The notes below the pieces were generated by a model. That model was not told the DNA's origin, made no database searches, and saw nothing but the letters and a program-made list of their open reading frames with translations. From Isurus oxyrinchus (lineage: Eukaryota): DNA of 64,000 bases. Location of the stretch: positions 3,224,001 to 3,288,000 of the forward strand of contig JANJGN010000052.1 in NCBI GenBank assembly GCA_026770705.1. The letters are read 5' to 3'. Positions within the stretch are counted from its first letter, which is position 1, and every line of letters starts with the position of its first letter. Shown one piece after another: positions 1 through 64,000 of the stretch. The position numbers were made by a program, and so were the translations under genes.

Positions 1-170
1 TGTAAGAGGACGAGAGAAAGAATGAGAAGGAGAGCATTAGTGGAGATAGGAGAGAGAGTGAATGAGGGAGAGAATGAGAAGGAGAGCTAGTGGAGATTGG
101 AGAGAGAGTGAATGAGAGAGAGAATGAGAAGGAGAGCATTAGTGGAGGTAAGAGAGAGTGAATGAAACAT
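1..170. repeat. ~40-bp GA-rich tandem repeat (paralogous copy at ~56730-56835)
   Basis: Unit gagagaatgagaaggagagcattagtggagat..gagagagagtgaatga repeated 3-4 times. Confidence 0.85.
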
Positions 171-474
171 GGAAAAAGGAAAGAGATTGCATTCACTAAC
201 AAAAGAAAGGTTTTCATTTATATAGCACCTTTCACATCCTCAGTAGGTCACAAAGTATCTTATGGTCCAGGTCAACACTGCCAATTACAGGTCTGAGTTG
301 TGAAACAGTGAATGTTGGATGAGATGTTAAACAGTAGGTGAACATCAAAACTCTTCAGGGGCTGTGAAGGGTTTTGGATTGTAAAAGGTGTTATAGAAAT
401 GCAAGTTCTTTCTATAAGGAGAGAAGTTTGAAGAAAACATTTTCAAAAACAACCAATTAAACCTTCACACTTAC

Positions 475-570
475 TTTCTCACACACTTGAAGATGAAGAA
501 TCCACTCAGTCCAACACTCAAACAGATTCCAGCTCCAAGCAATCCTGCTTTCCATTATTGGAATCTCGCC
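475..570 (-). pseudogene. Frameshifted transmembrane exon of a Siglec-like gene remnant (gene-C type)
   Basis: ttttacag acceptor and gtaagt donor; 96 nt versus 97 nt in the paralog at 57144-57240 (ccattattgg vs ccattcattgg), giving a frameshift and early TGA. Confidence 0.8.
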
Positions 571-756
571 CTGTAAAATCAGCCAATGAATGACTCCGGT
601 ACAGTTTGAGAATGGTTCCCTGTGTACATGTAGTAATTCTGAACTTGTGAAGTGATATTGTCTATGCATGAAAGGTCTATACAAATAACATTTATCTATG
701 TAATATTTATTGATAATATCCATGTACATGCAGGTTTCTATAAGGAGGATTCACAT

Positions 757-1800
757 ATAACAGAGGTGCCAAGCTGCTGAGGTGACACACAGGACTTCAT
801 ACACACCAAACAGCGGAAACAACATGCTATAGACAGAGCAAAGCGATCCCACAACCAACGGGTAAGATCTAAGCTCTGCAGTCCTGCCACATCCAGTCAT
901 GAATGGTGATGGACAATTAAAGATCTAACAGGAGGAGGATGTTCCACAAATATCCCCATCCTTAATGATGGGGGAGCTCAGCACATCAGTGCAAACGACA
1001 AGGCTGAAGCATTGGCAACCATGTTCAGCCAGAAGTGCTGAGTGGATGATCCATCTCGGCCTCCTCCAGAGGGTCCTAGCATCACAGATGTCAGCTTTCA
1101 GACAATTCGATTGACTCCACGTGACATCAGGAATCAGCTGATGATACTGGATACAGCAAAGGCTATTGGCCCTGGCAACAACCCAGCAACAGGAAATAAT
1201 GTGGCTACAAATGCGAGTATGAGTCTGGGAACTCTGTGGTGAGTAATTCAACTCCTGACTCCCCAGAGCCTGCCCACCATCGACCAGGTACAAGTCAGGA
1301 GTGTGATGGAATAATCTCCACTTGGCTGGATAAGTGCAGCTCCAACAACACTCAAGAAGCTCGACACCATCCTGGAGCAGCTTGTTTGATCGACAGCCCA
1401 TCCACCAGCATAAACATTCATACCTACATCTCTGGCACACAATGGCAGCAGTGTGTGAACCATCTACAAGATGCGCTGCAGCAACTCACCAAGGCTCCTT
1501 CGACAGCACCTTCCAAACTCTTAACCTCTTCCGCTGAGACAGTTCCAAGTCAGTATGGTGTGTGATTTGGAAGCGAACTTGAGGTGGTGGTCTGCCCTGG
1601 ACTTGGAACTATATCGGCCGTTCCTTCACCATCACTGGGACAAAATCCTGGAACTCCCTCCCTAACAGCACTGTGGGTGTGCCTACACCACATGGACTGC
1701 TTTGGTTAAAGAAGGCAGCTCACCACCACCTTCTCAAGGGGCAGTTACAGATGGGCAATAATTTCTGGTCTTGTCAACAATGCCCACATCCCATGAGCTA
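757..1800 (+). mobile_element. Degenerate, internally deleted LINE fragment (CR1-superclade; same family as 10460-11498)
   Basis: 3' end gcagctcaccaccaccttctcaagggcagttacagatgggcaataa is the reverse complement of 10490-10545; duplicated at 57433-58298. Confidence 0.7.
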
Positions 1801-1827
1801 ATAACAAGAGAACGTTCAATTCTGTGT

Positions 1828-2089
1828 AATCCCTCCACTGCTCCATGTTCATTCTCTGCCACACACTGATAGTCTCCAGTGTCCCTGGATGTAACCTGAG
1901 GAATCACCAACCACAGCTCATTGTTGGAACTTGTTCTGTTCATTGGGACATTAAGATGTCGCCACGTCAGGTTAGAAGCTGGGAAGCTCTCGACAGAGCA
2001 GATTATCACTGCCGAATTCCCCTCAATTATATTGATCGATGAAGCGTTAATCATATCAAGAGAATTAATTGAGAGATTCTGTGGTGTGT
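1828..2089 (-). pseudogene. Orphan Ig3-type C2/I-set exon, 3'-truncated with no donor
   Basis: Translates ...IIEGNSAVIICSVESFPASNLTW...DTGDYQCVAENEHGAVEG, near-identical to 19157-19438; homology ends before the G-strand end and donor. Confidence 0.8.
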
Positions 2090-2204
2090 CTGATCAGTTA
2101 CTTACATTGACTGTGAAACACTTTGAGAGACCCTGAGAATGTGAAAGGTGTGATATCAGTGTAGGTTCCTTCACCACAAAGCACTTAATTCAGTCAGACA
2201 CTTC

Positions 2205-2602
2205 AGTTCAGTACTGAGGGAGTGCTGTACTTTTGGAGGGTCAGTACTGATGGAGTGCTGCACTGTTGGAGGGTCAGTACTGAGGTAGTGCTGCACTGTC
2301 AGAGGGTCAGTACTGAGGGAGAGCTGCCCTCTTGGAGCGTGAGTACTGATGACCTGCTGCACTGTTGAAGGGCAGGTACTGTGAAAGCTGCACTGCCGCA
2401 TAGTCAGTACTGAGCAAGTACTTCACTGTCAGAGAATCAGTACTGAGGGAGTGCTGCACTGTTGGAGGAACAGTACTGAGGGAGTGCTGCACTGTCAGAG
2501 GGTCAGTACTGAGGGAGTGCTGCACTGTCGGAGGGTCAGTACTGAGGGAGTGCTGCAATGTCGGAGGGTCAGTAATTAGGGAGCTCTGCACTGTTGGAGG
2601 GT
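2205..2602 (+). repeat. 33-bp minisatellite array (cagtactgagggagtgctgcactgtcrgagggt), resembling the DeuSINE core
   Basis: Visible tandem units; source of the spurious 11-aa repeat ORFs (TVQHSLSTDPL). Confidence 0.9.
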
Positions 2603-4583
2603 GATAAGACCATAAGACCACAAGACGTCAGAGCAGAAGGAGGTCATTCGGCCAATCAACTCTGCTCCGCCATTCAATGACACTATGGCTGATCTGACAA
2701 TCCTGAACTCCACTTTCCTGCCTCTTCCCCATAGCCTTTGATTCCCTGACTGATTAAAAAACTGTGTATCTCAGCCTTGAATATAATTAATGACCCAGCC
2801 TCTGCAGCTCTCTGCAGTAAAGAATTCCACACATTCACTACCCTCTGAGAGAAGAAACTCCTCATCTCTGTCTTAAATGGGTGACCCCTTACTCTGAGAT
2901 TAAGCCCTCTGGTCCTAGACTCTCCCACAAGGGGAAACAACCTCTCAGCATCTACCCTGTCAAGCGCCTAAGAATCTTATATGTTTCAATAAGGTCAGCT
3001 CTCATTCTCCTAAACTCCAATGAGTACAGGCCCATCCTACTCAACCTCTTCTCATATGAAAATCCCTCCATTACTGGGATCAACCTAGTGAACCTTCTCT
3101 GGACTGCCTCCAATACCAGTACATCTTTCCTTAGATAAGGGGACCAAATCTGCTCACAGTATTCTAGGTGTGGTCTAACTAGTGCCTTGTACAGTTTTAG
3201 CAAGGCTTCCCTATTTTTATACTCCATTCCCTTTGAAATAAAGGCCAACATTCCACCTGCCTTCCCTATTAACAGCACTGATCCCTGTGGCAATCCAGAG
3301 GTTGCCATCCTGAAAATGCCCCCCTTATCTCAACTCTCTGACTTCTATTAGTTCGCCGATCCTCTATCCATGCTAATATACTGCCCCCAACACCATGGGC
3401 TCTTATCTTATTAAGTAGCCTTATATGTGATACTTTACTGAACGACTTTTGGAAATCCAAATATATTGCATCTACTGGCTCCCCTTTATCTATCCTGTTT
3501 GTTACCTCCTCAAAGAATTCTAATAAATTTGTCATGCATGATTTCCCCTTCATGAAGCCTGTGTGTGATTAAATTATGCATTTCTAAATAGTCTGCTATT
3601 ACATCCTTTATAATGGACTCTAACATGTTCCCAATGACAGATGTTAAGCTCACTGGCCTATAGTTACCTGTTTGTTGTCTCCCTCCCTTTTTGAATATGG
3701 GTGTTACTTTGGCAGATTTCCAATCCTCTGGGACTTGCCCAGAATCTAAGGATTCTTGGAAGATTAAAACCAGTACATCCACTATCTCTGCATCTACTTC
3801 CTTTAATATCCTAAGATGCAACCTATCAGGTCCAGGGGACCTATCAGACTTGAGACCCATGAGTTTCCCTAGTATTACTCTCTAGTGATAGTTATTGTAT
3901 TTATTTCCTCTCCCCACCCCCCTTTTGCCCCTTGATTATTTAGTATTTTTGGAATGCTATTAGTGTGTTCTACCGTGAAGACTGATGCAAAGTATTTATT
4001 CAACTCCTCTGTCATTTCCTGGCTCCTCATTATTATTTCCCCAGCCTAGTTCTCTAAGGGGCCCATGTTCACTTTGGTCTCTCTCTCCCTTTTTATATAC
4101 TTAAAGAAGCTTTTACTGTCCTTTTTTTAATAATTTGCTAGTTTACATAGTTTTCTGCCTCTTTATTTATTTTTTGGTCATCTTCTGTTGGTTTTTAAAA
4201 CGTTCCCAATCCTCTGGCTTACCACTAACCATATTGCATGGTTTCTCTTTCAATTTGACACACACCTTAACTTCTTTGGGTAACCCAGGTTGGTTTATTC
4301 TCTTCCTACAATCCTTCTTCCTCACTGGGATATATCTTTGTTGTGAGTCATGAGCTATTTTCTTAAAGATCTGCCATTGTTCATCCTCCATCTTTTCTGC
4401 TAAACCCCTTTCCCAGTCCACTCCAGACAACCCTGTCCTTATTCCTTTGTAATTACACTTATTTAAGTCCAGCACAGTTGCTTCCGACCCAAGTTTCTCA
4501 GTCTCAGAGGGAATGCTAAATTCTACCAGGTTATGGTCACTGTTTTCCAGGGGATCATTTATTCTGAGATCATGTATTAAACC
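2603..4583 (-). mobile_element. CR1 LINE, 5'-truncated and degenerate
   Basis: RT fragments NYRPVSLTSVIG, KSCMTNLLEFFE, YLDFQKSF, LYKALVRPHLEYC; tandem 3' tail cataagac repeats at 2603-2625. Confidence 0.9.
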
Positions 4584-5978
4584 TAAAACAAAAACAGAAT
4601 TACCTGGAAAAACTCAGCAGGTCTGGCAGCATCGGTGGAGAAGAAAAGAGTTGACGTTTCGAGTCCTCATGACCCTTCAACAGAACTAGGTGAGTCCAAG
4701 GAAGGGGTGAAATATAAGCTGGTTTAAGGGGTGTGTATGTGTGTTGGGGGGGTGGGGGGAGGGCAGCGGGGTTGGGTGGGGGCTGAGAAGTGGAGAGGGG
4801 GGTGTTGTTGTAGGGACAAACAAGCAGTGATAGAAGCAGATCATCAAAAGATGTCACAGACAACAGAACAAAAGAACACAGAGGTGTTGAAGTAGGTGAT
4901 ATATATCTAAACAAATGTGCTAATTAAGAATGGATGGTTGGGGAATTAAGGTACAGCTCTTGTGGGGGTGGGGGGAGCATAAAAGATTTAAAAATATTTA
5001 AAAATAATGGAAATAGGTGGGAAAAGAAAAATCTATATAATTTATTGGAAAAAACAAAAGCAAGGAGGAAGAAACAGAAAGGGGGTGGGGATGGGGGAGG
5101 GAGGTCAAGACCTAAAGTTGTTGAACTCAATATTCAGTCGGGAAGGCTGTAAGGTGCCTGGTCGGAAGATGAGGTGTTGTTCCTCCAGTTTGCGTTGGGC
5201 TTCACTGGAACAGTGCAGCAGGCCAAGGACAGACATGTGGGCAAGAGAGCAGGGTGGAGTGTTAAAATGGCAAGCGACAGGGAGGTCTGGGTCATTCTTG
5301 TGGACAGACCGCAGGTGTTCTGCAAAGCAGTCGCCCAGTTTACGTTTGGTCTCTCCAATGTAGAGGAGACCACATTGGGAGCAACGAATACACTAGACTA
5401 AGTTGGGGGAAATGCAAGTGAAATGCTGCTTCACTTGAAAGGAGTGTTTGGGCCCTTGGACGGTGAGGAGAGAGGAAGTGAAGGGGCAGGTGTTGCATCT
5501 ATTGCGTGGGCATGGGGAGGTGCCATAGGAGGGGGTTGAGGATATTTCCATTATTTTTAAATATTTTATGCTCCCCCCACCCACACTAGAGCTGTACCTT
5601 GAGTGCCCTACCATCCATTCTTAATTAGCACATTCGTTTAGATAATATCACCAACTTTAACTTTAACACCTATGTGTTCTTTTGTTCTGTTGTCTGTGAC
5701 ATCTTTTGATGATCTGCTTCTATCACTGCTTGTTTGTCCCTACAACCACACCAACCCTCTCCACTTCTCTCCCTCCACCCAACCCCGCTGCCCCCCCACC
5801 CCCACCCCACCCCACCCCCCACACACACACACCTTAAACCAGCTTATATTTCACCCTTCTCCTTGGACTCACCTAGTTCAGTTGAAGGGTCATGAGGACT
5901 CGAAACATCAACTCTTTTCTTCTCCGCCGATGCTGCCAGACCTGCTGAGTTTTTCCAGCTAATTCTGTTTTTGTTTTG
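4584..5978 (-). mobile_element. Penelope-like element with ~430-bp inverted terminal repeats and a GIY-YIG remnant
   Basis: 4584-5010 is the reverse complement of ~5545-5978; minus strand reads CNTCPFTS...QVKQHFTC...CSQCGLLYIGETKRKLG. Confidence 0.85.
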
Positions 5979-6169
5979 GTCAGATACTGTGTACACCTGG
6001 ACTCTGGCAGTATGACCGCACCATCTGTGAGATACAATTATCTTCAACAAAGTGCAAATCTGAATCAAATCACCACAAAGATGCCACAGGAAACCAATCA
6101 ACCTTGAACAGCTGCAACCTTCAACAACCTCAAAGACAAGCAAAGGTGTTAACCATATATTCTTTTAAT

Positions 6170-6420
6170 TTTTGAGGGAGTCCTGCACTGTCAGAGGGCC
6201 AGTGATGAGGGAGTGCTGCACTGTCGGAGGGTCAGTACTGAGGGAGTGCTGCACTGTCGGAGGCTGAGCGCTGAGGAAATGCTGCACTGTCAGAGGGTCA
6301 GTACTGAGAGAGTGCTGCACTGTCAGAGGGTCAGTACTGAGGGAGTGCTGCACTGTCGGAGGCTGAGCACTGAGGAAAAGCTGCTCTGTCAGACCTACCA
6401 TATTTCAGATGATGTTTGAA
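6170..6420 (+). repeat. 33-bp minisatellite array
   Basis: Same unit as 2205-2602; ends in degenerate SINE-like continuation (tttcagatgatgtttgaa). Confidence 0.85.
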
Positions 6421-6689
6421 ATTAGCAACATGCATCATGTATAATTATATATCATCAGCTCAAAATAGATTATTCCTGTACGTTTCACTTTACTGTAAAT
6501 TGTTTGCAGTTTCATTTTATTAGAAACCAGGCTTGTGTGATCACTATTTTTAAATAACATTTATAATAAAGATGCAGCAATACACATGCACACAGGTACA
6601 CACACACACACGTTCACACACATTCACACAGATACACACACACACTCACACAGATACACACACACACTCACACAGACACACATGTCATA

Positions 6690-8840
6690 ATTAAAAAGTT
6701 AGAGTCCAATAAAAAATTAAAAGAATATATGGTTAACATCTTTGCTTGTCTTTGAGGTGTAGATTGTTGAAGGTTGCAGCTGTTCAAGGTTAATTGGTTT
6801 CCTGTGGCATCTTTGTGGTGATTTGATTCAGATTTGCACTTTGTTGAAGATGCTCTGTTAGCTTCAGAAAGAGAGAGAGAGAGAGAGAGAATTTCTGCTC
6901 TTTTCCAGCAGTGTTTTTGAGTGACTGCCATCTTTCTTTTTACTCCTACTTTCTCTTATATCTGCTTGACAGAACTTGTTGTTAAACTCCTGTCTGTATA
7001 TTCCCAAAGGGAATTTGATCAGCCTGTCTGTCATTCATTGTTACAGACCAAGTAATCCCATTTTTGATCTTTGTATCTCTGAAACATTTGATGCTTTTCA
7101 AGATATAAATCAACAGGAGATGGAGACATTTCATCCTCCACAAGGGGTGTTGAACGGTTGATGAATATCTGCATGGTGAGCAGTTCCCATTACCTTGATA
7201 GACCTACAGTGATCAGAGTCCAGCGCTTTGCATTTTTAAGGGAGCCCCTGTTTCAAGTGGACCCTGACACACCTCAGTGAGAACTTTCATGCAACATGTC
7301 TGTAGTGCAATTCATTTGAAGCTTTCCAGAGAAGTGATCAAGTTTGCAGTATCAGCAATCAGGTGACTCGTGACAGCCATTTTTGATCAGTGCCTAATCT
7401 TGTACTTTTGAAAAACAGGTCTCCTTTAAACAGTTCAATACATTTTTGGCACGTTGGTTAATTTGAAGGAAGCTCTGTTATGACATAACAGATGGTAAAT
7501 GCTGAGCTGTTCAAATCCTGGAGGGAAACTTGAAACAACTGTCACAACTAATTTCCAACTTGTATGTTTTGAGATGTGGGTTTTGAATTCAGTAGTAATG
7601 AGGTTAAGAGGTTTAAGAGGTAATTATGGTTGGTTGAAAAAAGGGTTTAAAATATATTTTCCCCCAATTGCAATTTCCAAAATAAGTCTCTTTGGTTGTT
7701 AAGAATGAACCAATTAAACCACGTTTGGTTGTGTCAAAGAAAGAGTCAGTTTATTAGTTACCTAACTAGAGAAAAAATAATNNNNNNNNNNNNNNNNNNN
7801 NNNNNNNNNNNNNNNNNNNNNNNNNNNNNNNNNNNNNNNNNNNNNNNNNNNNNNNNNNNNNNNNNNNNNNNNNNNNNNNNNNNNNNNNNNNNNNNNNNNN
7901 NNNNNNNNNNNNNNNNNNNNNNNNNNNNNNNNNNNNNNNNNNNNNNNNNNNNNNNNNNNNNNNNNNNNNNNNNNNNNNNNNNNNNNNNNNNNNNNNNNNN
8001 NNNNNNNNNNNNNNNNNNNNNNNNNNNATTATAGAGTCCAATAAAAAATTAAGAGTCATTTGCTTGTACATGCAGCGTAGGCTGTGAAGTTTGAAGCTGT
8101 TTTAATTTAGTTGGTTTTCTGTAGATTCCTGTATTTCATTTGGCTCAGACTTGCACGTTGTTGAAGACACTCTGTTAGCTTCAGACAGAGAGAGAGAAAG
8201 AGAGAGAGTGACAGAGAGGGAGAGAAAGAGAGAGAGGGAGAAATCATTTCTGCTCTTTTCCAGCAGTGTTTGTGGAAGACTGCCATATTTCTTTTTCCTC
8301 CTCCTTTCTCTTATATCTGCTTGGCAGAACCATTTGTTAAACTCCTGTCTGTATATTCCTGAAGGGAATTCACTCAGCATGTTTTGCATTCATTGTTATA
8401 GACCAAGTATTCCCATTTTTTATCTTTGCATCTCTGAAACATTTGATGCATTTCAAGATATAAATCAACAGGAGATGGGGGTATTGCATCCTCCACAGGG
8501 GGTTTTGAATGGCTGATGATTCTCTGTTTGGTAAGCAGTTCCCACTGTTTTGATAGAACTACAGCTGATCAAAGTCCAGCACTTTGCATTTTAATGCCTT
8601 CCTTTTAAGAGTGTCCCTGTTTGAAGTGGATCCTGACACACCCCAGGCATGAACTTCGATGCAACAGGTCTGCAGTGCAATTCATTTGAACCTTTCCAGA
8701 GAAGTGATCAACTTCACAGTATCAGCAATCAGATGACTTGTGTCAGCCATTTTTGATCTGTGTACAATCTCGTATTTCTTTGAAAAACAGGTCACTTTTA
8801 GAGAGTTCAATATCTTTTTGGTCTGTTAGGAAGCTCTTAA
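6690..8840. repeat. Two diverged tandem copies (~6700-7480, ~8030-8840) of an LTR-like/unknown repeat flanking an N gap (7782-8027); partial inverted copy at 6040-6170
   Basis: Shared blocks such as ctctgaaacatttgatgc..ttcaagatataaatcaacaggagatgg; 6040-6170 is the reverse complement of 6715-6852. Confidence 0.7.
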
Positions 8841-8861
8841 TCACAGTTTGCTGTCAGGATA

Positions 8862-9160
8862 TTTGTGTGTGTGTTTGTCTGTGTTTGTGTGTGTGTGAGT
8901 GAGTCTGTGTGTGTGAGAATGTGAGTGTGTTTGTGTCTGTCTCTAAGTGTGTGAGCGTGTGTATGTGTGTTTGTGTATGTGTGTGTGCATGTCTGTATGT
9001 GTGTGAGTGAGAGTGTGTGTGTGTGTCTGTGTGTGTGTGAGTGGGTGTGTCTGTGTATGTGAGTATGTATGTATGTGTGTGTCTGTGTGTGTGTGAGTGT
9101 GTGTGTGTGAGTGTGTATGTGTGTATGTCTGTGTCTGTGTGTGTGTGTTTCTGAGAGAGA
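8862..9160. repeat. Imperfect (TG)n microsatellite
   Basis: Direct inspection. Confidence 0.95.
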
Positions 9161-10459
9161 GAGCAAGCGCTTCACAGAGTGAAACCTCCCTGAGTGTGGC
9201 CGCTGTGTTTAACATTTAAGCCACACAGACAGGATGTGGTTAAAAGGTGAAACCACAAGGAGTGAGTGTGTATCCCAGTGACTGTCTCTCTGTGGGTTTC
9301 CTGTGGGTTTCTGTGAACTGCCTGTGGTTATAAAAAAAATCTTCCAACCCCACATGCACGGCATCAAATAAGGATTTGGAAGCTGCAGCTCAGAGAGTAA
9401 CTAGTCCCCCGAGAATTCACAGCCCCTCAAACACAGATTAACAGCATTAATCCTGACCGCCAGCCCACTCACTCATTGCCTCTTGTCTCAGACACTAGAA
9501 AGTGGAAGTTAAGGCCGGATTTTCACTCCCGGGTCGGGGGACACAGAGACGGCAGGAAAAAATAACAAAATATGTCTCGAGCACACAGAGCTCCAAGGGA
9601 AGGGTCGTGCTGCAGCTAAGGTGTGAGACATGGTACATTCCGCGGATGCAGCATTGAGGCTTGTATGTCTACACAGCTGATGTAGGTGCACATGGAACAC
9701 ATGTGAATGAGCACTGTGATGCACACACACCCTGGAGAGTAATATCCCTCCACGCACTACATATCAGGCTAACATCAACTCATGTTGTCATTGCTGACTC
9801 ACAGGGTTGAAGCAGGTCACAGAGACGGCTCATCTTAAACCCCTCGATTAGATCACCCCTTAATCTTTGAGACTCGAGGGAACACAAGCCTGGTCCGTGC
9901 AACCTGTCCTCGGGATTTAACCCTTTCAGCCCCGGGATCATCCTGGTGACTCTGCACAGCACCCCCTCCGAGGACAATATATCCTCCCTGAGGTGCCGGA
10001 CCCAGAACTGAACCCAGTGACACCAGATTGGATGTGAGGGGACCTTAGTAAAACTGTGCCAGACACTTCAAAAATCTCTTCAATTCAACCTTGTAAACGC
10101 AGTAGGAAAAATCCTACGGGGCCATTGTATCTTAGTAACATCGTAAACTTGGCCAAAAGAATCCCCCTGGTCACCCCTGAGTGTTACTCATATTGTAAAC
10201 ACAATGTATCGAGATCCTCCAGTCTCTGAGAAGCAAAACTAGGACACTAGAGCACCACCACTGGCAGGAGGCTGTAATTACAGTGTGACATGTTTACATG
10301 GGAATGTTCCATTACCAATGACACAGGAATTTAAATAATCAGAAGGGCATGTGACAACAGGAAGTGGTGCCTTGGAGAATGGAATTATTCACTAGAGTAC
10401 GTATTTAATTTGATAAAAATGTTCAGAAATGTCAGGGCACTTTAATTGATTCTTTTTTT

Positions 10460-12497
10460 TATTCATTCACGGACACTGGCTAGGCCAGAATTTATTGCCC
10501 ATCCCTAATTGTCCTTGAGAATATGGGGGTGAGCTGCCTTCTTGAGCTGCTGCAGTCCCTGTGGTGTATGTACACCCACAGAACTGTTTGGGAGGGAGTT
10601 GCAGGATTCTGACCCAGCGACAGTGAAGGAACGGTGATATATTTCCAAGTCAGGATGGTGAGTGACTTGGAGGGGAACTTCCAGGTGGTGGTGTTCCCAT
10701 GTGTCTGCTGCCCTTGTCCTTCGAGATGGTAGTGATCATGTGTTTGGAAGGTGCTGTCTAAGGAGGCTTGGTGAATCCCTACGTTGCATCTTGTAGATGG
10801 TACACACACTGCTGCCACAGTACGTCAGTTGTGGAGGGAGAGAATGTTTGTGGATGGGGTGCAAATCAAGCGGGGCTGCTTTGTCCTGGACGGTGTCGAG
10901 CTTCTTGAGTGTTGTATTCCATCACACTCCTGACCTGTGCCTTGAGGTTGGTGGACAGGCTTTGGGGAGTCAGGAGGTGAGTTACTCACCACAGGATTCC
11001 CAGCCTCTGGCCTGCTCTTGTAGTCACAGTGTTTATATGGCTAGTCCAGTTCAGTTTCTGGTCAACGTTAACCCCCAGCGTGTTGATTGTGGGGGATTCA
11101 GCAATGGTGATGCCATTGGACATTAAGGGGAGATGGATATATTCTCTCTGGTTGGAGATGGTCATTGCCTGGCACTTGTGTGGCATGAATGTTACTTGCC
11201 ACTTGTCAGACCAAGCCTGGATATTGTCAAGGTCTTGCTGCATTTGGACATGGACTGCTTCAGCATCTGATGAGTCATGAATGATGTTGAACGTTGTGCA
11301 ATCATCAGCGACCTTCCATAATTCTGACCATCTGATAGAATGAATGTCATTGATGAAGCAGCTGAAGATGGTTGGGCCTAGGACACTACCCTGAGGAACT
11401 CCTGCGGTGATGTCCTGGAACTGAGATGACTGACCTCCAACAACCACAACCACCTTCCTTTGTACTTGGTATGAATCCAACGAGTGGAGAGTTTTCCCTG
11501 TGACATGACATGGCAGATGATGTGTGCTTGGTGCTCCAAATCCACAAGGGAAAATTGGTCATGCTATCACAATAGTTTTGCAATTTGTATTTATTACAAG
11601 AAGCGTGCACTGAATTCAGGAGTAATGAGTTGACCACAACCTTCAGAGATTTAAAAAATTCGATTAAGATATTTATTAACAAAATAAAAGATTTCAAGCA
11701 CATATATAATACCACGGTTAGTTACAGCTGAAATATATTCTCAAATTCCTAATTAACCTGACTCCCAGTTACAGAGCCTGTTTAAGGCAACAGTCCAAAA
11801 TAAGATTTTAGATTAAAAACAAATCCAGCGAGTTAACACAGCACACACTTGACACTGGAATTCTAAATGGGTTTCTCCAACTTTATTTACTGAACATAAC
11901 AGACTTATGCACAAATGCCTGGAGGCTTCTTCAAGCCTGTTTCACACACTCCTGTTAGATCTTACATGGCCCCCAACATAGCCTTTCATTCTCCTTTATA
12001 CATGTTTCTCTCTCTTTGATGTGTAAATTCTTTGGAACTGCACCTTTCCCATAATATAAACTGTCATGCTGCCAATATTGTCAATGAAGTTTGGGTAAAA
12101 TTTAAAAAAAAAACTCCTTAGCTTTGCTTATTGGGCTTGTCCTAAACAGACCAACATCCCTTTGAAATCTAAACAACCCCTTCACACCTTACATGCTAAC
12201 ACAGCCTCCATGTGTTCTCATTAGCATTTCAAGTACATTTCTACATCCAGCTTCTTTTGATAATCTCAAGCTTGAAGTCTACCTGACTCCAGATGTAATT
12301 AAGCCACACAGACAGACCCATCTACACTCACACCCATAAACCTAGTTTACAACAAACCAGGAGAATAGTATGCAAATTATTATACTTTCGTACCACCCCT
12401 GATTCCCATTGATTGCAGTTATGATCGGGCTCCTAGAGGCCACACTCGGTCAAATGCAGCCTTAATGTTAAGGGCAGTCACTCTCACCTCACCTTGT
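10460..12497 (-). mobile_element. LINE 3' fragment (RT remnant) interrupted by a solo LTR
   Basis: Minus strand ITAGVPQGSVLGPTIFSCFINDI...ADDC; LINE text gagttttccc|ctgattcccattg is split by the 11499-12395 insert. Confidence 0.8.
11499..12395 (-). mobile_element. Solo LTR
   Basis: TG...CA ends, imperfect 4-bp TSD (tccc/cccc), minus-strand AATAAA at ~11672 and ~11882. Confidence 0.65.
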
Positions 12498-12684
12498 ATT
12501 AACAGATGTAAAATTATACATAACCCATAAGCATCTCGCAATCTTTTACAGCATGGAAAAAGGTGCAGCATTCAGAAAGCTCACTCAGAGCCAATAAAAA
12601 AGTTGAGCAACATCATATTTGTGTTCATTACTATTTGGCCATGTTGGCTGCACACACCCCACAGCCCCGCTCCCTGTTTCACAC

Positions 12685-12933
12685 TCAGTTTTTCTGGAAC
12701 CTGATCTGTGCGTATTCCGTGTCCTCGCTCCTGTGCACAGTCCTGTCACCGCTGGGCAGCTTTGAAAAGTTGATGTTGGCGTAGAGAAGCTCGTCGGTAT
12801 TGTCGGGGTTCCCATGTCCAACATCGCCTCCCACTGGACCTTCAGAGAGATCCCAGGGAGCTGGGGTCTCCCCCTCGCTAGCTGTGTCTCTGGTTGTGTT
12901 CTGGGGCTCAGTAATCAGCACGTTCTGTTTACC
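12685..12933 (-). CDS. Gene A last exon: cytoplasmic tail with ITIM (LLYANI) and ITSM/ITIM-like (TEYAQI)
   Basis: tttctctgtag acceptor, phase 0; GKQNVLITEP...DELLYANINF...EDTEYAQIRFQKN*; same motif layout as CD33-related Siglec tails. Confidence 0.9.
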   Translation of the reverse strand, partial: GKQNVLITEPQNTTRDTASEGETPAPWDLSEGPVGGDVGHGNPDNTDELLYANINFSKLPSGDRTVHRSEDTEYAQIRFQKN

Positions 12934-13114
12934 CTACAGAGAAATGGAAACAGAAGACATCCTCACATCATTTACTGGCACTGATAGGGTTAAATTATTG
13001 TGCAGCCTCATTAGTGTCAGTCGTGTCTCAGTGGGTTTAACCCTTTTTTTCCCTCTCTTTCTCTGTCTCTCTTTCTCTCTCGCTTTCTCTCTCTCTTTAT
13101 AATTTAATCTCTAT

Positions 13115-13482
13115 CACACTCCAACAGTGCAGCACTCCCTCAGTACTGACCCTCTGACAGTGCAGCACTCCCTCAATACTGACCCTCTGACAGTGCAGCA
13201 CTCCCTCAGTACTGACCCTCTGACAGTCCAGCAATCCCTCAGTAATGACCCTCTGACAGTGCAGCACTCCCTCAATACTGACCCTCTGACAGTGCAGCAC
13301 TCCCTCAGTACTGACCCTCTGACAGTGCAGCACTCACTCAGTACTGACCCTCTGACAGTGCCGCACTCCCTCAGTACTGACCCTCTGACAGGGCAGCACT
13401 CCCTCAGTACTGACCCTCTGACAGCGCAGCACTCCCTCAATACTGACCCTCTGGCAGTGCAGCACTCCCTCACTACTGACAT
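13115..13482 (-). repeat. 33-bp minisatellite array, opposite orientation, intronic
   Basis: About 11 units of cagtgcagcactccctcagtactgaccctctga. Confidence 0.9.
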
Positions 13483-13680
13483 CAGGTGCCTTGTGTTCAG
13501 GTTTCTGGTCAAAGAGCGAGTGATGGAGGGTGACAGAGGCTGGGAGCGAGAGACAGTGCTGACCACTGAGCCATTGCTTCACAGGGAGATATCTATGTGT
13601 AACCCGGCTGAGAATCTGGTATACGTGTTGTCGACACACTGAGGTTGAAGCTTTGAAGTGAGTGTAAACAGCTCCTGTAC

Positions 13681-13762
13681 CTGGTGCTTCACAGAGAGTG
13701 ACCTGGGGGTCAATGCAATGTCACTGGTCCCTGAAACTCTCTCCTCCATCGCTGTCTTTCTC
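13681..13762 (-). CDS. Gene A cytoplasmic exon 1
   Basis: ttgcag acceptor and CAG|gtac donor; 82 nt, phase 2 to 0, bridges TM and last exon in frame: (K)RKTAMEERVSGTSDIALTPRSLSVKHQ. Confidence 0.8.
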
Positions 13763-14639
13763 CTGCAATAACACAATATCACACTGTGGTTATCATATAG
13801 CAGAGAGTCAGTGCAGCACAGACACAGAGCCCACTGTAACCTTACACCAACGACTGGACTGTCTCTAGTTCCAATAAGGGATATCAGCGTGACATCACTA
13901 TAATGGAAGTGTGTCATGTGATCCAATCTTAGTTTGACTTTTGCTTTGAGCAGAACACACACTCACGGCTCTGATGCCTTCAATCTTTATCCGTATGTAT
14001 AACCGTTCTCGTGCCGAGTCCTGATAAACAAACCGACAACATTCTCACCCAAACCCTGTGAGCGATTGGTGCTTTGTTTCTTGTACAGTAAATAAGCCTA
14101 AGGTATAATATCATTATAATAACACGCCATATCTTTTACCCCCCCTCCACCCCTGCTCTTCCCCCCATAGCCCTTCAAATGTTCCCCCTTCAAGTATTTA
14201 TCCAATTCCCCTTTTGAAAGATCCTATTAAATCTGCTTCCAGCGCCCTTTCAGGCAGCGCCTTCCAGATCACAGCAACTGATTATTATTCATCTGGATAA
14301 CAGGCAATGAAAAACACTGTCTGGATCGTAAGGGACAAAGAGACCAGTTAGGGAGAGGCATCTGGCGCTTAACACAAGGGAAACAATCACCGACTTCAGG
14401 AAAGAACATTGAAGCAAATATTTATCCCGGAGTAATCGTGCAGAGTGAGGAATCTCTGGGTCTCGTGATTGTTTACCTGGATACAGGACAATGAAAGGTT
14501 CTCTCCGGATCAGAGTGGACACAGGGATCACTTACAGAGAGGGAACTGGTGCTGATCCCAAGGGAAACAATCACCGACTTAAGGAAAGAACATTGAAGCA
14601 AATGTTTATATTAAAATCAAGTTAAATCTTCAGACTTAC

Positions 14640-14736
14640 TTTCTCACACAGATGAAGATGAAGATTCCAGCCAGGAAAACACTCAACATGATCCCAGCCG
14701 TGAACAATCCTACTGTCCATTTACTGGAGTCTCTAC
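14640..14736 (-). CDS. Gene A transmembrane exon (uncharged TM)
   Basis: ttttacag acceptor and gtaagt donor; 97 nt; GRDSSKWTVGLFTAGIMLSVFLAGIFIFICVRK. Confidence 0.9.
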
Positions 14737-15162
14737 CTGTAAAAACAGCCATTAATTACTGCACTACAGGTTTACAATGATGCTCCGATGTATCTCGAGA
14801 AGCGATACACTCACTCAGTGTTTAAATACTCATTCTCGGGCAATGCTGACATTTATTGTCCATCCCTAGTTTCCCCTTGAGAAGGTGGTGGGGGGTCTTC
14901 CTCCTGAACCACTGGTTTGTCCCAAACTGGGAGACCAGTTCAGAGGGCAGGTAAGAGTTAACCATGTTGGTGTCTGAGACTGGAGTCACATATACACCCA
15001 GACCTGTTAAAATGGACAGGTTTCCCTCACTAAATTTGTAATTATATCTTTAATTTCTATATATATGTATCAACTAACATCACTAAAATAATCATTTATC
15101 ACCTCATCTTCACACTGTTGTTTGTGGGATCTTGCTCTGCACAAATCAGCTGTTGCGTTTCT

Positions 15163-15346
15163 CAACGTAATCTATGTAACATTTATATATAATATTTATC
15201 AATGTAATCTATGTAACATTTATATATAATATTTATCAATGTAATCTATGTAACATTTATATATAATATTTATCAATGTAATCTATGTAATATTTATATA
15301 TAATGTTTCTCGATGTAATCTATGTAATGTTTATATATAATATTTA
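15163..15346. repeat. 37-bp AT-rich minisatellite, 5 copies
   Basis: caatgtaatctatgtaacatttatatataatatttat. Confidence 0.9.
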
Positions 15347-15694
15347 GTCGTTTGGGAGGAGAACCTGAGTATTGCTGAGAAAGGACATTTTGTCAAAGCT
15401 TTCTGTCTTGCACCCAATGAAGCAGCTTATCTGGGGGAGAGGGTTCCAGATTTCCACTCCCCTTTGTGTGAAGAAGTGCTTCCTGACATCACCCCCTGAA
15501 CGGCCTGGCTCCAATTTGACCAAGTGTTGCCATTGTCACATGAGGTCAGACGATTCAAAGCTTGGTCAAAGGGGTCAGTTGTAAAGAGCATCTTAGAGGA
15601 GGTAGAGAGAGAGGTGGAGAGGTTGAGGGAGGGAATTCTCGAGTTTAGGGATCAATCCAGCTGAGTGGAGATCGATCCTGAGCGATTCTGTCAC

Positions 15695-15988
15695 CTTTGA
15701 CCCACAGATAAACCTTGAACATGGCTTCCCCGTGTGGGTTTTGAACCGAGCAGGATGCCATCACTCCCCCCTCATCCTGGGGTCTCATCAGGGTGAGGGA
15801 ACCAGTCACCAGATGCCCATCTCTGACCTGCCACGACACAAAACCTCCGTGTGTTTGGTTACCACTGATGTTGGCACTGGGCAGGTGCCAGGTGAGGTCT
15901 CCGGGTGGGTTGGAGTTGGCCACACAGACGCAGGTGACCCCCTCTGACCTCCGAGTGCACTCCGACTGCTGGGAAATCTCCGGCTTAT
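15695..15988 (-). CDS. Gene A membrane-proximal Ig domain (d6), resembling the last domain of MAG/Siglecs
   Basis: 294 nt, phase 1-1; YKPEISQQSECTRRSEGVTCVCVANSNPPGDLTW...ASCSVQNPHGEAMFKVYLWVK. Confidence 0.85.
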
Positions 15989-16299
15989 CTGAGGAGGGAA
16001 GGACAACAATGAGACAACTTCATAGCAAAGTTAGAGCGTAAGATAGAATCTTAACACTGAAACACTCATTCCTGCCTTTGTTACCTCCGCACTCGACTAT
16101 CCCAACACTCTCCTGCCCGACCTCCCATCTTCCACTCTCCGGAAACATCAGCTCATCCCAAACTCTGCTGTCCCCATGTCCTAACTCACACCGAGTCCCG
16201 TTCACACATCACTCCCTGTTGGTCACTGAGCTACACTGGCTCCCGGTCCGACAATGCCACAATTTTAAAATTTACATCGTTTCAAATTCCTCCTTACTC

Positions 16300-16680
16300 C
16301 CTCCCTATCTCTGTTACCTCCTCCAGCATCTACAACCCTCCCTATCTCTGTAACCTCCTCCAGCCCCTTCAACCCTCCCTATCTCTGTAACCTCCTCCAG
16401 ACCCCACAACCCTCCCTATCTCTGTTACCTCCTACAGCATCTACAACCCTCCCTATCTCTGTTACCTCCTCCAGCCCCAATAACCCTCCCTATCTCTGTT
16501 ACCTCCTCCAGCCATCACAACCCTCCCTATCTCTGTAACCTCCTCCAGACCCCACAACCCTCCCTATCTCTGTAACCTCCTCCAGTCCCTACACACCTCC
16601 CTATCTGTAACCTCCTCCAGCCTCTGCAACCATCCCTATCTCTGTAACCTCCTCCAGCATCTACATCCCTCCGAGATCTC
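16300..16680 (+). repeat. ~37-bp minisatellite within an L2-like 3' fragment
   Basis: aaccctccctatctctgtaacctcctccagcccc.ac units; degenerate reverse-strand array at 40630-41075. Confidence 0.8.
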
Positions 16681-17016
16681 TGCGCTCCTCCAATTCCGGC
16701 CTCTTGACCATCCCCCGAATCCTATCGCTCCACCATTGGCGGCCGTGCCTTCAGCTGCCTGGGCCCCGAGCTCTAGAATTCCCACCGTAAACCTCTCCAT
16801 GTCTATCTCTCTCCTCATTTCAGACACTCCTTAAAATCTGGCCTCTTTCTCTGAGCTTTCAGTCCCTGTTCTGATATCTCCTTATGTATCTCGGAGAGGC
16901 GCAGGGTGAAAAAAGCAGGGAGGTGATGCTAGTTATGCTAAACCACAGCAAGGAAGCTGCCCTCAGACAGAAAGTGTTTGAGTTTTAAGCAGAGACAGGG
17001 GGAGTAAAATGCTTAC

Positions 17017-17292
17017 ATTGTACGTTCAGGTGGGTGATGTTGGAGGTGCTGTTACCCACTGGGTTCCTCGCTGTGCAGTAGAAACCTGCATCATTCTCCC
17101 GTGTTACAGGAGTGAAGGAGAGAGTGCGGCTACTTGTGTTTAACTGGGTGCTGGTGTTCCCCTCGATCCTGAACCAAGTGTAATGAGATATCGGAGGGAC
17201 ACTTTCACTGGAGCAGGTTAATGTGATATTGCTTCCCTCTCTTATCCCACCTGAGGATCTGCTGATGGACACCATCGTCTCCTGTGGGGGAT
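17017..17292 (-). CDS. Gene A Ig domain d5 (C2-set)
   Basis: 276 nt, phase 1-1; PPQETMVSIS...IREGSNITLTCSSESVPPISHYTWF...DAGFYCTARNPVGNSTS. Confidence 0.9.
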
Positions 17293-17619
17293 CTGGAACA
17301 AAGACAGAGAACAATCAGCAGGTAATCCCCACACCCCACAGCTCTCCGAAATCTCTGCGCTCCTCCAATTCCGACCCCTTGCACATTCTCCCATTCCCAT
17401 CTCTCCACCATTGGCGGCCGTGCCTTCAGCTGCCTGGACCCTAACCTCTGGAATTCCCTCCATCATCTCTCACCTCCTTCGGACAAAATCTGACCCCGAG
17501 TCACATTAGGAGACATTAGGAGAGGTGAGCAAAAGCTCGCTGAAAGCAGGAGGTTTTAACGGTGTGTCTTAATGGTTTTAAGGAGCATCTTAATGGTTGA
17601 GAAAGAGTTGGAGATTGTG

Positions 17620-18832
17620 TATCTCCCGCGCATCCCCCCTTGCAAATTCCTCTCCCTCCCAGAGCAATGTAAGGGTCCCTCCTGTCTTCACTTTTCACCC
17701 CACCAGCTTCCTCATTCAAAGGATCATTCTCCGCCATTTCCGCCAACTCCAGCATGATGCCACCACCAAACACATCTTCCCTTCACTACATCCGCCCCCC
17801 CCCCCACCCCCCCCACGTTGGCATTCCACAGGGATCATTCCCTCCAGGACACCCTGGTCCACTCCTCCATCACCCCTAGCACCTCAACCCTCTCTGATGA
17901 CATCTTCCCATGCATTTGCAGAAGGTGCAACACCTGCCCCTTTACTTCCTCCCCCCTCACTGTCCAATGACCCAAACACTCCTTCCAGGTGAAGCAGCGC
18001 TTCATGCAGACTTCCTTCAATTTAATCTACTGCATTCACTGCTCCCAGTGTGGTTTCCTCTACATTGGAGACACCAAACACAGACTGGGTGATCGCTCTG
18101 ATGAACACCTTCGGTCTGTCCACAAGCATGACCCAGACCTCCCTGTCGCTTGCCATTTTAACCCTCCACCCTGCTCTCATGCCCACATGTCCGTCCTTGG
18201 CCTGCTGCATTGTTCCAGTGAAGCCCAACGCAAACTGGAGGAACAACACCTCATCTTCCGACCTGGCACTTTACAGCCTTCCGGTCTGAATATTGAGTTC
18301 AACAATTTCAGAACTCTCTCCTCGATCTTCACTGCTTTTTGAACCCTTTTTTATGTATTCATTTTAATTGTTTTATTTGTTGACTGTTTTCCACTTATTT
18401 TTATTATTATTATTTGAAATTCATTTCCATTTTTATTGATTGTTTTATCCACAGATTTTAGTCTATTTTCGATCTTTATTCCCTCCACCGTCCCCTCCCC
18501 CTGCCACACCCCCACGAGGGCCATCTGTCTCTTTCCAGAGTGCTTACCCTGGTCCGCCCATTATCACACTCTGCTTAATGTCACCATTAGCACCTCCTTT
18601 ATCCAATACCACCACTGTTAACAACCCTTTGACCTTTTGTTTATGACATCTTCCACAATCTCTCCATTGCCTCCACCTATCGCTGGTTTTCTATCCAGCT
18701 CCACCTGTCCCATCGCCCCCCCTTAGACAGGATATATTTCACCACATGTCTACTTCCCTTTAGCTCTGAAGAAGAGTCATACAGACTCCAAACGCTAACC
18801 CTGTCTTTCTCTCCACAGATGCTGCCAGATGC
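17620..18832 (+). mobile_element. Penelope-like element 3' fragment (GIY-YIG endonuclease plus terminal repeat)
   Basis: ORF 17989-18342 LIYCIHCSQCGFLYIGDTKHRLGDR...LEEQHLIF..GTLQPSGLN. Confidence 0.85.
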
Positions 18833-19156
18833 TCAGAATCAGCTGGATGGACAGAAAGACCAATGAGTGACTTAGATCAAGAGGAGACGTTCAGCCATTA
18901 AAAGGGTTGTTCAGGACAGTTAGAGAGAGAAAGTTCATCAAGTACGGAGATTGGAAACGAAGACCTGACAGCCTTGTCCTCACAACCATTGAAGGAGAAA
19001 CTGAGAGCAAAAACAGAAAGGGAGAGGAAAAATTGGATGTGTGGATAACGTGGACTGAGCGAGGATTGAAGAAAACTGGATTAAAAACAACACGATCCCA
19101 ATAGCTCCACGGAGACCACGGAGACAACAAACAAACAAATGTATCTCCACACTCAC

Positions 19157-19438
19157 GTTCCACAGTGATGGTTATGAACCCCTCCACTGCTCCATGTTCA
19201 TTCTCTGCCACACACTGATATTCTCCAGTGTCCCTGGATGTAACGTGAGGAATCACCAACCACAGCTCATTGTTGGAACTTGTTCTGTTCATTGGGACAT
19301 TAAGATGTCGCCACGTCAGGTTAGAAGCTGGGAAGCTCTCGACAGAGCAGATTATCACTGCAGAATTCCCCTCAATTATATTGATCGATGAAGCGTTAAT
19401 CATATCAAGAGAAGTAATTGATGGGTTCCGTGGTGCAT
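19157..19438 (-). CDS. Gene A Ig domain d4 (duplicate of d3)
   Basis: 282 nt, phase 1-1, tttag acceptor and gtgagt donor; ...SAVIICSVESFPASNLTW...DTGEYQCVAENEHG. Confidence 0.9.
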
Positions 19439-20266
19439 CTAAATACAAATAAAGGTTTCATTGTGAGCAAACACAGTGCACAGCAAGACTCCAGGTATCA
19501 TCTCTCTCCATCTGGTGTCTGTGTGCATGTCAAGGCTTCTTTCCCCATTATGATTTTCTATGTCACCATTTGTAACAGACACTGCCAGTGTGTTCCTTTT
19601 TGCATATTCATGGGAAGTGGATGTATCTATCTAGACCAGCATTTATTACCCATCCCTAATTGCCCTTGAGGAGGTGGTGGTGAGTTTTTCACCTCCAGAG
19701 GATTCCCAGCCTCTGACCGGCTCCTGTAGCCACAGTATTTATGGCCGGTCCAGTTAGTTGTTTGGTTAACATCCCCCAGGATGTGGATTGTGGGGGATTC
19801 AGCGATGTGAAAGTGATTGAATATCAAGGGGAGATGGTTAGATTCTCTCTTGTTGGAGATGATCACTGCCTGGTGCTTGTGTGGTGTGAACGTTACTTGT
19901 CATTTCTCAGCCCAAGCTGAGTGTTGTTCAGCTCTTGCTGCGTGTGGATATGTAAACTGTCACGTTGTAATTACAGCCTTCCACCAGAGGAGACACTGTC
20001 GGGCTAGAAGAAAAGAAAGTGTCTTTCACATGATCAGGATGTTCACGGAGATTTCACCATGGAGGAATTGCTTTGGAATAATGGGGTATTGGGTGATAAA
20101 CCTACAATTCACTGTTCAGGAGGTTGCTCCATCCAATTCAGTGTCTTGATGATCTGGAGTTTACCTTCCTTCAACACAGAATCAGAGCTGCTACCGAGAC
20201 TCGAGTGCAGCACTGAGAGAGGAGAGGGAGCTGACACGTGTGTGTGTATGTGTGTTTGTGTGTGCT

Positions 20267-20324
<58 letters not shown>

Positions 20325-20346
20325 GTTGAAGTTTGCATTAACTCAC

Positions 20347-20628
20347 ATTCCACAGTGATGTTTATGAATCCCTCCACTGCTCCATGTTCATTCTCTGCCA
20401 CACACTGATAGTTTCCAGTGTCCTTGGATGTAACATGAGGAATCACCAGCCACAGCTCATTGTTGGAACTTGTTCTGATCAGTGGGACATTAAGATGTCG
20501 CCACGTCAGGTTAGAAGCTGGGAAGCTCTCGACAGAGCAGATTATCACTGCAGAATTCCCCTCAATTATATTGATCCATGAAGCGTTAATCATATCAAGA
20601 GAATTGATTGAGAGATTCCGTGGTGCAT
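20347..20628 (-). CDS. Gene A Ig domain d3
   Basis: 282 nt, phase 1-1, ttttag acceptor and gtgagt donor; DAPRNLSI...DTGNYQCVAENEHGAVEGFINITVE. Confidence 0.9.
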
Positions 20629-21589
20629 CTAAAAACATATAAAGATTTTAACGTGAGCAAACATAGTGCACAGCAAGACTCCATGCATCATGTCTCTGTA
20701 TCTGATGTCTGTATGCATTTCTAGGTACCTTCCCTCAAGATATTTTCCTATGTCACATTTACAATGGGCACTGCCTATGTAAACTGTCACACTGCAGGAG
20801 CATTCTCCCACCAGAGACCCTGCCCATCCAGATTTAAAGAAACTCCCTTTCACATCCTCAGAATGTCCCCAAGGGCTTGACAGGCAATGATTGTATTTGA
20901 TCGATGGAGCACTGAGGGGTAAATCTACAATTCTCTGTTCAGGAGGTTGCTCATCCAATTCAGGGTCTTGTTGATCTGGAGTTTACCTTCCTTCAGCACA
21001 GAATCGGAGCTGACACCGAGACTCCAGTGCAGCACTGANNNNNNNNNNNNNNNNNNNNNNNNNNNNNNNNNNNNNNNNNNNNNNNNNNNNNNNNNNNNNN
21101 NNNNNNNNNNNNNNNNNNNNNNNNNNNNNNNNNNNNNNNNNNNNNNNNNNNNNNNNNNNNNNNNNNNNNNNNNNNNNNNNNNNNNNNNNNNNNNNNNNNN
21201 NNNNNNNNNNNNNNNNNNNNTGTGCATGTGAATGTGCGTGCTTACGTGTGTGTGTGTATGCGTGTGTGTGTGTGTGTGCGTGTGTGTGCATGTGCGTGTG
21301 TGCAGGTGTGTGTGTGTTGTGTGTGCGTGTGTGTTGTCTGTGTGCGCGTGTGCGTGTGNNNNNNNNNNNNNNNNNNNNNNNNNNNNNNNNNNNNNNNNNN
21401 NNNNNNNNNNNNNNNNNNNNNNNNNNNNNNNNNNNNNNNNNNNNNNNNNNNNNNNNNNNNNNNNNNNNNNNNNNNNNNNNNNNNNNNNNNNNNNNNNNNN
21501 NNNNNNNNNNNNNNNNNNNNNNNNNNNNNNNNCATGTGTGTGTGTGTCTGTTGGTGCGTGTGTGGTCTGTGTAACCTGTAAACCTAACC

Positions 21590-22625
21590 CTTCCACACTG
21601 ATGGTCACGAACACCCCCCACTGCCAACAAATTTATCTCAGTAAGGAACATGGCACTGCCAACCCCGTCAATACCATCTTCTAAACGGGGGATTGGGTAG
21701 GAATCTGGTTTTATTGCTGCATTAACCTTTCTGTAATGTATGCAGAATCTGGTTGGAAATGAAATACCTGCTCCTTTTTACCTCCCTCCCTACGATGGTA
21801 TCGTTTTAACATATTGATGTGTCACAGCCGATTCTTTATTCTACAATCTGGGGTGTCTATCAAATAATTTACTTGACCAACCCTCCTAATTACCTTGTGG
21901 GGACCACTGAACCACGCTTTCAGAGGCTCCCCCTGCCAAGGCAATGATACTAACACGTCATCCCCCTGGTTGTGATGTTCGGGTCACAGCTTGCCTGTCT
22001 GCCCCATTCCTTCATTTCTGTTTGAGAAACTATAAGATGTTCTTGTGCCACTTTGGAGGCTCCTATGAGCCGTTCCTGAAACATGGACACATCATCTGAA
22101 ATAGAGGATTCATCCCTCTGTCCGGAATATCTTTCTTTGATGTATTTCAGACAGCCTCTTATCTCGTGTCCATAAGTTATTCCAAAAAGACTAAAACCTG
22201 CCGATTCATTTGGTGAATCTCGTGTGGGAAATACAAGAAAATCCAGTCCTTTGTCCCAGTCATGGGGAGTTCATGACAATAGCTTCAATCATTGTTTTGA
22301 GGGTTTGTTGGTCCCTCTCTAAAGATCCCCGTGTCTATGGATGATATGCTGTGGACTTTAACTGTTTTATACCCAAATTACTCATTATGTTCGGAAAATT
22401 TTAAGACATAGAGATGGAACCTTGATCTGACTGGATCTCCAGCAGTAATCCATAATGGGTAAAAAATTGGGTTAACTTCCCTATTACTACTTTAGCTGTA
22501 ATTGTTCCTAAAGGGATGGTCTCTGGAAATCGAGTTGTCATATCCATCATAGTGAGGCCATACTGGAGTCCGGCTTTCATTTTCGATAATGGTCTAACAC
22601 AGTCCACTAATGCTCGTATCCAATG
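21590..22625 (-). mobile_element. Ty3/Gypsy integrase remnant
   Basis: LVDCVRPL...TMMDMTTRFPETIPL...YGLLLEIQSDQGS; G-run followed by TGT (PPT/LTR-like) near 21613. Confidence 0.75.
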
Positions 22626-22739
22626 GTAACGGACAATTAGCTCACTGGAGGAGGGGAATCCACAAATATTCCCATCCTCAATGAAGGGGGAGCCCAGCAC
22701 ATCAGGGCAAAAGATAAGGCTGAAGCATTTGCTACAACA

Positions 22740-24803
22740 ATTATCCATTTCTGTCTGGCGTAAAAATAAGTCAGGAAATGGTGCTCAACCAGGGCTTACA
22801 AAAGAAATTAGGGATAGTATTAGATCCAGAGAGGAGACATAAAATTGCCAGGGGAAGCAGCAATGCTGAGGATTGGGAGCAGTTTAGAATTCAGCAAAAG
22901 TGGACAAAAAGATTGATCAAGAAGGGGAAAATGGAACATGGGAGTAAACTTGCAGGGAACGTAAAAACTGACTGTAAAAGCTTCTATAAATATGTGAAGA
23001 GAGAAAGATTAGCAGTGACCGATGTAGGTTCCTTGCAGTCAGAAATGGGGGAAATTCTAATGAGAAACAAAGAAATGGCAGAAGAACTGAACATATATTT
23101 TGGTTCTGTCTTCACAAAAGAGGACACAAATAATTTCCCAGGAATGTTAGGGAACCAAGTGTCTAGTGAGAGGGAGGAATTGAAGATAATCAGGATTAGT
23201 TTTAAAAAATGGAGCTGGAGAAATTAATGGGTTAAAGGTTGAACAGTCCCCAGGGCCTGAAAATCTACATCCCAGAGACTAACGGAAGTGACCCTGGAAA
23301 TATTGGAAGCACTGGTGGTCATCCTCCAAAATTCTATAGGCTCTGGAGCAGTTCCTATAGATTGGAGAGTGGCAATTGTAACTCCACTATTTAAAATAGA
23401 AGGGAGAGAAAAAAACTGGGAATTACAGATCAGTTAGTCTAACATGGGGAAAACGCTAGAGCCTATTATATAAGGTGTGCTAACGGAACGCTTGGAAAGC
23501 ATTAATGGGATTAGACAAAGTCAGCATGGGTTAATGAAAGGAAAACCATGCTTAACTAATCTACTGGAGATTTTGAGGATGTAACTTGTGGAATAGATAA
23601 GGGATAACCAGTGGATGTGGTGTTTTTAGATTTCAAGAAGGCTTTTGATAAGGTCCCACATAAGAGGCTAGTGGGCAACATTAAAGCCCATGGGATTGGG
23701 GGTAATTTACTGGCATGGATTGAGAATTGGTCGACAGACAGGAAACAGAGGGTCAGAATAAATTAGTCTTTATCTGAGTGGCAGGCAGTGACTAGTGGTG
23801 TACCACAGGGATCCGTGCTTGGGACCTAACTATTCACGATATATTTAAATGACTTGGGTGAGGGAGCCAAGTGCAATATTTCCAGGTTTTCTGATGACAC
23901 AACGCTGGGTAAGGGTGTGAGCTGTGAGGAGGATGCAAAGAGGCTTCAAGGCGATTTAGACAAGTTGTGTGTGTGGGCAAACACATGGCAGATGATGTGG
24001 ATGAATGTGACATTGTAGGCTTTGGTGTGAAAAACAGAAAGGCAGAGTATTATTTAAATGGTGATATAATGGGAAATGTGGATGTACAAAGGGATCTGGG
24101 TGTCCTTGTGCACTAGCCAATGAAAGTAAACAGGCAGGTGCAGCAAGTAATTCGGAAGGCAAATGGTATGTTGGCCTTCATTGCAAGAGGATTTGTGTTC
24201 AGGAGTAGGGATGTCTCACTGCAGTTATACAAGGTCTTGGTGAGACTGCACATGGGGTACTACGTGCCGTTTTGGTCTCCCTCCCTAAAAAAGGATAGAC
24301 TTGCCGTCGAGAGAGTGCAGAGAAGGTTCTCTAGGCTGATACCAGGGGCGGCAGGACTGTCGTATGAGGAGAATTGGTACGACTGGGTCTGTATTCACTA
24401 GAGTTTAGAAGAATGAGAGGAGACCTGAATAAACGTAAGAAATTCTAACAGAGATAGACAGACTGGATGGAGGGAGGATGCATCCCTTGGTTGGGGAGTC
24501 TAAAACCAAGGGCGACAATCTCAGGATACAGGGCAGGCCATTTTGGACTGAGATAGGGAAACATTTCTTCACTCAGAGGGTGGTCAATCTGTGGAATTCT
24601 CCATCACAGAGGCTGTGGAGGCCGGGTCACTGAGTGTATTCAAGAAAGAAACTGATAAATATTTTGATATTAGGGGCATCAAAGGGTACGGAGAGAAAGC
24701 GGGAATAAGGCTTTGAGATAGAGGGTCAGCCTTGATCATATTGAATGGCGGAGAAGGCTTGAAGGGCTGAATGTCCTAATCGTGCTCCTAGTTTCTATGT
24801 ACC
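22740..24803 (+). mobile_element. CR1 LINE, 5'-truncated and degenerate
   Basis: KSFYKYVKR, YFGSVFTKED, LYKVLVRLH..Y, typical gggctgaatg..ct 3' end. Confidence 0.9.
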
Positions 24804-25172
24804 TAGGTATCTATAGAACTATCTCTCTCCGTGTTCTATTCTCATGTGACCTTGAGTAACTGATGATAAATACTATCTATTTACATTGTTAATATTAAAC
24901 TTTTATACTACATCTCCCCCAAAATCTTTGACATCAATGAAGACAATATTTATATTATCCTATATTGTCTTTTAAGTTCAACCTTGGCCCCCTCTGCCTT
25001 ATCAGGTAGGCATAAACAATCCCAAGGCTCAATACAGGAAGAGCTCTCCCTGGTCAATATCACTAATAAAAAAGGACCTGTTTTGTCTTCAACCCAGTGA
25101 TGTTTGTGGGATCTTGCTCTGCACATTGTATCCTATTACAGCTAATATAGAATCAAGGGTGTCAGTACTTAC

Positions 25173-25469
25173 CTTGTACAGTTAGTACAAGGGTCCGCTC
25201 CGATGAAACAGATGGATATCTCACTCTGCAGCAGAGTGTGTGTCCGTGGTGTTTGAGTGATGGGATCAGGGTCAGAACAGAAGTATAGGTCAGAGTGACA
25301 CCATGCTGAGTTACAGTGTTTGAGACTGATCCACGTACGTCAGTGGGAGTGTCCCAGGTTAAGACAGGTGCTGCTGTTCCATTGCACGTTGTGTTGAAGG
25401 TGCAGCTTACATCCACACGCTTTCCTGCAATAATTTCAGCAGGGAATATCATGGGTTTATCTGTGAAAT
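25173..25469 (-). CDS. Gene A Ig domain d2 (Siglec C2-set)
   Basis: 297 nt, phase 1-1; DFTDKP...VSCTFNTTCNGTAAPVLTW...CRVRYP; carries the extra B-C loop Cys used for the Siglec V-C2 disulfide. Confidence 0.92.
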
Positions 25470-25719
25470 CTAACAGACAGAGAATGGATCCTTTTAGAGA
25501 AATATAATGTGAAGCATCAGTTCAAATAGAAATCACAGTCCCACAAGAGAAAGCACTTTTACAAGGATGATATCAGAACTGAGAGGTTACAATGATCAGG
25601 AAAGATTTTCTTGCTCTTTGGCAGTAGTGTTTCTGTCTCTCAGCTTAATACACGTTCACTCCGAGACATGTGAATTGAGAACACTGGATGTGAGAAGAGG
25701 CTCAGACCAGAGATTGGAG

Positions 25720-25855
25720 TTAAAAGCAGAATACTGCGGATGCTGGAAATCTGAAACAAAAACAAAAATTGCTGGAAAGACTCAGCAGGTCTGACAGTAT
25801 CAGTGGAGAGGAAGACAGGGTTAACGTTTCGAGTCCGTATGACTCTTCATCAGAC
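25720..25855 (-). mobile_element. Short Penelope terminal-repeat fragment with hammerhead-like core
   Basis: Minus strand CTGATGA-A-GAGTC-ATACG-GACTC-GAAAC at 25823-25853; similar to the end of the 17620-18832 element. Confidence 0.65.
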
Positions 25856-26317
25856 CAGAGGTTTGAGTTCACTGGCTTCTCATTTCCTCAGTGATCTGGG
25901 TGATTTATTACATTGTGGTTTGTTGGATCTTGCTGTGCACAAACTGCCTGCTGTGTTTAACATCTGTGACTACAATTCAGGAATAATTTCATTGGCTGTG
26001 AAGGGATTTGGATCCTCCTGAGGTGGTAAATTGCGCTGCAGAAATGCACATCTTTCTTTTATCGATACGTCAGACTTTTAAACAGGACAGGAGAGATTGA
26101 TGGGAGTGGATAACCTGAGAATACAGTTAATGCTTTTCATCATTGATATTAAAGTGAGTATTAGAGGTTGCTTTAGGACTGAACTGGAAGCTATTGAGAA
26201 TCAGACAGTGTGTTATAATAAGCTGTGTTTTGTGTTAATATGTAAACGTCACAGTTTGTGTTATCTCCCATTGAGTGTTGAATGTGAATTGTTGAGTAAT
26301 TATAACACAGCACTTAC

Positions 26318-26686
26318 CAGAAACGTGAAGCTGGGTTACAGGATAGTAGTTGTAACTATTACTGCTGTCAAATTCTATTCTGAAAAAATAAGGTCCTGCA
26401 TCTTCCCGTCTGATGTTGTTTATAATCAGGGAACAGTCGCCATCTTTCAGGTCTCCAGACAGCCGGGTCCGATGGTGGAACCGTGGTAACTCGTGACGGT
26501 GATCTTTGGAGTGAAAGGCAATGGGAGCCCAGGGAATCTGTTTCTCATTATTAAACCAGACTCCACCTCGTGGTTGATTTTCCAAATGTGCTGGATAACT
26601 GTAATGACATGGAATCTGTACACACGAACCTTCCTGCGCTGTCACCTCTCGTGGAGTGTCACCTTTCCACTCTTGTGACAGTCCAA
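26318..26686 (-). CDS. Gene A Siglec V-set domain, essential Arg present
   Basis: 369 nt, phase 1-1; N-terminal Trp, SCVQIPC and GDCSL (B-E disulfide, no F-strand Cys), DAGPYFFRIE, Tyr at Arg+9. Confidence 0.95.
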
Positions 26687-27548
26687 CTGAGGAGAGAAAT
26701 ATCAAATATTTAATTCTGGATGGTTTGTAGATCCACTAGACTCGATATCCACCCCCTCCATCACTGGAGCACAGTGGCTGCAGTGAGGACCATCTACAGG
26801 ACACACATGGAACTCCCCAAAGTTTCATAATGGATAGAAGAGATTCCTGGACACAGGAGTGGACAAGTTCATTCTACATTGGCTCATGGTCCTCAGGACC
26901 CTGTTTAGTGAAGCCAGTCTTCCACCCAACACAGTGTCTACAAGATACACAGGGAAACTGTGTAAATATCTCATCTCTCTAAACTGACTGCTTTGGCTTC
27001 GGTTTAACTTTCAGTTATTTTACTTCCTTATTGTGGTTGCTATGGTGAAACTGTGCAGGAAGTGTGAGGGCTGGACTCTCTGTCTATTCTCACTGCAGCT
27101 GTGATGTAGTCGTGGAGGTTTTCAGTAAAATGAAACCGTCTGATCTCCTCCATCCCCGAGGTTTAGGGAGACAATTCCAGAGCTCAGGCCCCAGGCAGCT
27201 GAAGGCCCGGCCGCCAGTATTGGAGTGATGGGAATCGGGGGATGGTCAAGAAGCCGGAATTGGAGTAACACAGAGATCTGGGACGTTGGTTGGGAGAGTT
27301 GCAGGAGGTTACAGAGATAAGGACGCAGTGTGAGGCAATGGATGCATTTGAACAAAGAGATGTGTATTTTAAGTTTGAGATGTTGTAGGACCAGGAGTCA
27401 GATAGTTTAGGGGTGATGGGTGAATGGGACTTGGTGTGAGTTTGTACACTGGCTCACTGCTGAATCGGTTCCCAATCACAGCTCCATAAGAATGATCTTT
27501 TACAAAGACTATTCACCATAAATCTGTCCAAGCTGACGATGATATTAC

Positions 27549-27588
27549 CTTGGAGAAGTGACAGGAGGAAGTAAGATTTCCCGATCAT
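27549..27588 (-). CDS. Gene A leader exon (signal peptide)
   Basis: acaATG; MIGKSYFLLSLLQ + G|gtaata; joins V as ...LLQVGLS-QEW; acceptor at 27630/27631. Confidence 0.88.
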
Positions 27589-27661
27589 TGTCCACTCCCA
27601 GATATTTCCTCAGCTTCTAACTCTGAAGTTCTGAAAGAGAAAGGAGTTAATGAGACCTCAC

Positions 27662-28185
27662 CTCTTGTCCGAATGCTCTCGAGAGATCAGAACTGCTTTT
27701 AGACAATGTCTTCACAGATTAATTTGATTCTCTGTGGGATGATAGGTGCTCTGCAGAGAGTTACAAGGCTTTAAGAAAGACAAACAATGAAGGATTTGCA
27801 TTTCTATAGCACCTTTCACCACCTCAGGATGTCCCAAAGCTCATGTCCCTGCACTTCCCTCATCCCTTGAGCTAGAAAGATGTTCTGTACAACAGACTTG
27901 AGCCTCACACCCAGATCTCAATAATCAGTAGAAATCTTTCAAAGGCATCAATCATTGGAATCTGTCTTTATAAAGTCACAACATCAACATAGGACGGTGT
28001 TGGTCGTGGAAGTGAATTCCAATCGTTCCGTTACTTACCCAGGACCTGTCCGACTGCTCGCCTGGGGAGGAAGTGCCCACACGCTCTGCTTGGGCTGAAT
28101 GACCTCTTCCTGTGCTGCCCCCTCTGTGTGTTTAATTAGAAAGGGTGGATGTGTCACTGTGAGACAAAATGAAGAAGTGGGTAAC
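27662..28185 (-). promoter_or_regulatory. Putative promoter plus 5'UTR exons of gene A (donors at 28038 and 27661)
   Basis: TGG|gtaagt and GAG|gtgagg donors; module conserved at ~50495-51015, ~52762-53280 and partly at 56205-56490. Confidence 0.55.
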
Positions 28186-28399
28186 CAGTGAGAAGTTCGA
28201 GGATGTTTTGTGCTCTCAGCAAAACGTTTACCATGTGTGATCTGTCAGCTCATATTTGGGCAGCTGTAGTCATCAAGCTTCTCCATTGGCTCCGTGGGAT
28301 TAGACCCCTCCCCCTCATCTCAGAGGCTGAAGTGCAGGCGTTAGAGTTCCCAATACAGGTCTCTGGCCGTATGATACATGTTGACAATCCCCGATATCA

Positions 28400-29855
28400 T
28401 TACTGAAGGAGTGCTGCACTGTCAGGGGTATAGTACTGAGGGAGTGCTGCACTGTGTGAGGGTCAGTACTGAGTGAGTGCTGCACTATCAGAAGGTCAGT
28501 AATGTGGGATTGCTGCACTGTCAGAGGGCCAGTAGTGAAGGATTGCTGCAATGTCGGAGGGTCAGTACTGAGGGAGTGCTGCACTGTCAGAGGGACAGTA
28601 ATGTGGGAGTGCTGCACTGTCAGAGGGTCAGTAATGTGGGAGTTCTGCACTGGAAGAGGGTCATTAATAAGGGAGTGCTTCACTGTCAGGAGTATAGTAC
28701 TGAGGGAGTGCTGCACTGTGGGAGGGTCAGTACTGAGCGAGTGCTGCACTGTTAGTGGGGTCAGTACTGAGGGTCTGCTGCACTATCAGAGGGTCAGTAA
28801 TGTGGGAGTGCTGCACTGTCAGAGGGCCAGTAGTGAAGGAATGCTGCAATGTCGGAGGGTCAGTACTGAGGGAGTGCTGCACTGTCAGAGGGACAGTAAT
28901 GTAGGAGTGCTGCACTGTCAGAGGGTCAGTAATGTGGGAGTGCTGCACTGTCAGAGGGACAGTAATGTGGGAGTGTTGCACTGGAAGAGGGTCCTTAATG
29001 AGGGAGTGATGCACTGTCAGAGGATCAGTAATGAGGGAGTGCTGAACTGTCAGCGGGTCTGTACTGAGTGAGATTTGCACGGTCGGAGGGTCAGTATTGA
29101 GGGGGTGCCAGACTGTGGGAGGGTTAGTACTGAGGTAGAGAGGAGTGTGAGAAGATATCCTTTCATGGCAAAGTTTAACTGGAATTTATTTAAACAGAGA
29201 TTCTAGTACTGTGTGTTATTGCTAAAGAAAGGATATGAGGAACTAAGTCTAGTTCCCCTCAGCCTAAAAATAATGTTCTCCGATTTCAATGATTTAGCAT
29301 TGAAACCTCCCTCTTTGGGCATCAGTCTTGATTTAAAAAACTCGCACAGCACTGTGGGAGGGTGAGTACTGAGGATGTGCTGCACTGTGGGAGGGTGAGT
29401 ACTGAGGGAGTGCTGCACTGTGGGAGGGTGAGTACTGAGGGAGTGCTGCACTGTGGGAGGGTGAGTACTGAGGGAGTGCTGCACTGTGGGAGTGAGAGTA
29501 CTGAGGGAGTGCTGCACTGTGGGGGGGAGAATCCTGAGGGACAGCTGCATAGTGGGAGTTTGAATACTGAGGGAATGCTGCCCTGTCAGAGTGTCTGTAC
29601 CTAGGGAGTGCTGAACTGTCGGAAAGTCATTAGTGATGGAGGGGTACAGTATCAGAGGGTCAGTGTTCAGGGATTGTTGCACTGTCAGATTGTCAGCCAT
29701 GAGGGAATCCTGCACGGTCAGAAGGTCAATGATGACGGGGTGAAGCACTTGAAAAGGTTCAATAATGAGGTAGTGCAGCACTGTCAGAGGGACAGTAATG
29801 AGGGAGCGCTGAACTGACGGAGGGTCAGCACTGAGGAAACGCTGCACTGTCAGTT
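28400..29855 (+). repeat. 33-bp minisatellite arrays (28400-29140, 29345-29855) between genes B and A
   Basis: Visible tandem units. Confidence 0.9.
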
Positions 29856-30204
29856 CTGAGTGTGGTCTGCACTGTCCTAAGTGCATTCTAGGCACTGCCC
29901 AAGATTCCGCCTGATGTCCGTGTAACAACAACATCATGTACACGTCGAGAATATTTCTCACTGTGTCTGTGCAGCAAGACAGCTTTGGAATGGCACCACC
30001 ACTGGCAGCAGTGTGCAACTACAATGTGACATGTTTACATTGGAAGTTTCTATAATAAGGATGGGCACAGGAATTTATATAATAGAGAAAATGTGACAAC
30101 AAGAAGCTTTTCTTTGAGGCAAGAATTTGGCAGCAAAATAAGAATTTTAATCTATAAATATTTACAGAACAGGCTGAGCATTTTAATCACTTGTGTTAAT
30201 CAAT

Positions 30205-30385
30205 GTAATTTTATTCATAAGCCAAATGCTTCTTACAATCTATCGCAGCATGAAAAAGGTGCAGCATTCAGAAAGCACATTCCAATCAGAGAACAGAGTT
30301 TAGCAACGTCACATTTCTGTTCATTCCTATTCGACCATGTTGGCTGCACACAGCCAGACAATGCCGTGGTTATGATGTGTCCACA
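30205..30385 (-). other. Gene B 3'UTR with AATAAA (~30209-30214), homologous to the gene A 3'UTR
   Basis: cagcatg.aaaaaggtgcagcattcagaaagc and ccatgttggctgcacac shared with 12550-12660. Confidence 0.65.
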
Positions 30386-30569
30386 CAGCAGGACTGGGGA
30401 GCACCAGGTATAAGGAAAAGTTTCAGCTTGCTGAGGAGAAGAAGGAGAATCTCTCGTTGCAGGTTTCTCTCCGTACATTAAGAAGCAGGCATGCCGATGT
30501 TTCATTGCACTCTGTCTGCTGATGGGAGTCCGCTTGGAAATTGCTGTTTGTGCTGATGGAAAGAATAAG

Positions 30570-31175
30570 CTTTTCATAAATCGAGGGATTGAGAACAAAC
30601 ACAGGGAGGTTATGCTGAACATTTATAAAGCTCTGGTTAGGTGACAACTAGAGTATTGTGTCCAGTTCTGGTCTCCTCACTTTGGGAAGGAAGTGAGGGT
30701 CCTTGAGAGGGTGGGGAGGAGATTGAGCAGAATGGGTCCAGGGATGAGGGATTTTAGCTACAAGGTTGGGTTGGAGAAGCTGGGGTTGTTCTCCTTGGAG
30801 CAAAGGAGATTGAGGGGGGACCTGATCGAGGTGTACAAGATGATGATGGGTTTAGATCAGGTAGACAAAGAGAAGCTGTTGCCATTAGCTGATGGTACAA
30901 GGACTGGGGGACACAGATTGAAGGTTTTGGGCAGAGGGGGGATGTGAGGAGGAACTTTTTTACACAGCGAGTGGTTATGAGCTGGAACTCGCTGCCTACG
31001 AGGATGGTGGAAGTGGAGACGATGAACGATTTCGAAAAGAAATTGGATGGACACTTGAGGGGAAATAAACTCACAGGGATACGGGGATAGAGCGGGGGAA
31101 TGGGACTGACTGGATTACTCTACAGAGAGACAGCATGGAGTCGATGGGCCAAATGCCGTCCTTCTGTTCCATGAT
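30570..31175 (+). mobile_element. CR1 LINE 3' fragment
   Basis: LERVGRRLSRMGPG...LGLFSLEQRRLRGDLIEVYK; CR1-type 3' end. Confidence 0.85.
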
Positions 31176-31197
31176 GAGATTGTTGCTGTACAAAGCT

Positions 31198-31337
31198 TCA
31201 ATCAGGCTGTCGACTTCCTTTCACTGTTTGTCTCTCCCAGACACAGACTCCAGCGATAGTGATAACCACAGCCACAAGGAATATCACAGCTCGTATTCCC
31301 AGGATCAGGATCACGTGCAGAATCTCTCCTCCACTGT
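31198..31337 (-). CDS. Gene B TM plus short tail exon with intramembrane Arg (activating-type receptor)
   Basis: tttctttctgtgtgttctctag acceptor, phase 1; DSGGEILHVILILGIRAVIFLVAVVITIAGVCVWERQTVKGSRQPD*; not in the ORF track. Confidence 0.8.
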
Positions 31338-32455
31338 CTAGAGAACACACAGAAAGAAATCATCACTGACTCTCCGCTTTCAATCTCTCACTCTGGCTGA
31401 ACAATCAAGCTTCATATCACTGCAACATTTGCTGTAATATTGACCCATCCACTGGGATTCAATGTGGAATGAATGTTTTCATTGTAAACACTCTAAGAGT
31501 GGACAATCGGAACTTTCCCCTTAGCGTGGAACATTGGTGAGAATGGATCATTGTGCTGTTGGACTCCCTGTCCAATGTTTCTCTCCATCGCTGTGTACAG
31601 GATTGTGCTGTAGAAAATTCTGGAAACGTTTAGTGCAGTGTGGAAATCCATCTCGGACGTGTGTGCGAATCGGGCAGGATCGAGATGGACTCCCCCACGG
31701 ACTTACACCCCCCGCTTAATAAACAGTTCCAATCTTTACCCAGAGAGAGGGGAGAATATGGAACTCGCTCCCACAGGGAGTGGTTCAGGTGAGTAGTAGC
31801 AAATTGGGAAGTGAAATTGCTTGAAAAGCTGGAAGATGCAAGGGTTAAGTGCTACCATGCCACCACTGGTGGGAGAGTGTAACTGCAGCGTGACGTTTAC
31901 ATAGGCAATCCCCATTATGAACAGGGACATTGGACATCATGTGCAAAATGGGCTCTGGAAAGGTGAGAACATGATGTAAGCTTTTCACCAACAGAAATGC
32001 CTTCGTAAACCTCTCCATCTCTCTCTTACTGTCAGATACTCAAACAACATTTCACACAGAATTACATAAGGAGGAGTTGGGACAGGTGACTGGTCAAAGG
32101 GTTAGGTTTCAGGAAGCTTTTTAAAGAAGGATAGAGAGTTAGAGAGGCAGAGAGTATCTGTGAGAATTTCTCTGCATCTGGGTGTCTAATAGACTTTGCA
32201 ATTTCCGCGTTCTTCCATAAACTTGAAAGGGAATACAACTCCCAGAATCCATGTCAACTCTCCGGTGCAGCACTGAGGGAGGTCAGGTAACCCACGGGGG
32301 AGAATGTGTTAGTGTGTTTGTTTGTGAGTGTGTCCTTTTGTGTGCTCATACATGTGGGATTGTGTGTCTGCACGTGTCTATTTAGGTTTGTATAATTGTG
32401 TGTGTTTGTGTAGTGTTTGAATCTGAGAGAGCTGTTGAAGTCTGTGTACACTCAC

Positions 32456-32608
32456 ATTCCACAGTGATGGTTATGAAACCCTCCACTGCTCCATGTTCAT
32501 TCTCTGCCACACACTGATAGTCTCCAGTGTCCCTGGATGTAACATGAGGAATCACGAACCACAGCTCATTGTTGGAACTTGTTCTGTTCATTGTGATATT
32601 CAGATGTC
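32456..32608 (-). pseudogene. 5'-truncated Ig3-type exon in gene B, probably skipped
   Basis: MNRTSSNNELWFVIPHVTSRDTGDYQCVAENEHG..TVE|gtgagt retained; acceptor and B-strand Cys half are missing. Confidence 0.8.
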
Positions 32609-32931
32609 AGGGCAGGACTCAATATGACAGATCACAGGTTTACCAACAGGAAGTGAACAACAATTTATATTTAATGGGAAGAGAGTGCTGATTGATTGGC
32701 AAGTGGTCTCTGATTGGAGGAGGTGTTGCCATGGAAAATAATGTGTGCGAGCTGTAAAGTTTTGGCAGATTGTCTCTTCATTCAGCAATAATCAAATAAA
32801 GATCAGTTAACTTCTATCGACTGTGAAGCACTTTGAGAGGTCTGAGAATGTGGATACTGAGAACGGGCTGCACTGTCAGAGGGTCAGCGCTGAGGGAGTG
32901 CTGATGTAGAATGAAGGGTGTCCGTTCTTAC

Positions 32932-33228
32932 CTTGCACAGTTAGTATGAGGGTACGCTCCGATGAAACAGATGGATATCTCACTCTGCAGCTGAGAGTGT
33001 GTCCGTGGTGTTTGAGTGATGGGATCAGGGTCAGAACAGAAGTATAGGACAGAGTGACACCATGCTGAGTTACAGTGTTTGAGACTAATCCAGGTACGTC
33101 AGTGGGAGTGTCCCAGGTTAAGACAGATGCTGCTGTTCCATTGCACGTTGTGTTGAAGGTGCAGCTTACATCCACACGCTTTCCTGCAATAATTTCAGCA
33201 GGGAATATCGTGGGTTTATCTGTGAAAT
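32932..33228 (-). CDS. Gene B C2-set domain
   Basis: 297 nt, open; 7 aa differences from gene A d2 by eye. Confidence 0.9.
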
Positions 33229-33922
33229 CTAACAGAGAGGGAATGGATCCTTTTAGAGAAATATAACGTGAAGCATCAGTTCAAATAGAAATCACAGTCC
33301 CACAAGAGAAAGCACTTTTACAAGGATGATATCAGAACTGAGAGGTTACAATGATCAGGATAGAATTTCCTGCTTTGAGACTTTGGTGTTTCTGTCTCTC
33401 ATCTTAATACACGTTCACTCCGAGACACTTGAACTGATAATAGTGGGTGAGGGTGGAGGAGCAGACCAGAGTTTGGAGTGCACTACCCCATCATTCACTC
33501 AGCGATCTGGGCCATTTATTACTTTGCAATTTGTGGGAGCTTGCTGTGTGCAAATTGGCTGCTGTGTTTCTCACATTATAACAGTAAATACAATTCAGGA
33601 ATCAGCTCATTGGCTGTGAAGTGATTTTGTAATTGCTGAGGTGGTGAAAGGCCCTATAGAATTGGACAGAATTCGAGAGATCGATAGGAGTGGATAACCT
33701 GATAACATTGATGGACACAGTCAATATACTTAATCATTGATATTAAAGTGAGTATTAGAGGTTGCTTTAGGACTGAACTAGAAGCTATCATCAGGTTATT
33801 GAGAATCAGACAGTGTGTGATAATATGCTGTGTTTTGTGTTAATATGTAAACATCACAGATTGTGTTATTTCCCATTGAGTGTTGAATGTGAATTGTTGA
33901 GTAATTATAACACAGCACTTAC

Positions 33923-34291
33923 CAGAAACGTGAAGCTGGGTTACAGGGTAATAGTTATGGCTCGGACCATTGTCAAATTCTATTCGGAATAAATAAGGTC
34001 CTGCATCTTCCCGTCTGATGTTGTTTATAATCAGGGAACAGTCGCCATCTTTCAGGTCTCCAGACAGCCGGGTCCGATGGCGGAACTGTGGTAACTCGTG
34101 ACTGTGATCCTTGGAGTGAAAGGCAATGGGAGCCCAGGGAATCTGTTCCTCATTATTAAACCAGACTCCACCTCGTGGTTGGTTTCCCAGACACGATGGA
34201 TAACTGTAATGACATGGAATCTGTACACACGAACCTTCCTGAGCTGTCACCTCTCGTGGAGTGTCACCTTTCCAATCTTGTGACAGTCCAA
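33923..34291 (-). CDS. Gene B V-set exon V4
   Basis: 369 nt open, AG/GT intact; YLFRIE; extra Cys in YPSCL. Confidence 0.85.
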
Positions 34292-36228
34292 CTGGGGAGA
34301 GAAATCTCAATATTTATCTCTGGATGGCTTGTGGATCCACTAGACTCAAAATTTACAGATGAGGCTGAATTGGGGGGATGGTCAATACTGAGGAGAATGG
34401 CAACAAATTATTTTGGCAGGAAGAATAGAAAAACAGAATATTATTTAACTGGAGACAGGCTGCAGAATGCAGTACAGAGGGATCTGGGTGTCCTTGTACA
34501 TGAATCACAGAAAGTCAGCATTCAGGAACAACATGGAATGAGGAAGGCAAGTGGAATGTTGGCCTTTATTGCAATGGGATGGAGTATAAAAGGAGGGAAG
34601 TCTTGCAACAGCTGCACAGGGCGTTAGTGAGATTTTAACAGGATCATTGTGTGCAGGCAGTTCAGAGAAGCTACACTGGGCTGATTCCTGGGATTAAAGG
34701 GTTTGTCCTGTGAGGAAATGTTGAGCAGGTTGGGCCTGTATCCATTGGAGTTTAGAAGAATGAGGGGTGACCTTACTGAAACATATCCGATTCCGAGGGG
34801 GCTTGACAGGGTGGATGCTGGGAGGATGTTTCCCCCTCGTGGGGGAATCTAGAACCAGGGAGCACAGTTTTGGAATGAGGGCTCTCCCATTTAAGACTGA
34901 GATGAGGAGGAATTTCCTCTCTCAGAGGGGCGCTAGCCTGTTGAATTCTCTTCCCCAGACAGCAGTGGAGGCTGGGCCATTGAATAGACTCAAGGCTGAG
35001 TGAGGCAGGTTTTTGATCGACAAGGGAGTCAAGGGTTTGGGGGACAGGCAGGAAAATGGAGTTAAGGCAACAACCAGATCAGTGAGAGCATGCTCGAGGG
35101 GCCGAATGGCCTGCTCCTGTCCCTATTTCTTATGTTCCTACATTCTTACCATCTTAAAGTATTAAAGCTGCAGAATAAACATGCAAGTGACTGACCCGCT
35201 CGACCCACCTTCCATCTCGGGGTCCCATGGGGAAGACCCTTCCTGAGCCAGATCCACCAGCCAACATGGTCTGGATCTGAGCACAGGAGACACGGGGGGG
35301 AGTGACTAACAGGCTCCTTGTGACAGGCCCCGTCTGTCCAATGGCTGGCTTTCAGCTGCCAAGGCCAGAGTGGTCCTTGCTAAAACCGGCTCAGGACAGG
35401 CCAGGACCCCTGTGCAGACCCCCTCCAGCGCTGCAGCCTCTGTACAAACCCCTCATGCGCTTGTGGAGAGACACAAACAAGGCTGCACATTACCGAGGAG
35501 AATCCCCTCTACAGACTAAGGTGCTGACTCATCACCCTAAACTCAGCAAATGAGGAGGCTCTCGCTCGGTATCGGGGCTTGGCATTCGCTCAATAAAAAT
35601 AATCAAATGACATTTTGGTCAGAAATCTAAGGAGGTTGTACATTCCCTCAAAAATAAGACTCGATCTGGGGTCGAGAGTCAAAGGGCAACAACTTATATT
35701 TACACAACAACTTTAACATGACAAATCACCCCAAGGTGCTACACAGGAGCGTCATAAAACAAAGTATGTCACCCAGACACATGTGGAGATATTAGCGACA
35801 GCTGACCAGAAGAGGTCGGTGTTATGGAGAGACAGAGAGAAAGAGACAGAGAGAGAGAGAGAGAGAGGGAGAGGAAGAGGGAGAGGGAGAGATTTAGGGT
35901 AGGAACTCTAGGGTGGTGAAAGGCGCTGTAGAAATGTAAATCTTTCTTCTGTCGATATGTCAGACTTCAAGACAGGATTTGAGAGATTGATGGGAGTGGA
36001 TAAACTGATAACATTGATAGACACAGTCAACACATTTAATCATTGATATTAAAGTGAGTATTAGACATTGCTTTAGGACTGAACTGGAAGCCATCACCAG
36101 GTTATTGAGAATCAGACAGTGTGTTATAATAAGCTGTGTTTTGTGTTAATATGTAAACGTCACAGTTTGTGTTATTTCCCATTGAGTGTTGGATGTGAAT
36201 TGTTGAGTAATTATAACACAGCACTTAC

Positions 36229-36597
36229 CAGAAACGTGAAGCTGGGTTACAGGGTAATAGTTATGGCTCGGACCATTGTCAAATTCTATTCGGAATAAAT
36301 AAGGTCCTGCATCTTCCCGTCTGATGTTGTTTATAATCAGGGAACAGTCGCCATCTTTCAGGTCTCCAGACAGCCGGGTCCGATGGCGGAACCGTGGTAA
36401 CTCGTGACTGTGATCCTTGGAGTGAAAGGCAATGGGAGCCCAGGGAATCTGTTCCTCATTATTAAACCAGAGTCCACCTCGCGGTTGGTTTTCCAGACAC
36501 GATGGATAACTGTAATGACATGGAATCTGTACACAGGAACCTTCCTGCGCTGTCACCTCTCGTGGAGTGTCACATTTCCACTCTTGTGACAGTCCAA
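36229..36597 (-). CDS. Gene B V-set exon V3
   Basis: 369 nt open, AG/GT intact; YLFRIE; YPSCL and WKC. Confidence 0.85.
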
Positions 36598-38534
36598 CTG
36601 GGGATAGAAATCTCAATATTTATCTCTGGATGGTTTGTGGATCCACTAGACTCAAAATTTACAGATGAGGCTGAATTGGGGGGATGGTCAATACTGAGGA
36701 GAATGGCAACAAATTATTTTGGCAGGAAGAATAGAAAATCAGAATATTATTTAACTGGAGACAGGCTGCAGAATGCAGTACAGAGGGATCTGGGTGTCCT
36801 TGTACATGAATCACAGAAAGTCAGCATTCAGGAAAACCACGGAATGAGGAAGGCAAGTGGAATGTTGGCCTTTATTGCAAAGGGATGGAGTATAAAAGGA
36901 GGGAAGTCTTGCAACAGCTGCACAGGGCGTTAGTGAGATTTTAACAGGATCATTGTGTACAGGCAGTTCAGAGAAGCTTCACTGGGCTGATTCCTGGGAT
37001 TAAAGGGTTTGTCCTGTGAGGAAATGTTGAGCAGGTTGGGCCTGTATCCATTGGAGTTTAGAAGAATGAGGGGTGACCTTATTGAAACATATCCGATTCC
37101 GAGGGAGCTTGACAGGGTGGATGCTGGGAGGATGTTTCCCCCTCGTGGGGGAATCTTGAACCAGGGAGCACAGTTTCGGAATGAGGGCTCTCCCATTTAA
37201 GACTGAGATGAGGAGGAATTTCCTCTCTCAGAGGGGCGCTAGCCTGTGGAATTCTCTTCCCCAGAGAGCAGTGGAGGCTGGGCCATTGAATAGACTCAAG
37301 GCTGAGTGAGGCATGTTTTTGATCGACAAGGGAGTCAAGGGTTTGGGGGACAGGCAGGAAAATGGAGTTAAGGCCACAACCAGATCAGCGAGGGCAGGCT
37401 CGAGGGGCCGAATGGCCTTCGGCTGTCCCAATTTCTTATGTTCCTACATTCTTACCTTCTTAAAATATTAAAGCTGCAGAATAAACATGCAAGTGACTGA
37501 CCCGCTCGACCCACCTTCCATCTGGGGGTCCCATGGGGAGGACCCTTCCTGAGCCAGATCCACCAGCCAACATGGTCTGGATCCGAGCACAGGAGACACG
37601 GGGGGGAGTGACTAACAGGCTCCTTGTGACAGGCCCTGTCTGTCCAATGGCTGACTTTCAGCTGCCAAGGCCAGAGTGGTCCTTGCTAAAACCGGCTCAG
37701 GACAGGCCAGGACCCCTGTGCAGACCCCCTCCAGCGCTGCATCCTCTGTACAAATCCCTCATGCGCTTGTGGAGAGACACATACAAGGCTGTACATTACC
37801 GAGGAGAATCCCCTCTACGGACTAAGGGGCTGACTCATCACCCTAAACTCAGCAAATGAGGAGGCTCTCGCTCGGTATCGGGGCTTGGCATTCGCTCAAT
37901 AAAAATAATCAAATGACATTTTGGTCAGAAATCTAAGGAGGTTGTACATTCCCTCAAAAATAAGACTCGATCTGGGGTCGAGAGTCAAAGGGCAACAACT
38001 TATATTTTCACAACAACTTTAACATGACAAATCACCTCAAGGTGCTACACAGGAGCGTCATAAAACAAAGTATGTCACCCAGACACATGTGGAGATATTA
38101 GCGACAGCTGACCAGAAGAGGTCGGTGTTATGGAGAGACAGAGAGAAAGAGACAGAGAGAGAGAGAGAGAGAGGGAGAGGAAGAGGGAGAGGGAGAGGTT
38201 TAGGGTGGGAAGTCTAGGGTGGTGAAAGGCGCTGTAGAAATGTAAATCTTTCTTCTGTCGATATGTCAGACTTCAAGACAGGATTTGAGAGATTGATGGG
38301 AGTGGATAAACTGATAACATTGATAGACACAGTCAACACATTTAATCATTGATATTAAAGTGAGTATTAGAGGTTGCTTTAGGACTGAACTGGAAGCTAT
38401 CACCAGGTTATTGAGAATCAGACAGTGTGTTATAATAACCTGTGTTTTGTGTTACTATGTAAACGTCACAGTTTGTGTTATTTCCCATTGAGTGTTGAAT
38501 GTGAATTGTTGAGTAATTATAACACAGCACTTAC

Positions 38535-38903
38535 CAGAAACGTGAACCTGGGTTACAGGGTAATAGTTATGGCTCGGTCCATTGTCAAATTCTATTCTGA
38601 AAAAATAAGGTCCTGCATCTTCCCATGTGATGTTGTTTATAATCAGGGAACAGTCGCCATCTTTCAGGTCTCCAGACAGCCGGGTCCGATGGTGGAACCG
38701 TGGTAACTCGTGACTGTGATCCTTGGAGTGAAAGGCAATGGGAGCCCAGGGAATCTGTTTCTCATTATTAAACCAGAGTCCACCTCGCGGTTGGTTTTCC
38801 AGACACGATGGATAACTGTAATGACATGGAATCTGTACACACGAACCTTCCTGCGCTGTCACCTCTCGTGGAGTGTCACCTTTCCACTCTTGTGACAGTC
38901 CAA
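38535..38903 (-). CDS. Gene B V-set exon V2
   Basis: 369 nt open, AG/GT intact; YFFRIE; YPSCL. Confidence 0.85.
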
Positions 38904-40441
38904 CTGGGGAGAGAAATCTCAATATTTATCTCTGGATGGTTTGTGGATCCACTAGACTCAAAATTTACAGATGAGGCTGAATTGGGGGGATGGTCAATAC
39001 TGAGGAGAATGGCAACAAATTATTTTGGCAGGAAGAATAGAAAAACAGGATATTATTTAAATGGAGACAGGCTGCAGAATGCAGTACAGAGGGATCTGGG
39101 TGTCCTTGTACATGAATCACAGAAAGTCAGCATTCAGGAACACCACGGAATGAGGAAGGCAAGTGGAATGTTGGCCTTTATTGCAAAGGGATGGAGTATA
39201 AAAGGAGGGAAGTCTTGCAACAGCTGCACAGGGCGTTAGTGAGATTGTAACAGGATCATTGTGTACAGGCAGTTCAGAGAAGCTTCACTGGGCTGATTCC
39301 TGGGATTAAAGGGTTTGTCCTGTGAGGAAATGTTGAGCAGGTTGGGCCTGTATCCATTGGAGTTTAGAAGAATGAGGGGTGACCTTATTGAAACATATCC
39401 AATTCCGAGGGGGCTTGACAGGGTGGATGCTGGGAGGATGTTTCCCCCTCGTGGGGGAATCTAGAACCAGGGAGCACAGTTTCGGAATGAGGACTCTCCC
39501 ATTTAAGACTGAGATGAGGAGGAATTTCCTCTCTCAGAGGGGCGCTAGCCTGTGGAATTCTCTTCCCCAGAGAGCAGTGGAGGCTGGGCCATTGAATAGA
39601 CTCAAGGCTGAGTGAGGCAGGTTTTTGATCGACAAGGGAGTCAAGGGTTTGGGGGACAGGCAGGAAAATGGAGTTAAGGCCACAACCAGATCAGCGAGGG
39701 CAGGCTCGAGGGGCCGAATGGCCTGCTCCTGTCCCTATTTCTTATGTTCCTACATTCTTACCTTCTTAAAATATTAAAACTGCAGAATAAACATGCAAGT
39801 GACTGACCCGCTCGACCCACCTTCCATCTGGGGGTCCCATGGGGAGGACCCTTCCTGAGCCAGATCCACCAGCCAACATGGTCTGGATCCGAGCACAGGA
39901 GACACGGGGGGGAGTGACTAACAGGCTCCTTGTGACAGGCCCTGTCTGTCCAATGGCTGGCTTTCAGCTGCCAAGGCCAGAGTGGTCCTTGCTAAAACCA
40001 GCTCAGGACAGGCCAGGACCCCTGTGCAGACCCCCTCCAGCGCTGCAGCCTCTGTACAAATCCCTCATGCGCTTGTGGAGAGACACAAACAAGGCTGTAC
40101 ATTACCAAGGAGAATCCCCTCTACGGACTAAGGGGCTGACTCATCACCTTAAACTCAGCAAATGAGGAGGCTCTCGCTCGGTATCGAGGCTTGGCATTCG
40201 CTCAATAAAAATAATCAAATGACACTTTGGTCAGAAATCTAAGCAGGTTGTACATTCCCTCAAAAATAAGACTCAATCTGGGGTCGAGGGTCAAAGGGCA
40301 ACAACTTATATTTTCACAACAACTTTAACATGACAAATCACCCCAAGGTGCTACACAGGAGCGTCATAAAACAAAGTATGTCACCCAGACACATGTGGAG
40401 ATATTAGCGACAGCTGATCAGAAGGGATTGGTGTTATGGAG

Positions 40442-42050
40442 AAACTTAAAAGAGGGATGAAATGGTTAGTGAGAGAGAGAGAGTGAGTGTGAGGGATGGA
40501 GAGGGCTTAAGGGAGGGTATTACGGAGCTCGGTCCCCAGGCAGCTGAAGGCATGGCCACCGATGTTAGAGTGTTGAGATCGGGGGATGGTCAAGAGGCTG
40601 GAATTGGAGGAGCGCAGAGACCTCTGAAGGTTGGTGGGTCTGGAGGAGGTTACAGAGATAGCGAGGTTTGTAGTGATTGGAGGAGTTACAGCGATAGGGA
40701 AGCTTTTAGGGGCAGGAGGAAGTTACAGAAATAGGGAGGGTTGTAGCGGCTGGAAAAGTTAAGAGAGATTGTGAGAGTGTAGGGTCTGGAGGAGTTTGCA
40801 GAGGTAGGGAGGGTTGTAGTGACTGGGGCAGGTTACAGGGGCAGGGAAAGTTGTCGGGACTGGAGCAGGCTACAGAGATAGGGAAGCTTTTAGGGGCAGG
40901 AGGAAGTTACAGAAATAGGGAGGGTTGTAGTGGCTGGAGGAGGTTGCAGAGATTGGTAGGTTTGTTGGGCAGGATGAATTTACAGATATAGGGAAGCGGT
41001 AGAGGCTTGAAGAGGTTACAGAGAATGGGATGGTTGTAGGTACTGGAGGAGGAGGAGGAGATTACAGAGATAGTGAGGAAACAAAGATGAAAATTTGGAC
41101 ATTGAGACTTTGCTTGACCAGGAGCCAGTCTCGGTCATCGAGCAGAGCGGGTGATAAGGGAACGGGACTTGGTGTGAGTAAGGACGTGGTCAGCAGTTTT
41201 GAATGGCCTCAAGTTTATGGAGTGTAGAGCGTGTGTTGGAACAGTCGAGACTGGAGGTAATGAAGGCGTGGATGAGGGTTTCAGCAGCAGATGAGCTGAG
41301 ACAGGGTGACGTCGTGCGATGTTATGGAGGTGGAAATAGACGGTGTTAGTGAGGGCGCAGATAGGAGGCCGGAAGCTCATCTCAGGATCAAATGGGACAA
41401 CAAAGCTGTGAACAGATTGGCTTCAATCTCAGAGAGCTGCCAAGGAGAGGAATGGAGTTGGTAGCGAGGGAACAGAGTTTGGAGCAGGGAATGAAGACAA
41501 TGGCTTCAGTCTTTCCAATATTTAATTGGAGGAATTTCTGCCCATCCAGTACTGGATGTCGGATAAGCAGCCTGATAATTTAGCAGCAGTGGAAGAGTCG
41601 AGAGAGGTGGTGGTGAGGTAGAGCTGGGGATCCTCAGTGGACAGGTGAAAACTAACACTGTTCAGATGATGCTGCAAAGCCATTGCAAGTGATTCTCTGG
41701 CTACGATGAGATGGATAAGAATGGAGCCAGGGGAGAGCAGTCCCACCCAGCTGGACGACACTGGAGAGGTGTTGGAGGAGGATGGTGTGGTCGAGCGTGT
41801 CAAAGGCTGCAGACAGATCGAGAAGGACGAGGAGGGAAAGTTGACCTTTGTCACAGTCACACAGGATGCCATTTGTGACCTTGATAAGAGCTGTTTCAGC
41901 ACAGTGGCTGGGGTGGGAACCTGATTGGAGGGATTCAAACATGGAGTTCCGGGAAAGATGGGAACAGATTCGGGAGATGGAAACAGGTTGCAGGACTTTG
42001 GAGGGGAAAGAGAGGCTGGAGATGGGACGGGGGTTTACACGGACAGTGTG
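40442..42050 (-). mobile_element. L2-type LINE remnant
   Basis: ETALIKVTNGIL...LLVLLDLSAAFDTLDH; CLSDIQYWM; FHLHNIAR. Confidence 0.85.
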
Positions 42051-42306
42051 AGGGGTGGAAGGTGTAGTGGGGAGGAGATACTTCACTCAGGGGGGAGGTG
42101 TCATCACCCCTCAGCTCGGTTTATGTTACAGCTATGATGTGGATTCAATCACACACAATAAGCTTATGGATCTGGGAGCAGAAATAGACAAATCATTAAA
42201 AATAGTGGCGCTGGTTAACACGGCCAAAAAACAAGCAAATCAAACACTATTATTTCCCATTGAGTGTTGAATGTGAATTGTTGAGTAATTATAACACAGC
42301 ACTTAC

Positions 42307-42681
42307 CAGAAACGTGAAGCTGGGTTTCAGGACGGTCGTTGTATCTATTCCTGTTGTCAAATTCTAGGCTGAATAAATAATATCCTGCATCTTCCCGTCT
42401 GATGTTGTTTATAATCAGGGAACAGTCGCCATCTTTCAGGTCTCCAGACAGCCGGGTCCGATGGTGGAACTGTGGTAACTCGCGATTATGATCCTTGGAG
42501 TGAAAGGCTATAGACCGTTCATTCCATTTTTCCCAATTCCTTCTCATATACCAGATTCCGACTGGTGATCTCGCTACTAAATATGATGGATAACTGTAAT
42601 TACATGGAATCTGTACACACGAACCTTCCTGCGCTGTCACCTCTCCTGGAGTGTCACCTTTCCACACTTGTGATAGTCCAA
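42307..42681 (-). CDS. Gene B V-set exon V1: divergent, essential Arg replaced by Ser
   Basis: 375 nt open, ccctag acceptor and gtaagt donor; GIWYMRRNWEKWNERSIAF; DAGYYLFSLE. Confidence 0.88.
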
Positions 42682-43084
42682 CTAGGGAGAGAAATATCAA
42701 TATTTAACTCTGAATGTTTTCTCAATCCACTAGACTCAATATCCACCCCCTCCATCACTGGGGCACACAGGCTGCAGTCTGGATAATCCACAGGTCACAC
42801 AATGAATGCCCCAAGGTTTCACAACAGATTGAAGAGAATTCCGGACACAGGAGTGGACAAGTTCATTCCAAATTGGCTCATGACCCTCAGGTACCTATTT
42901 AGTGAAGTCAGTCTGCCACCCAACACAGTGTCTACAAGACACACTAATTGAAGTGAGTTCACTGCTCATTTACAACGTAGGACAATGGATTAGGACCCTT
43001 CAGAATTCCCCCATTATCACCATCATGAATCATGAATTGGCCTCGCTGTCCTAGATCCTCAGTGTCTAAGGCAGTGGTTCCTAT

Positions 43085-44010
43085 TGTGATGTAAGTATAA
43101 TAATTTTCATAATATTTTATAGTATATTGTGAAGTAGGTTTATGGGGGTACGTGTGATGGGTCTGCATGTGATTTAAGTACATTTGGAGTTAATTAGATT
43201 GGAAGTTTAAAATGATCAAAAGGAGCTAGGTGCTTGACATGCTATTGAGGAAACATGGATGCTGCTTAGCATGGAAGGTATGAAGAGAATTTGCATTTTT
43301 ATTTCAATGAAGGGGTTGTTGGATTTCAAAGGAATCTTAGCTTGTTTACAACTAGCCAGATAAGCAAGACTAAGGAATGTGTTTATTTTTCTCAAAGGCT
43401 CCTGGCAATATGGGCACCACGAAAGAGTTTGTTATGTGGAAGATACAGTTTCAAAAACATATGGAACAATAGAATTTTCATGTTACAAAGAGAGAAATAT
43501 ATATCTATCAGGGAGAATGAAAGGCTATGTGTCAGAATGCCATGTAAGATCTAACACGAGTGTGTGATATAGTCTTAATGAAACCTCTAGCATTTGTGCA
43601 CAAGCCTGCTATCCAACAGAACTGAAGTTGGGGAAAAGCCACTTGGAATTCCTCTGTGCAGGGTATTGCTTTTATATTGTGTTAACTTGCTGGGTTTGTT
43701 TTAAATATAAAGTCTATTTTTGGACCGTTGCCTTAAAGGGAGTGTAACTGGGAGTCAGTTTAATTCAGAATTTTAAGAATTATTATAGTGGTAATTGTAG
43801 AGTTATGTATGTGCTTCAAATCATTTATTTTGAGAGCAAGTATTTTAATTTAATTTTCAAATCGCTAAAGGTCTTTGTGTAATTATTGCTTCTGAATTCA
43901 GTGCACACATCTCATAATAAATACAAATTGCAAAATCATTATGATCATGTGACCATCTTTCTCTCATGGACTTGCTCTGCCTGGCACACATCACCTGCCA
44001 AGTGATAACA
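43085..44010 (+). mobile_element. Solo LTR-like element
   Basis: TGTGA...TAACA ends, imperfect TSD ctat/ctgt, AATAAA near the 3' end. Confidence 0.55.
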
Positions 44011-44069
44011 CTGTTGTAATATGCCTTTCAGGGACAGCAGCATGACATCACTCGAGGGGAAGTGTGTCA

Positions 44070-45331
44070 TGTGATTTTAGGAATTGGGTATAGCTTAAGT
44101 AAGTTCTATGTGTATTTGTGTGTGTTAGGGATAAGGCATATGTTTATGTTCAAGTTTAGTTTGATTTCTGTATTTGTGTGTTAAGAAAGGAGGAAACTTC
44201 AGTTTTGGTTTCATTTTCGTTTAGCAATCTAATGGGGTTTGATGTCTCTTGAAGGGAAGTCAAAACAAACACAAGGTGTAAGAAACTGTGCTGTTGCTAA
44301 GCAACAGTGATCCAGAGGGACGGACCCATAGAGACAGAGAAAAACAGAAATGTGCTTTCAGTTTGGTTGAAAGGAGTTGCCAGGAGAAGCAGCAAAGGAG
44401 CGGGACAGATAGTCAGTCCCAAAGTAAAGAAGAAGCCAAAACTATCGAGTGGAACAGGAGAAAGGGCCAAGAAGACCTTCTTCTCCAAAGAAGATCAGGA
44501 ATCTGAAAAAGGTCCTGTTAAGTCGAGATAAGATTGAGGAGCAGAGGAGGGATCCAAGCTAAAAGAGAAAAAGCAAAAGGACACAGACATAAAGCAAAAA
44601 AGGCTGGTTAGAAGCCAGAAGATCATAGGTGACAGCTAAATGTTGATGTCTTCTTACTATGACCATGTGAAGCCATGGTGTTCCATTGGCATGACTGAGC
44701 ATTGGAAAGACAACGCGTAGAAGGAAGGCTGAATGCATGTGGCGATCCAGGGGGCAGGAACATGGGAAGGAGAGTTTGAAATCGTGGAAGTGGACCCTTG
44801 TGGAAGGTCTCTGAGTGAAAGTGTCATGTTGGAGAAGATTCCAAAGAGAGCACTTGACGAGTAGAGATTGGAAACTCTCATGTGAAAGATACAGTTTTGT
44901 AAGACCAGTTGCCTCATGGTGAAACAAGTGTCTGGAGTCAGTTGAGCTGAAACCCATAGCATTTGTTCCAATTGGGGTCTATCACTTGGTTACAGAATGT
45001 GGTGTCCCTGACACCAGGTCGTCTATTGGTTTGCATGAACTGTGTACTTAGTGTGAACATGAGAGTATAAGATAGTTATTGTAACTTGTATTCTACTTAT
45101 GAATCTGTAAATGTATAGGTCTGGGTGAAGGAGTAATGTAATATAGTTTGTCTTTCCTAGTTTAATAAATGTTTTATTCTTTTGTTAGAAGGTCATCAGA
45201 TGATTCCTGTGACTCTGTTCAGCAGCAGCACTCCACATTCCTAAATAAAAAATAAAAGTTAGGACCTATCAAGCTGAGTTCCACCCTGGGATCTGACTTG
45301 CCCAGTAGTAACATCAGCTGGGATGATAACA
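44070..45331 (+). mobile_element. Solo LTR-like element
   Basis: TGTGA...TAACA ends, AATAAA at ~45164 and ~45244; flanks rejoin into sequence similar to 13875-13970. Confidence 0.6.
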
Positions 45332-45519
45332 CCATCCAGTCCAAGTTTCACTTTGGCCTGTGAGCAGAACACAGCTCACACAGTTTGGCTGCAGGTGTCT
45401 CCCAGCTTTCTATCCTTGTATATCTGTTCTCATGTCCCTGTTCTAAATAACTGAACCCACAATGTATTTATCCAATTCCGTATCAGTGGCTGGTGCCTTT
45501 ATATCATTATAAAAACACA

Positions 45520-48500
45520 ACATGGTGATCAGCGGTGGCCAAACATTCTGGCCGCAAGATTCAGTACAGGTATGACATGGTGAACAGCCTGAGATCGAGC
45601 TACATGACATGAGACGACCCTCGACGCTTTGGTCAGACCACAACAGAGACACAGCATCAGAGAGGGTTGAAATCGCAGTGTACTGACTGCTCAGGAAACC
45701 TTTGAAGACACAGTGACGGGAAAGAGCTCAAGTAAAGAGCTGGGGAGCAGACGGATCCCTCGTGGTGGGATTACAGCACACGGCCTGTAGGTCAGTGAGT
45801 GGGACAGTGTGTATCGCCAGGACCAGCAGCGGGTTAGCTCAGTCAGGGAAGGCGAGTGACCAGTGTGTGGGCTGGATCGATAGTGAGCGAGGGAGAGTCA
45901 AACACACAAAAACCATTATAAAAATCAGCCCAGAGAAGTTAGTGATTATAACGGGCAGCTTCGAGATTGCTGAACAGCAAATTGAATAAAAAACAAAGAC
46001 TCCATTACTCCGTGGTGTGTTCCTGCCACAACCCGTCTTCGTGGGCGGAGCTTCGGAAAAGCACACGAAAGGGGCTAAAGCGACACTCATCCCAGATCCT
46101 GTAGGAGAAGGAAGGTCAAAGGAATATTGTCAGAATGTCCACGAAATTCCCCAGTTTGAACTGGGATGTAGCTGACCGACTATCTGAATTCAGAATGTTT
46201 AAACAGCGTACAGAGCTCCGGTTTCCTGATTCAGGTGTGACTGAACCAGACGAACAAGCCATAAAAATTCACCTCGCGATTGGGAATGAAGGTCTACACA
46301 GGCTGAACACATCAGGATTAACAGCAGAAGAGCAAAAGGATCCCCAATAGATATGGATGACATTGGAAGACAGGTGAAACTCCAAATTCATCAACTAGAG
46401 TTTATGTCATTTCATCAGCCTACACAATCCATAGACCACTTCATCAGCCGATGTAGAGAAAAGGGTACGCACTGTGATTTCAAACACAGAGCCTGCAGAC
46501 AGAGTTGTTGAGTTGGCGATCGCATCCACTCCCATGGAAGCCTTCCAGAAAGATCTGCTAGATAAGACCAAAACCTATAGCATTGAAGAGCTACTCAAGG
46601 ATGGACATAAATACGAAGTAATCCTCGCAGGTCAACAAAGCTTACAGGTCCTCAGTACAACATCAATTGTTGACACACTCACTAGCACATCCAAACCTAG
46701 TGAGACGTGTGGCAGGCACCAAGGAAATCCCCAGCTTTCCACCAATCCTGCAAGACTTGTGGCAGAAAGGGCCATTGACAGCGGCAGGGCACTAGAGCAA
46801 AGGCTGATGCAGCTACAAAGAGCCATGCGCTGATCCAAACAGACCCTACACAACGGGGAACCTTCAAGCAATAAGAATGACCATCCGCTATCCCATCAGG
46901 AACATATACATGTGGTGACTGACAAACCAGGAAATGGCGATGATGTGCACGACGAGACGAGGTGCAGTGATCGATATTCCACCTCTCACACATATCCTGA
47001 CGTGGCTTGCCAATAAATTGTGGATTGTTGTCCTTAATGATATCTCTGGGCACATCAAAGAAACTGAAAATGTCCCATAGGTGTTAGATTTTCTGGCCCC
47101 ACCCACTGCCAGGATTGTCCAGTCCGGCCGAAAGCCAATGGATTTATATTTGTCCCAATCTCCCACGGCAGGTCCCACCATGACTGGGCTGGCAAACCCC
47201 GGCTTAGAGTTTTTGCAACACTTGTGCTCAACGTATTGTGCAACTGTTGAACAATTTCACACCTATTACACCATCAATCTCATGGAGAACAGATGCCGTC
47301 ACTTCACCCGCACTATTGGCCAAGATTCCAATTATCTGCCCTGAGAAAGTTTCTACCTCCCCTTTATTGGCCAAGATTGATACAGGGACAAGTGCCAACA
47401 TTCCCCTCCCCCAGCCCACCCCAGCAAATTTTCAAAGACATATATCCAAGGACATGGAAGTCCATGGGGAAACCTACTGCTGTGTACAACACTTCACCAA
47501 CTCCATGTGCAGAATCCATAGTCCTAGAGTGCAAGTACAATCAATCTTCCTGGGTGTCACAGATGTTCTACATCGTGCAGAATAAAGGCTGAGCAATTGC
47601 AAGTCTACCGGCAAGCGGTGACCTCACACTAGTGACAACCCATGGAATCTGTCAGACCTCACATGGGTCAACCTCAGAAACTACCCATCACCTCAGTTCA
47701 TGGACATAACATTGAAATATGCAGAAAGTTTCAACAATATTGGCAGTTTCAAGGGAGCTGCAACATTACACCTGCAGGAGAATGCAAGTCTGTCAATTGA
47801 TCCAGTATATTTAGCACAACAGAAATGACAGCAGCTACAAAAGGGAACAGTGAAAAATTCTACAGGAACTGGGGAAATATCATTGAAAGGGTGGCCTGAT
47901 TCAGCTTGACCTCATCGGGATAAGTGAGGCATCTCCCAGGGAACCATTTTTAATGGCAGGCAGGGCATCATACCGGAGCCTTTGTGATCCTATATTCTTC
48001 AACAACTTCATCCCTCACACATGGGCACAGATCAGACAAGGAGACTCACAAGAGATATACTCCCTGGCCGGGTATGAAGAATGACCTTGAAGTCGTTGTA
48101 GGGAAGTACGAGGCTTGTCAAGAGGATGACCCAAGTCAGCACAAAGAACCACTGATTCCACAGGAAATTCCTGCCTATTCTTAGTCCAAAATCAGGTCTG
48201 AATCCTTTCATTTCCATGTCACTGACTTCATCATCATCGTCGACAGCTTTACCAGATATCCCGTTATTCAAAAATAGCACAACACACAAAGCACAACTGG
48301 TGCACACACTCTGAGCATTATTTTCAGTTTATTTGGTGAGCCTAGGGACATGACTACAGATAATCTGGAGTATCAATCACACTACTTCTTCTCCTCATTA
48401 CCCCAGATCTAACAGCCTCGCTGAATGAATGATTCACACAGTGAAATCCCTAATTCTCAAATGTAGACAGGCCAAGCAAGATCCACACATTGCAATGTTA

Positions 48501-49350
48501 CATCTGAGATCGACACCTACAACTGCAACTTTGTTAAATTCATTCATGGGATGTGGGAGTCACTGGCCAGGCCAGGATTTATTACCCATCCCTAATGTAA
48601 GAGTCAACCACATTGACGTGGAGTCTGGAGTCACATGTCGGCCAGACAATTTTGTTCCCTAAACGGCACTGGTGAACCAGGTGGGATTTCCAACAATGGT
48701 TTTGTGGTCATCACTAGACTTTGAATTTCATATTTTTATTAAATTCAAATTCCATCATCTATTATGGTCGGATTTGAACCCATATTCTCAGGCCATTACC
48801 CTGGGTCTCTGAATTACTCATCCAGCAACAATACCACTACACCATCACCTCACCTTATTCCATCACTGACAGAGATCATGTTTGGTGGGCCAGTAGTGAC
48901 CAATTTCGCTACTCTTACCCATTCTACTCTCTCAGAAACCAGAGGGCAACTTTTAAAACTACAAGAGAAGATAAGGAATGTTCATGATAAAAATGGAGGT
49001 GCAGAGTTGCCAAGTTTACAGTTGGGACAAGTTCACATCCAGCATCCCACAGAAGGTTCATGACCACCAGCCGAGGTGACAAGGATTTGTTCAGAACCAA
49101 GGGCCTATGGAGTCAAACACACAAGGGCACAGCGCTGAGGCGGAACCGAGGATAAATCAGATCTATTCCCGCTCCTATTCCATCGAGGAGAAGATCCCAC
49201 ATGAAATCAGGAACAACATCCAAGGATGACAATCCCACAGATCACTGTGAGCAGTTAAAGACACCTCCAGACAAGGTAACCAGCACAAGATCTGGGTGGA
49301 CCAGAAGGTTAAATCCACACTTTAGAGACTCAAATATTCAACAGTTCCAT
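45520..49350 (+). mobile_element. Degenerate Ty3/Gypsy internal region (gag, protease, integrase remnants)
   Basis: PBS-like aaca-TGGTG; gag-like LSEFRMFKQR; protease AKIDTGTSANI; integrase WPGMKNDL..CQ and SSPHYPRSN; many stops. Confidence 0.8.
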
Positions 49351-50381
49351 GCACTTATGTAATTGTCAATAAATATGAACATGATATGAGAAACCGTTTG
49401 TTCCCTGCCCTTCTGAAAGAGCCATTCCTGCAGCGGGAGCCTGAAGAGTTACTGATAAGAGATTTAATTTATTGGATTGTAGAATGATCCGGAACTGAAG
49501 GAAGCCATTTGGCCCATCGAGCCTGTGCTGGGCCTTTGAAAGATCTGTCCAATTAGTCCCACTCTCACCTCTGCTCTCTCCCCCACAGCCCTGCAAAATG
49601 TCCCCTTCAAGTATTTACCCAGTTCCCCTTCTGAAAGTTCCTGTTGAATCTGCTTCCACCGCCCTTTCAGGCAGTGAGTCAATGGTCTCTCTCTGAGCTG
49701 CAAAGTGATAAGTTTCAATGAAATATAAACTCTGCAGCAGATCAGAAACAATCATGATAACTCAGAATATTTGACAGTTTTACATACAGACAGCTTTGCC
49801 TCCCTTCTCTCTATCAGTTATCTTGCTCCCTTATCGAATTTTCTAGCATGGTGAGAATGGACAGGAAGTGTGACGCTGAACTGCCTGTCTAATCTAAGAG
49901 CTTCTGTGTTGTCTTCATGGGAAATTCTGATGAAAATCAGCAAGAGAGAAAAATTTCAGGGCATTGATATCGGAATGCTAGCATCAGGATAGACTTCATC
50001 CCTCAGTTTTTATCCCTGCTTCTCTATTCAGCCGATCGCTCCCCTGTCACTTGCTGACCTACACTGGCTCCCAGTCCAGCAAAGCCTCAATTTTCAAAAT
50101 CTCTTCATTGATTCCTTATCCCTCCATCCTCCCTCTCCACTCCCTATCACTGTCACCTTCTCCAGCCCTGAAACCCTTTGAAGTCTCTGCTGTCCTGCAG
50201 TTCTGCTGTCAGACAGGGAGTCAGTGTGAATCATTGAGCACAGGGGTGATGGGTGAATGGGACTTGGTGTGAGTTTGTACACTGGCTCACTGCTGAATCG
50301 GTTCCCTATCAGAGCTCAATAAGAATGATCTTTTACAAAGACTATTCACCATAAATCTGTCCAAGCTGACGATGATATTAC

Positions 50382-50421
50382 CTTGGAGAAGTGACAGGAG
50401 GAAGTAAGATTTCCCGATCAT
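50382..50421 (-). CDS. Gene B proximal leader exon
   Basis: MIGKSYFLLSLLQ+G|gtaata, same as the gene A leader. Confidence 0.85.
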
Positions 50422-51239
50422 TGTCCACTCCCAGATATTCATTTAGCTTCTGACTCTTAAACTGTGAAAGAGAAAGGAGTTATTGAGACCTCACCTCTTG
50501 TCCGACAGCTCTCGAGAGATCAGAACTGCTTTTAGACAATGTCTTCACAGACTAATTTGGTTCTCTGTGGGATGATAGGTGCTCTGCAGAGAGTTAAAAA
50601 GCTTTAAAAAAATAAATCAATGAAGGACTTGCATTTCTATAGCACATTTCACCACCTCAGGATGTCCCAAAGCTCATGTCCCTGCTCTTCCCTCATCCTT
50701 TGAGCTAGAAAGATGTTCTGTACAACAGACCTGAGCCTCACACCCGGATCTCAATAATTAGTAGAAATCTTTCGAAGGCATCAATCATTGGAATCTGTCT
50801 TTATAAAGTCACAACATCAACAAAGGACGGTGTTGGTGGTGGAAGTGAATTCCAATCGTTCCGTTACTTACCCAGTACCTGTCCGACTGCTCGCCTGGGG
50901 AGGAACTGCCCACACGCTCTGCTTGGGCTGAATGACCTCTTCCTGTGCTGCTCCCTCTGTGTGTTTAATGAGAAAGGGTGCATGTGTCACTTTGAGACAA
51001 AATGAGGAAGTTGGATCAAAGTGACAGAGCAGCTCATGTTTTGAGATGTTGGTGAACTGTTAACCCTTTGTGTCCTGACCCTGTGGTGATATTTCTGCTC
51101 ACAGGTGGACAGTCATTGACCAGGAATTTCTCCTGTGGGTCAGTGGGTTTCACAGCCAAATTCAGGGGGTCAGAACGTTGTGGGGTTCAAGACCCCTTTC
51201 AGGGGACGTCTGTCCCACAGAGTAGACTGAAACTCCCCA

Positions 51240-51455
51240 GTGTCAGTACTGAGCAAGTGCTGCACTGTCGGATGGTCATTGCTGAGCGCGTGTTGCACTT
51301 TTGTAAGGTCAGTACTGAGGGAGATCTCCACTGTTTGAGGGTCAGTACTGAGGGAGTGCTGCACTGTCAGAGGGACATTAATCAGGGAGTGCTGCAATGT
51401 TGGAGGATCAGTACTGAGGGAGTGCTGCACTGTTGGAGGGTCAGTATTAAGGTGC
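51240..51455 (+). repeat. 33-bp minisatellite array at a rearrangement junction
   Basis: Visible units; homology to 63509-64000 begins at its right edge. Confidence 0.85.
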
Positions 51456-51607
51456 TGATTTACAAGACAGGACAATGGATTAGGAGCCCTCAGAACTCCC
51501 CCCATTATCACCGTCATGAATCACTAATTAGCCTAACATTCCTGTCTGCTCTTCAACACAGCTGATTGGCTAATCTAATTCAATCTGATTGGTGCACTTT
51601 GTATGTC

Positions 51608-51865
51608 CATTGTCTAAGGAATCTCTTTGGATCCTCATTGTCTAAGGAATCTCTTTGGATCCTCATTGTCTGAGGAATCTCTTTGGATCCACATTGTCTG
51701 AGGAATCTCTTTGGATCCTCATTGTCTAAGGAATCTTTTTGGATCCTCATTGTTTAAGGAATCTCTTTGGATCCTCATTGTCTAAGGAATCTCTTTGGAT
51801 CCTCATGTCTAAGGAATCTCTTTGGATCCTCATTGTCTATGGAATCTCTTTGGATCCTCATTGTC
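51608..51865. repeat. 28-bp minisatellite (paralog at 63665-63870)
   Basis: cattgtctaaggaatctctttggatcct, about 9 copies. Confidence 0.92.
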
Positions 51866-52655
51866 GAAGGGATTATTTCTGATCCAAACCCCATATTGTT
51901 GTATTGTTGATTCCGATGCAGCATTGTAGACTGACTTGTCCCCAAGCTCAGCACTGACCCTACTCCAGCAGACACTGTGAAACACACTAACAAAGCGCCT
52001 CTAGCCTGAGCTCTGCATGTGTCGAGAGAAAGACAAATATACAAACTGAATATTGACACCTTTACACACGGACAGCTTTACCTTCCTTCTCTCTTTCAGT
52101 TATCTTGCTCCCTTATTGAAGTATCTAGCAAGGTGAGAATGGACAGGAAGTGTGACACTGAACAGCCTGTCTATTCTAGGAGCTGCTGTGTTGTCTTCAT
52201 GGGAAATTCTGATTAAAATCAGCAAAAGACACAAATTTCATTCCTTTGCTATCGGCGTCCAAGCATCAGGATAGACTTCATCCCCCAGTATTTATCACTG
52301 TTTCTCAACTCAACACCTCACACCCTCTGCCACTCGCTGACCTGCACTGGCTCCCAGTCCAGCAGAGCCTCGAGTTTAAGACTCTCATCCTCAATTTCCA
52401 TTCCCTCCATTCCTCTTCTCCAATCACTTTCTCCTCCAACCATGCAAACCTCAAAGTCCTCTGCTCTCCTCCAATTCTGCTGTCAGACAGGGAGTCAGTG
52501 TATATCAGTGAGCACAGGGGTGATGGGTGAATGGGACTTGGTGTGAGATTGTACACTGGTTCACTGCTGAATCTGTTCCCAATCACAGCTCAATAAGAAT
52601 TATGTTTTACAAAGGTGATTAGCCATAAATCTATCCGAGCTGACAATGATATTAC

Positions 52656-52695
52656 CTTGGAGAAGTGACAGGAGGAAGTAAGATTTCCTGATCAT
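52656..52695 (-). CDS. Distal leader exon whose own V exon appears deleted
   Basis: MIRKSYFLLSLLQ+G|gtaata; its downstream intron matches the gene C leader-V intron. Confidence 0.75.
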
Positions 52696-53265
52696 TGTCC
52701 ACTCCCAGGTATTTCATTGGTTCTCAAGCTGTGAAAGAGAAATGAGTTAACGAGACCTCACCTCTTGTCCGACACCTCTCGAGAGATCAGAACTGCTTTT
52801 AGACAATGTCTTCACAGACTAATTTCATTCTCTGTGGGATGATATGTGCTCTGCAGAGAGTTACAAGGCTTTAAGAAAGTAAAACAATGAAGGACTTGCA
52901 TTTCTATAGCACCTTTCACCACCTCAGGACATCCCAAATCTCATGTCCCTGCACTTCCCTCATCCCTTGAGCTAGAAAGATGTTCTGTACAACAGACTTG
53001 AGCCTCACACCATGATCTCAATAATCAGTAGAAATCTTTCAAAGGCATCAATCATTGGAATCTGTCTTTATAAAGTCACAACATCAACAAAGGACGGTGT
53101 TGGTGGTGGAAGTGAATTCCAATCATTCCATTACTTACCCAGGACCTGTCCGACTGCTCGCCTGGGGAGGAACTGCCCACACGCTCTGCTTGTGCTGAAT
53201 GACCTCTTCCTGTGCTGCTCCCTCTGTGTATTTAATTAGAAAGGGTTGACGTGTCACTGTGAGAC

Positions 53266-53280
53266 AAAATGAGGAAGTGG
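53266..53280 (+). promoter_or_regulatory. PU.1/Spi-type ETS site upstream of the putative first exon
   Basis: aaaatgaggaagtgg; equivalent site at 50999-51012 (aaaatgaggaagtt). Confidence 0.45.
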
Positions 53281-53389
53281 TTAGTACCAAGTTAGAAAGC
53301 ATCTCTTTGCCTCGCACAGTTAGAAAACTGTTAACCCTTTGTGTGCCAAGAATGTGGCTGAAGGGCCATCGACTTTTCACATGCAAAAA

Positions 53390-53980
53390 GCTCGAGGGGG
53401 TTGAACGGGCCTCCTCCTGTTCCAGTGTAACAGGCTTGAGGGGCTGAATGGACCTCCTCCTGTTCCTGTGTAACAGGCTCGAGGGGGCTGAATGGGCCTC
53501 CTCCTGTTCCTGTGTAACAGGCTCGAGGGGGCTGAATGGGCCTCCTCCTGTTCCTGTGTAACAGGCTTGAGTGGCTGAATGGGCCTCCTCCTGTTCCTGT
53601 GTAACAGGCTCGAGGGACTGAATGAACCTCCTCCTCTGCTTCTTGTGTAACAGCCTTGAGGGTCTGTTTGGGCCCCCTCATGTTCTTATATAAGATGCTC
53701 GTGTGGCTGAATGAGACTTGTCCTGTTCCTATGTAACTGACTTGAGGGGCTTAATGGACCTCCTCCTGTTCCTGTTCATCAAGCTCATGGGGCTGAAATG
53801 ACGTCCTTACGTTCTGGTGTTAGAGGCTTGAAGGTCTGAATGGGCCTCCTCCTGTTGCTGTGTAACAGGCTCGAGGGGCTGAATGGCCTCCTCCTTTTCC
53901 TGTATAACAGGCTCATGGGGCTGAATGGCCTCCTCCTGTTCCTGTGTAACAGGGTCGAGGGGCTGAATGTCCTCCTCTCA
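53390..53980 (+). repeat. ~43-bp minisatellite derived from the CR1 3' end
   Basis: ggctcgaggggctgaatgggcctcctcctgttcctgtgtaaca units. Confidence 0.85.
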
Positions 53981-53981
53981 T

Positions 53982-54200
53982 TAAAAATAAATACTGCAGA
54001 TGTTGTAAATCTTAAATAAAAACGGAAAATGCTGCCTGAACTTAGCAGGTCTGGCAGCAGCTGTGGAGAGAGAAACAGAGTTCTTGCTTATAGACTCTGA
54101 AGAAGGGTCATACGGACTCGAAATGTTAATCCGGATTATCTCTCCACAGATGCTGCCAGACCTACTCAGTTTCTCCAGCATTTTCTGTTTTTATTTCAGG
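53982..54200. mobile_element. Short inverted Penelope terminal-repeat pair with hammerhead-like core
   Basis: Inverted arms around CTGAAGAagggtcatacggactcGAAA (~54098-54123). Confidence 0.65.
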
Positions 54201-55314
54201 TGCTCTCTTGTTCCTGTGTAGCAGGTTCGAGGGGGCTGAATGGCCTCCTCCTGTTCCTATTCAATGGGCAGTCAAAGTATGCGTCTGATTTGGGACCTCA
54301 AACCCAATTCTGTCCTCAGGACATTGACAGATGGAGAGACCAGTTACAGGTTAAGGCCGGAGGATTATTTATTTTCCCAATCTTTTATCCAAGAATGTCA
54401 TCAAACATAGAGCGGAACCAGGATCAAGGATGTTGGTCTCTGTGATCTGTAACACATCGCACAGTCCACCCATCCACTCAGCCATCAGGATGGATGCTAA
54501 TTGTACTCTCCAAGTGTAAAAGACTAAAATGGTGGTTTATTGCAGCTCTATCTCATTCTGTTATCAAAGCTGTCTCATCCATCCATGACATATTGAAGAA
54601 GATAAACCTGCAACCAATTTTTCACATCATAATTTCCAATGTTCATTGGCAACATCAATGTAAACATGTCACGCTGAAATGATGTCCTCCCACCAGTGGT
54701 GGCACTGTAGCACATCTGTTATCCTCTGAGCTGCAGAGAACTTCTCAAATCTCCAAACAAATTGTTTCCCTGTTTCCCAGATTCTTGTTTGTTTCGCTGT
54801 TTAACGATGAAGTGTAAAATCCAAATATATTTCTGAAAATACATTTGATTACAAAATGCTGAGTAAATTTTGCCAATCTCCTCTGCTCCAATTATCCACC
54901 GATCCTGCATTTCATGAAGTCTACACTGGCTGATGAATATTCTGTAAACACTGACAGACAGGAAGCTGAATAACAGAATGAAAATTAACTCATAATCACG
55001 GACACGGGATTGAATTTGTCCGTTCTGTCCTGGTACATCATCGAACGATATCTAAAGACATTTACAATCAGAATGGAGAGAAGGATGTTTCCAACAGTGA
55101 GGGACAATTCTGAAGGAGGATGTTCGAATTGAAACCCACAGACAATCATCCTGGATAGATCATTCCAAAGAAATTCCATCAGATTGTAACAAGAGGTTTA
55201 AATCTATTTCCTGGGAGTGAGTTCCTGTGGATATTAGGAAGGTAAATTGGAGTTTTGAATGATTCTCCCATTCTGTATTCTCCCCACACTGTGTGTGTCT
55301 CATTCTTGCTCAGT

Positions 55315-55431
55315 TTATAAATTCCCATAAACAGAATCCTCAGCAAATTCACAGTTTGCGTAAAGATCATCATCTGTATCAGGATTGACTCCGCGGTTAG
55401 ATTTCATTTCCAGATCCTTCTCATCTTTCTT
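55315..55431 (-). CDS. Terminal cytoplasmic exon with tandem Tyr motifs (DLYANC-x7-YGNL*), probably the gene C tail
   Basis: tttctgtttctattacag acceptor; phase 0 KKDEKDLEMKSNRGVNPDTDDDLYANCEFAEDSVYGNL*. Confidence 0.7.
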   Translation of the reverse strand, partial: KKDEKDLEMKSNRGVNPDTDDDLYANCEFAEDSVYGNL

Positions 55432-55752
55432 CTGTAATAGAAACAGAAATGATCAGAGTGACAATCAGAGTGATCAGTGTTTAGTATTATTGATCCAAAT
55501 CGAAAATTCCACCCACCATAGATACATTAATTATTGATACTGAACGGGGTTTGATTATTGATACTGAACGGGGTTTGATTATTGATACTGAACGGGGTTT
55601 GATTATTGATTCTGAACGGTGTTGGGTGTGAGTTTGGTTGGGTTTGGGAGTGACTGTATAAAACATTGCAGATACAGGACTGGAGCAACCATATCAATAA
55701 CCAGGCTACTGGAGCAGCTGAGAGGCTGGGGATCCTGTGGTGTGTGACTCAC

Positions 55753-55857
55753 CTGATTCCTCAAAGCCTAACCACGCTCACAGTTTTCATAAACAGGACC
55801 TCGATATTCATCAACACGGTGGTTCGATTTGATTCCTGCTTTCCCCTCACCTCTCTT
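55753..55857 (-). pseudogene. Paralogous cytoplasmic exon with YENC motif and an in-frame TAG
   Basis: ctctattacag acceptor and CAG|gtgagt donor; 105 nt, phase 0-0; KRGEGKAGIKSNHRVDEYRGPVYENCERG*ALRNQ. Confidence 0.65.
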
Positions 55858-56632
55858 CTGTAATAGAGATGGAAATGGACAGTGTGACAATCAACATGAT
55901 GTGTATTCGGTGTTGGGTTTGATTATTGGGGACAGAGTTCCAGATTTCCACTCCCCTTTGTGTGAAGAAGTGCTTCCTGACATCACCCCTGAACGGCCTG
56001 GCTCCAATCTGAAGTTCCAGCCCCCTTGTTCTGGACTCCACCCGACCTCCACCACCCACCCCCACCCGAGGGAATAGCTTCTCTCTATCGACCCTATCGA
56101 GTGTTTAATCATTTTGAATCTCTCAGTTAGATCCCTCCTTAATCTCCTAGACCTGAGGGAATATAATCGTAGACTGTGTGTAACCTGTCTGCACAATTTA
56201 CCCAGAAAGATGTTCTGTACAACAGACTTGAGTCTCACACCCAGATCTCAATAATCAGTAGAAATCTTTCAAAGGCATCAATCATTGGAATCTGTCTTTA
56301 TAAAGTCACAACATCAACAAAGGACGGTGTTGGTGGTGGAAGTGAATTCCAATCGTTCCGTTACTTACCCAGGACCTGTCCGACTGCTCGCCAGGGGAGG
56401 AACTGCTTGGGCTGAATGACCTCTTCCTGTGCTGCTCCCTCTGTGTATTTAATGAGAAAGGGTTGATGTGTCACTGTGAGTCAAATCAGGAATTGGGGAA
56501 CAATTGTGAAAACTCTTTCACTGAAACGTAGGGCCTTAGTGTTGTGTTGTAAGAAAACTGTTAACCCTTTGTGTCCTGACTCTGTGTCGTGATTCCTGTG
56601 TAAAGCTGAACAGTCGTTGAGCGAGTTTCAAT

Positions 56633-56693
56633 TCACTGCTCACTCCAGGTGTTGAGGTGGATCTTCTGATGGAGCAGATGTTGCTCAGTGCTC
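56633..56693 (-). CDS. Candidate first cytoplasmic exon of gene C
   Basis: ttttaag acceptor, in frame with TM: KSTEQHLLHQKIHLNTWSEQ*; alternative gtgagc donor at 56643. Confidence 0.4.
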
Positions 56694-57143
56694 CTTAAAA
56701 TTGTGAGAGACTGAACAACGTGTAGGAGGATGAGAGAGAGAATGAGAAGGAGAGCATTAGTGGAGATTGGGGAGAGAGTGAATGAGAGAGAGAATGAGAA
56801 GGAGAGTATTAGTGGAGATAAGAGAGAGTGAATTAGACACTGAAAATGGAAAGAGATTGCATTCACTAACAAAAGAATGTTTTCATTTATATATCCCCTT
56901 TCACATCCTCAGGAAGTCACAAGGTATTTTATGGTCCAGGTCAACACTGCCAGTTACAGGACTGAGTTGTGAAACATTGAGTGTTGGATGAGATGTTAAA
57001 CAATGAGTGAACATCAAAGCTCTTCAGGGGTTGTGAAGGGTTTTGGGTTGTGAAAGGTGTTATAGAAATGCAAGTTCTTTCTATAAGGGGAGAAGGTTGA
57101 AGAAAACATGTTCAAAAACAACCAATTAAACCTTCACACTTAC

Positions 57144-57240
57144 TTTCTCACACACTTGAAGATGAAGAATCCACTCAGTCCAACACTCAAACAGATTCCA
57201 GCTCCAAGCAATCCTGCTTTCCATTCATTGGAATCTCGCC
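57144..57240 (-). CDS. Gene C transmembrane exon
   Basis: 97 nt, paralog of the gene A TM; GRDSNEWKAGLLGAGICLSVGLSGFFIFKCVRK. Confidence 0.8.
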
Positions 57241-58299
57241 CTGTAAAATCAGCCAATGAATGACTCCGGTACAGTTTGAGAATGGTTCCCTGTGTACATG
57301 TAGTAATTCTGAACTTGTGAAGTGATATTGTCTATGCATGAAAGGTCTATACAAACAACATTTATCTATGTAATATTTATTGATAATATCCATGTACATG
57401 CAGGTTTCTATAAGGAGGATTCACATATAACAGAGGTGCCAAGCTGCTGAGGTGACACACAGGACTACATACATGCCAAAAAGCGGAAACAACATGCTAT
57501 CGACAGACAAAGCGATCCCACAACCAACAGGTCAGATCTAAGCTCTGCAGTCCTGCCACATCCAGTCATGAATGGTGATGGACAATTAAAGATCTAACAG
57601 GAGGAGGATGTTCCACAAATATCCCCATCCTTAATGATGGGGGAGCTCAGCACATCAGTGCAAACGACAAGGCTGAAGCATTGGCAACCATGTTCAGCCA
57701 GAAGTGCTGAGTGGATGCTCCATCTCGGCCTCCTCCAGAGGGTCCCAGCATCACAGACGTCAGCTTTCAGACAATTCGATTGACTCCACGTGACATCAGG
57801 AATCAGCTGATGATACTGGATACAGCAAAGGCTATTGGCCCTGGCAACAACCCAGCAACAGGAAATAATGTGGCTACAAGAGCGGGTCAGAGGCTGGGAA
57901 CTCTGCGGTGAATAACTCACCTCCTGACTCCCCAAAGCCTGTCCACCATCGACAAGGCACAAGTCAGGAGTGTGATGGAATAATCTCCAATTGCCTGAAT
58001 AAGTGCAGCTCCAACAACACTCAAGAAGCTCGACACCATCCAGGAGCAGCTTGTTTGATCGACAGCCCATCCACCAGCATAAACATTGATACCCTCCACC
58101 ACTGGCACACAATGGCAGCAGTGTGTGCACCATCTACAAGATGCACTGCAGCAACTCACCGAGGCTCCTTCGACAGCACCTTCCAAACTCTTAACCTCTT
58201 CCACCGAGACAGTTCCAAGTCAGTGAGGTGTTTGACTTGGAGGCGAACTTGAGGTGGTGGTCTGCCCTGTGACTTGGAACTATATCGGCCGTTCCTTCG

Positions 58300-59690
58300 G
58301 AGAATCAGTACTGATGGAGTGCTGCACTGTTGGAGGATCAGTACTGAGGGAGTGCTGCACTGTTGAAGGTTCTGTACTGATGGAGTGGTGCACTGTCGGA
58401 GGGTCAGTACTGAGGGAGAGCTGCACTGTCGGTGGGACAGTACTGAGGGAGTGTTGCACTGTCGGAGGATCAGTACTGAGGGAGTTCTGCACTGTGGGAG
58501 GGTCAGTATTTAGTGAGCTCTGCACTGTCGGAGGTTCAGTACTGAGGGTGTGCTGCACTGTCGGAGGGTCAGTACTGAGGGAGTGCTGCACTGTCGGAGG
58601 GTCAGTAATTAGGGAGCTCTGCACTGTTGGAGGGTCAGTACTGAGGGAGTGCTGCACTGTCGGAGCGTCAGTACTGAGGGAGTGCTGCACTGTCGGATGG
58701 TCAGTACTGAGGGAGTGCTGCACTGTCGGAGGGTCAGTAATTAGGGAGCTCTGCACTGTTGGATGGTCAGTACTGAGGTCGTGTTGCACTGTCGGAGGGT
58801 CAGTACTGAAAGAGTGCTGCACTGTCGGTGGGTCAGTAATTAGGGAGCTCTGCACTGTCGGAGGGTCAATACTGAGGGAGTGCTGCACTGTCAGAGTGTC
58901 GGTATTTAGGGAGTGCTGCACAGTCAGAGGGTCAGTAGTGAGGGAGTGCTGCACTGTTGGAGGGTCAGTACTGAGGGAGTGCTGCACTGTCGGAGGGTCA
59001 GTACTGAGGGAGTGCTGCACTGTTGGAGGGTCAGTACTGAGGGAGCTCTGCACTGTCAGAGGGTCAGTACTGAGTGAGTGCTGCACTGTTGGACGGTCAG
59101 TACTGAGGGAGGGCTGCACTTTTGGATGGTCAGTAATTAGGGAGTTCTGCACTGTTGGAGGGTCAGTACTGAGGGAGTGCTGCACTGTTGGAGGGTCAGT
59201 AATTAGGAGCTCTGCTCTGACGGAGGGTCAGTAGTGAGGGAGTGCTGCACTGTCGGAGGATCAGTACTGAGGGAGTGCTGCACTGTCGGAGGGTCAGCAC
59301 TGAGGGAGTGCTGCACTGTTGGAGGGTCAGTATTAACGCAGTGCTGCACTGTTGGAGGGTCAGTATTGAGGCAGTGCTGCACTGTTGGAGGGTCAGTACT
59401 TAGGGAATGCTGCACTGTCGGAGGGTCAGTACAGGAAGAGTGCTGCATTGTCGGAGCGTCAGTAATTAGGGAGCTCTGCACGGTTGGAGGGTCAGTACTG
59501 AGGAAGTGCTGCACTGTTGGAGGGTCAGTAATTAGGGAGCTCTGCACTGTTGGAGGGTCAGTACTGAGGGAGTGCTGCACTGTCGGAGGGTCAGTACTGA
59601 GTGAGTGCTGCACTGTCAGAGGGTCAGTACTGAGGGAGTGCTGCACTGTTGGAGGGTCAGTAATTAGGGAGCTCTGCACTGTTGGAGGGT
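58300..59690 (+). repeat. Large 33-bp minisatellite array, about 42 units
   Basis: Visible units; explains the 326-aa and 301-aa ORFs. Confidence 0.95.
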
Positions 59691-59691
59691 G

Positions 59692-60343
59692 ATAAGACCA
59701 TAAGACCACAAGACATCAGAGCAGAAGGAGGCCATTCGGCCAATCAACTCTGCTCCGCCATTCAATGACACCATGGCTGATCTGACAATCCTCAACTCCA
59801 CTTTCCTGCTTCTTCCCCATAGCCTTTGATTCCCTGACTGATTAAAAAACTGTGTATCTCAGCCTTGAATATAATTAATGACCCAGCCTCTGCAGCTCTC
59901 TGCGGTAAAGAATTCCACACATTCACTACCCTCTGAGAGAAGAAACTCCTCATCTCTGTCTTAAATGGGTGACCCCTTACTCTGAGATTATGCCCTCTGG
60001 TCCTAGACTCTCCCACAGGGGGAAACAACCTCTCAGCATCTACCCTGTCAAGCACCCTAAGAATCTTATATGTTTCAATAAGGTCAGCTCTCATTCTCCT
60101 AAACTCCAATGAGTACAGGCCCATCCTACTCAACCTCTCCTCATATGAAAATCCCTCATTTCTGGGATCAACCTAGTGAACCTTCTCTGGACTGCCTCCA
60201 ATGCCAGTACATCTTTCCTTAGATAAGGGAACCAAAACTGCTCACAGTGTTCTAGGTGTGGTCTAACTAGTGCCTTGTATAGTTTTAGCAAGGCTTCCCT
60301 ATTTTTATACTCCATTCCCTTTGAAATAAAGGCCAACATTCCA
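59692..60343 (-). mobile_element. CR1 3' fragment, duplicate of 2603-3255
   Basis: Near-identical sequence and the same junction with the satellite. Confidence 0.9.
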
Positions 60344-60569
60344 AATACTATGTGCATTTAAGTCAAGAGGCATTAATTTTGTCTTTTTATCATTTCCCCC
60401 CCTCTGACACTATTTGCTGATGTATTTTTATGTTTGGACACTGTCACACACTGGGTATCATTGCCAAAACAGCTATCCTGCAATGCTAATAAATCCTTTT
60501 GGTTTGTAACTGTACATATACCCTCTCCAGAAACATTCGCCCCACACTCTATTTAGTTTAAAGCCAATA

Positions 60570-61620
60570 GTGAGGTAGTGCAGCACTGTCAAAGGGTCAG
60601 TACTGAGGGAGTGCTGCATGTGGGAGGGTCAGTACTGAGGGAGTGCTGCACTGTGGGAGGGTCAGTACTGAGTGAGTGCTGCATGTGGGAGGGTCAGTAC
60701 TGAGGGAGTGCTGCATGTGGGAGGGTCAGTACTGAGGGAGTGCTGCATGTGGGAGGGTCAGTACTGAGTGAGTGCTGCATGTGGGAGGGTCAGTACTGAG
60801 GGAGTGCTGCATGTGGGAGGGTCAGTACTGAGGGAGTGCTGCAGATGGGAGGGTCTGTACTGAGGGAGTGCTGCACTGTGGGAGGGTCAGTACTGAGTGA
60901 GTGCTGCATGTGGGAGGGTCAGTACTGAGGGAATGCTGCATGTGGGAGGGTCAGTACTGAGGGAGTGCTGCATGTGGGAGGGTCAGTACTGAGGGAGTGC
61001 TGCAGGTGGGAGGGTCAGTACTGAGGGAGTGCTGCACTGTCAGAGGTTCAGTACTGTGGAAGTGCTGCACTGTGTGTGGGGGGGAGATTCAGTACTGTGG
61101 AAGTGCAGCACTGTTTGAAGGTCTCGACCGAGGATCTGTTGTATTTTCAGAGGGTCAGTCAGGAGGGAGATATGAAATGTTGGATTTTCAGTCCTGAGGG
61201 AGCACTGCAGAGTTGGAGGGTCAGCAGTGAAGGAGTGCTGCACTGTCGGAGAGTCAGTACTGAGGGATTGTTTCATTATTGGAGGGTCAGAACTGAGGCA
61301 GTGCTGCACTGTCAGAGGGTCAGTACTGAGGGAGTGCTGCAATGTCAGAGGATCAGTACTGAGGGAGAGCTGCAATTTCAGCAGGTCAGTACTGAGGGAG
61401 TGCTGCACTGTCAGAGGGTCAGTACTGAGGGAGTGCTACACTGTCAGAGGGTCAGTGCTGAGGGAGTTCTGCACTGTTGGAGGGTCAGTACTGAGGGATT
61501 GCTGCACTGTTGGAGGATCAGTACTGAGGGAGTGCTGCACTGTCAGGCGGTCAGTACTGAGGGAGTGCTGCACTGTCAGGCGGTCAGTACTGAGGGAGTG
61601 CTGCACTGTCAGGGGGTTAG
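60570..61620 (+). repeat. 33-bp minisatellite array including a 31-bp variant block (~60600-61020)
   Basis: ctgcatgtggg variant lacking 2 nt. Confidence 0.92.
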
Positions 61621-61835
61621 TATATTGTGAATGATGCTCTGCTCTATCAGCTTCTTGGCTGGAAAAAAAAGCTCCAGTGTTAATGTTCAGAAACTGTCAT
61701 TAACTGTTTTCTGGTCAGTGTTTTTCCCTAAACTACAGATGATCTGGTTCTCATCAGAATACCTTTCTATGGGATCCTGCTGTGCACAATATAGACTGTT
61801 CCAGAGAATGTAGAATGAAGGATGTCTGTACTTAC

Positions 61836-62132
61836 CTTGCACAGTTAGTACGAGGGTCCGCTCCGATGAAACAGATGGATATCTCACTCTGCAGCTGAGA
61901 GTGTGTCCGTGGTGTTTGAGTGATGGGGTCAGGGTCAGAACAGAAGTAAAGGTCAGAGTGACACCATGCTGAGTTACAGTGTTTGAGACTGATCCAGGTA
62001 CGTCAGTGGGAGTGTCCCAGGTTAAGACAGGTGCTGCTGTTCCATTGCACGTTGTGTTGAAGGTGCAGCTTACATCCACACGCTTTCCTGCAATAATTTC
62101 AGCAGGGAATATCGTGGGTTTATCTGTGAAAT
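61836..62132 (-). CDS. Gene C C2-set exon (open, but in a probable pseudogene)
   Basis: 297 nt, near-identical to d2 of genes A and B. Confidence 0.85.
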
Positions 62133-62532
62133 CTAACAGACAGAGAATGGATCCTTTTAGAGAAATATAACGTGAAGCATCAGTTCAAATAGAAACCACA
62201 GTCCCACAAGAGAAAGCACTTTTACAAGGATGATATCAGAACTGAGAGGTTACAATGATCAGGAAATTATTTTAAACAGGATTAGAGAGATCGATGAGAG
62301 TGGATAACCTGCTAACTTTGATGGACACAGTCAATACATTTAATCATTGATATTAAAGTGAGTATTAGAGGTTGCTTTAGGACTGATCTGGAAGCTATCA
62401 CCAGGTTATTGAGAATCAGACAGTGTGTTATAATAAACTGTGTTTTGTGTTAATATGTAAACGTCACAGTTTGTGTTAATTCCCATTGAGTGTTGAATGT
62501 GAATTGTTGAGTAATTATAACACAGCACTTAC

Positions 62533-62901
62533 CAGAAACCTGAAGCTGGGTTACAGGCTAGTAGTTGTAACTATTACTGCTGTCAAATTCTATCCTGAAG
62601 AAATAAGGTCCTGCATCTTCTCATCTGATGTTGTTTATAATCAGGGAACAGTCGCCATCTTTCAGGTCTCCAGACAGCCGGGTCCGATGGTGGAACCGTG
62701 GTAACTCGTGACTGTGATCCTTGGAGTGAAAGGCAATGGGAGATCCAGGAATCTGATTCTCATTATTAAACCAGACTCCGACTCGTGGTTGGCTTTCCAA
62801 ATGTGATGGATAACTGTAATGACATGGAATCTGTACACACGAATCTTCCTGCGCTGTCACCTCTCGTGGAGTGTCACCTTTCCACTCTTGTGACAGTCCA
62901 A
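62533..62901 (-). pseudogene. Gene C V-set exon with two in-frame stops
   Basis: TGA at 62621-62623 and TAG at 62558-62560; otherwise colinear at 369 nt with YFFRIE and intact splice sites. Confidence 0.92.
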
Positions 62902-64000
62902 CTGGGGAGAGAAATATCAATATTTAACTCTGGATGGTTTGTAGATCCACTAGACTCGATATCCACCCCCTCCATCACTGGGGCACAGTGGCTGCAGTGT
63001 GGACCATCTACAGGACACACAAGGAACTCCCCAAGGTTTCACAATGGATGGAAGAGAATCCTGGACACAGGAATGGACAAGTTCATTCTACATTGGCTCA
63101 TGGTCCTCAGGACCCTGTTTAGTGAAGTCAGTCTTCCACCCAACACAGTGTCTCCAAGTCATGTGTTTTTCAAATTATCCGTTCATGGGATGTGCCCAGC
63201 ATTTATTACCCATCCCATGTCCATCAGAGGCATTTAAGAATCAATTGTATTGCTGTGGGTTTGGAGTGACATATAGGCCAGACTCGGTAAGGGTGGAGAT
63301 TTCCTTCCCTGAAGGGGATCAGTGAACCAGGCTTTTTAATCCCATTCATCTGCTGTGATGGGATTTACACCCAGGGCCCCAGAGCATCACCCTGGGCCTC
63401 TGGAATACTAGCCCAGTGACAATGCCTCTCTACTGCCGCTTCCCCTTAGTGAAGCCAGTCTTCCACCCAACACAGTGTCTACGAGACCCACCCATTGAGA
63501 TCCATTCAGTGCTGATTTTCAAGACAGGACAATGGATTAGGAGCCCTCAGAACTCCCCCCATTATCACCGTCATGAATCACTAATTAGCCTAACATTCCT
63601 GTCTGCTCTTCAACACAGCTGATTGGCTAATTTGATTCAATCTGATTGGTGCACTTTGTATCTTCATTGTCTGAGGAATCACTTTGGACCCTCATTGTCT
63701 AAGGAATCTCTTTGGATCCTCATTGTCTGAGGAATCCCTTTGGATCCTCATTGTCTAAGGAATCTCTTTGGATCCTCATTGTCTAAGGAATCTCTTTGGA
63801 TCCTCATTGTCTGAGGAATCTCTTTGGATCCTCATTGTCTGAGGAATCTCTTAGGATCCTCATTGTCTAATGGATTATTTCTGATCCAAACCCCATATTG
63901 TTGTATTGTTGATTCCGATGCAGCATTGTAGACTGACTTGTCCCCAAGCTCAGCACTGACCCTACTCCAGCAGAGACTGTGAAACACACTAACAAAGCGC

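What the first reader, a model, noticed from the sequence alone, without database searches (positions are those of the whole stretch)
12685..52695. Paired inhibitory/activating Siglec-like receptors in a probable cartilaginous fish
Seen: adjacent genes A and B share an identical leader, V domains differing at ~11/123 aa and C2 domains at ~7/99 aa, but have unrelated C-termini. A has an uncharged TM plus LLYANI (ITIM) and TEYAQI (ITSM-like). B has a TM exon missing from the ORF track with an intramembrane Arg (ILILGIRAVIFLV, codon 31291-31293) and a 12-aa Tyr-free tail. Known: this is the layout of primate paired Siglecs 5/14 and 11/16, where a basic TM residue recruits DAP12. Inference: an independently evolved or very ancient paired sialic-acid receptor system; I cannot verify whether it has been described.
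Basis: partly seen in the sequence, partly recalled or inferred. Interest (0 to 1): 0.9.

Follow-up and report, generated by a model that had tools for sequence, protein, structure and literature searches.

The report
Shark paired activating and inhibitory Siglec genes
Two neighbouring shark genes encode Siglec-type immune receptors with nearly the same sugar-binding end but opposite signalling ends, a layout described so far in mammals and reported absent from bony fish.

Summary
On the minus strand, gene A (27588-12685) encodes leader, V, five C2-type Ig domains, an uncharged membrane span and a tail with LLYANI and TEYAQI. Gene B ends in C2 (33228-32932) and a membrane exon (31337-31198) with a buried Arg and a 12-residue Tyr-free tail.

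The predicted C2-to-membrane splice (32932 to 31337) stands in transcript contigs of three runs from three studies. The V domain is a Siglec V domain by sequence and by predicted fold, with the sialic-acid Arg and the Siglec cysteines. A's tail lines up with mammalian CD33-type tails. The Arg exon is conserved in several shark orders, while the V domains attached to it are not one clade.

Corrections:
- B holds four V exons and two candidate leaders, and its upstream exon use is unresolved.
- A and B are not an exclusive pair. A third neighbour with another tail shares the cassette.
- Adaptor coupling and sugar binding are inferred, not shown.
- The assembly gaps lie in an intron of A.

RefSeq pipelines already name such shark genes Siglec-like. 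I found no paper on them. This scan noted the same family many times elsewhere in this genome.

The parts
27549..27588 (-). Gene A leader exon (MIGKSYFLLSLLQ, ends in phase 1)
   Evidence: same leader in Cetorhinus and Carcharodon proteins
26318..26686 (-). Gene A V-set exon with the YFFR sialic-acid Arg motif and three Siglec-type Cys
25173..25469 (-). Gene A first C2-set exon, with the extra Cys typical of Siglec domain 2
21039..21532 (.). Two assembly gaps (21039-21220, 21359-21532) and the CA-rich DNA between them, inside an intron of gene A; not filled
20347..20628 (-). Gene A Ig exon ('DAPRN' type), first of a tandem exon pair
19157..19438 (-). Gene A Ig exon ('DAPRN' type), second of the pair (91% protein identity to the first)
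17017..17292 (-). Gene A Ig exon
15695..15988 (-). Gene A membrane-proximal Ig-like exon
14640..14736 (-). Gene A membrane exon, no charged residue in the span
13681..13762 (-). Gene A first cytoplasmic exon (RKTAMEERVSG...)
   Evidence: matches Cetorhinus P0003
12685..12933 (-). Gene A tail exon with LLYANI (ITIM) and TEYAQI (ITSM-like), then stop
31198..31337 (-). Gene B membrane exon with buried Arg (codon 31293-31291), 12-residue tail and stop
32458..32606 (-). Relic 3' half of a 'DAPRN' Ig exon with an intact GT donor, between B's C2 and its membrane exon
   Evidence: one contig of run X7 joins it to the membrane exon
32932..33228 (-). Gene B C2-set exon
33923..34291 (-). Gene B V exon nearest the C2 exon (copy 1 of the 2306-bp tandem repeat)
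36229..36597 (-). V exon, tandem copy 2, intact
38535..38903 (-). V exon, tandem copy 3, intact
42307..42681 (-). Distal-type V exon; Ser replaces the sialic-acid Arg
50382..50421 (-). Candidate leader exon of gene B, identical to A's
52656..52695 (-). Second candidate leader exon (MIRK...), in an 87% duplicate of the leader-bearing segment

Best explanation
The window is a stretch of a large, tandemly expanded Siglec gene cluster of a lamniform-like shark.

Gene A is an inhibitory-type Siglec. It has a sialic-acid-type V domain, five further Ig domains, a neutral membrane span, and a CD33-type tail. Once phosphorylated, the tail's ITIM (LLYANI) and ITSM-like motif (TEYAQI) would recruit SH2 phosphatases.

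Gene B, 3.6 kb upstream, carries the same kind of V-C2 cassette. Its V is 89% and its C2 93% identical to A's in protein. B ends in a membrane span with a buried Arg and almost no tail. It would therefore signal only through a separate ITAM- or YxxM-bearing adaptor chain with an acidic membrane residue.

The two genes, and a third neighbour with a YxN-type tail, arose by duplication and repeated exchange of the ligand-binding exons among genes with different signalling exons. As a result, similar ligands can give opposite signals.

Shown here: the exons, reading frames, fold, motifs, B's C2-to-membrane splice, and the conservation and shuffling of the modules. Inferred: sialic acid binding, phosphatase recruitment, adaptor coupling, and the cell types involved.
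For: Sequence and fold of the V domain:
- Its best solved-structure matches by sequence are Siglec-5, CD33, Siglec-8, MAG, Siglec-7, Siglec-10 and sialoadhesin (E 1e-16 to 1e-13). YFFRIE aligns on Siglec-5's YFFRVE. The next family, pIgR, scores 8e-9.
- The AlphaFold model has pLDDT 91. Among its listed Foldseek matches, every chain down to rank 47 is a Siglec V domain, with query-normalised TM-scores (TMq) of 0.80-0.88.
- Pfam gives V-set plus Ig_CD22 for V and C2-set_2 for C2.
- The closest non-shark proteins among 1.84 billion representatives are annotated as Siglecs of turtle, elephant, bat and gar.

Gene A:
- Its tail aligns end to end with elephant CD33-like and bat Siglec-8 tails, with both Tyr motifs in register. 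The motif definitions are taken from PMC2722167.
- All its exon phases fit, giving 755 residues.
- It is collinear with Carcharodon protein P0222.

Gene B:
- The joint 31337 to 32932, with GT..AG ends, stands in contigs of runs X2, X5 and X6, from three studies.
- The Arg membrane exon is 76-95% identical in proteins of Carcharodon, two Scyliorhinus species and two Chiloscyllium species. A stingray protein has a similar Arg span.

Module exchange:
- V domains of Arg-exon proteins do not form a clade. The label needs 8 changes for 8 rows.
- The AU test rejects a single clade with p 2e-70 for all V domains and p 0.00047 for membrane-proximal V only.
Against: - No binding, signalling or adaptor data exist, and no shark adaptor sequence was available to test.
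- The A-B identity (89-93% in protein) is well below the near-identity of primate Siglec-5/14.
- A's V is closer to the third gene's V than to B's, so the pairing is a property of the family rather than of these two genes.
- The bridging contigs have only 28, 28 and 58 letters on the C2 side. Those of X5 and X6 carry a Leu-to-Gln change also seen in Carcharodon paralogues, so they may come from a near-identical paralogue.
- The V-to-C2 joints cannot tell the V copies apart.
- A's own splicing and its continuity across the gaps were not tested with reads.
Confidence: 0.7

Rival explanations
1. A and B are simply two members of a very large modular receptor family. There is no dedicated A-B partnership. 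Any activating member may counterbalance any inhibitory member, or none.
For: - Three neighbouring genes share the V-C2 cassette with three different tails. A's V is 94.9% identical to gene C's V against 92.7% to B's. B's C2 is 97.6% identical to C's.
- Dozens of related models exist per shark species.
- This scan holds 79 notes containing the words 'Siglec' and 'pair'; all eight shown lie in this genome.
Against: A and B are adjacent, on the same strand, with 89-93% identical ligand-binding domains. That meets the working definition of paired receptors (PMC13358205). This rival differs from the best explanation only in how exclusive the pairing is.
Confidence: 0.2
2. B is a decaying or decoy copy. 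It is a truncated duplicate that lost the inhibitory tail, and its Arg span has no adaptor partner.
For: - B sits among repeats and carries a relic half exon.
- Its distal V has lost the sialic-acid Arg.
- The neighbouring gene C has stop codons in its V exon.
Against: - The Arg exon and its short tail are kept at 76-95% identity across shark orders.
- All four V exons, the C2 exon and the membrane exon are open, with intact splice sites.
- The C2-to-membrane splice is found in transcript contigs.
Confidence: 0.07
3. The genes have a Siglec fold but are not sialic acid receptors. The V domains bind another ligand, such as a protein or another glycan.
For: - Binding was not tested.
- A and B differ mostly in loops near the binding face, at V residues 32-35 and 100-111.
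- One V exon lacks the Arg.
Against: - The Arg in the YFFR motif is kept in A and in three of B's V exons, and Arg at that alignment position (R102) is kept in at least 90% of the 36 aligned relatives.
- The fold matches ligand-bound Siglec structures.
Confidence: 0.12
4. Gene A as modelled is an assembly chimaera. The gaps at 21.0-21.5 kb would join the 5' part of one gene (leader, V, C2) to the 3' part of another.
For: Two runs of N of estimated length lie between the C2 exon and the next exon, in microsatellite DNA. No read evidence for that splice was obtained.
Against: - The exon order on both sides matches Carcharodon protein P0222 from leader to tail.
- No membrane exon lies between the C2 exon and the gaps.
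- No V exon lies between the gaps and gene A's tail exon at 12685.
- No copy of the three Ig exon types tested lies between the gaps and the C2 exon.
Confidence: 0.06

Closest known systems
Primate paired Siglec-5 / Siglec-14 (and Siglec-11 / Siglec-16)
   Same: - Closely linked genes of the same family.
- Similar V and first C2 domains.
- One partner carries a proximal ITIM and a distal TEY..I motif. Siglec-5 has LHYASL and TEYSEI (PMC2722167).
- The other partner has a basic membrane residue and a short tail.
- The activating partner has fewer Ig domains.
- There are signs of sequence exchange between partners.
   Different: - Protein identity here is 89-93%, not near-identity.
- Three tail types share the cassette.
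- The activating gene has an array of four V exons.
- The Arg membrane exon is an old cassette conserved across shark orders, rather than a recent acquisition.
- The adaptor is unknown.
Mammalian CD33-related Siglecs as a group
   Same: - V domain with the essential Arg and the three-Cys pattern.
- C2 domain with the extra Cys.
- Tail with an ITIM plus TEY..I close to the C-terminus, collinear with elephant and bat tails.
- A clustered multigene family.
   Different: - Orthology is unresolved. The V domain scores about equally against CD33-type Siglecs, MAG and sialoadhesin.
- The published view, based on teleosts, is that fish lack this group (PMC7226832).
Human Siglec-12 (two V-set domains; stated from general knowledge)
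   Same: Related shark models, and probably gene B, carry tandem V-set domains. The distal V in this window lacks the sialic-acid Arg.
   Different: There are up to four V exons here, three of them inside a 97%-identical 2.3-kb tandem repeat. Their use in mRNA is not established.
RefSeq pipeline models in other elasmobranchs (for example Carcharodon XP models P0171, P0161, P0222; Scyliorhinus P0162)
   Same: Same leader, V, C2, Arg membrane exon or ITIM tail, with 76-97% identity per exon.
   Different: These are automatic names ('Siglec 12', 'CD33-like', 'MAG-like') with no study behind them. This window's genes are further members in another genome.

Membership tests
Siglec (I-type lectin) family | N-terminal V-set domain most similar to Siglec V domains in sequence and fold | tested here: met
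   - The 17 best PDB matches by phmmer are all Siglec chains, E 1.5e-16 to 1.2e-13.
- Every listed Foldseek match down to rank 47 is a Siglec V domain, TMq 0.80-0.88.
- Pfam gives V-set plus Ig_CD22.
Siglec (I-type lectin) family | Essential Arg on the F strand | tested here: met
   - YFFRIE or YLFRIE is present in A and in the 34k, 36k and 38k V exons. It aligns on YFFRVE of Siglec-5 and YFFRME of CD33.
- Not met in the 42k V exon, which has Ser there.
Siglec (I-type lectin) family | Cys pattern: an intrasheet disulfide plus an extra Cys in V paired with an extra Cys in domain 2 | tested here: met
   - C21, C26 and C84 of V are invariant in 36 aligned sequences.
- C2 has ..VSCTFNTTC.., aligned on MAG ..VSCMVPDNC...
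- The disulfide bonds themselves were not shown.
Siglec (I-type lectin) family | Binds sialylated glycans | not testable with these tools
   Needs recombinant protein and glycan arrays.
CD33-related Siglec subgroup | Cytoplasmic tail with a proximal ITIM and a distal TEY..I/V motif near the C-terminus | tested here: met
   LLYANI and TEYAQI lie 23 residues apart. They are collinear with elephant ..LHYASV..TEYSEI.. and bat ..IQYATL..NEYSEI.. tails. Motif definitions are from PMC2722167.
CD33-related Siglec subgroup | Groups with mammalian CD33-related Siglecs rather than with MAG, sialoadhesin, CD22 or Siglec-15 | tested here: inconclusive
   - Bit scores: Siglec-5 63.8, CD33 59.5, MAG 58.5, sialoadhesin 54.4, Siglec-15 35.1, CD22 24.2.
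- The V-domain tree has too few columns and too few reference sequences to decide.
Paired activating/inhibitory receptors | Closely linked genes with highly similar ligand-binding domains | tested here: met
   - Same strand, 3.6 kb apart.
- V differs at 13 of 122 residues and C2 at 7 of 98.
- The similarity is lower than in Siglec-5/14 and is not exclusive to A and B.
Paired activating/inhibitory receptors | One partner with an ITIM tail, the other with a basic membrane residue and a short tail, and both expressed | tested here: met
   - The motifs are present.
- B's C2-to-membrane splice stands in contigs of three runs.
- A's expression was not tested with reads. It is supported only by collinear models in relatives.
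Paired activating/inhibitory receptors | The activating partner associates with an ITAM adaptor through the basic residue | not testable with these tools
   No shark adaptor sequence was at hand. The Arg is the 11th residue of a 29-residue hydrophobic stretch, which does not tell DAP12-type from FcR-gamma-type coupling (general knowledge).
Paired activating/inhibitory receptors | Exchange (gene conversion or exon shuffling) of ligand-binding exons between partners | tested here: met
   - The Arg exon is one conserved cassette.
- The V domains attached to it are not a clade: AU p 2e-70 and 0.00047.
- Identities among A, B and C are mosaic.

The most novel reading that the evidence does not exclude
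The CD33-type Siglec module (V with Arg, C2, ITIM plus TEY..I tail) and an Arg-membrane activating counterpart were already present in the common ancestor of sharks and mammals and were lost in teleosts. In sharks, the activating gene carries an array of V exons that are chosen alternatively. One adaptor-coupled receptor could then mirror several inhibitory neighbours.
Probability: 0.15. Interest if true: 0.85.

Novelty: new member of a known kind. Interest (0 to 1): 0.6.

Why it matters
Paired Siglecs are a textbook case of host-pathogen arms races, but they have been described in mammals. The fish literature, which rests on teleosts, states that fish lack CD33-related Siglecs (PMC7226832).

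A large shark family with CD33-type inhibitory tails and a conserved Arg-membrane activating cassette would have two consequences. It would move this regulatory logic to the base of jawed vertebrates, or else show that it was reinvented. It would also give a tractable set of natural domain swaps for studying how ligand-binding modules are shared between opposing receptors.

Tried and rejected
- Leader search. I first looked for A's leader just upstream of the V exon. An ATG-started ORF at 26828-26736 is not conserved in the other copies and was dropped. The real leader lies 860 nt upstream.
- Hidden exon near the gaps. I suspected a decayed extra Ig exon next to them. BLAST found none of the three Ig exon types tested between 21533 and 25172.
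- V-to-C2 joints. The joints to 33923 and to 36229 looked like alternative V use. The last 60 nt of both V exons are identical, so the joints cannot tell the copies apart.
- Relic half exon. A run X7 contig joins the half exon (32606-32458) to the membrane exon, with an extra letter at the joint. I found no in-frame acceptor for the half exon, so I treat it as a minor or paralogous form.
- Mammalian tails. The marmot and rhinoceros representatives had aberrant C-termini and were useless for the tail comparison. Elephant and bat sequences served instead.
- Literature. Searches for Siglecs or DAP12 in sharks gave only noise or a single passing mention.
- Joined model. No search was made with a joined spliced protein.
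- Complex prediction. None was run, because no adaptor sequence was available.


Full report
**Layout.** All genes discussed lie on the minus strand. ORF listing and self-comparison of the window showed:
- six V-type exons, at 26.7, 34.3, 36.6, 38.9, 42.7 and 62.9 kb;
- three first-C2 exons, at 25.5, 33.2 and 62.1 kb;
- a 2306-bp tandem repeat (33665-40442, 97% identical) that holds three of the V exons;
- three copies of a leader-bearing segment, at 27.4-28.2, 50.2-51.0 and 52.5-53.3 kb.

**Observation check.**
- A's leader (27588-27549) reads MIGKSYFLLSLLQ and ends in phase 1. The copy at 50421-50382 is identical. The one at 52695-52656 reads MIRK.
- The V exons are 369 nt and in phase 1-1. 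A and the B copy nearest the C2 differ at 13 of 122 codons. The C2 exons (297 nt) differ at 7 of 98.
- B's membrane exon (31337-31198) follows an AG and fits phase 1. It reads ..ILHVILILGIRAVIFLV.., with the Arg codon at 31293-31291, then 12 residues without Tyr and a stop.
- A has a neutral membrane exon (14736-14640), a short cytoplasmic exon (13762-13681) and a tail exon (12933-12685) with LLYANI and TEYAQI.
- All of A's exon phases fit, giving 755 residues. B gives 281 residues with one V and 652 with four.

**Gaps.** The runs of N at 21039-21220 and 21359-21532 lie in CA-rich DNA beside a repeat fragment, inside A's intron between the C2 exon and the 20.6-kb Ig exon.
- No exon abuts them, so no reading frame depends on them.
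- None of the three Ig exon types tested has a further copy between 21533 and 25172.
- Whether the two sides are continuous cannot be shown here. In favour, the exon order on both sides matches Carcharodon protein P0222 from leader to tail.

**Transcript evidence.** I laid contigs of four runs from four studies on 30700-36690. The runs are guessed to be RNA, from their size and from the spliced forms they hold.
- The joint 31337 to 32932 skips 1594 nt with GT..AG ends on the minus strand. It appears in X2, X5 and X6, with 28, 28 and 58 letters on the shorter side.
- The X5 and X6 contigs carry a change that turns Leu into Gln three codons before the Gly-Ile-Arg. The same variant is seen in Carcharodon P0160 and P0161, so these contigs may come from a near-identical paralogue or orthologue. 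The X2 contig lacks that change.
- Joints from the C2 start (33228) to V exon ends (33923 and 36229) are also present. The last 60 nt of those two V exons are identical, so the joints show V-to-C2 splicing but not which V.
- No V-to-V joint was among the 15 joints listed; two further joints were not shown.
- One X7 contig joins a relic half exon (32606-32458) to the membrane exon.
- A's own splicing was not tested.

**Family membership.**
- V by sequence: the V exon of A matches solved Siglec V domains best. Siglec-5 scores 1.5e-16, followed by CD33, Siglec-8, MAG, Siglec-7, Siglec-10 and sialoadhesin. Its YFFRIE aligns on Siglec-5's YFFRVE. pIgR follows at 8e-9.
- V by fold: a model built with 36 relatives has pLDDT 91. 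Every listed Foldseek match down to rank 47 is a Siglec V domain, with query-normalised TM-scores of 0.80-0.88. The sialic-acid-binding PILR comes next.
- Cysteines: the three Cys of the V domain are invariant in the alignment. The C2 exon carries the extra Cys and matches MAG and CD33 domain 2, although nectin-4 scores slightly higher.
- Non-shark relatives: among 1.84 billion representatives, the non-shark hits whose names I looked up are annotated mostly as Siglecs, from turtles, elephant, bat, gar, paddlefish and a mormyrid.
- Tail: A's tail aligns from end to end with elephant CD33-like and bat Siglec-8 tails, with both Tyr motifs in register. These are the motifs defined for Siglec-5 in PMC2722167.
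- Subfamily: orthology is not resolved. CD33-type Siglecs, MAG and sialoadhesin score alike.

**Relatives and module behaviour.**
- The closest proteins are pipeline models from sharks, rays and skates, named Siglec-5 to -15, CD33-like or MAG-like. Carcharodon and Cetorhinus are closest.
- The Arg membrane exon recurs at 76-95% identity in Carcharodon (P0160, P0161, P0171), Scyliorhinus canicula (P0162, P0172), S. torazame (P0006, P0123), Chiloscyllium punctatum (P0022) and C. plagiosum (P0280). A stingray protein has a similar Arg span with an 8-residue tail.
- In a V-domain tree of six shark species plus the window, the Arg-exon label needs 8 changes for 8 rows, the same as shuffled labels. 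V domains group with ITIM-tailed relatives of the same genus.
- Forcing the Arg-exon V domains into one clade is rejected, with AU p 2e-70. With only the membrane-proximal V of each protein, p is 0.00047.
- Within the window the pattern is mosaic. A's V is closest to gene C's V (94.9%), and B's C2 is closest to C's C2 (97.6%).
- A against B gives dN/dS of 0.36 for V and 0.61 for C2. Exon identity is 92.7% and 96.3%, against 87-89% in the introns.
- Together this is the signature of ligand-binding exons being exchanged among genes with fixed signalling exons.

**Structure of gene B.**
- Carcharodon P0161 is collinear with the 42-kb-type V, a standard V, the C2 and the Arg exon.
- The 42-kb V groups with the first V of two-V proteins of Carcharodon and Cetorhinus.
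- S. torazame P0006 has several V domains and two full 'DAPRN' Ig domains before its Arg exon. The half exon at 32.6 kb is therefore a remnant of an older, longer form.
- B therefore probably encodes a multi-V receptor, perhaps with shorter isoforms. This remains open.

**Mechanism (inferred).**
- A would bind sialylated ligands through the Arg-bearing V domain. After Tyr phosphorylation it would recruit SH2 phosphatases.
- B would bind similar ligands and signal through an adaptor held by its membrane Arg.
- The Arg is the 11th residue of a 29-residue hydrophobic stretch. From general knowledge, that position does not distinguish DAP12-type from FcR-gamma-type coupling.

**Known or new.**
- Paired Siglecs are well described in primates (PMC4042635, PMC13358205).
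- The fish literature held here, which is based on teleosts, says fish have only Siglec-1, CD22, MAG and Siglec-15 and lack CD33-related Siglecs (PMC7226832).
- I found no paper on shark Siglec pairs. One genome paper mentions Siglecs in passing.
- Pipeline annotation already names such genes.
- This scan has 79 notes containing 'Siglec' and 'pair', and all eight shown lie in this genome. An earlier follow-up reached a like conclusion on other DNA.
- I therefore class the finding as a new member of a known kind.

**Limits.** No search used a joined spliced model. Exons were searched one by one by reference. 

Noticed in passing
33665-40442: A 2306-bp unit is repeated three times in tandem at 97% identity. 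Each copy holds an intact V exon with good splice sites, plus a retroelement fragment on the plus strand. The three V exons have Cys at V residue 33, where gene A has His.
   Followed up: partly
42307-42681: This V exon is of a distinct 'distal' type that groups with the first V of two-V proteins of Carcharodon and Cetorhinus. Here Ser replaces the sialic-acid Arg (YYLFSLEF), while the Cetorhinus counterpart keeps the Arg.
   Followed up: partly
32458-32606: The 3' half of a 'DAPRN'-type Ig exon, with an intact GT donor, lies between B's C2 and membrane exons. Contigs mapping here run on into the start of another such exon, so paralogues with several of these domains are strongly expressed. 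One X7 contig joins the half exon to B's membrane exon.
   Followed up: partly
55000-63200: A third gene lies here. Its V exon (62901-62533) has two in-frame stops. Its C2 exon (62132-61836) is intact. Its membrane exon (57232-57143) is 97% identical to Carcharodon P0016, whose tail has YxN-type motifs instead of ITIMs.
   Followed up: partly
1-3255: Remnants of a fourth gene are present. There is a 'DAPRN' Ig pseudo-exon at 2087-1827, cut short by an insertion. A membrane-exon-like piece at 554-474 is 96% identical to P0016. The stretches 62-1627 and 2208-3255 duplicate 56730-58298 and 59294-60343.
   Followed up: no
13110-13480; 28400-29140; 29350-29850; 58300-59690; 60565-61620; 2208-2602: Long minisatellites with a unit of about 33 bp give open frames on both strands (VSTEGVLHCQR-like). 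They recur within or next to the receptor genes, for example between gene A's cytoplasmic and tail exons.
   Followed up: no
49765-51073 and 52048-53344; 27409-28194: The leader-bearing segment is duplicated upstream of B (87% identity between the two copies). About 500 nt upstream of the leaders of A (28116-28039) and of B's 50.4-kb copy (50952-50872) lies a piece 77-78% identical to a cytoplasmic stretch of the YxN-tail protein P0016. The duplication unit therefore seems to have run from one gene's tail to the next gene's leader.
   Followed up: no
19157-19438 and 20347-20628: Gene A has a tandem exon duplication: two 'DAPRN' Ig exons 91% identical in protein, each followed by a CA microsatellite. 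Carcharodon P0259 has five such domains in a row.
   Followed up: partly
43000-50000: The putative first intron of gene B, about 7.7 kb, is filled with ORFs that look retroelement-derived on both strands. This may explain why it is about nine times longer than A's leader intron.
   Followed up: no

What the first reader, a model, noticed from the sequence alone, without database searches (positions are those of the whole stretch)
34191..38805. Internal V exons gained a B-C loop Cys that could disulfide-link tandem V domains
Known: the first Cys of the Siglec V CxxIPC motif bonds to a B-C loop Cys of the next domain (here SCTFNTTC, +6). Seen: V2-V4, the exons that would sit behind another V, have IPCHYSYPSC (+7; codons 38803-5, 36497-9, 34191-3), while the N-terminal V exons have His or Tyr there (A YPAHL, B-V1 YPSYL, C YPSHL). 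Inference: the new Cys mimics the C2 partner, favouring a chained multi-V protein. Caveat: it is a single mutation that preceded the triplication and could instead mediate dimerisation.
Basis: inference. Interest (0 to 1): 0.7.

Follow-up and report, generated by a model that had tools for sequence, protein, structure and literature searches.

The report
Cysteine-stapled multi-domain shark Siglec receptor
A shark immune-receptor gene has four sugar-binding-type domains in a row, and the three inner ones carry an extra cysteine, typical of inner copies across sharks, that likely bonds each domain to the one before it, a link that similar receptors of other vertebrates appear to lack.

Summary
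Observation confirmed. The three exons are V2-V4 of an intact Siglec-like gene (signal-V1-V2-V3-V4-C2-TM with Arg; 652 codons, open). The Cys is not a local mutation. In 1.4 Mb of this gene cluster plus the window, 48 of 49 V exons behind another V carry it, against 4 of 55 behind a signal exon. In database models of sharks and rays the counts are 38 of 49 against 1 of 92. It is the most position-diagnostic residue, although inner and first V exons are about 90% alike and do not form separate clades. Only 1 of 18 tandem-V junctions outside cartilaginous fish has any such Cys, and primate Siglec-12 has none. Pairing each V's spare Cys with the next V's loop Cys leaves one ectodomain Cys unpaired instead of seven. 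The bond itself is not shown: no S-S distance could be obtained, an AlphaFold V1-V2 model did not take the Siglec V-C2 orientation, and no V-V splice joint was listed in RNA contigs. Verdict: likely a V-V version of the Siglec inter-domain disulfide (about 0.65), a new variant of a known kind. The scan noted the same idea before on other DNA of this genome.

The parts
50382..50421 (-). Signal-peptide exon (coding part, MIGKSYFLLSLLQ, phase-1 GT donor) of gene B
   Evidence: nearest signal exon upstream of V1; signal-to-V joints of this family in RNA contigs of 3 of 4 runs
52656..52695 (-). Second, upstream signal-type exon copy; use unknown
42307..42681 (-). V1 exon, first V: spare Cys at 42619-17, Tyr at +7, Ser in place of the F-strand Arg (42370-68)
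38535..38903 (-). V2 exon: spare Cys 38841-39, B-strand Cys 38826-24, +7 loop Cys 38805-03, F-strand Arg 38598-96
36229..36597 (-). V3 exon: spare Cys 36535-33, +7 loop Cys 36499-97, Arg 36292-90, plus a private extra Cys in the A strand (36574-72)
33923..34291 (-). V4 exon: spare Cys 34229-27, +7 loop Cys 34193-91, Arg 33986-84
32932..33228 (-). C2-set exon with SCTFNTTC; +6 Cys at 33145-43 is the usual Siglec partner of the preceding V
   Evidence: V-to-C2 and C2-to-TM joints in RNA contigs; +6 Cys in 58 of 58 such exons
32457..32608 (-). 3' half of a second C2-type exon; a remnant that is skipped in the C2-to-TM joint
   Evidence: joint 31337/32932 in 3 of 4 runs
31198..31337 (-). Transmembrane exon with an intramembrane Arg (31293-91), short tail and stop
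33665..40505 (.). Tandem triplication of a ~2.3-kb unit, each copy holding one inner V exon (96-97% identity)
   Evidence: self-comparison

Best explanation
This gene encodes, if its exons are spliced in order, a shark Siglec-like receptor with four V domains in a row, and the extra loop cysteine of V2-V4 likely bonds to the spare cysteine of the V domain before it. Shown: exon order, open frame, the cysteines, and the tie of the loop Cys to inner position. Known: in Siglecs the first Cys of the V CxxIPC motif bonds to a B-C loop Cys of the next (C2) domain. Inferred: when V exons were put in tandem early in cartilaginous fish, each upstream V would have been left with a free thiol; an inner-type exon with a Cys at the top of its B-C loop supplies the partner (35-172, 160-295, 283-418, then the usual 406-536 to C2). 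Unequal crossing-over then copies this exon to give chains of up to ten V exons. Inferred: the staples stiffen the V-V joints into a rod that displays several Arg-bearing sialic-acid sites, here on a likely activating (Arg-in-membrane) anchor.
For: Position rule in this genome: 48 of 49 V-after-V vs 4 of 55 V-after-signal exons; intact only, 45 of 46 vs 3 of 42. None of 29 first V exons that head a chain has it; all 4 exceptions are single-V genes whose upstream intron matches first-type exons. Database models: 38 of 49 inner vs 1 of 92 first V, in 10 genera of sharks and rays. +7 is the most position-diagnostic column in both sets (0.91 vs next 0.67; 0.77 vs 0.51). With +7 masked, Cys-bearing V domains are not one clade (13 changes, 3 forced; AU p 0.0007, sharks only 0.02), so the Cys follows position more than descent. 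Every V followed by a V keeps its spare Cys (49 of 49). Cys book-keeping of the 652-residue product leaves only Cys270 unpaired in the ectodomain. 29 of 49 inner exons have replaced the signal-peptide end VGLS by xxPS, 0 of 55 first exons, which fits a linker role. In the AlphaFold model the Cys follows the B strand as the C2 Cys does, and both joints have about six residues between strands. V2-C2 matches CD33 (Z 19.4, 206 residues, 3.1 A). The V-C2 bond matters for function in Siglec-6 (PMC10122656, passages).
Against: No S-S distance was measured. A V1-V2 model of a close relative (pTM 0.52, 19 sequences) aligned to CD33, MAG and Siglec-5 over one domain only (111-120 residues; two-domain rmsd 14-16 A), unlike V2-C2. 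The V-V linker had pLDDT under 50 in the other model. No V-V joint was listed in RNA contigs of six runs, while signal-V, V-C2 and C2-TM joints were (tables were cut and contigs drop variants). A search for short proteins across the joint found none. Database multi-V proteins are gene models; I did not verify their joints. Tandem V domains exist without the Cys: 11 of 49 inner V in sharks and rays (2 of 3 joints in both ray proteins) and 17 of 18 joints elsewhere, so the bond is not needed for a chain. Three intact genes carry the Cys on a first V. Paralogs are not independent, and one 10-V array supplies 9 of the 49. dN/dS among inner exons is 0.67, weaker purifying selection than among similar first exons (0.35).
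Confidence: 0.65

Rival explanations
1. The V domains are chained, but the loop Cys forms an inter-chain bond that dimerises or cross-links receptors side by side.
For: B-C loop apex is exposed; the V1-V2 model did not take the Siglec V-C2 pose; three intact single-V genes carry the Cys at the tip, where no upstream partner exists.
Against: It gives no reason for the Cys to be absent from 29 of 29 chain-heading V exons, and it leaves every upstream spare Cys (49 of 49 kept) unpaired.
Confidence: 0.13
2. The Cys is an old passenger of the inner-exon lineage: it stays free or is neutral, and travels with the 5' part of the inner exon during duplication.
For: Tandem V Siglecs of other vertebrates do without it (17 of 18); other residues also mark inner exons (xxPS start, F-G loop GPSH); paralogs are not independent; the tree has few columns and is poorly resolved.
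Against: It is kept from rays to lamniform sharks while overall identity falls to 48%; it tracks position better than any other column; free surface cysteines are generally disfavoured in ectodomains (established knowledge, recalled).
Confidence: 0.12
3. The V exons are alternatives: the signal exon is spliced to one of them, so each protein has one V and the Cys serves something else.
For: All V exons are phase 1/1 and 18 of 49 inner exons, V2-V4 among them, keep a VGLS start; no V-V joint was listed in RNA contigs.
Against: 29 of 49 inner exons have xxPS, mostly with a charged residue where the signal peptidase -3 site would be (rule recalled); gene models of many species chain the V exons; the absence of joints is weak because the tables were cut.
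Confidence: 0.1

Closest known systems
Siglec V-to-C2 inter-domain disulfide (CD33, Siglec-5, Siglec-6, MAG)
   Same: V domain with CxxIPC, F-strand Arg, C2 with a +6 loop Cys; best sequence and fold matches are Siglec-5, -7, -8, CD33, MAG. Siglec-6 Cys46-Cys172 is such a bond in an AlphaFold model and either mutation abolished binding (PMC10122656, passages).
   Different: Here the proposed acceptor is in a V domain (+7), repeated along a chain; no solved V-V case was found among the hits.
Primate Siglec-12 (two V-set domains; PMC6288428, passages)
   Same: Tandem V domains in front of C2; both V keep the spare Cys (monkey protein P0188).
   Different: Its second V has no B-C loop Cys. The shark family has 1-10 V exons per gene, hundreds of genes, and keeps the Arg on inner domains (44 of 46) more often than on chain-heading ones (14 of 25).
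Paired Siglecs (Siglec-5/14, -11/16; PMC13358205, passage)
   Same: Near-identical V domains on two kinds of anchor: 29 Arg-type and 32 other membrane exons in the tiles.
   Different: Arg in the membrane here; mammalian activating Siglecs use Lys with DAP12 (recalled). The adaptor is untested.
pIgR/JAML tandem V receptors
   Same: Tandem V domains; appear in fold searches.
   Different: Weaker sequence match than Siglecs (pIgR E about 1e-9 over 41 residues, JAML 2e-7); two-domain rmsd over 13 A; no sign of the same cysteines was tested.

Membership tests
Siglec | N-terminal V-set domain of Siglec type followed by C2-set domains | tested here: met
   Best solved relatives are Siglecs (E 4e-15); V2-C2 model matches CD33 at Z 19.4; four V instead of one
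Siglec | Intra-domain B-E Cys pair plus a spare Cys in CxxIPC | tested here: met
   All four V exons
Siglec | Partner Cys in the B-C loop of the first C2 | tested here: met
   SCTFNTTC; 58 of 58 exons in the tiles
Siglec | Essential F-strand Arg in the N-terminal V | tested here: not met
   V1 has Ser (42370-68); V2-V4 have Arg. Gene B is therefore called Siglec-like; gene A's single V has the Arg
Siglec | Binds sialic acid | not testable with these tools
   needs a binding assay
V-to-V inter-domain disulfide (proposed) | Loop Cys confined to V domains that follow another V | tested here: met
   48 of 49 vs 4 of 55; 38 of 49 vs 1 of 92
V-to-V inter-domain disulfide (proposed) | V exons spliced to one another | tested here: inconclusive
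   Frames and splice sites allow it and gene models have it; no joint listed in RNA contigs
V-to-V inter-domain disulfide (proposed) | The two sulfurs are within bonding distance | tested here: inconclusive
   No coordinates returned; low-confidence V1-V2 model did not match the V-C2 pose
Activating paired receptor | Charged membrane residue, short tail without ITIM | tested here: met
   Arg622, about 15-residue tail without Tyr; adaptor binding not tested

The most novel reading that the evidence does not exclude
Sharks built a modular, self-stapling V exon: each copy brings an acceptor Cys at its top and a donor Cys at its base, so duplication alone makes covalently braced rods of 2 to 10 sialic-acid-binding domains, on both activating and inhibitory anchors, in a family of several hundred genes. 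Domain number would then tune avidity and reach for dense sialoglycans, a multivalent design not described for other Siglecs.
Probability: 0.3. Interest if true: 0.7.

Novelty: new variant of a known kind. Interest (0 to 1): 0.48.

Why it matters
Siglecs are known as one-site lectins whose V-to-C2 disulfide fixes the head. A V-to-V version would show how a conserved structural bond was redeployed to let the binding domain itself be multiplied, and it gives a sequence mark that tells inner from first V exons in a very large, largely undescribed shark receptor family. It is directly testable with one recombinant protein and two point mutants.

Tried and rejected
Local single mutation or assembly duplicate: rejected; 231 exact Cys exons genome-wide, V2-V4 differ by 2-4%, Cys in 10 genera. 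One clade of Cys exons: rejected by AU test on a thinned set of 61 of 160 rows; the full tree is the quick one. Complex prediction of V1 with V2 was not available, so there is no result. Structure prediction returns no coordinates, so S-S distances could not be read. RNA contigs: no V-V joint listed (15 of 256 joints shown; 2 joints, 13 loose ends not shown); the runs are only guessed to be RNA and X1/X2 also cover introns. Search for short database proteins across the V-V joint: 8 hits, none across it. Literature: seven full-text searches (listings and abstract starts) showed no paper on shark tandem-V Siglecs or a V-V disulfide; the library lacks most subscription papers, and I did not see the original Siglec-12 papers. 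No supplements were read. Scan notes near this place: none.

Full report
Observation. On the minus strand three 369-nt exons (38903-38535, 36597-36229, 34291-33923) read CVQIPCHYSYPSC, with TGT at the stated places. The other V exons of the window have Tyr or His there. All have AG/GT ends and phase 1/1. The three lie on a ~2.3-kb unit repeated three times at 96-97% identity.

The gene. A signal exon (50421-50382), V1 (42681-42307), V2-V4, one C2 exon (33228-32932) and a membrane exon (from 31337) give one open frame of 652 codons. The membrane helix holds an Arg and the tail is short. Half of a second C2 exon remains at 32608-32457 and is skipped in the C2-to-membrane joint seen in RNA contigs. 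The closest solved relatives are Siglec-5, -7, -8, CD33 and MAG; the closest database proteins are shark 'Siglec-like' models at up to 95% identity. V1 has Ser at the essential Arg; V2-V4 have Arg.

The family. The window lies in a very large cluster: 1052 first-look candidates for the V exon, 590 and 231 exact matches to a general and a Cys-specific pattern, 305 exact signal exons. These are lower bounds for each pattern, and the assembly may hold both haplotypes. I read 1.40 Mb in tiles (two contiguous blocks, one block chosen for a long array, two small pieces) plus the window. Of 108 V exons, 49 follow another V and 48 have the Cys; 55 follow a signal exon and 4 have it; 4 could not be classed and none has it. 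The four exceptions are single-V genes whose upstream intron is of the first-exon type, as recombination that drops the leading V would give (inference); one of them is broken. Genes carry 1 to 5 V exons, one carries 10, with both kinds of membrane exon. Paralogs are not independent, so the Fisher p of 2e-23 overstates the case.

Other species. In 105 database proteins I found 160 V domains; 12 were partial and unreadable. The Cys is in 38 of 49 inner, 1 of 92 first and 0 of 7 otherwise placed domains; the one first-V case begins with an inner-type start. It occurs in ten genera, from basking and white sharks to catsharks, bamboo and whale sharks, a sawshark and two rays. The 11 misses are three domains of one long model that may merge several genes (inference), four other shark domains, and V2 and V4 of both rays. 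Outside cartilaginous fish, 1 of 18 V-V junctions with a spare upstream Cys (16 proteins; among the 10 named ones a monkey Siglec-12, lynx, turtles, frogs, bony fish) has any Cys in that loop, at +4.

Position, not just descent. Inner exons are 90% identical to one class of first exons of this genome, more than window V3 is to inner domains of other shark orders (72-79%), yet +7 is the most diagnostic column in both data sets. With +7 masked the Cys-bearing domains need 13 changes on a poorly resolved quick tree, and one clade is rejected on a thinned set. The simplest reading is exchange of sequence between exon classes with the Cys kept where a V lies upstream (inference). A second mark agrees: 29 of 49 inner exons start xxPS instead of VGLS, the end of the signal peptide, against 0 of 55 first exons.

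Mechanism. In Siglecs the spare V Cys bonds to a loop Cys of the next domain; for Siglec-6 this is modelled as Cys46-Cys172 and both mutants lost binding (PMC10122656, passages). In gene B the ectodomain has 19 cysteines: five intra-domain pairs, 406-536 to C2, three proposed V-V pairs and one private Cys in V3. Without V-V bonds seven would be free. In the AlphaFold model of a two-V relative (pLDDT 82, pTM 0.62) the loop Cys sits in a short turn after strand B, and V-V and V-C2 joints have similar length, but the V-V linker is under pLDDT 50. V2-C2 superposes on CD33.

Results against. A second model, V1-V2 alone (pTM 0.52), matched Siglec structures over one domain only: the predicted V-V pose is not the V-C2 pose. 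The model is weak and gives no distances, so this is inconclusive but not supportive. RNA contigs show signal-V, V-C2 and C2-membrane joints, and contigs matching the Cys codon, but no listed V-V joint. Chains without the Cys exist. Selection on inner exons is modest (dN/dS 0.67).

Novelty. Two-V Siglec-12 is known (PMC6288428, passages). Seven searches of the held library found nothing on this shark family's tandem V domains or a V-V bond; passages of PMC13358205, PMC8455134 and PMC13220637 added nothing on it. The scan's own note e1-9575185 reached the same idea on another piece of this genome; I had formed my reading before seeing it, and it is not independent support.

Verdict. A V-to-V disulfide is the best explanation (0.65) but rests on distribution and cysteine book-keeping, not on geometry or chemistry. 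New variant of a known kind; interest 0.48.

Noticed in passing
G000:C52:2280275-2299574 (L152-L153): One gene with ten V exons in a row (nine inner, all with the Cys, one broken); its first V has Phe in place of the B-strand Cys, as does a paralog at 2417014.
   Followed up: partly
window 42370-42368 and tiles: The essential Arg is lost mainly in chain-heading V exons (Arg in 14 of 25) and kept in inner ones (44 of 46) and single ones (16 of 17): the reverse of what a one-site lectin would suggest.
   Followed up: partly
P0011, P0015 (rays): V2 and V4 lack the +7 Cys but carry another Cys after the C strand (KDEC); its partner is unknown.
   Followed up: no
window 36574-36572: V3 has a private Gly-to-Cys change in the A strand (WKCDT), also seen in one Mustelus domain (P0004); it would be unpaired.
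   Followed up: no
window 32457-32608: The same half C2 exon precedes the Arg-type membrane exon in most such genes of the tiles; an old shared remnant.
   Followed up: partly
window 52656-52695 and 50382-50421: Two signal-type exons 2.3 kb apart upstream of gene B; such doublets recur in the cluster.
   Followed up: no
window 55288-57237 and 62533-62901: Gene C: V exon with two stops, then a C2 exon, a membrane-like exon and Tyr-bearing tail exons; probably a pseudogene of the inhibitory type.
   Followed up: no
G000:C34:15138066 and 15186038 (L169, L170): A few family members lie on a 19.9-Mb contig away from the main cluster; both V exons read lack the Cys.
   Followed up: partly
window 28397-29876 and 58297-61645: Long minisatellites with a ~33-base unit between and inside the genes.
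   Followed up: no
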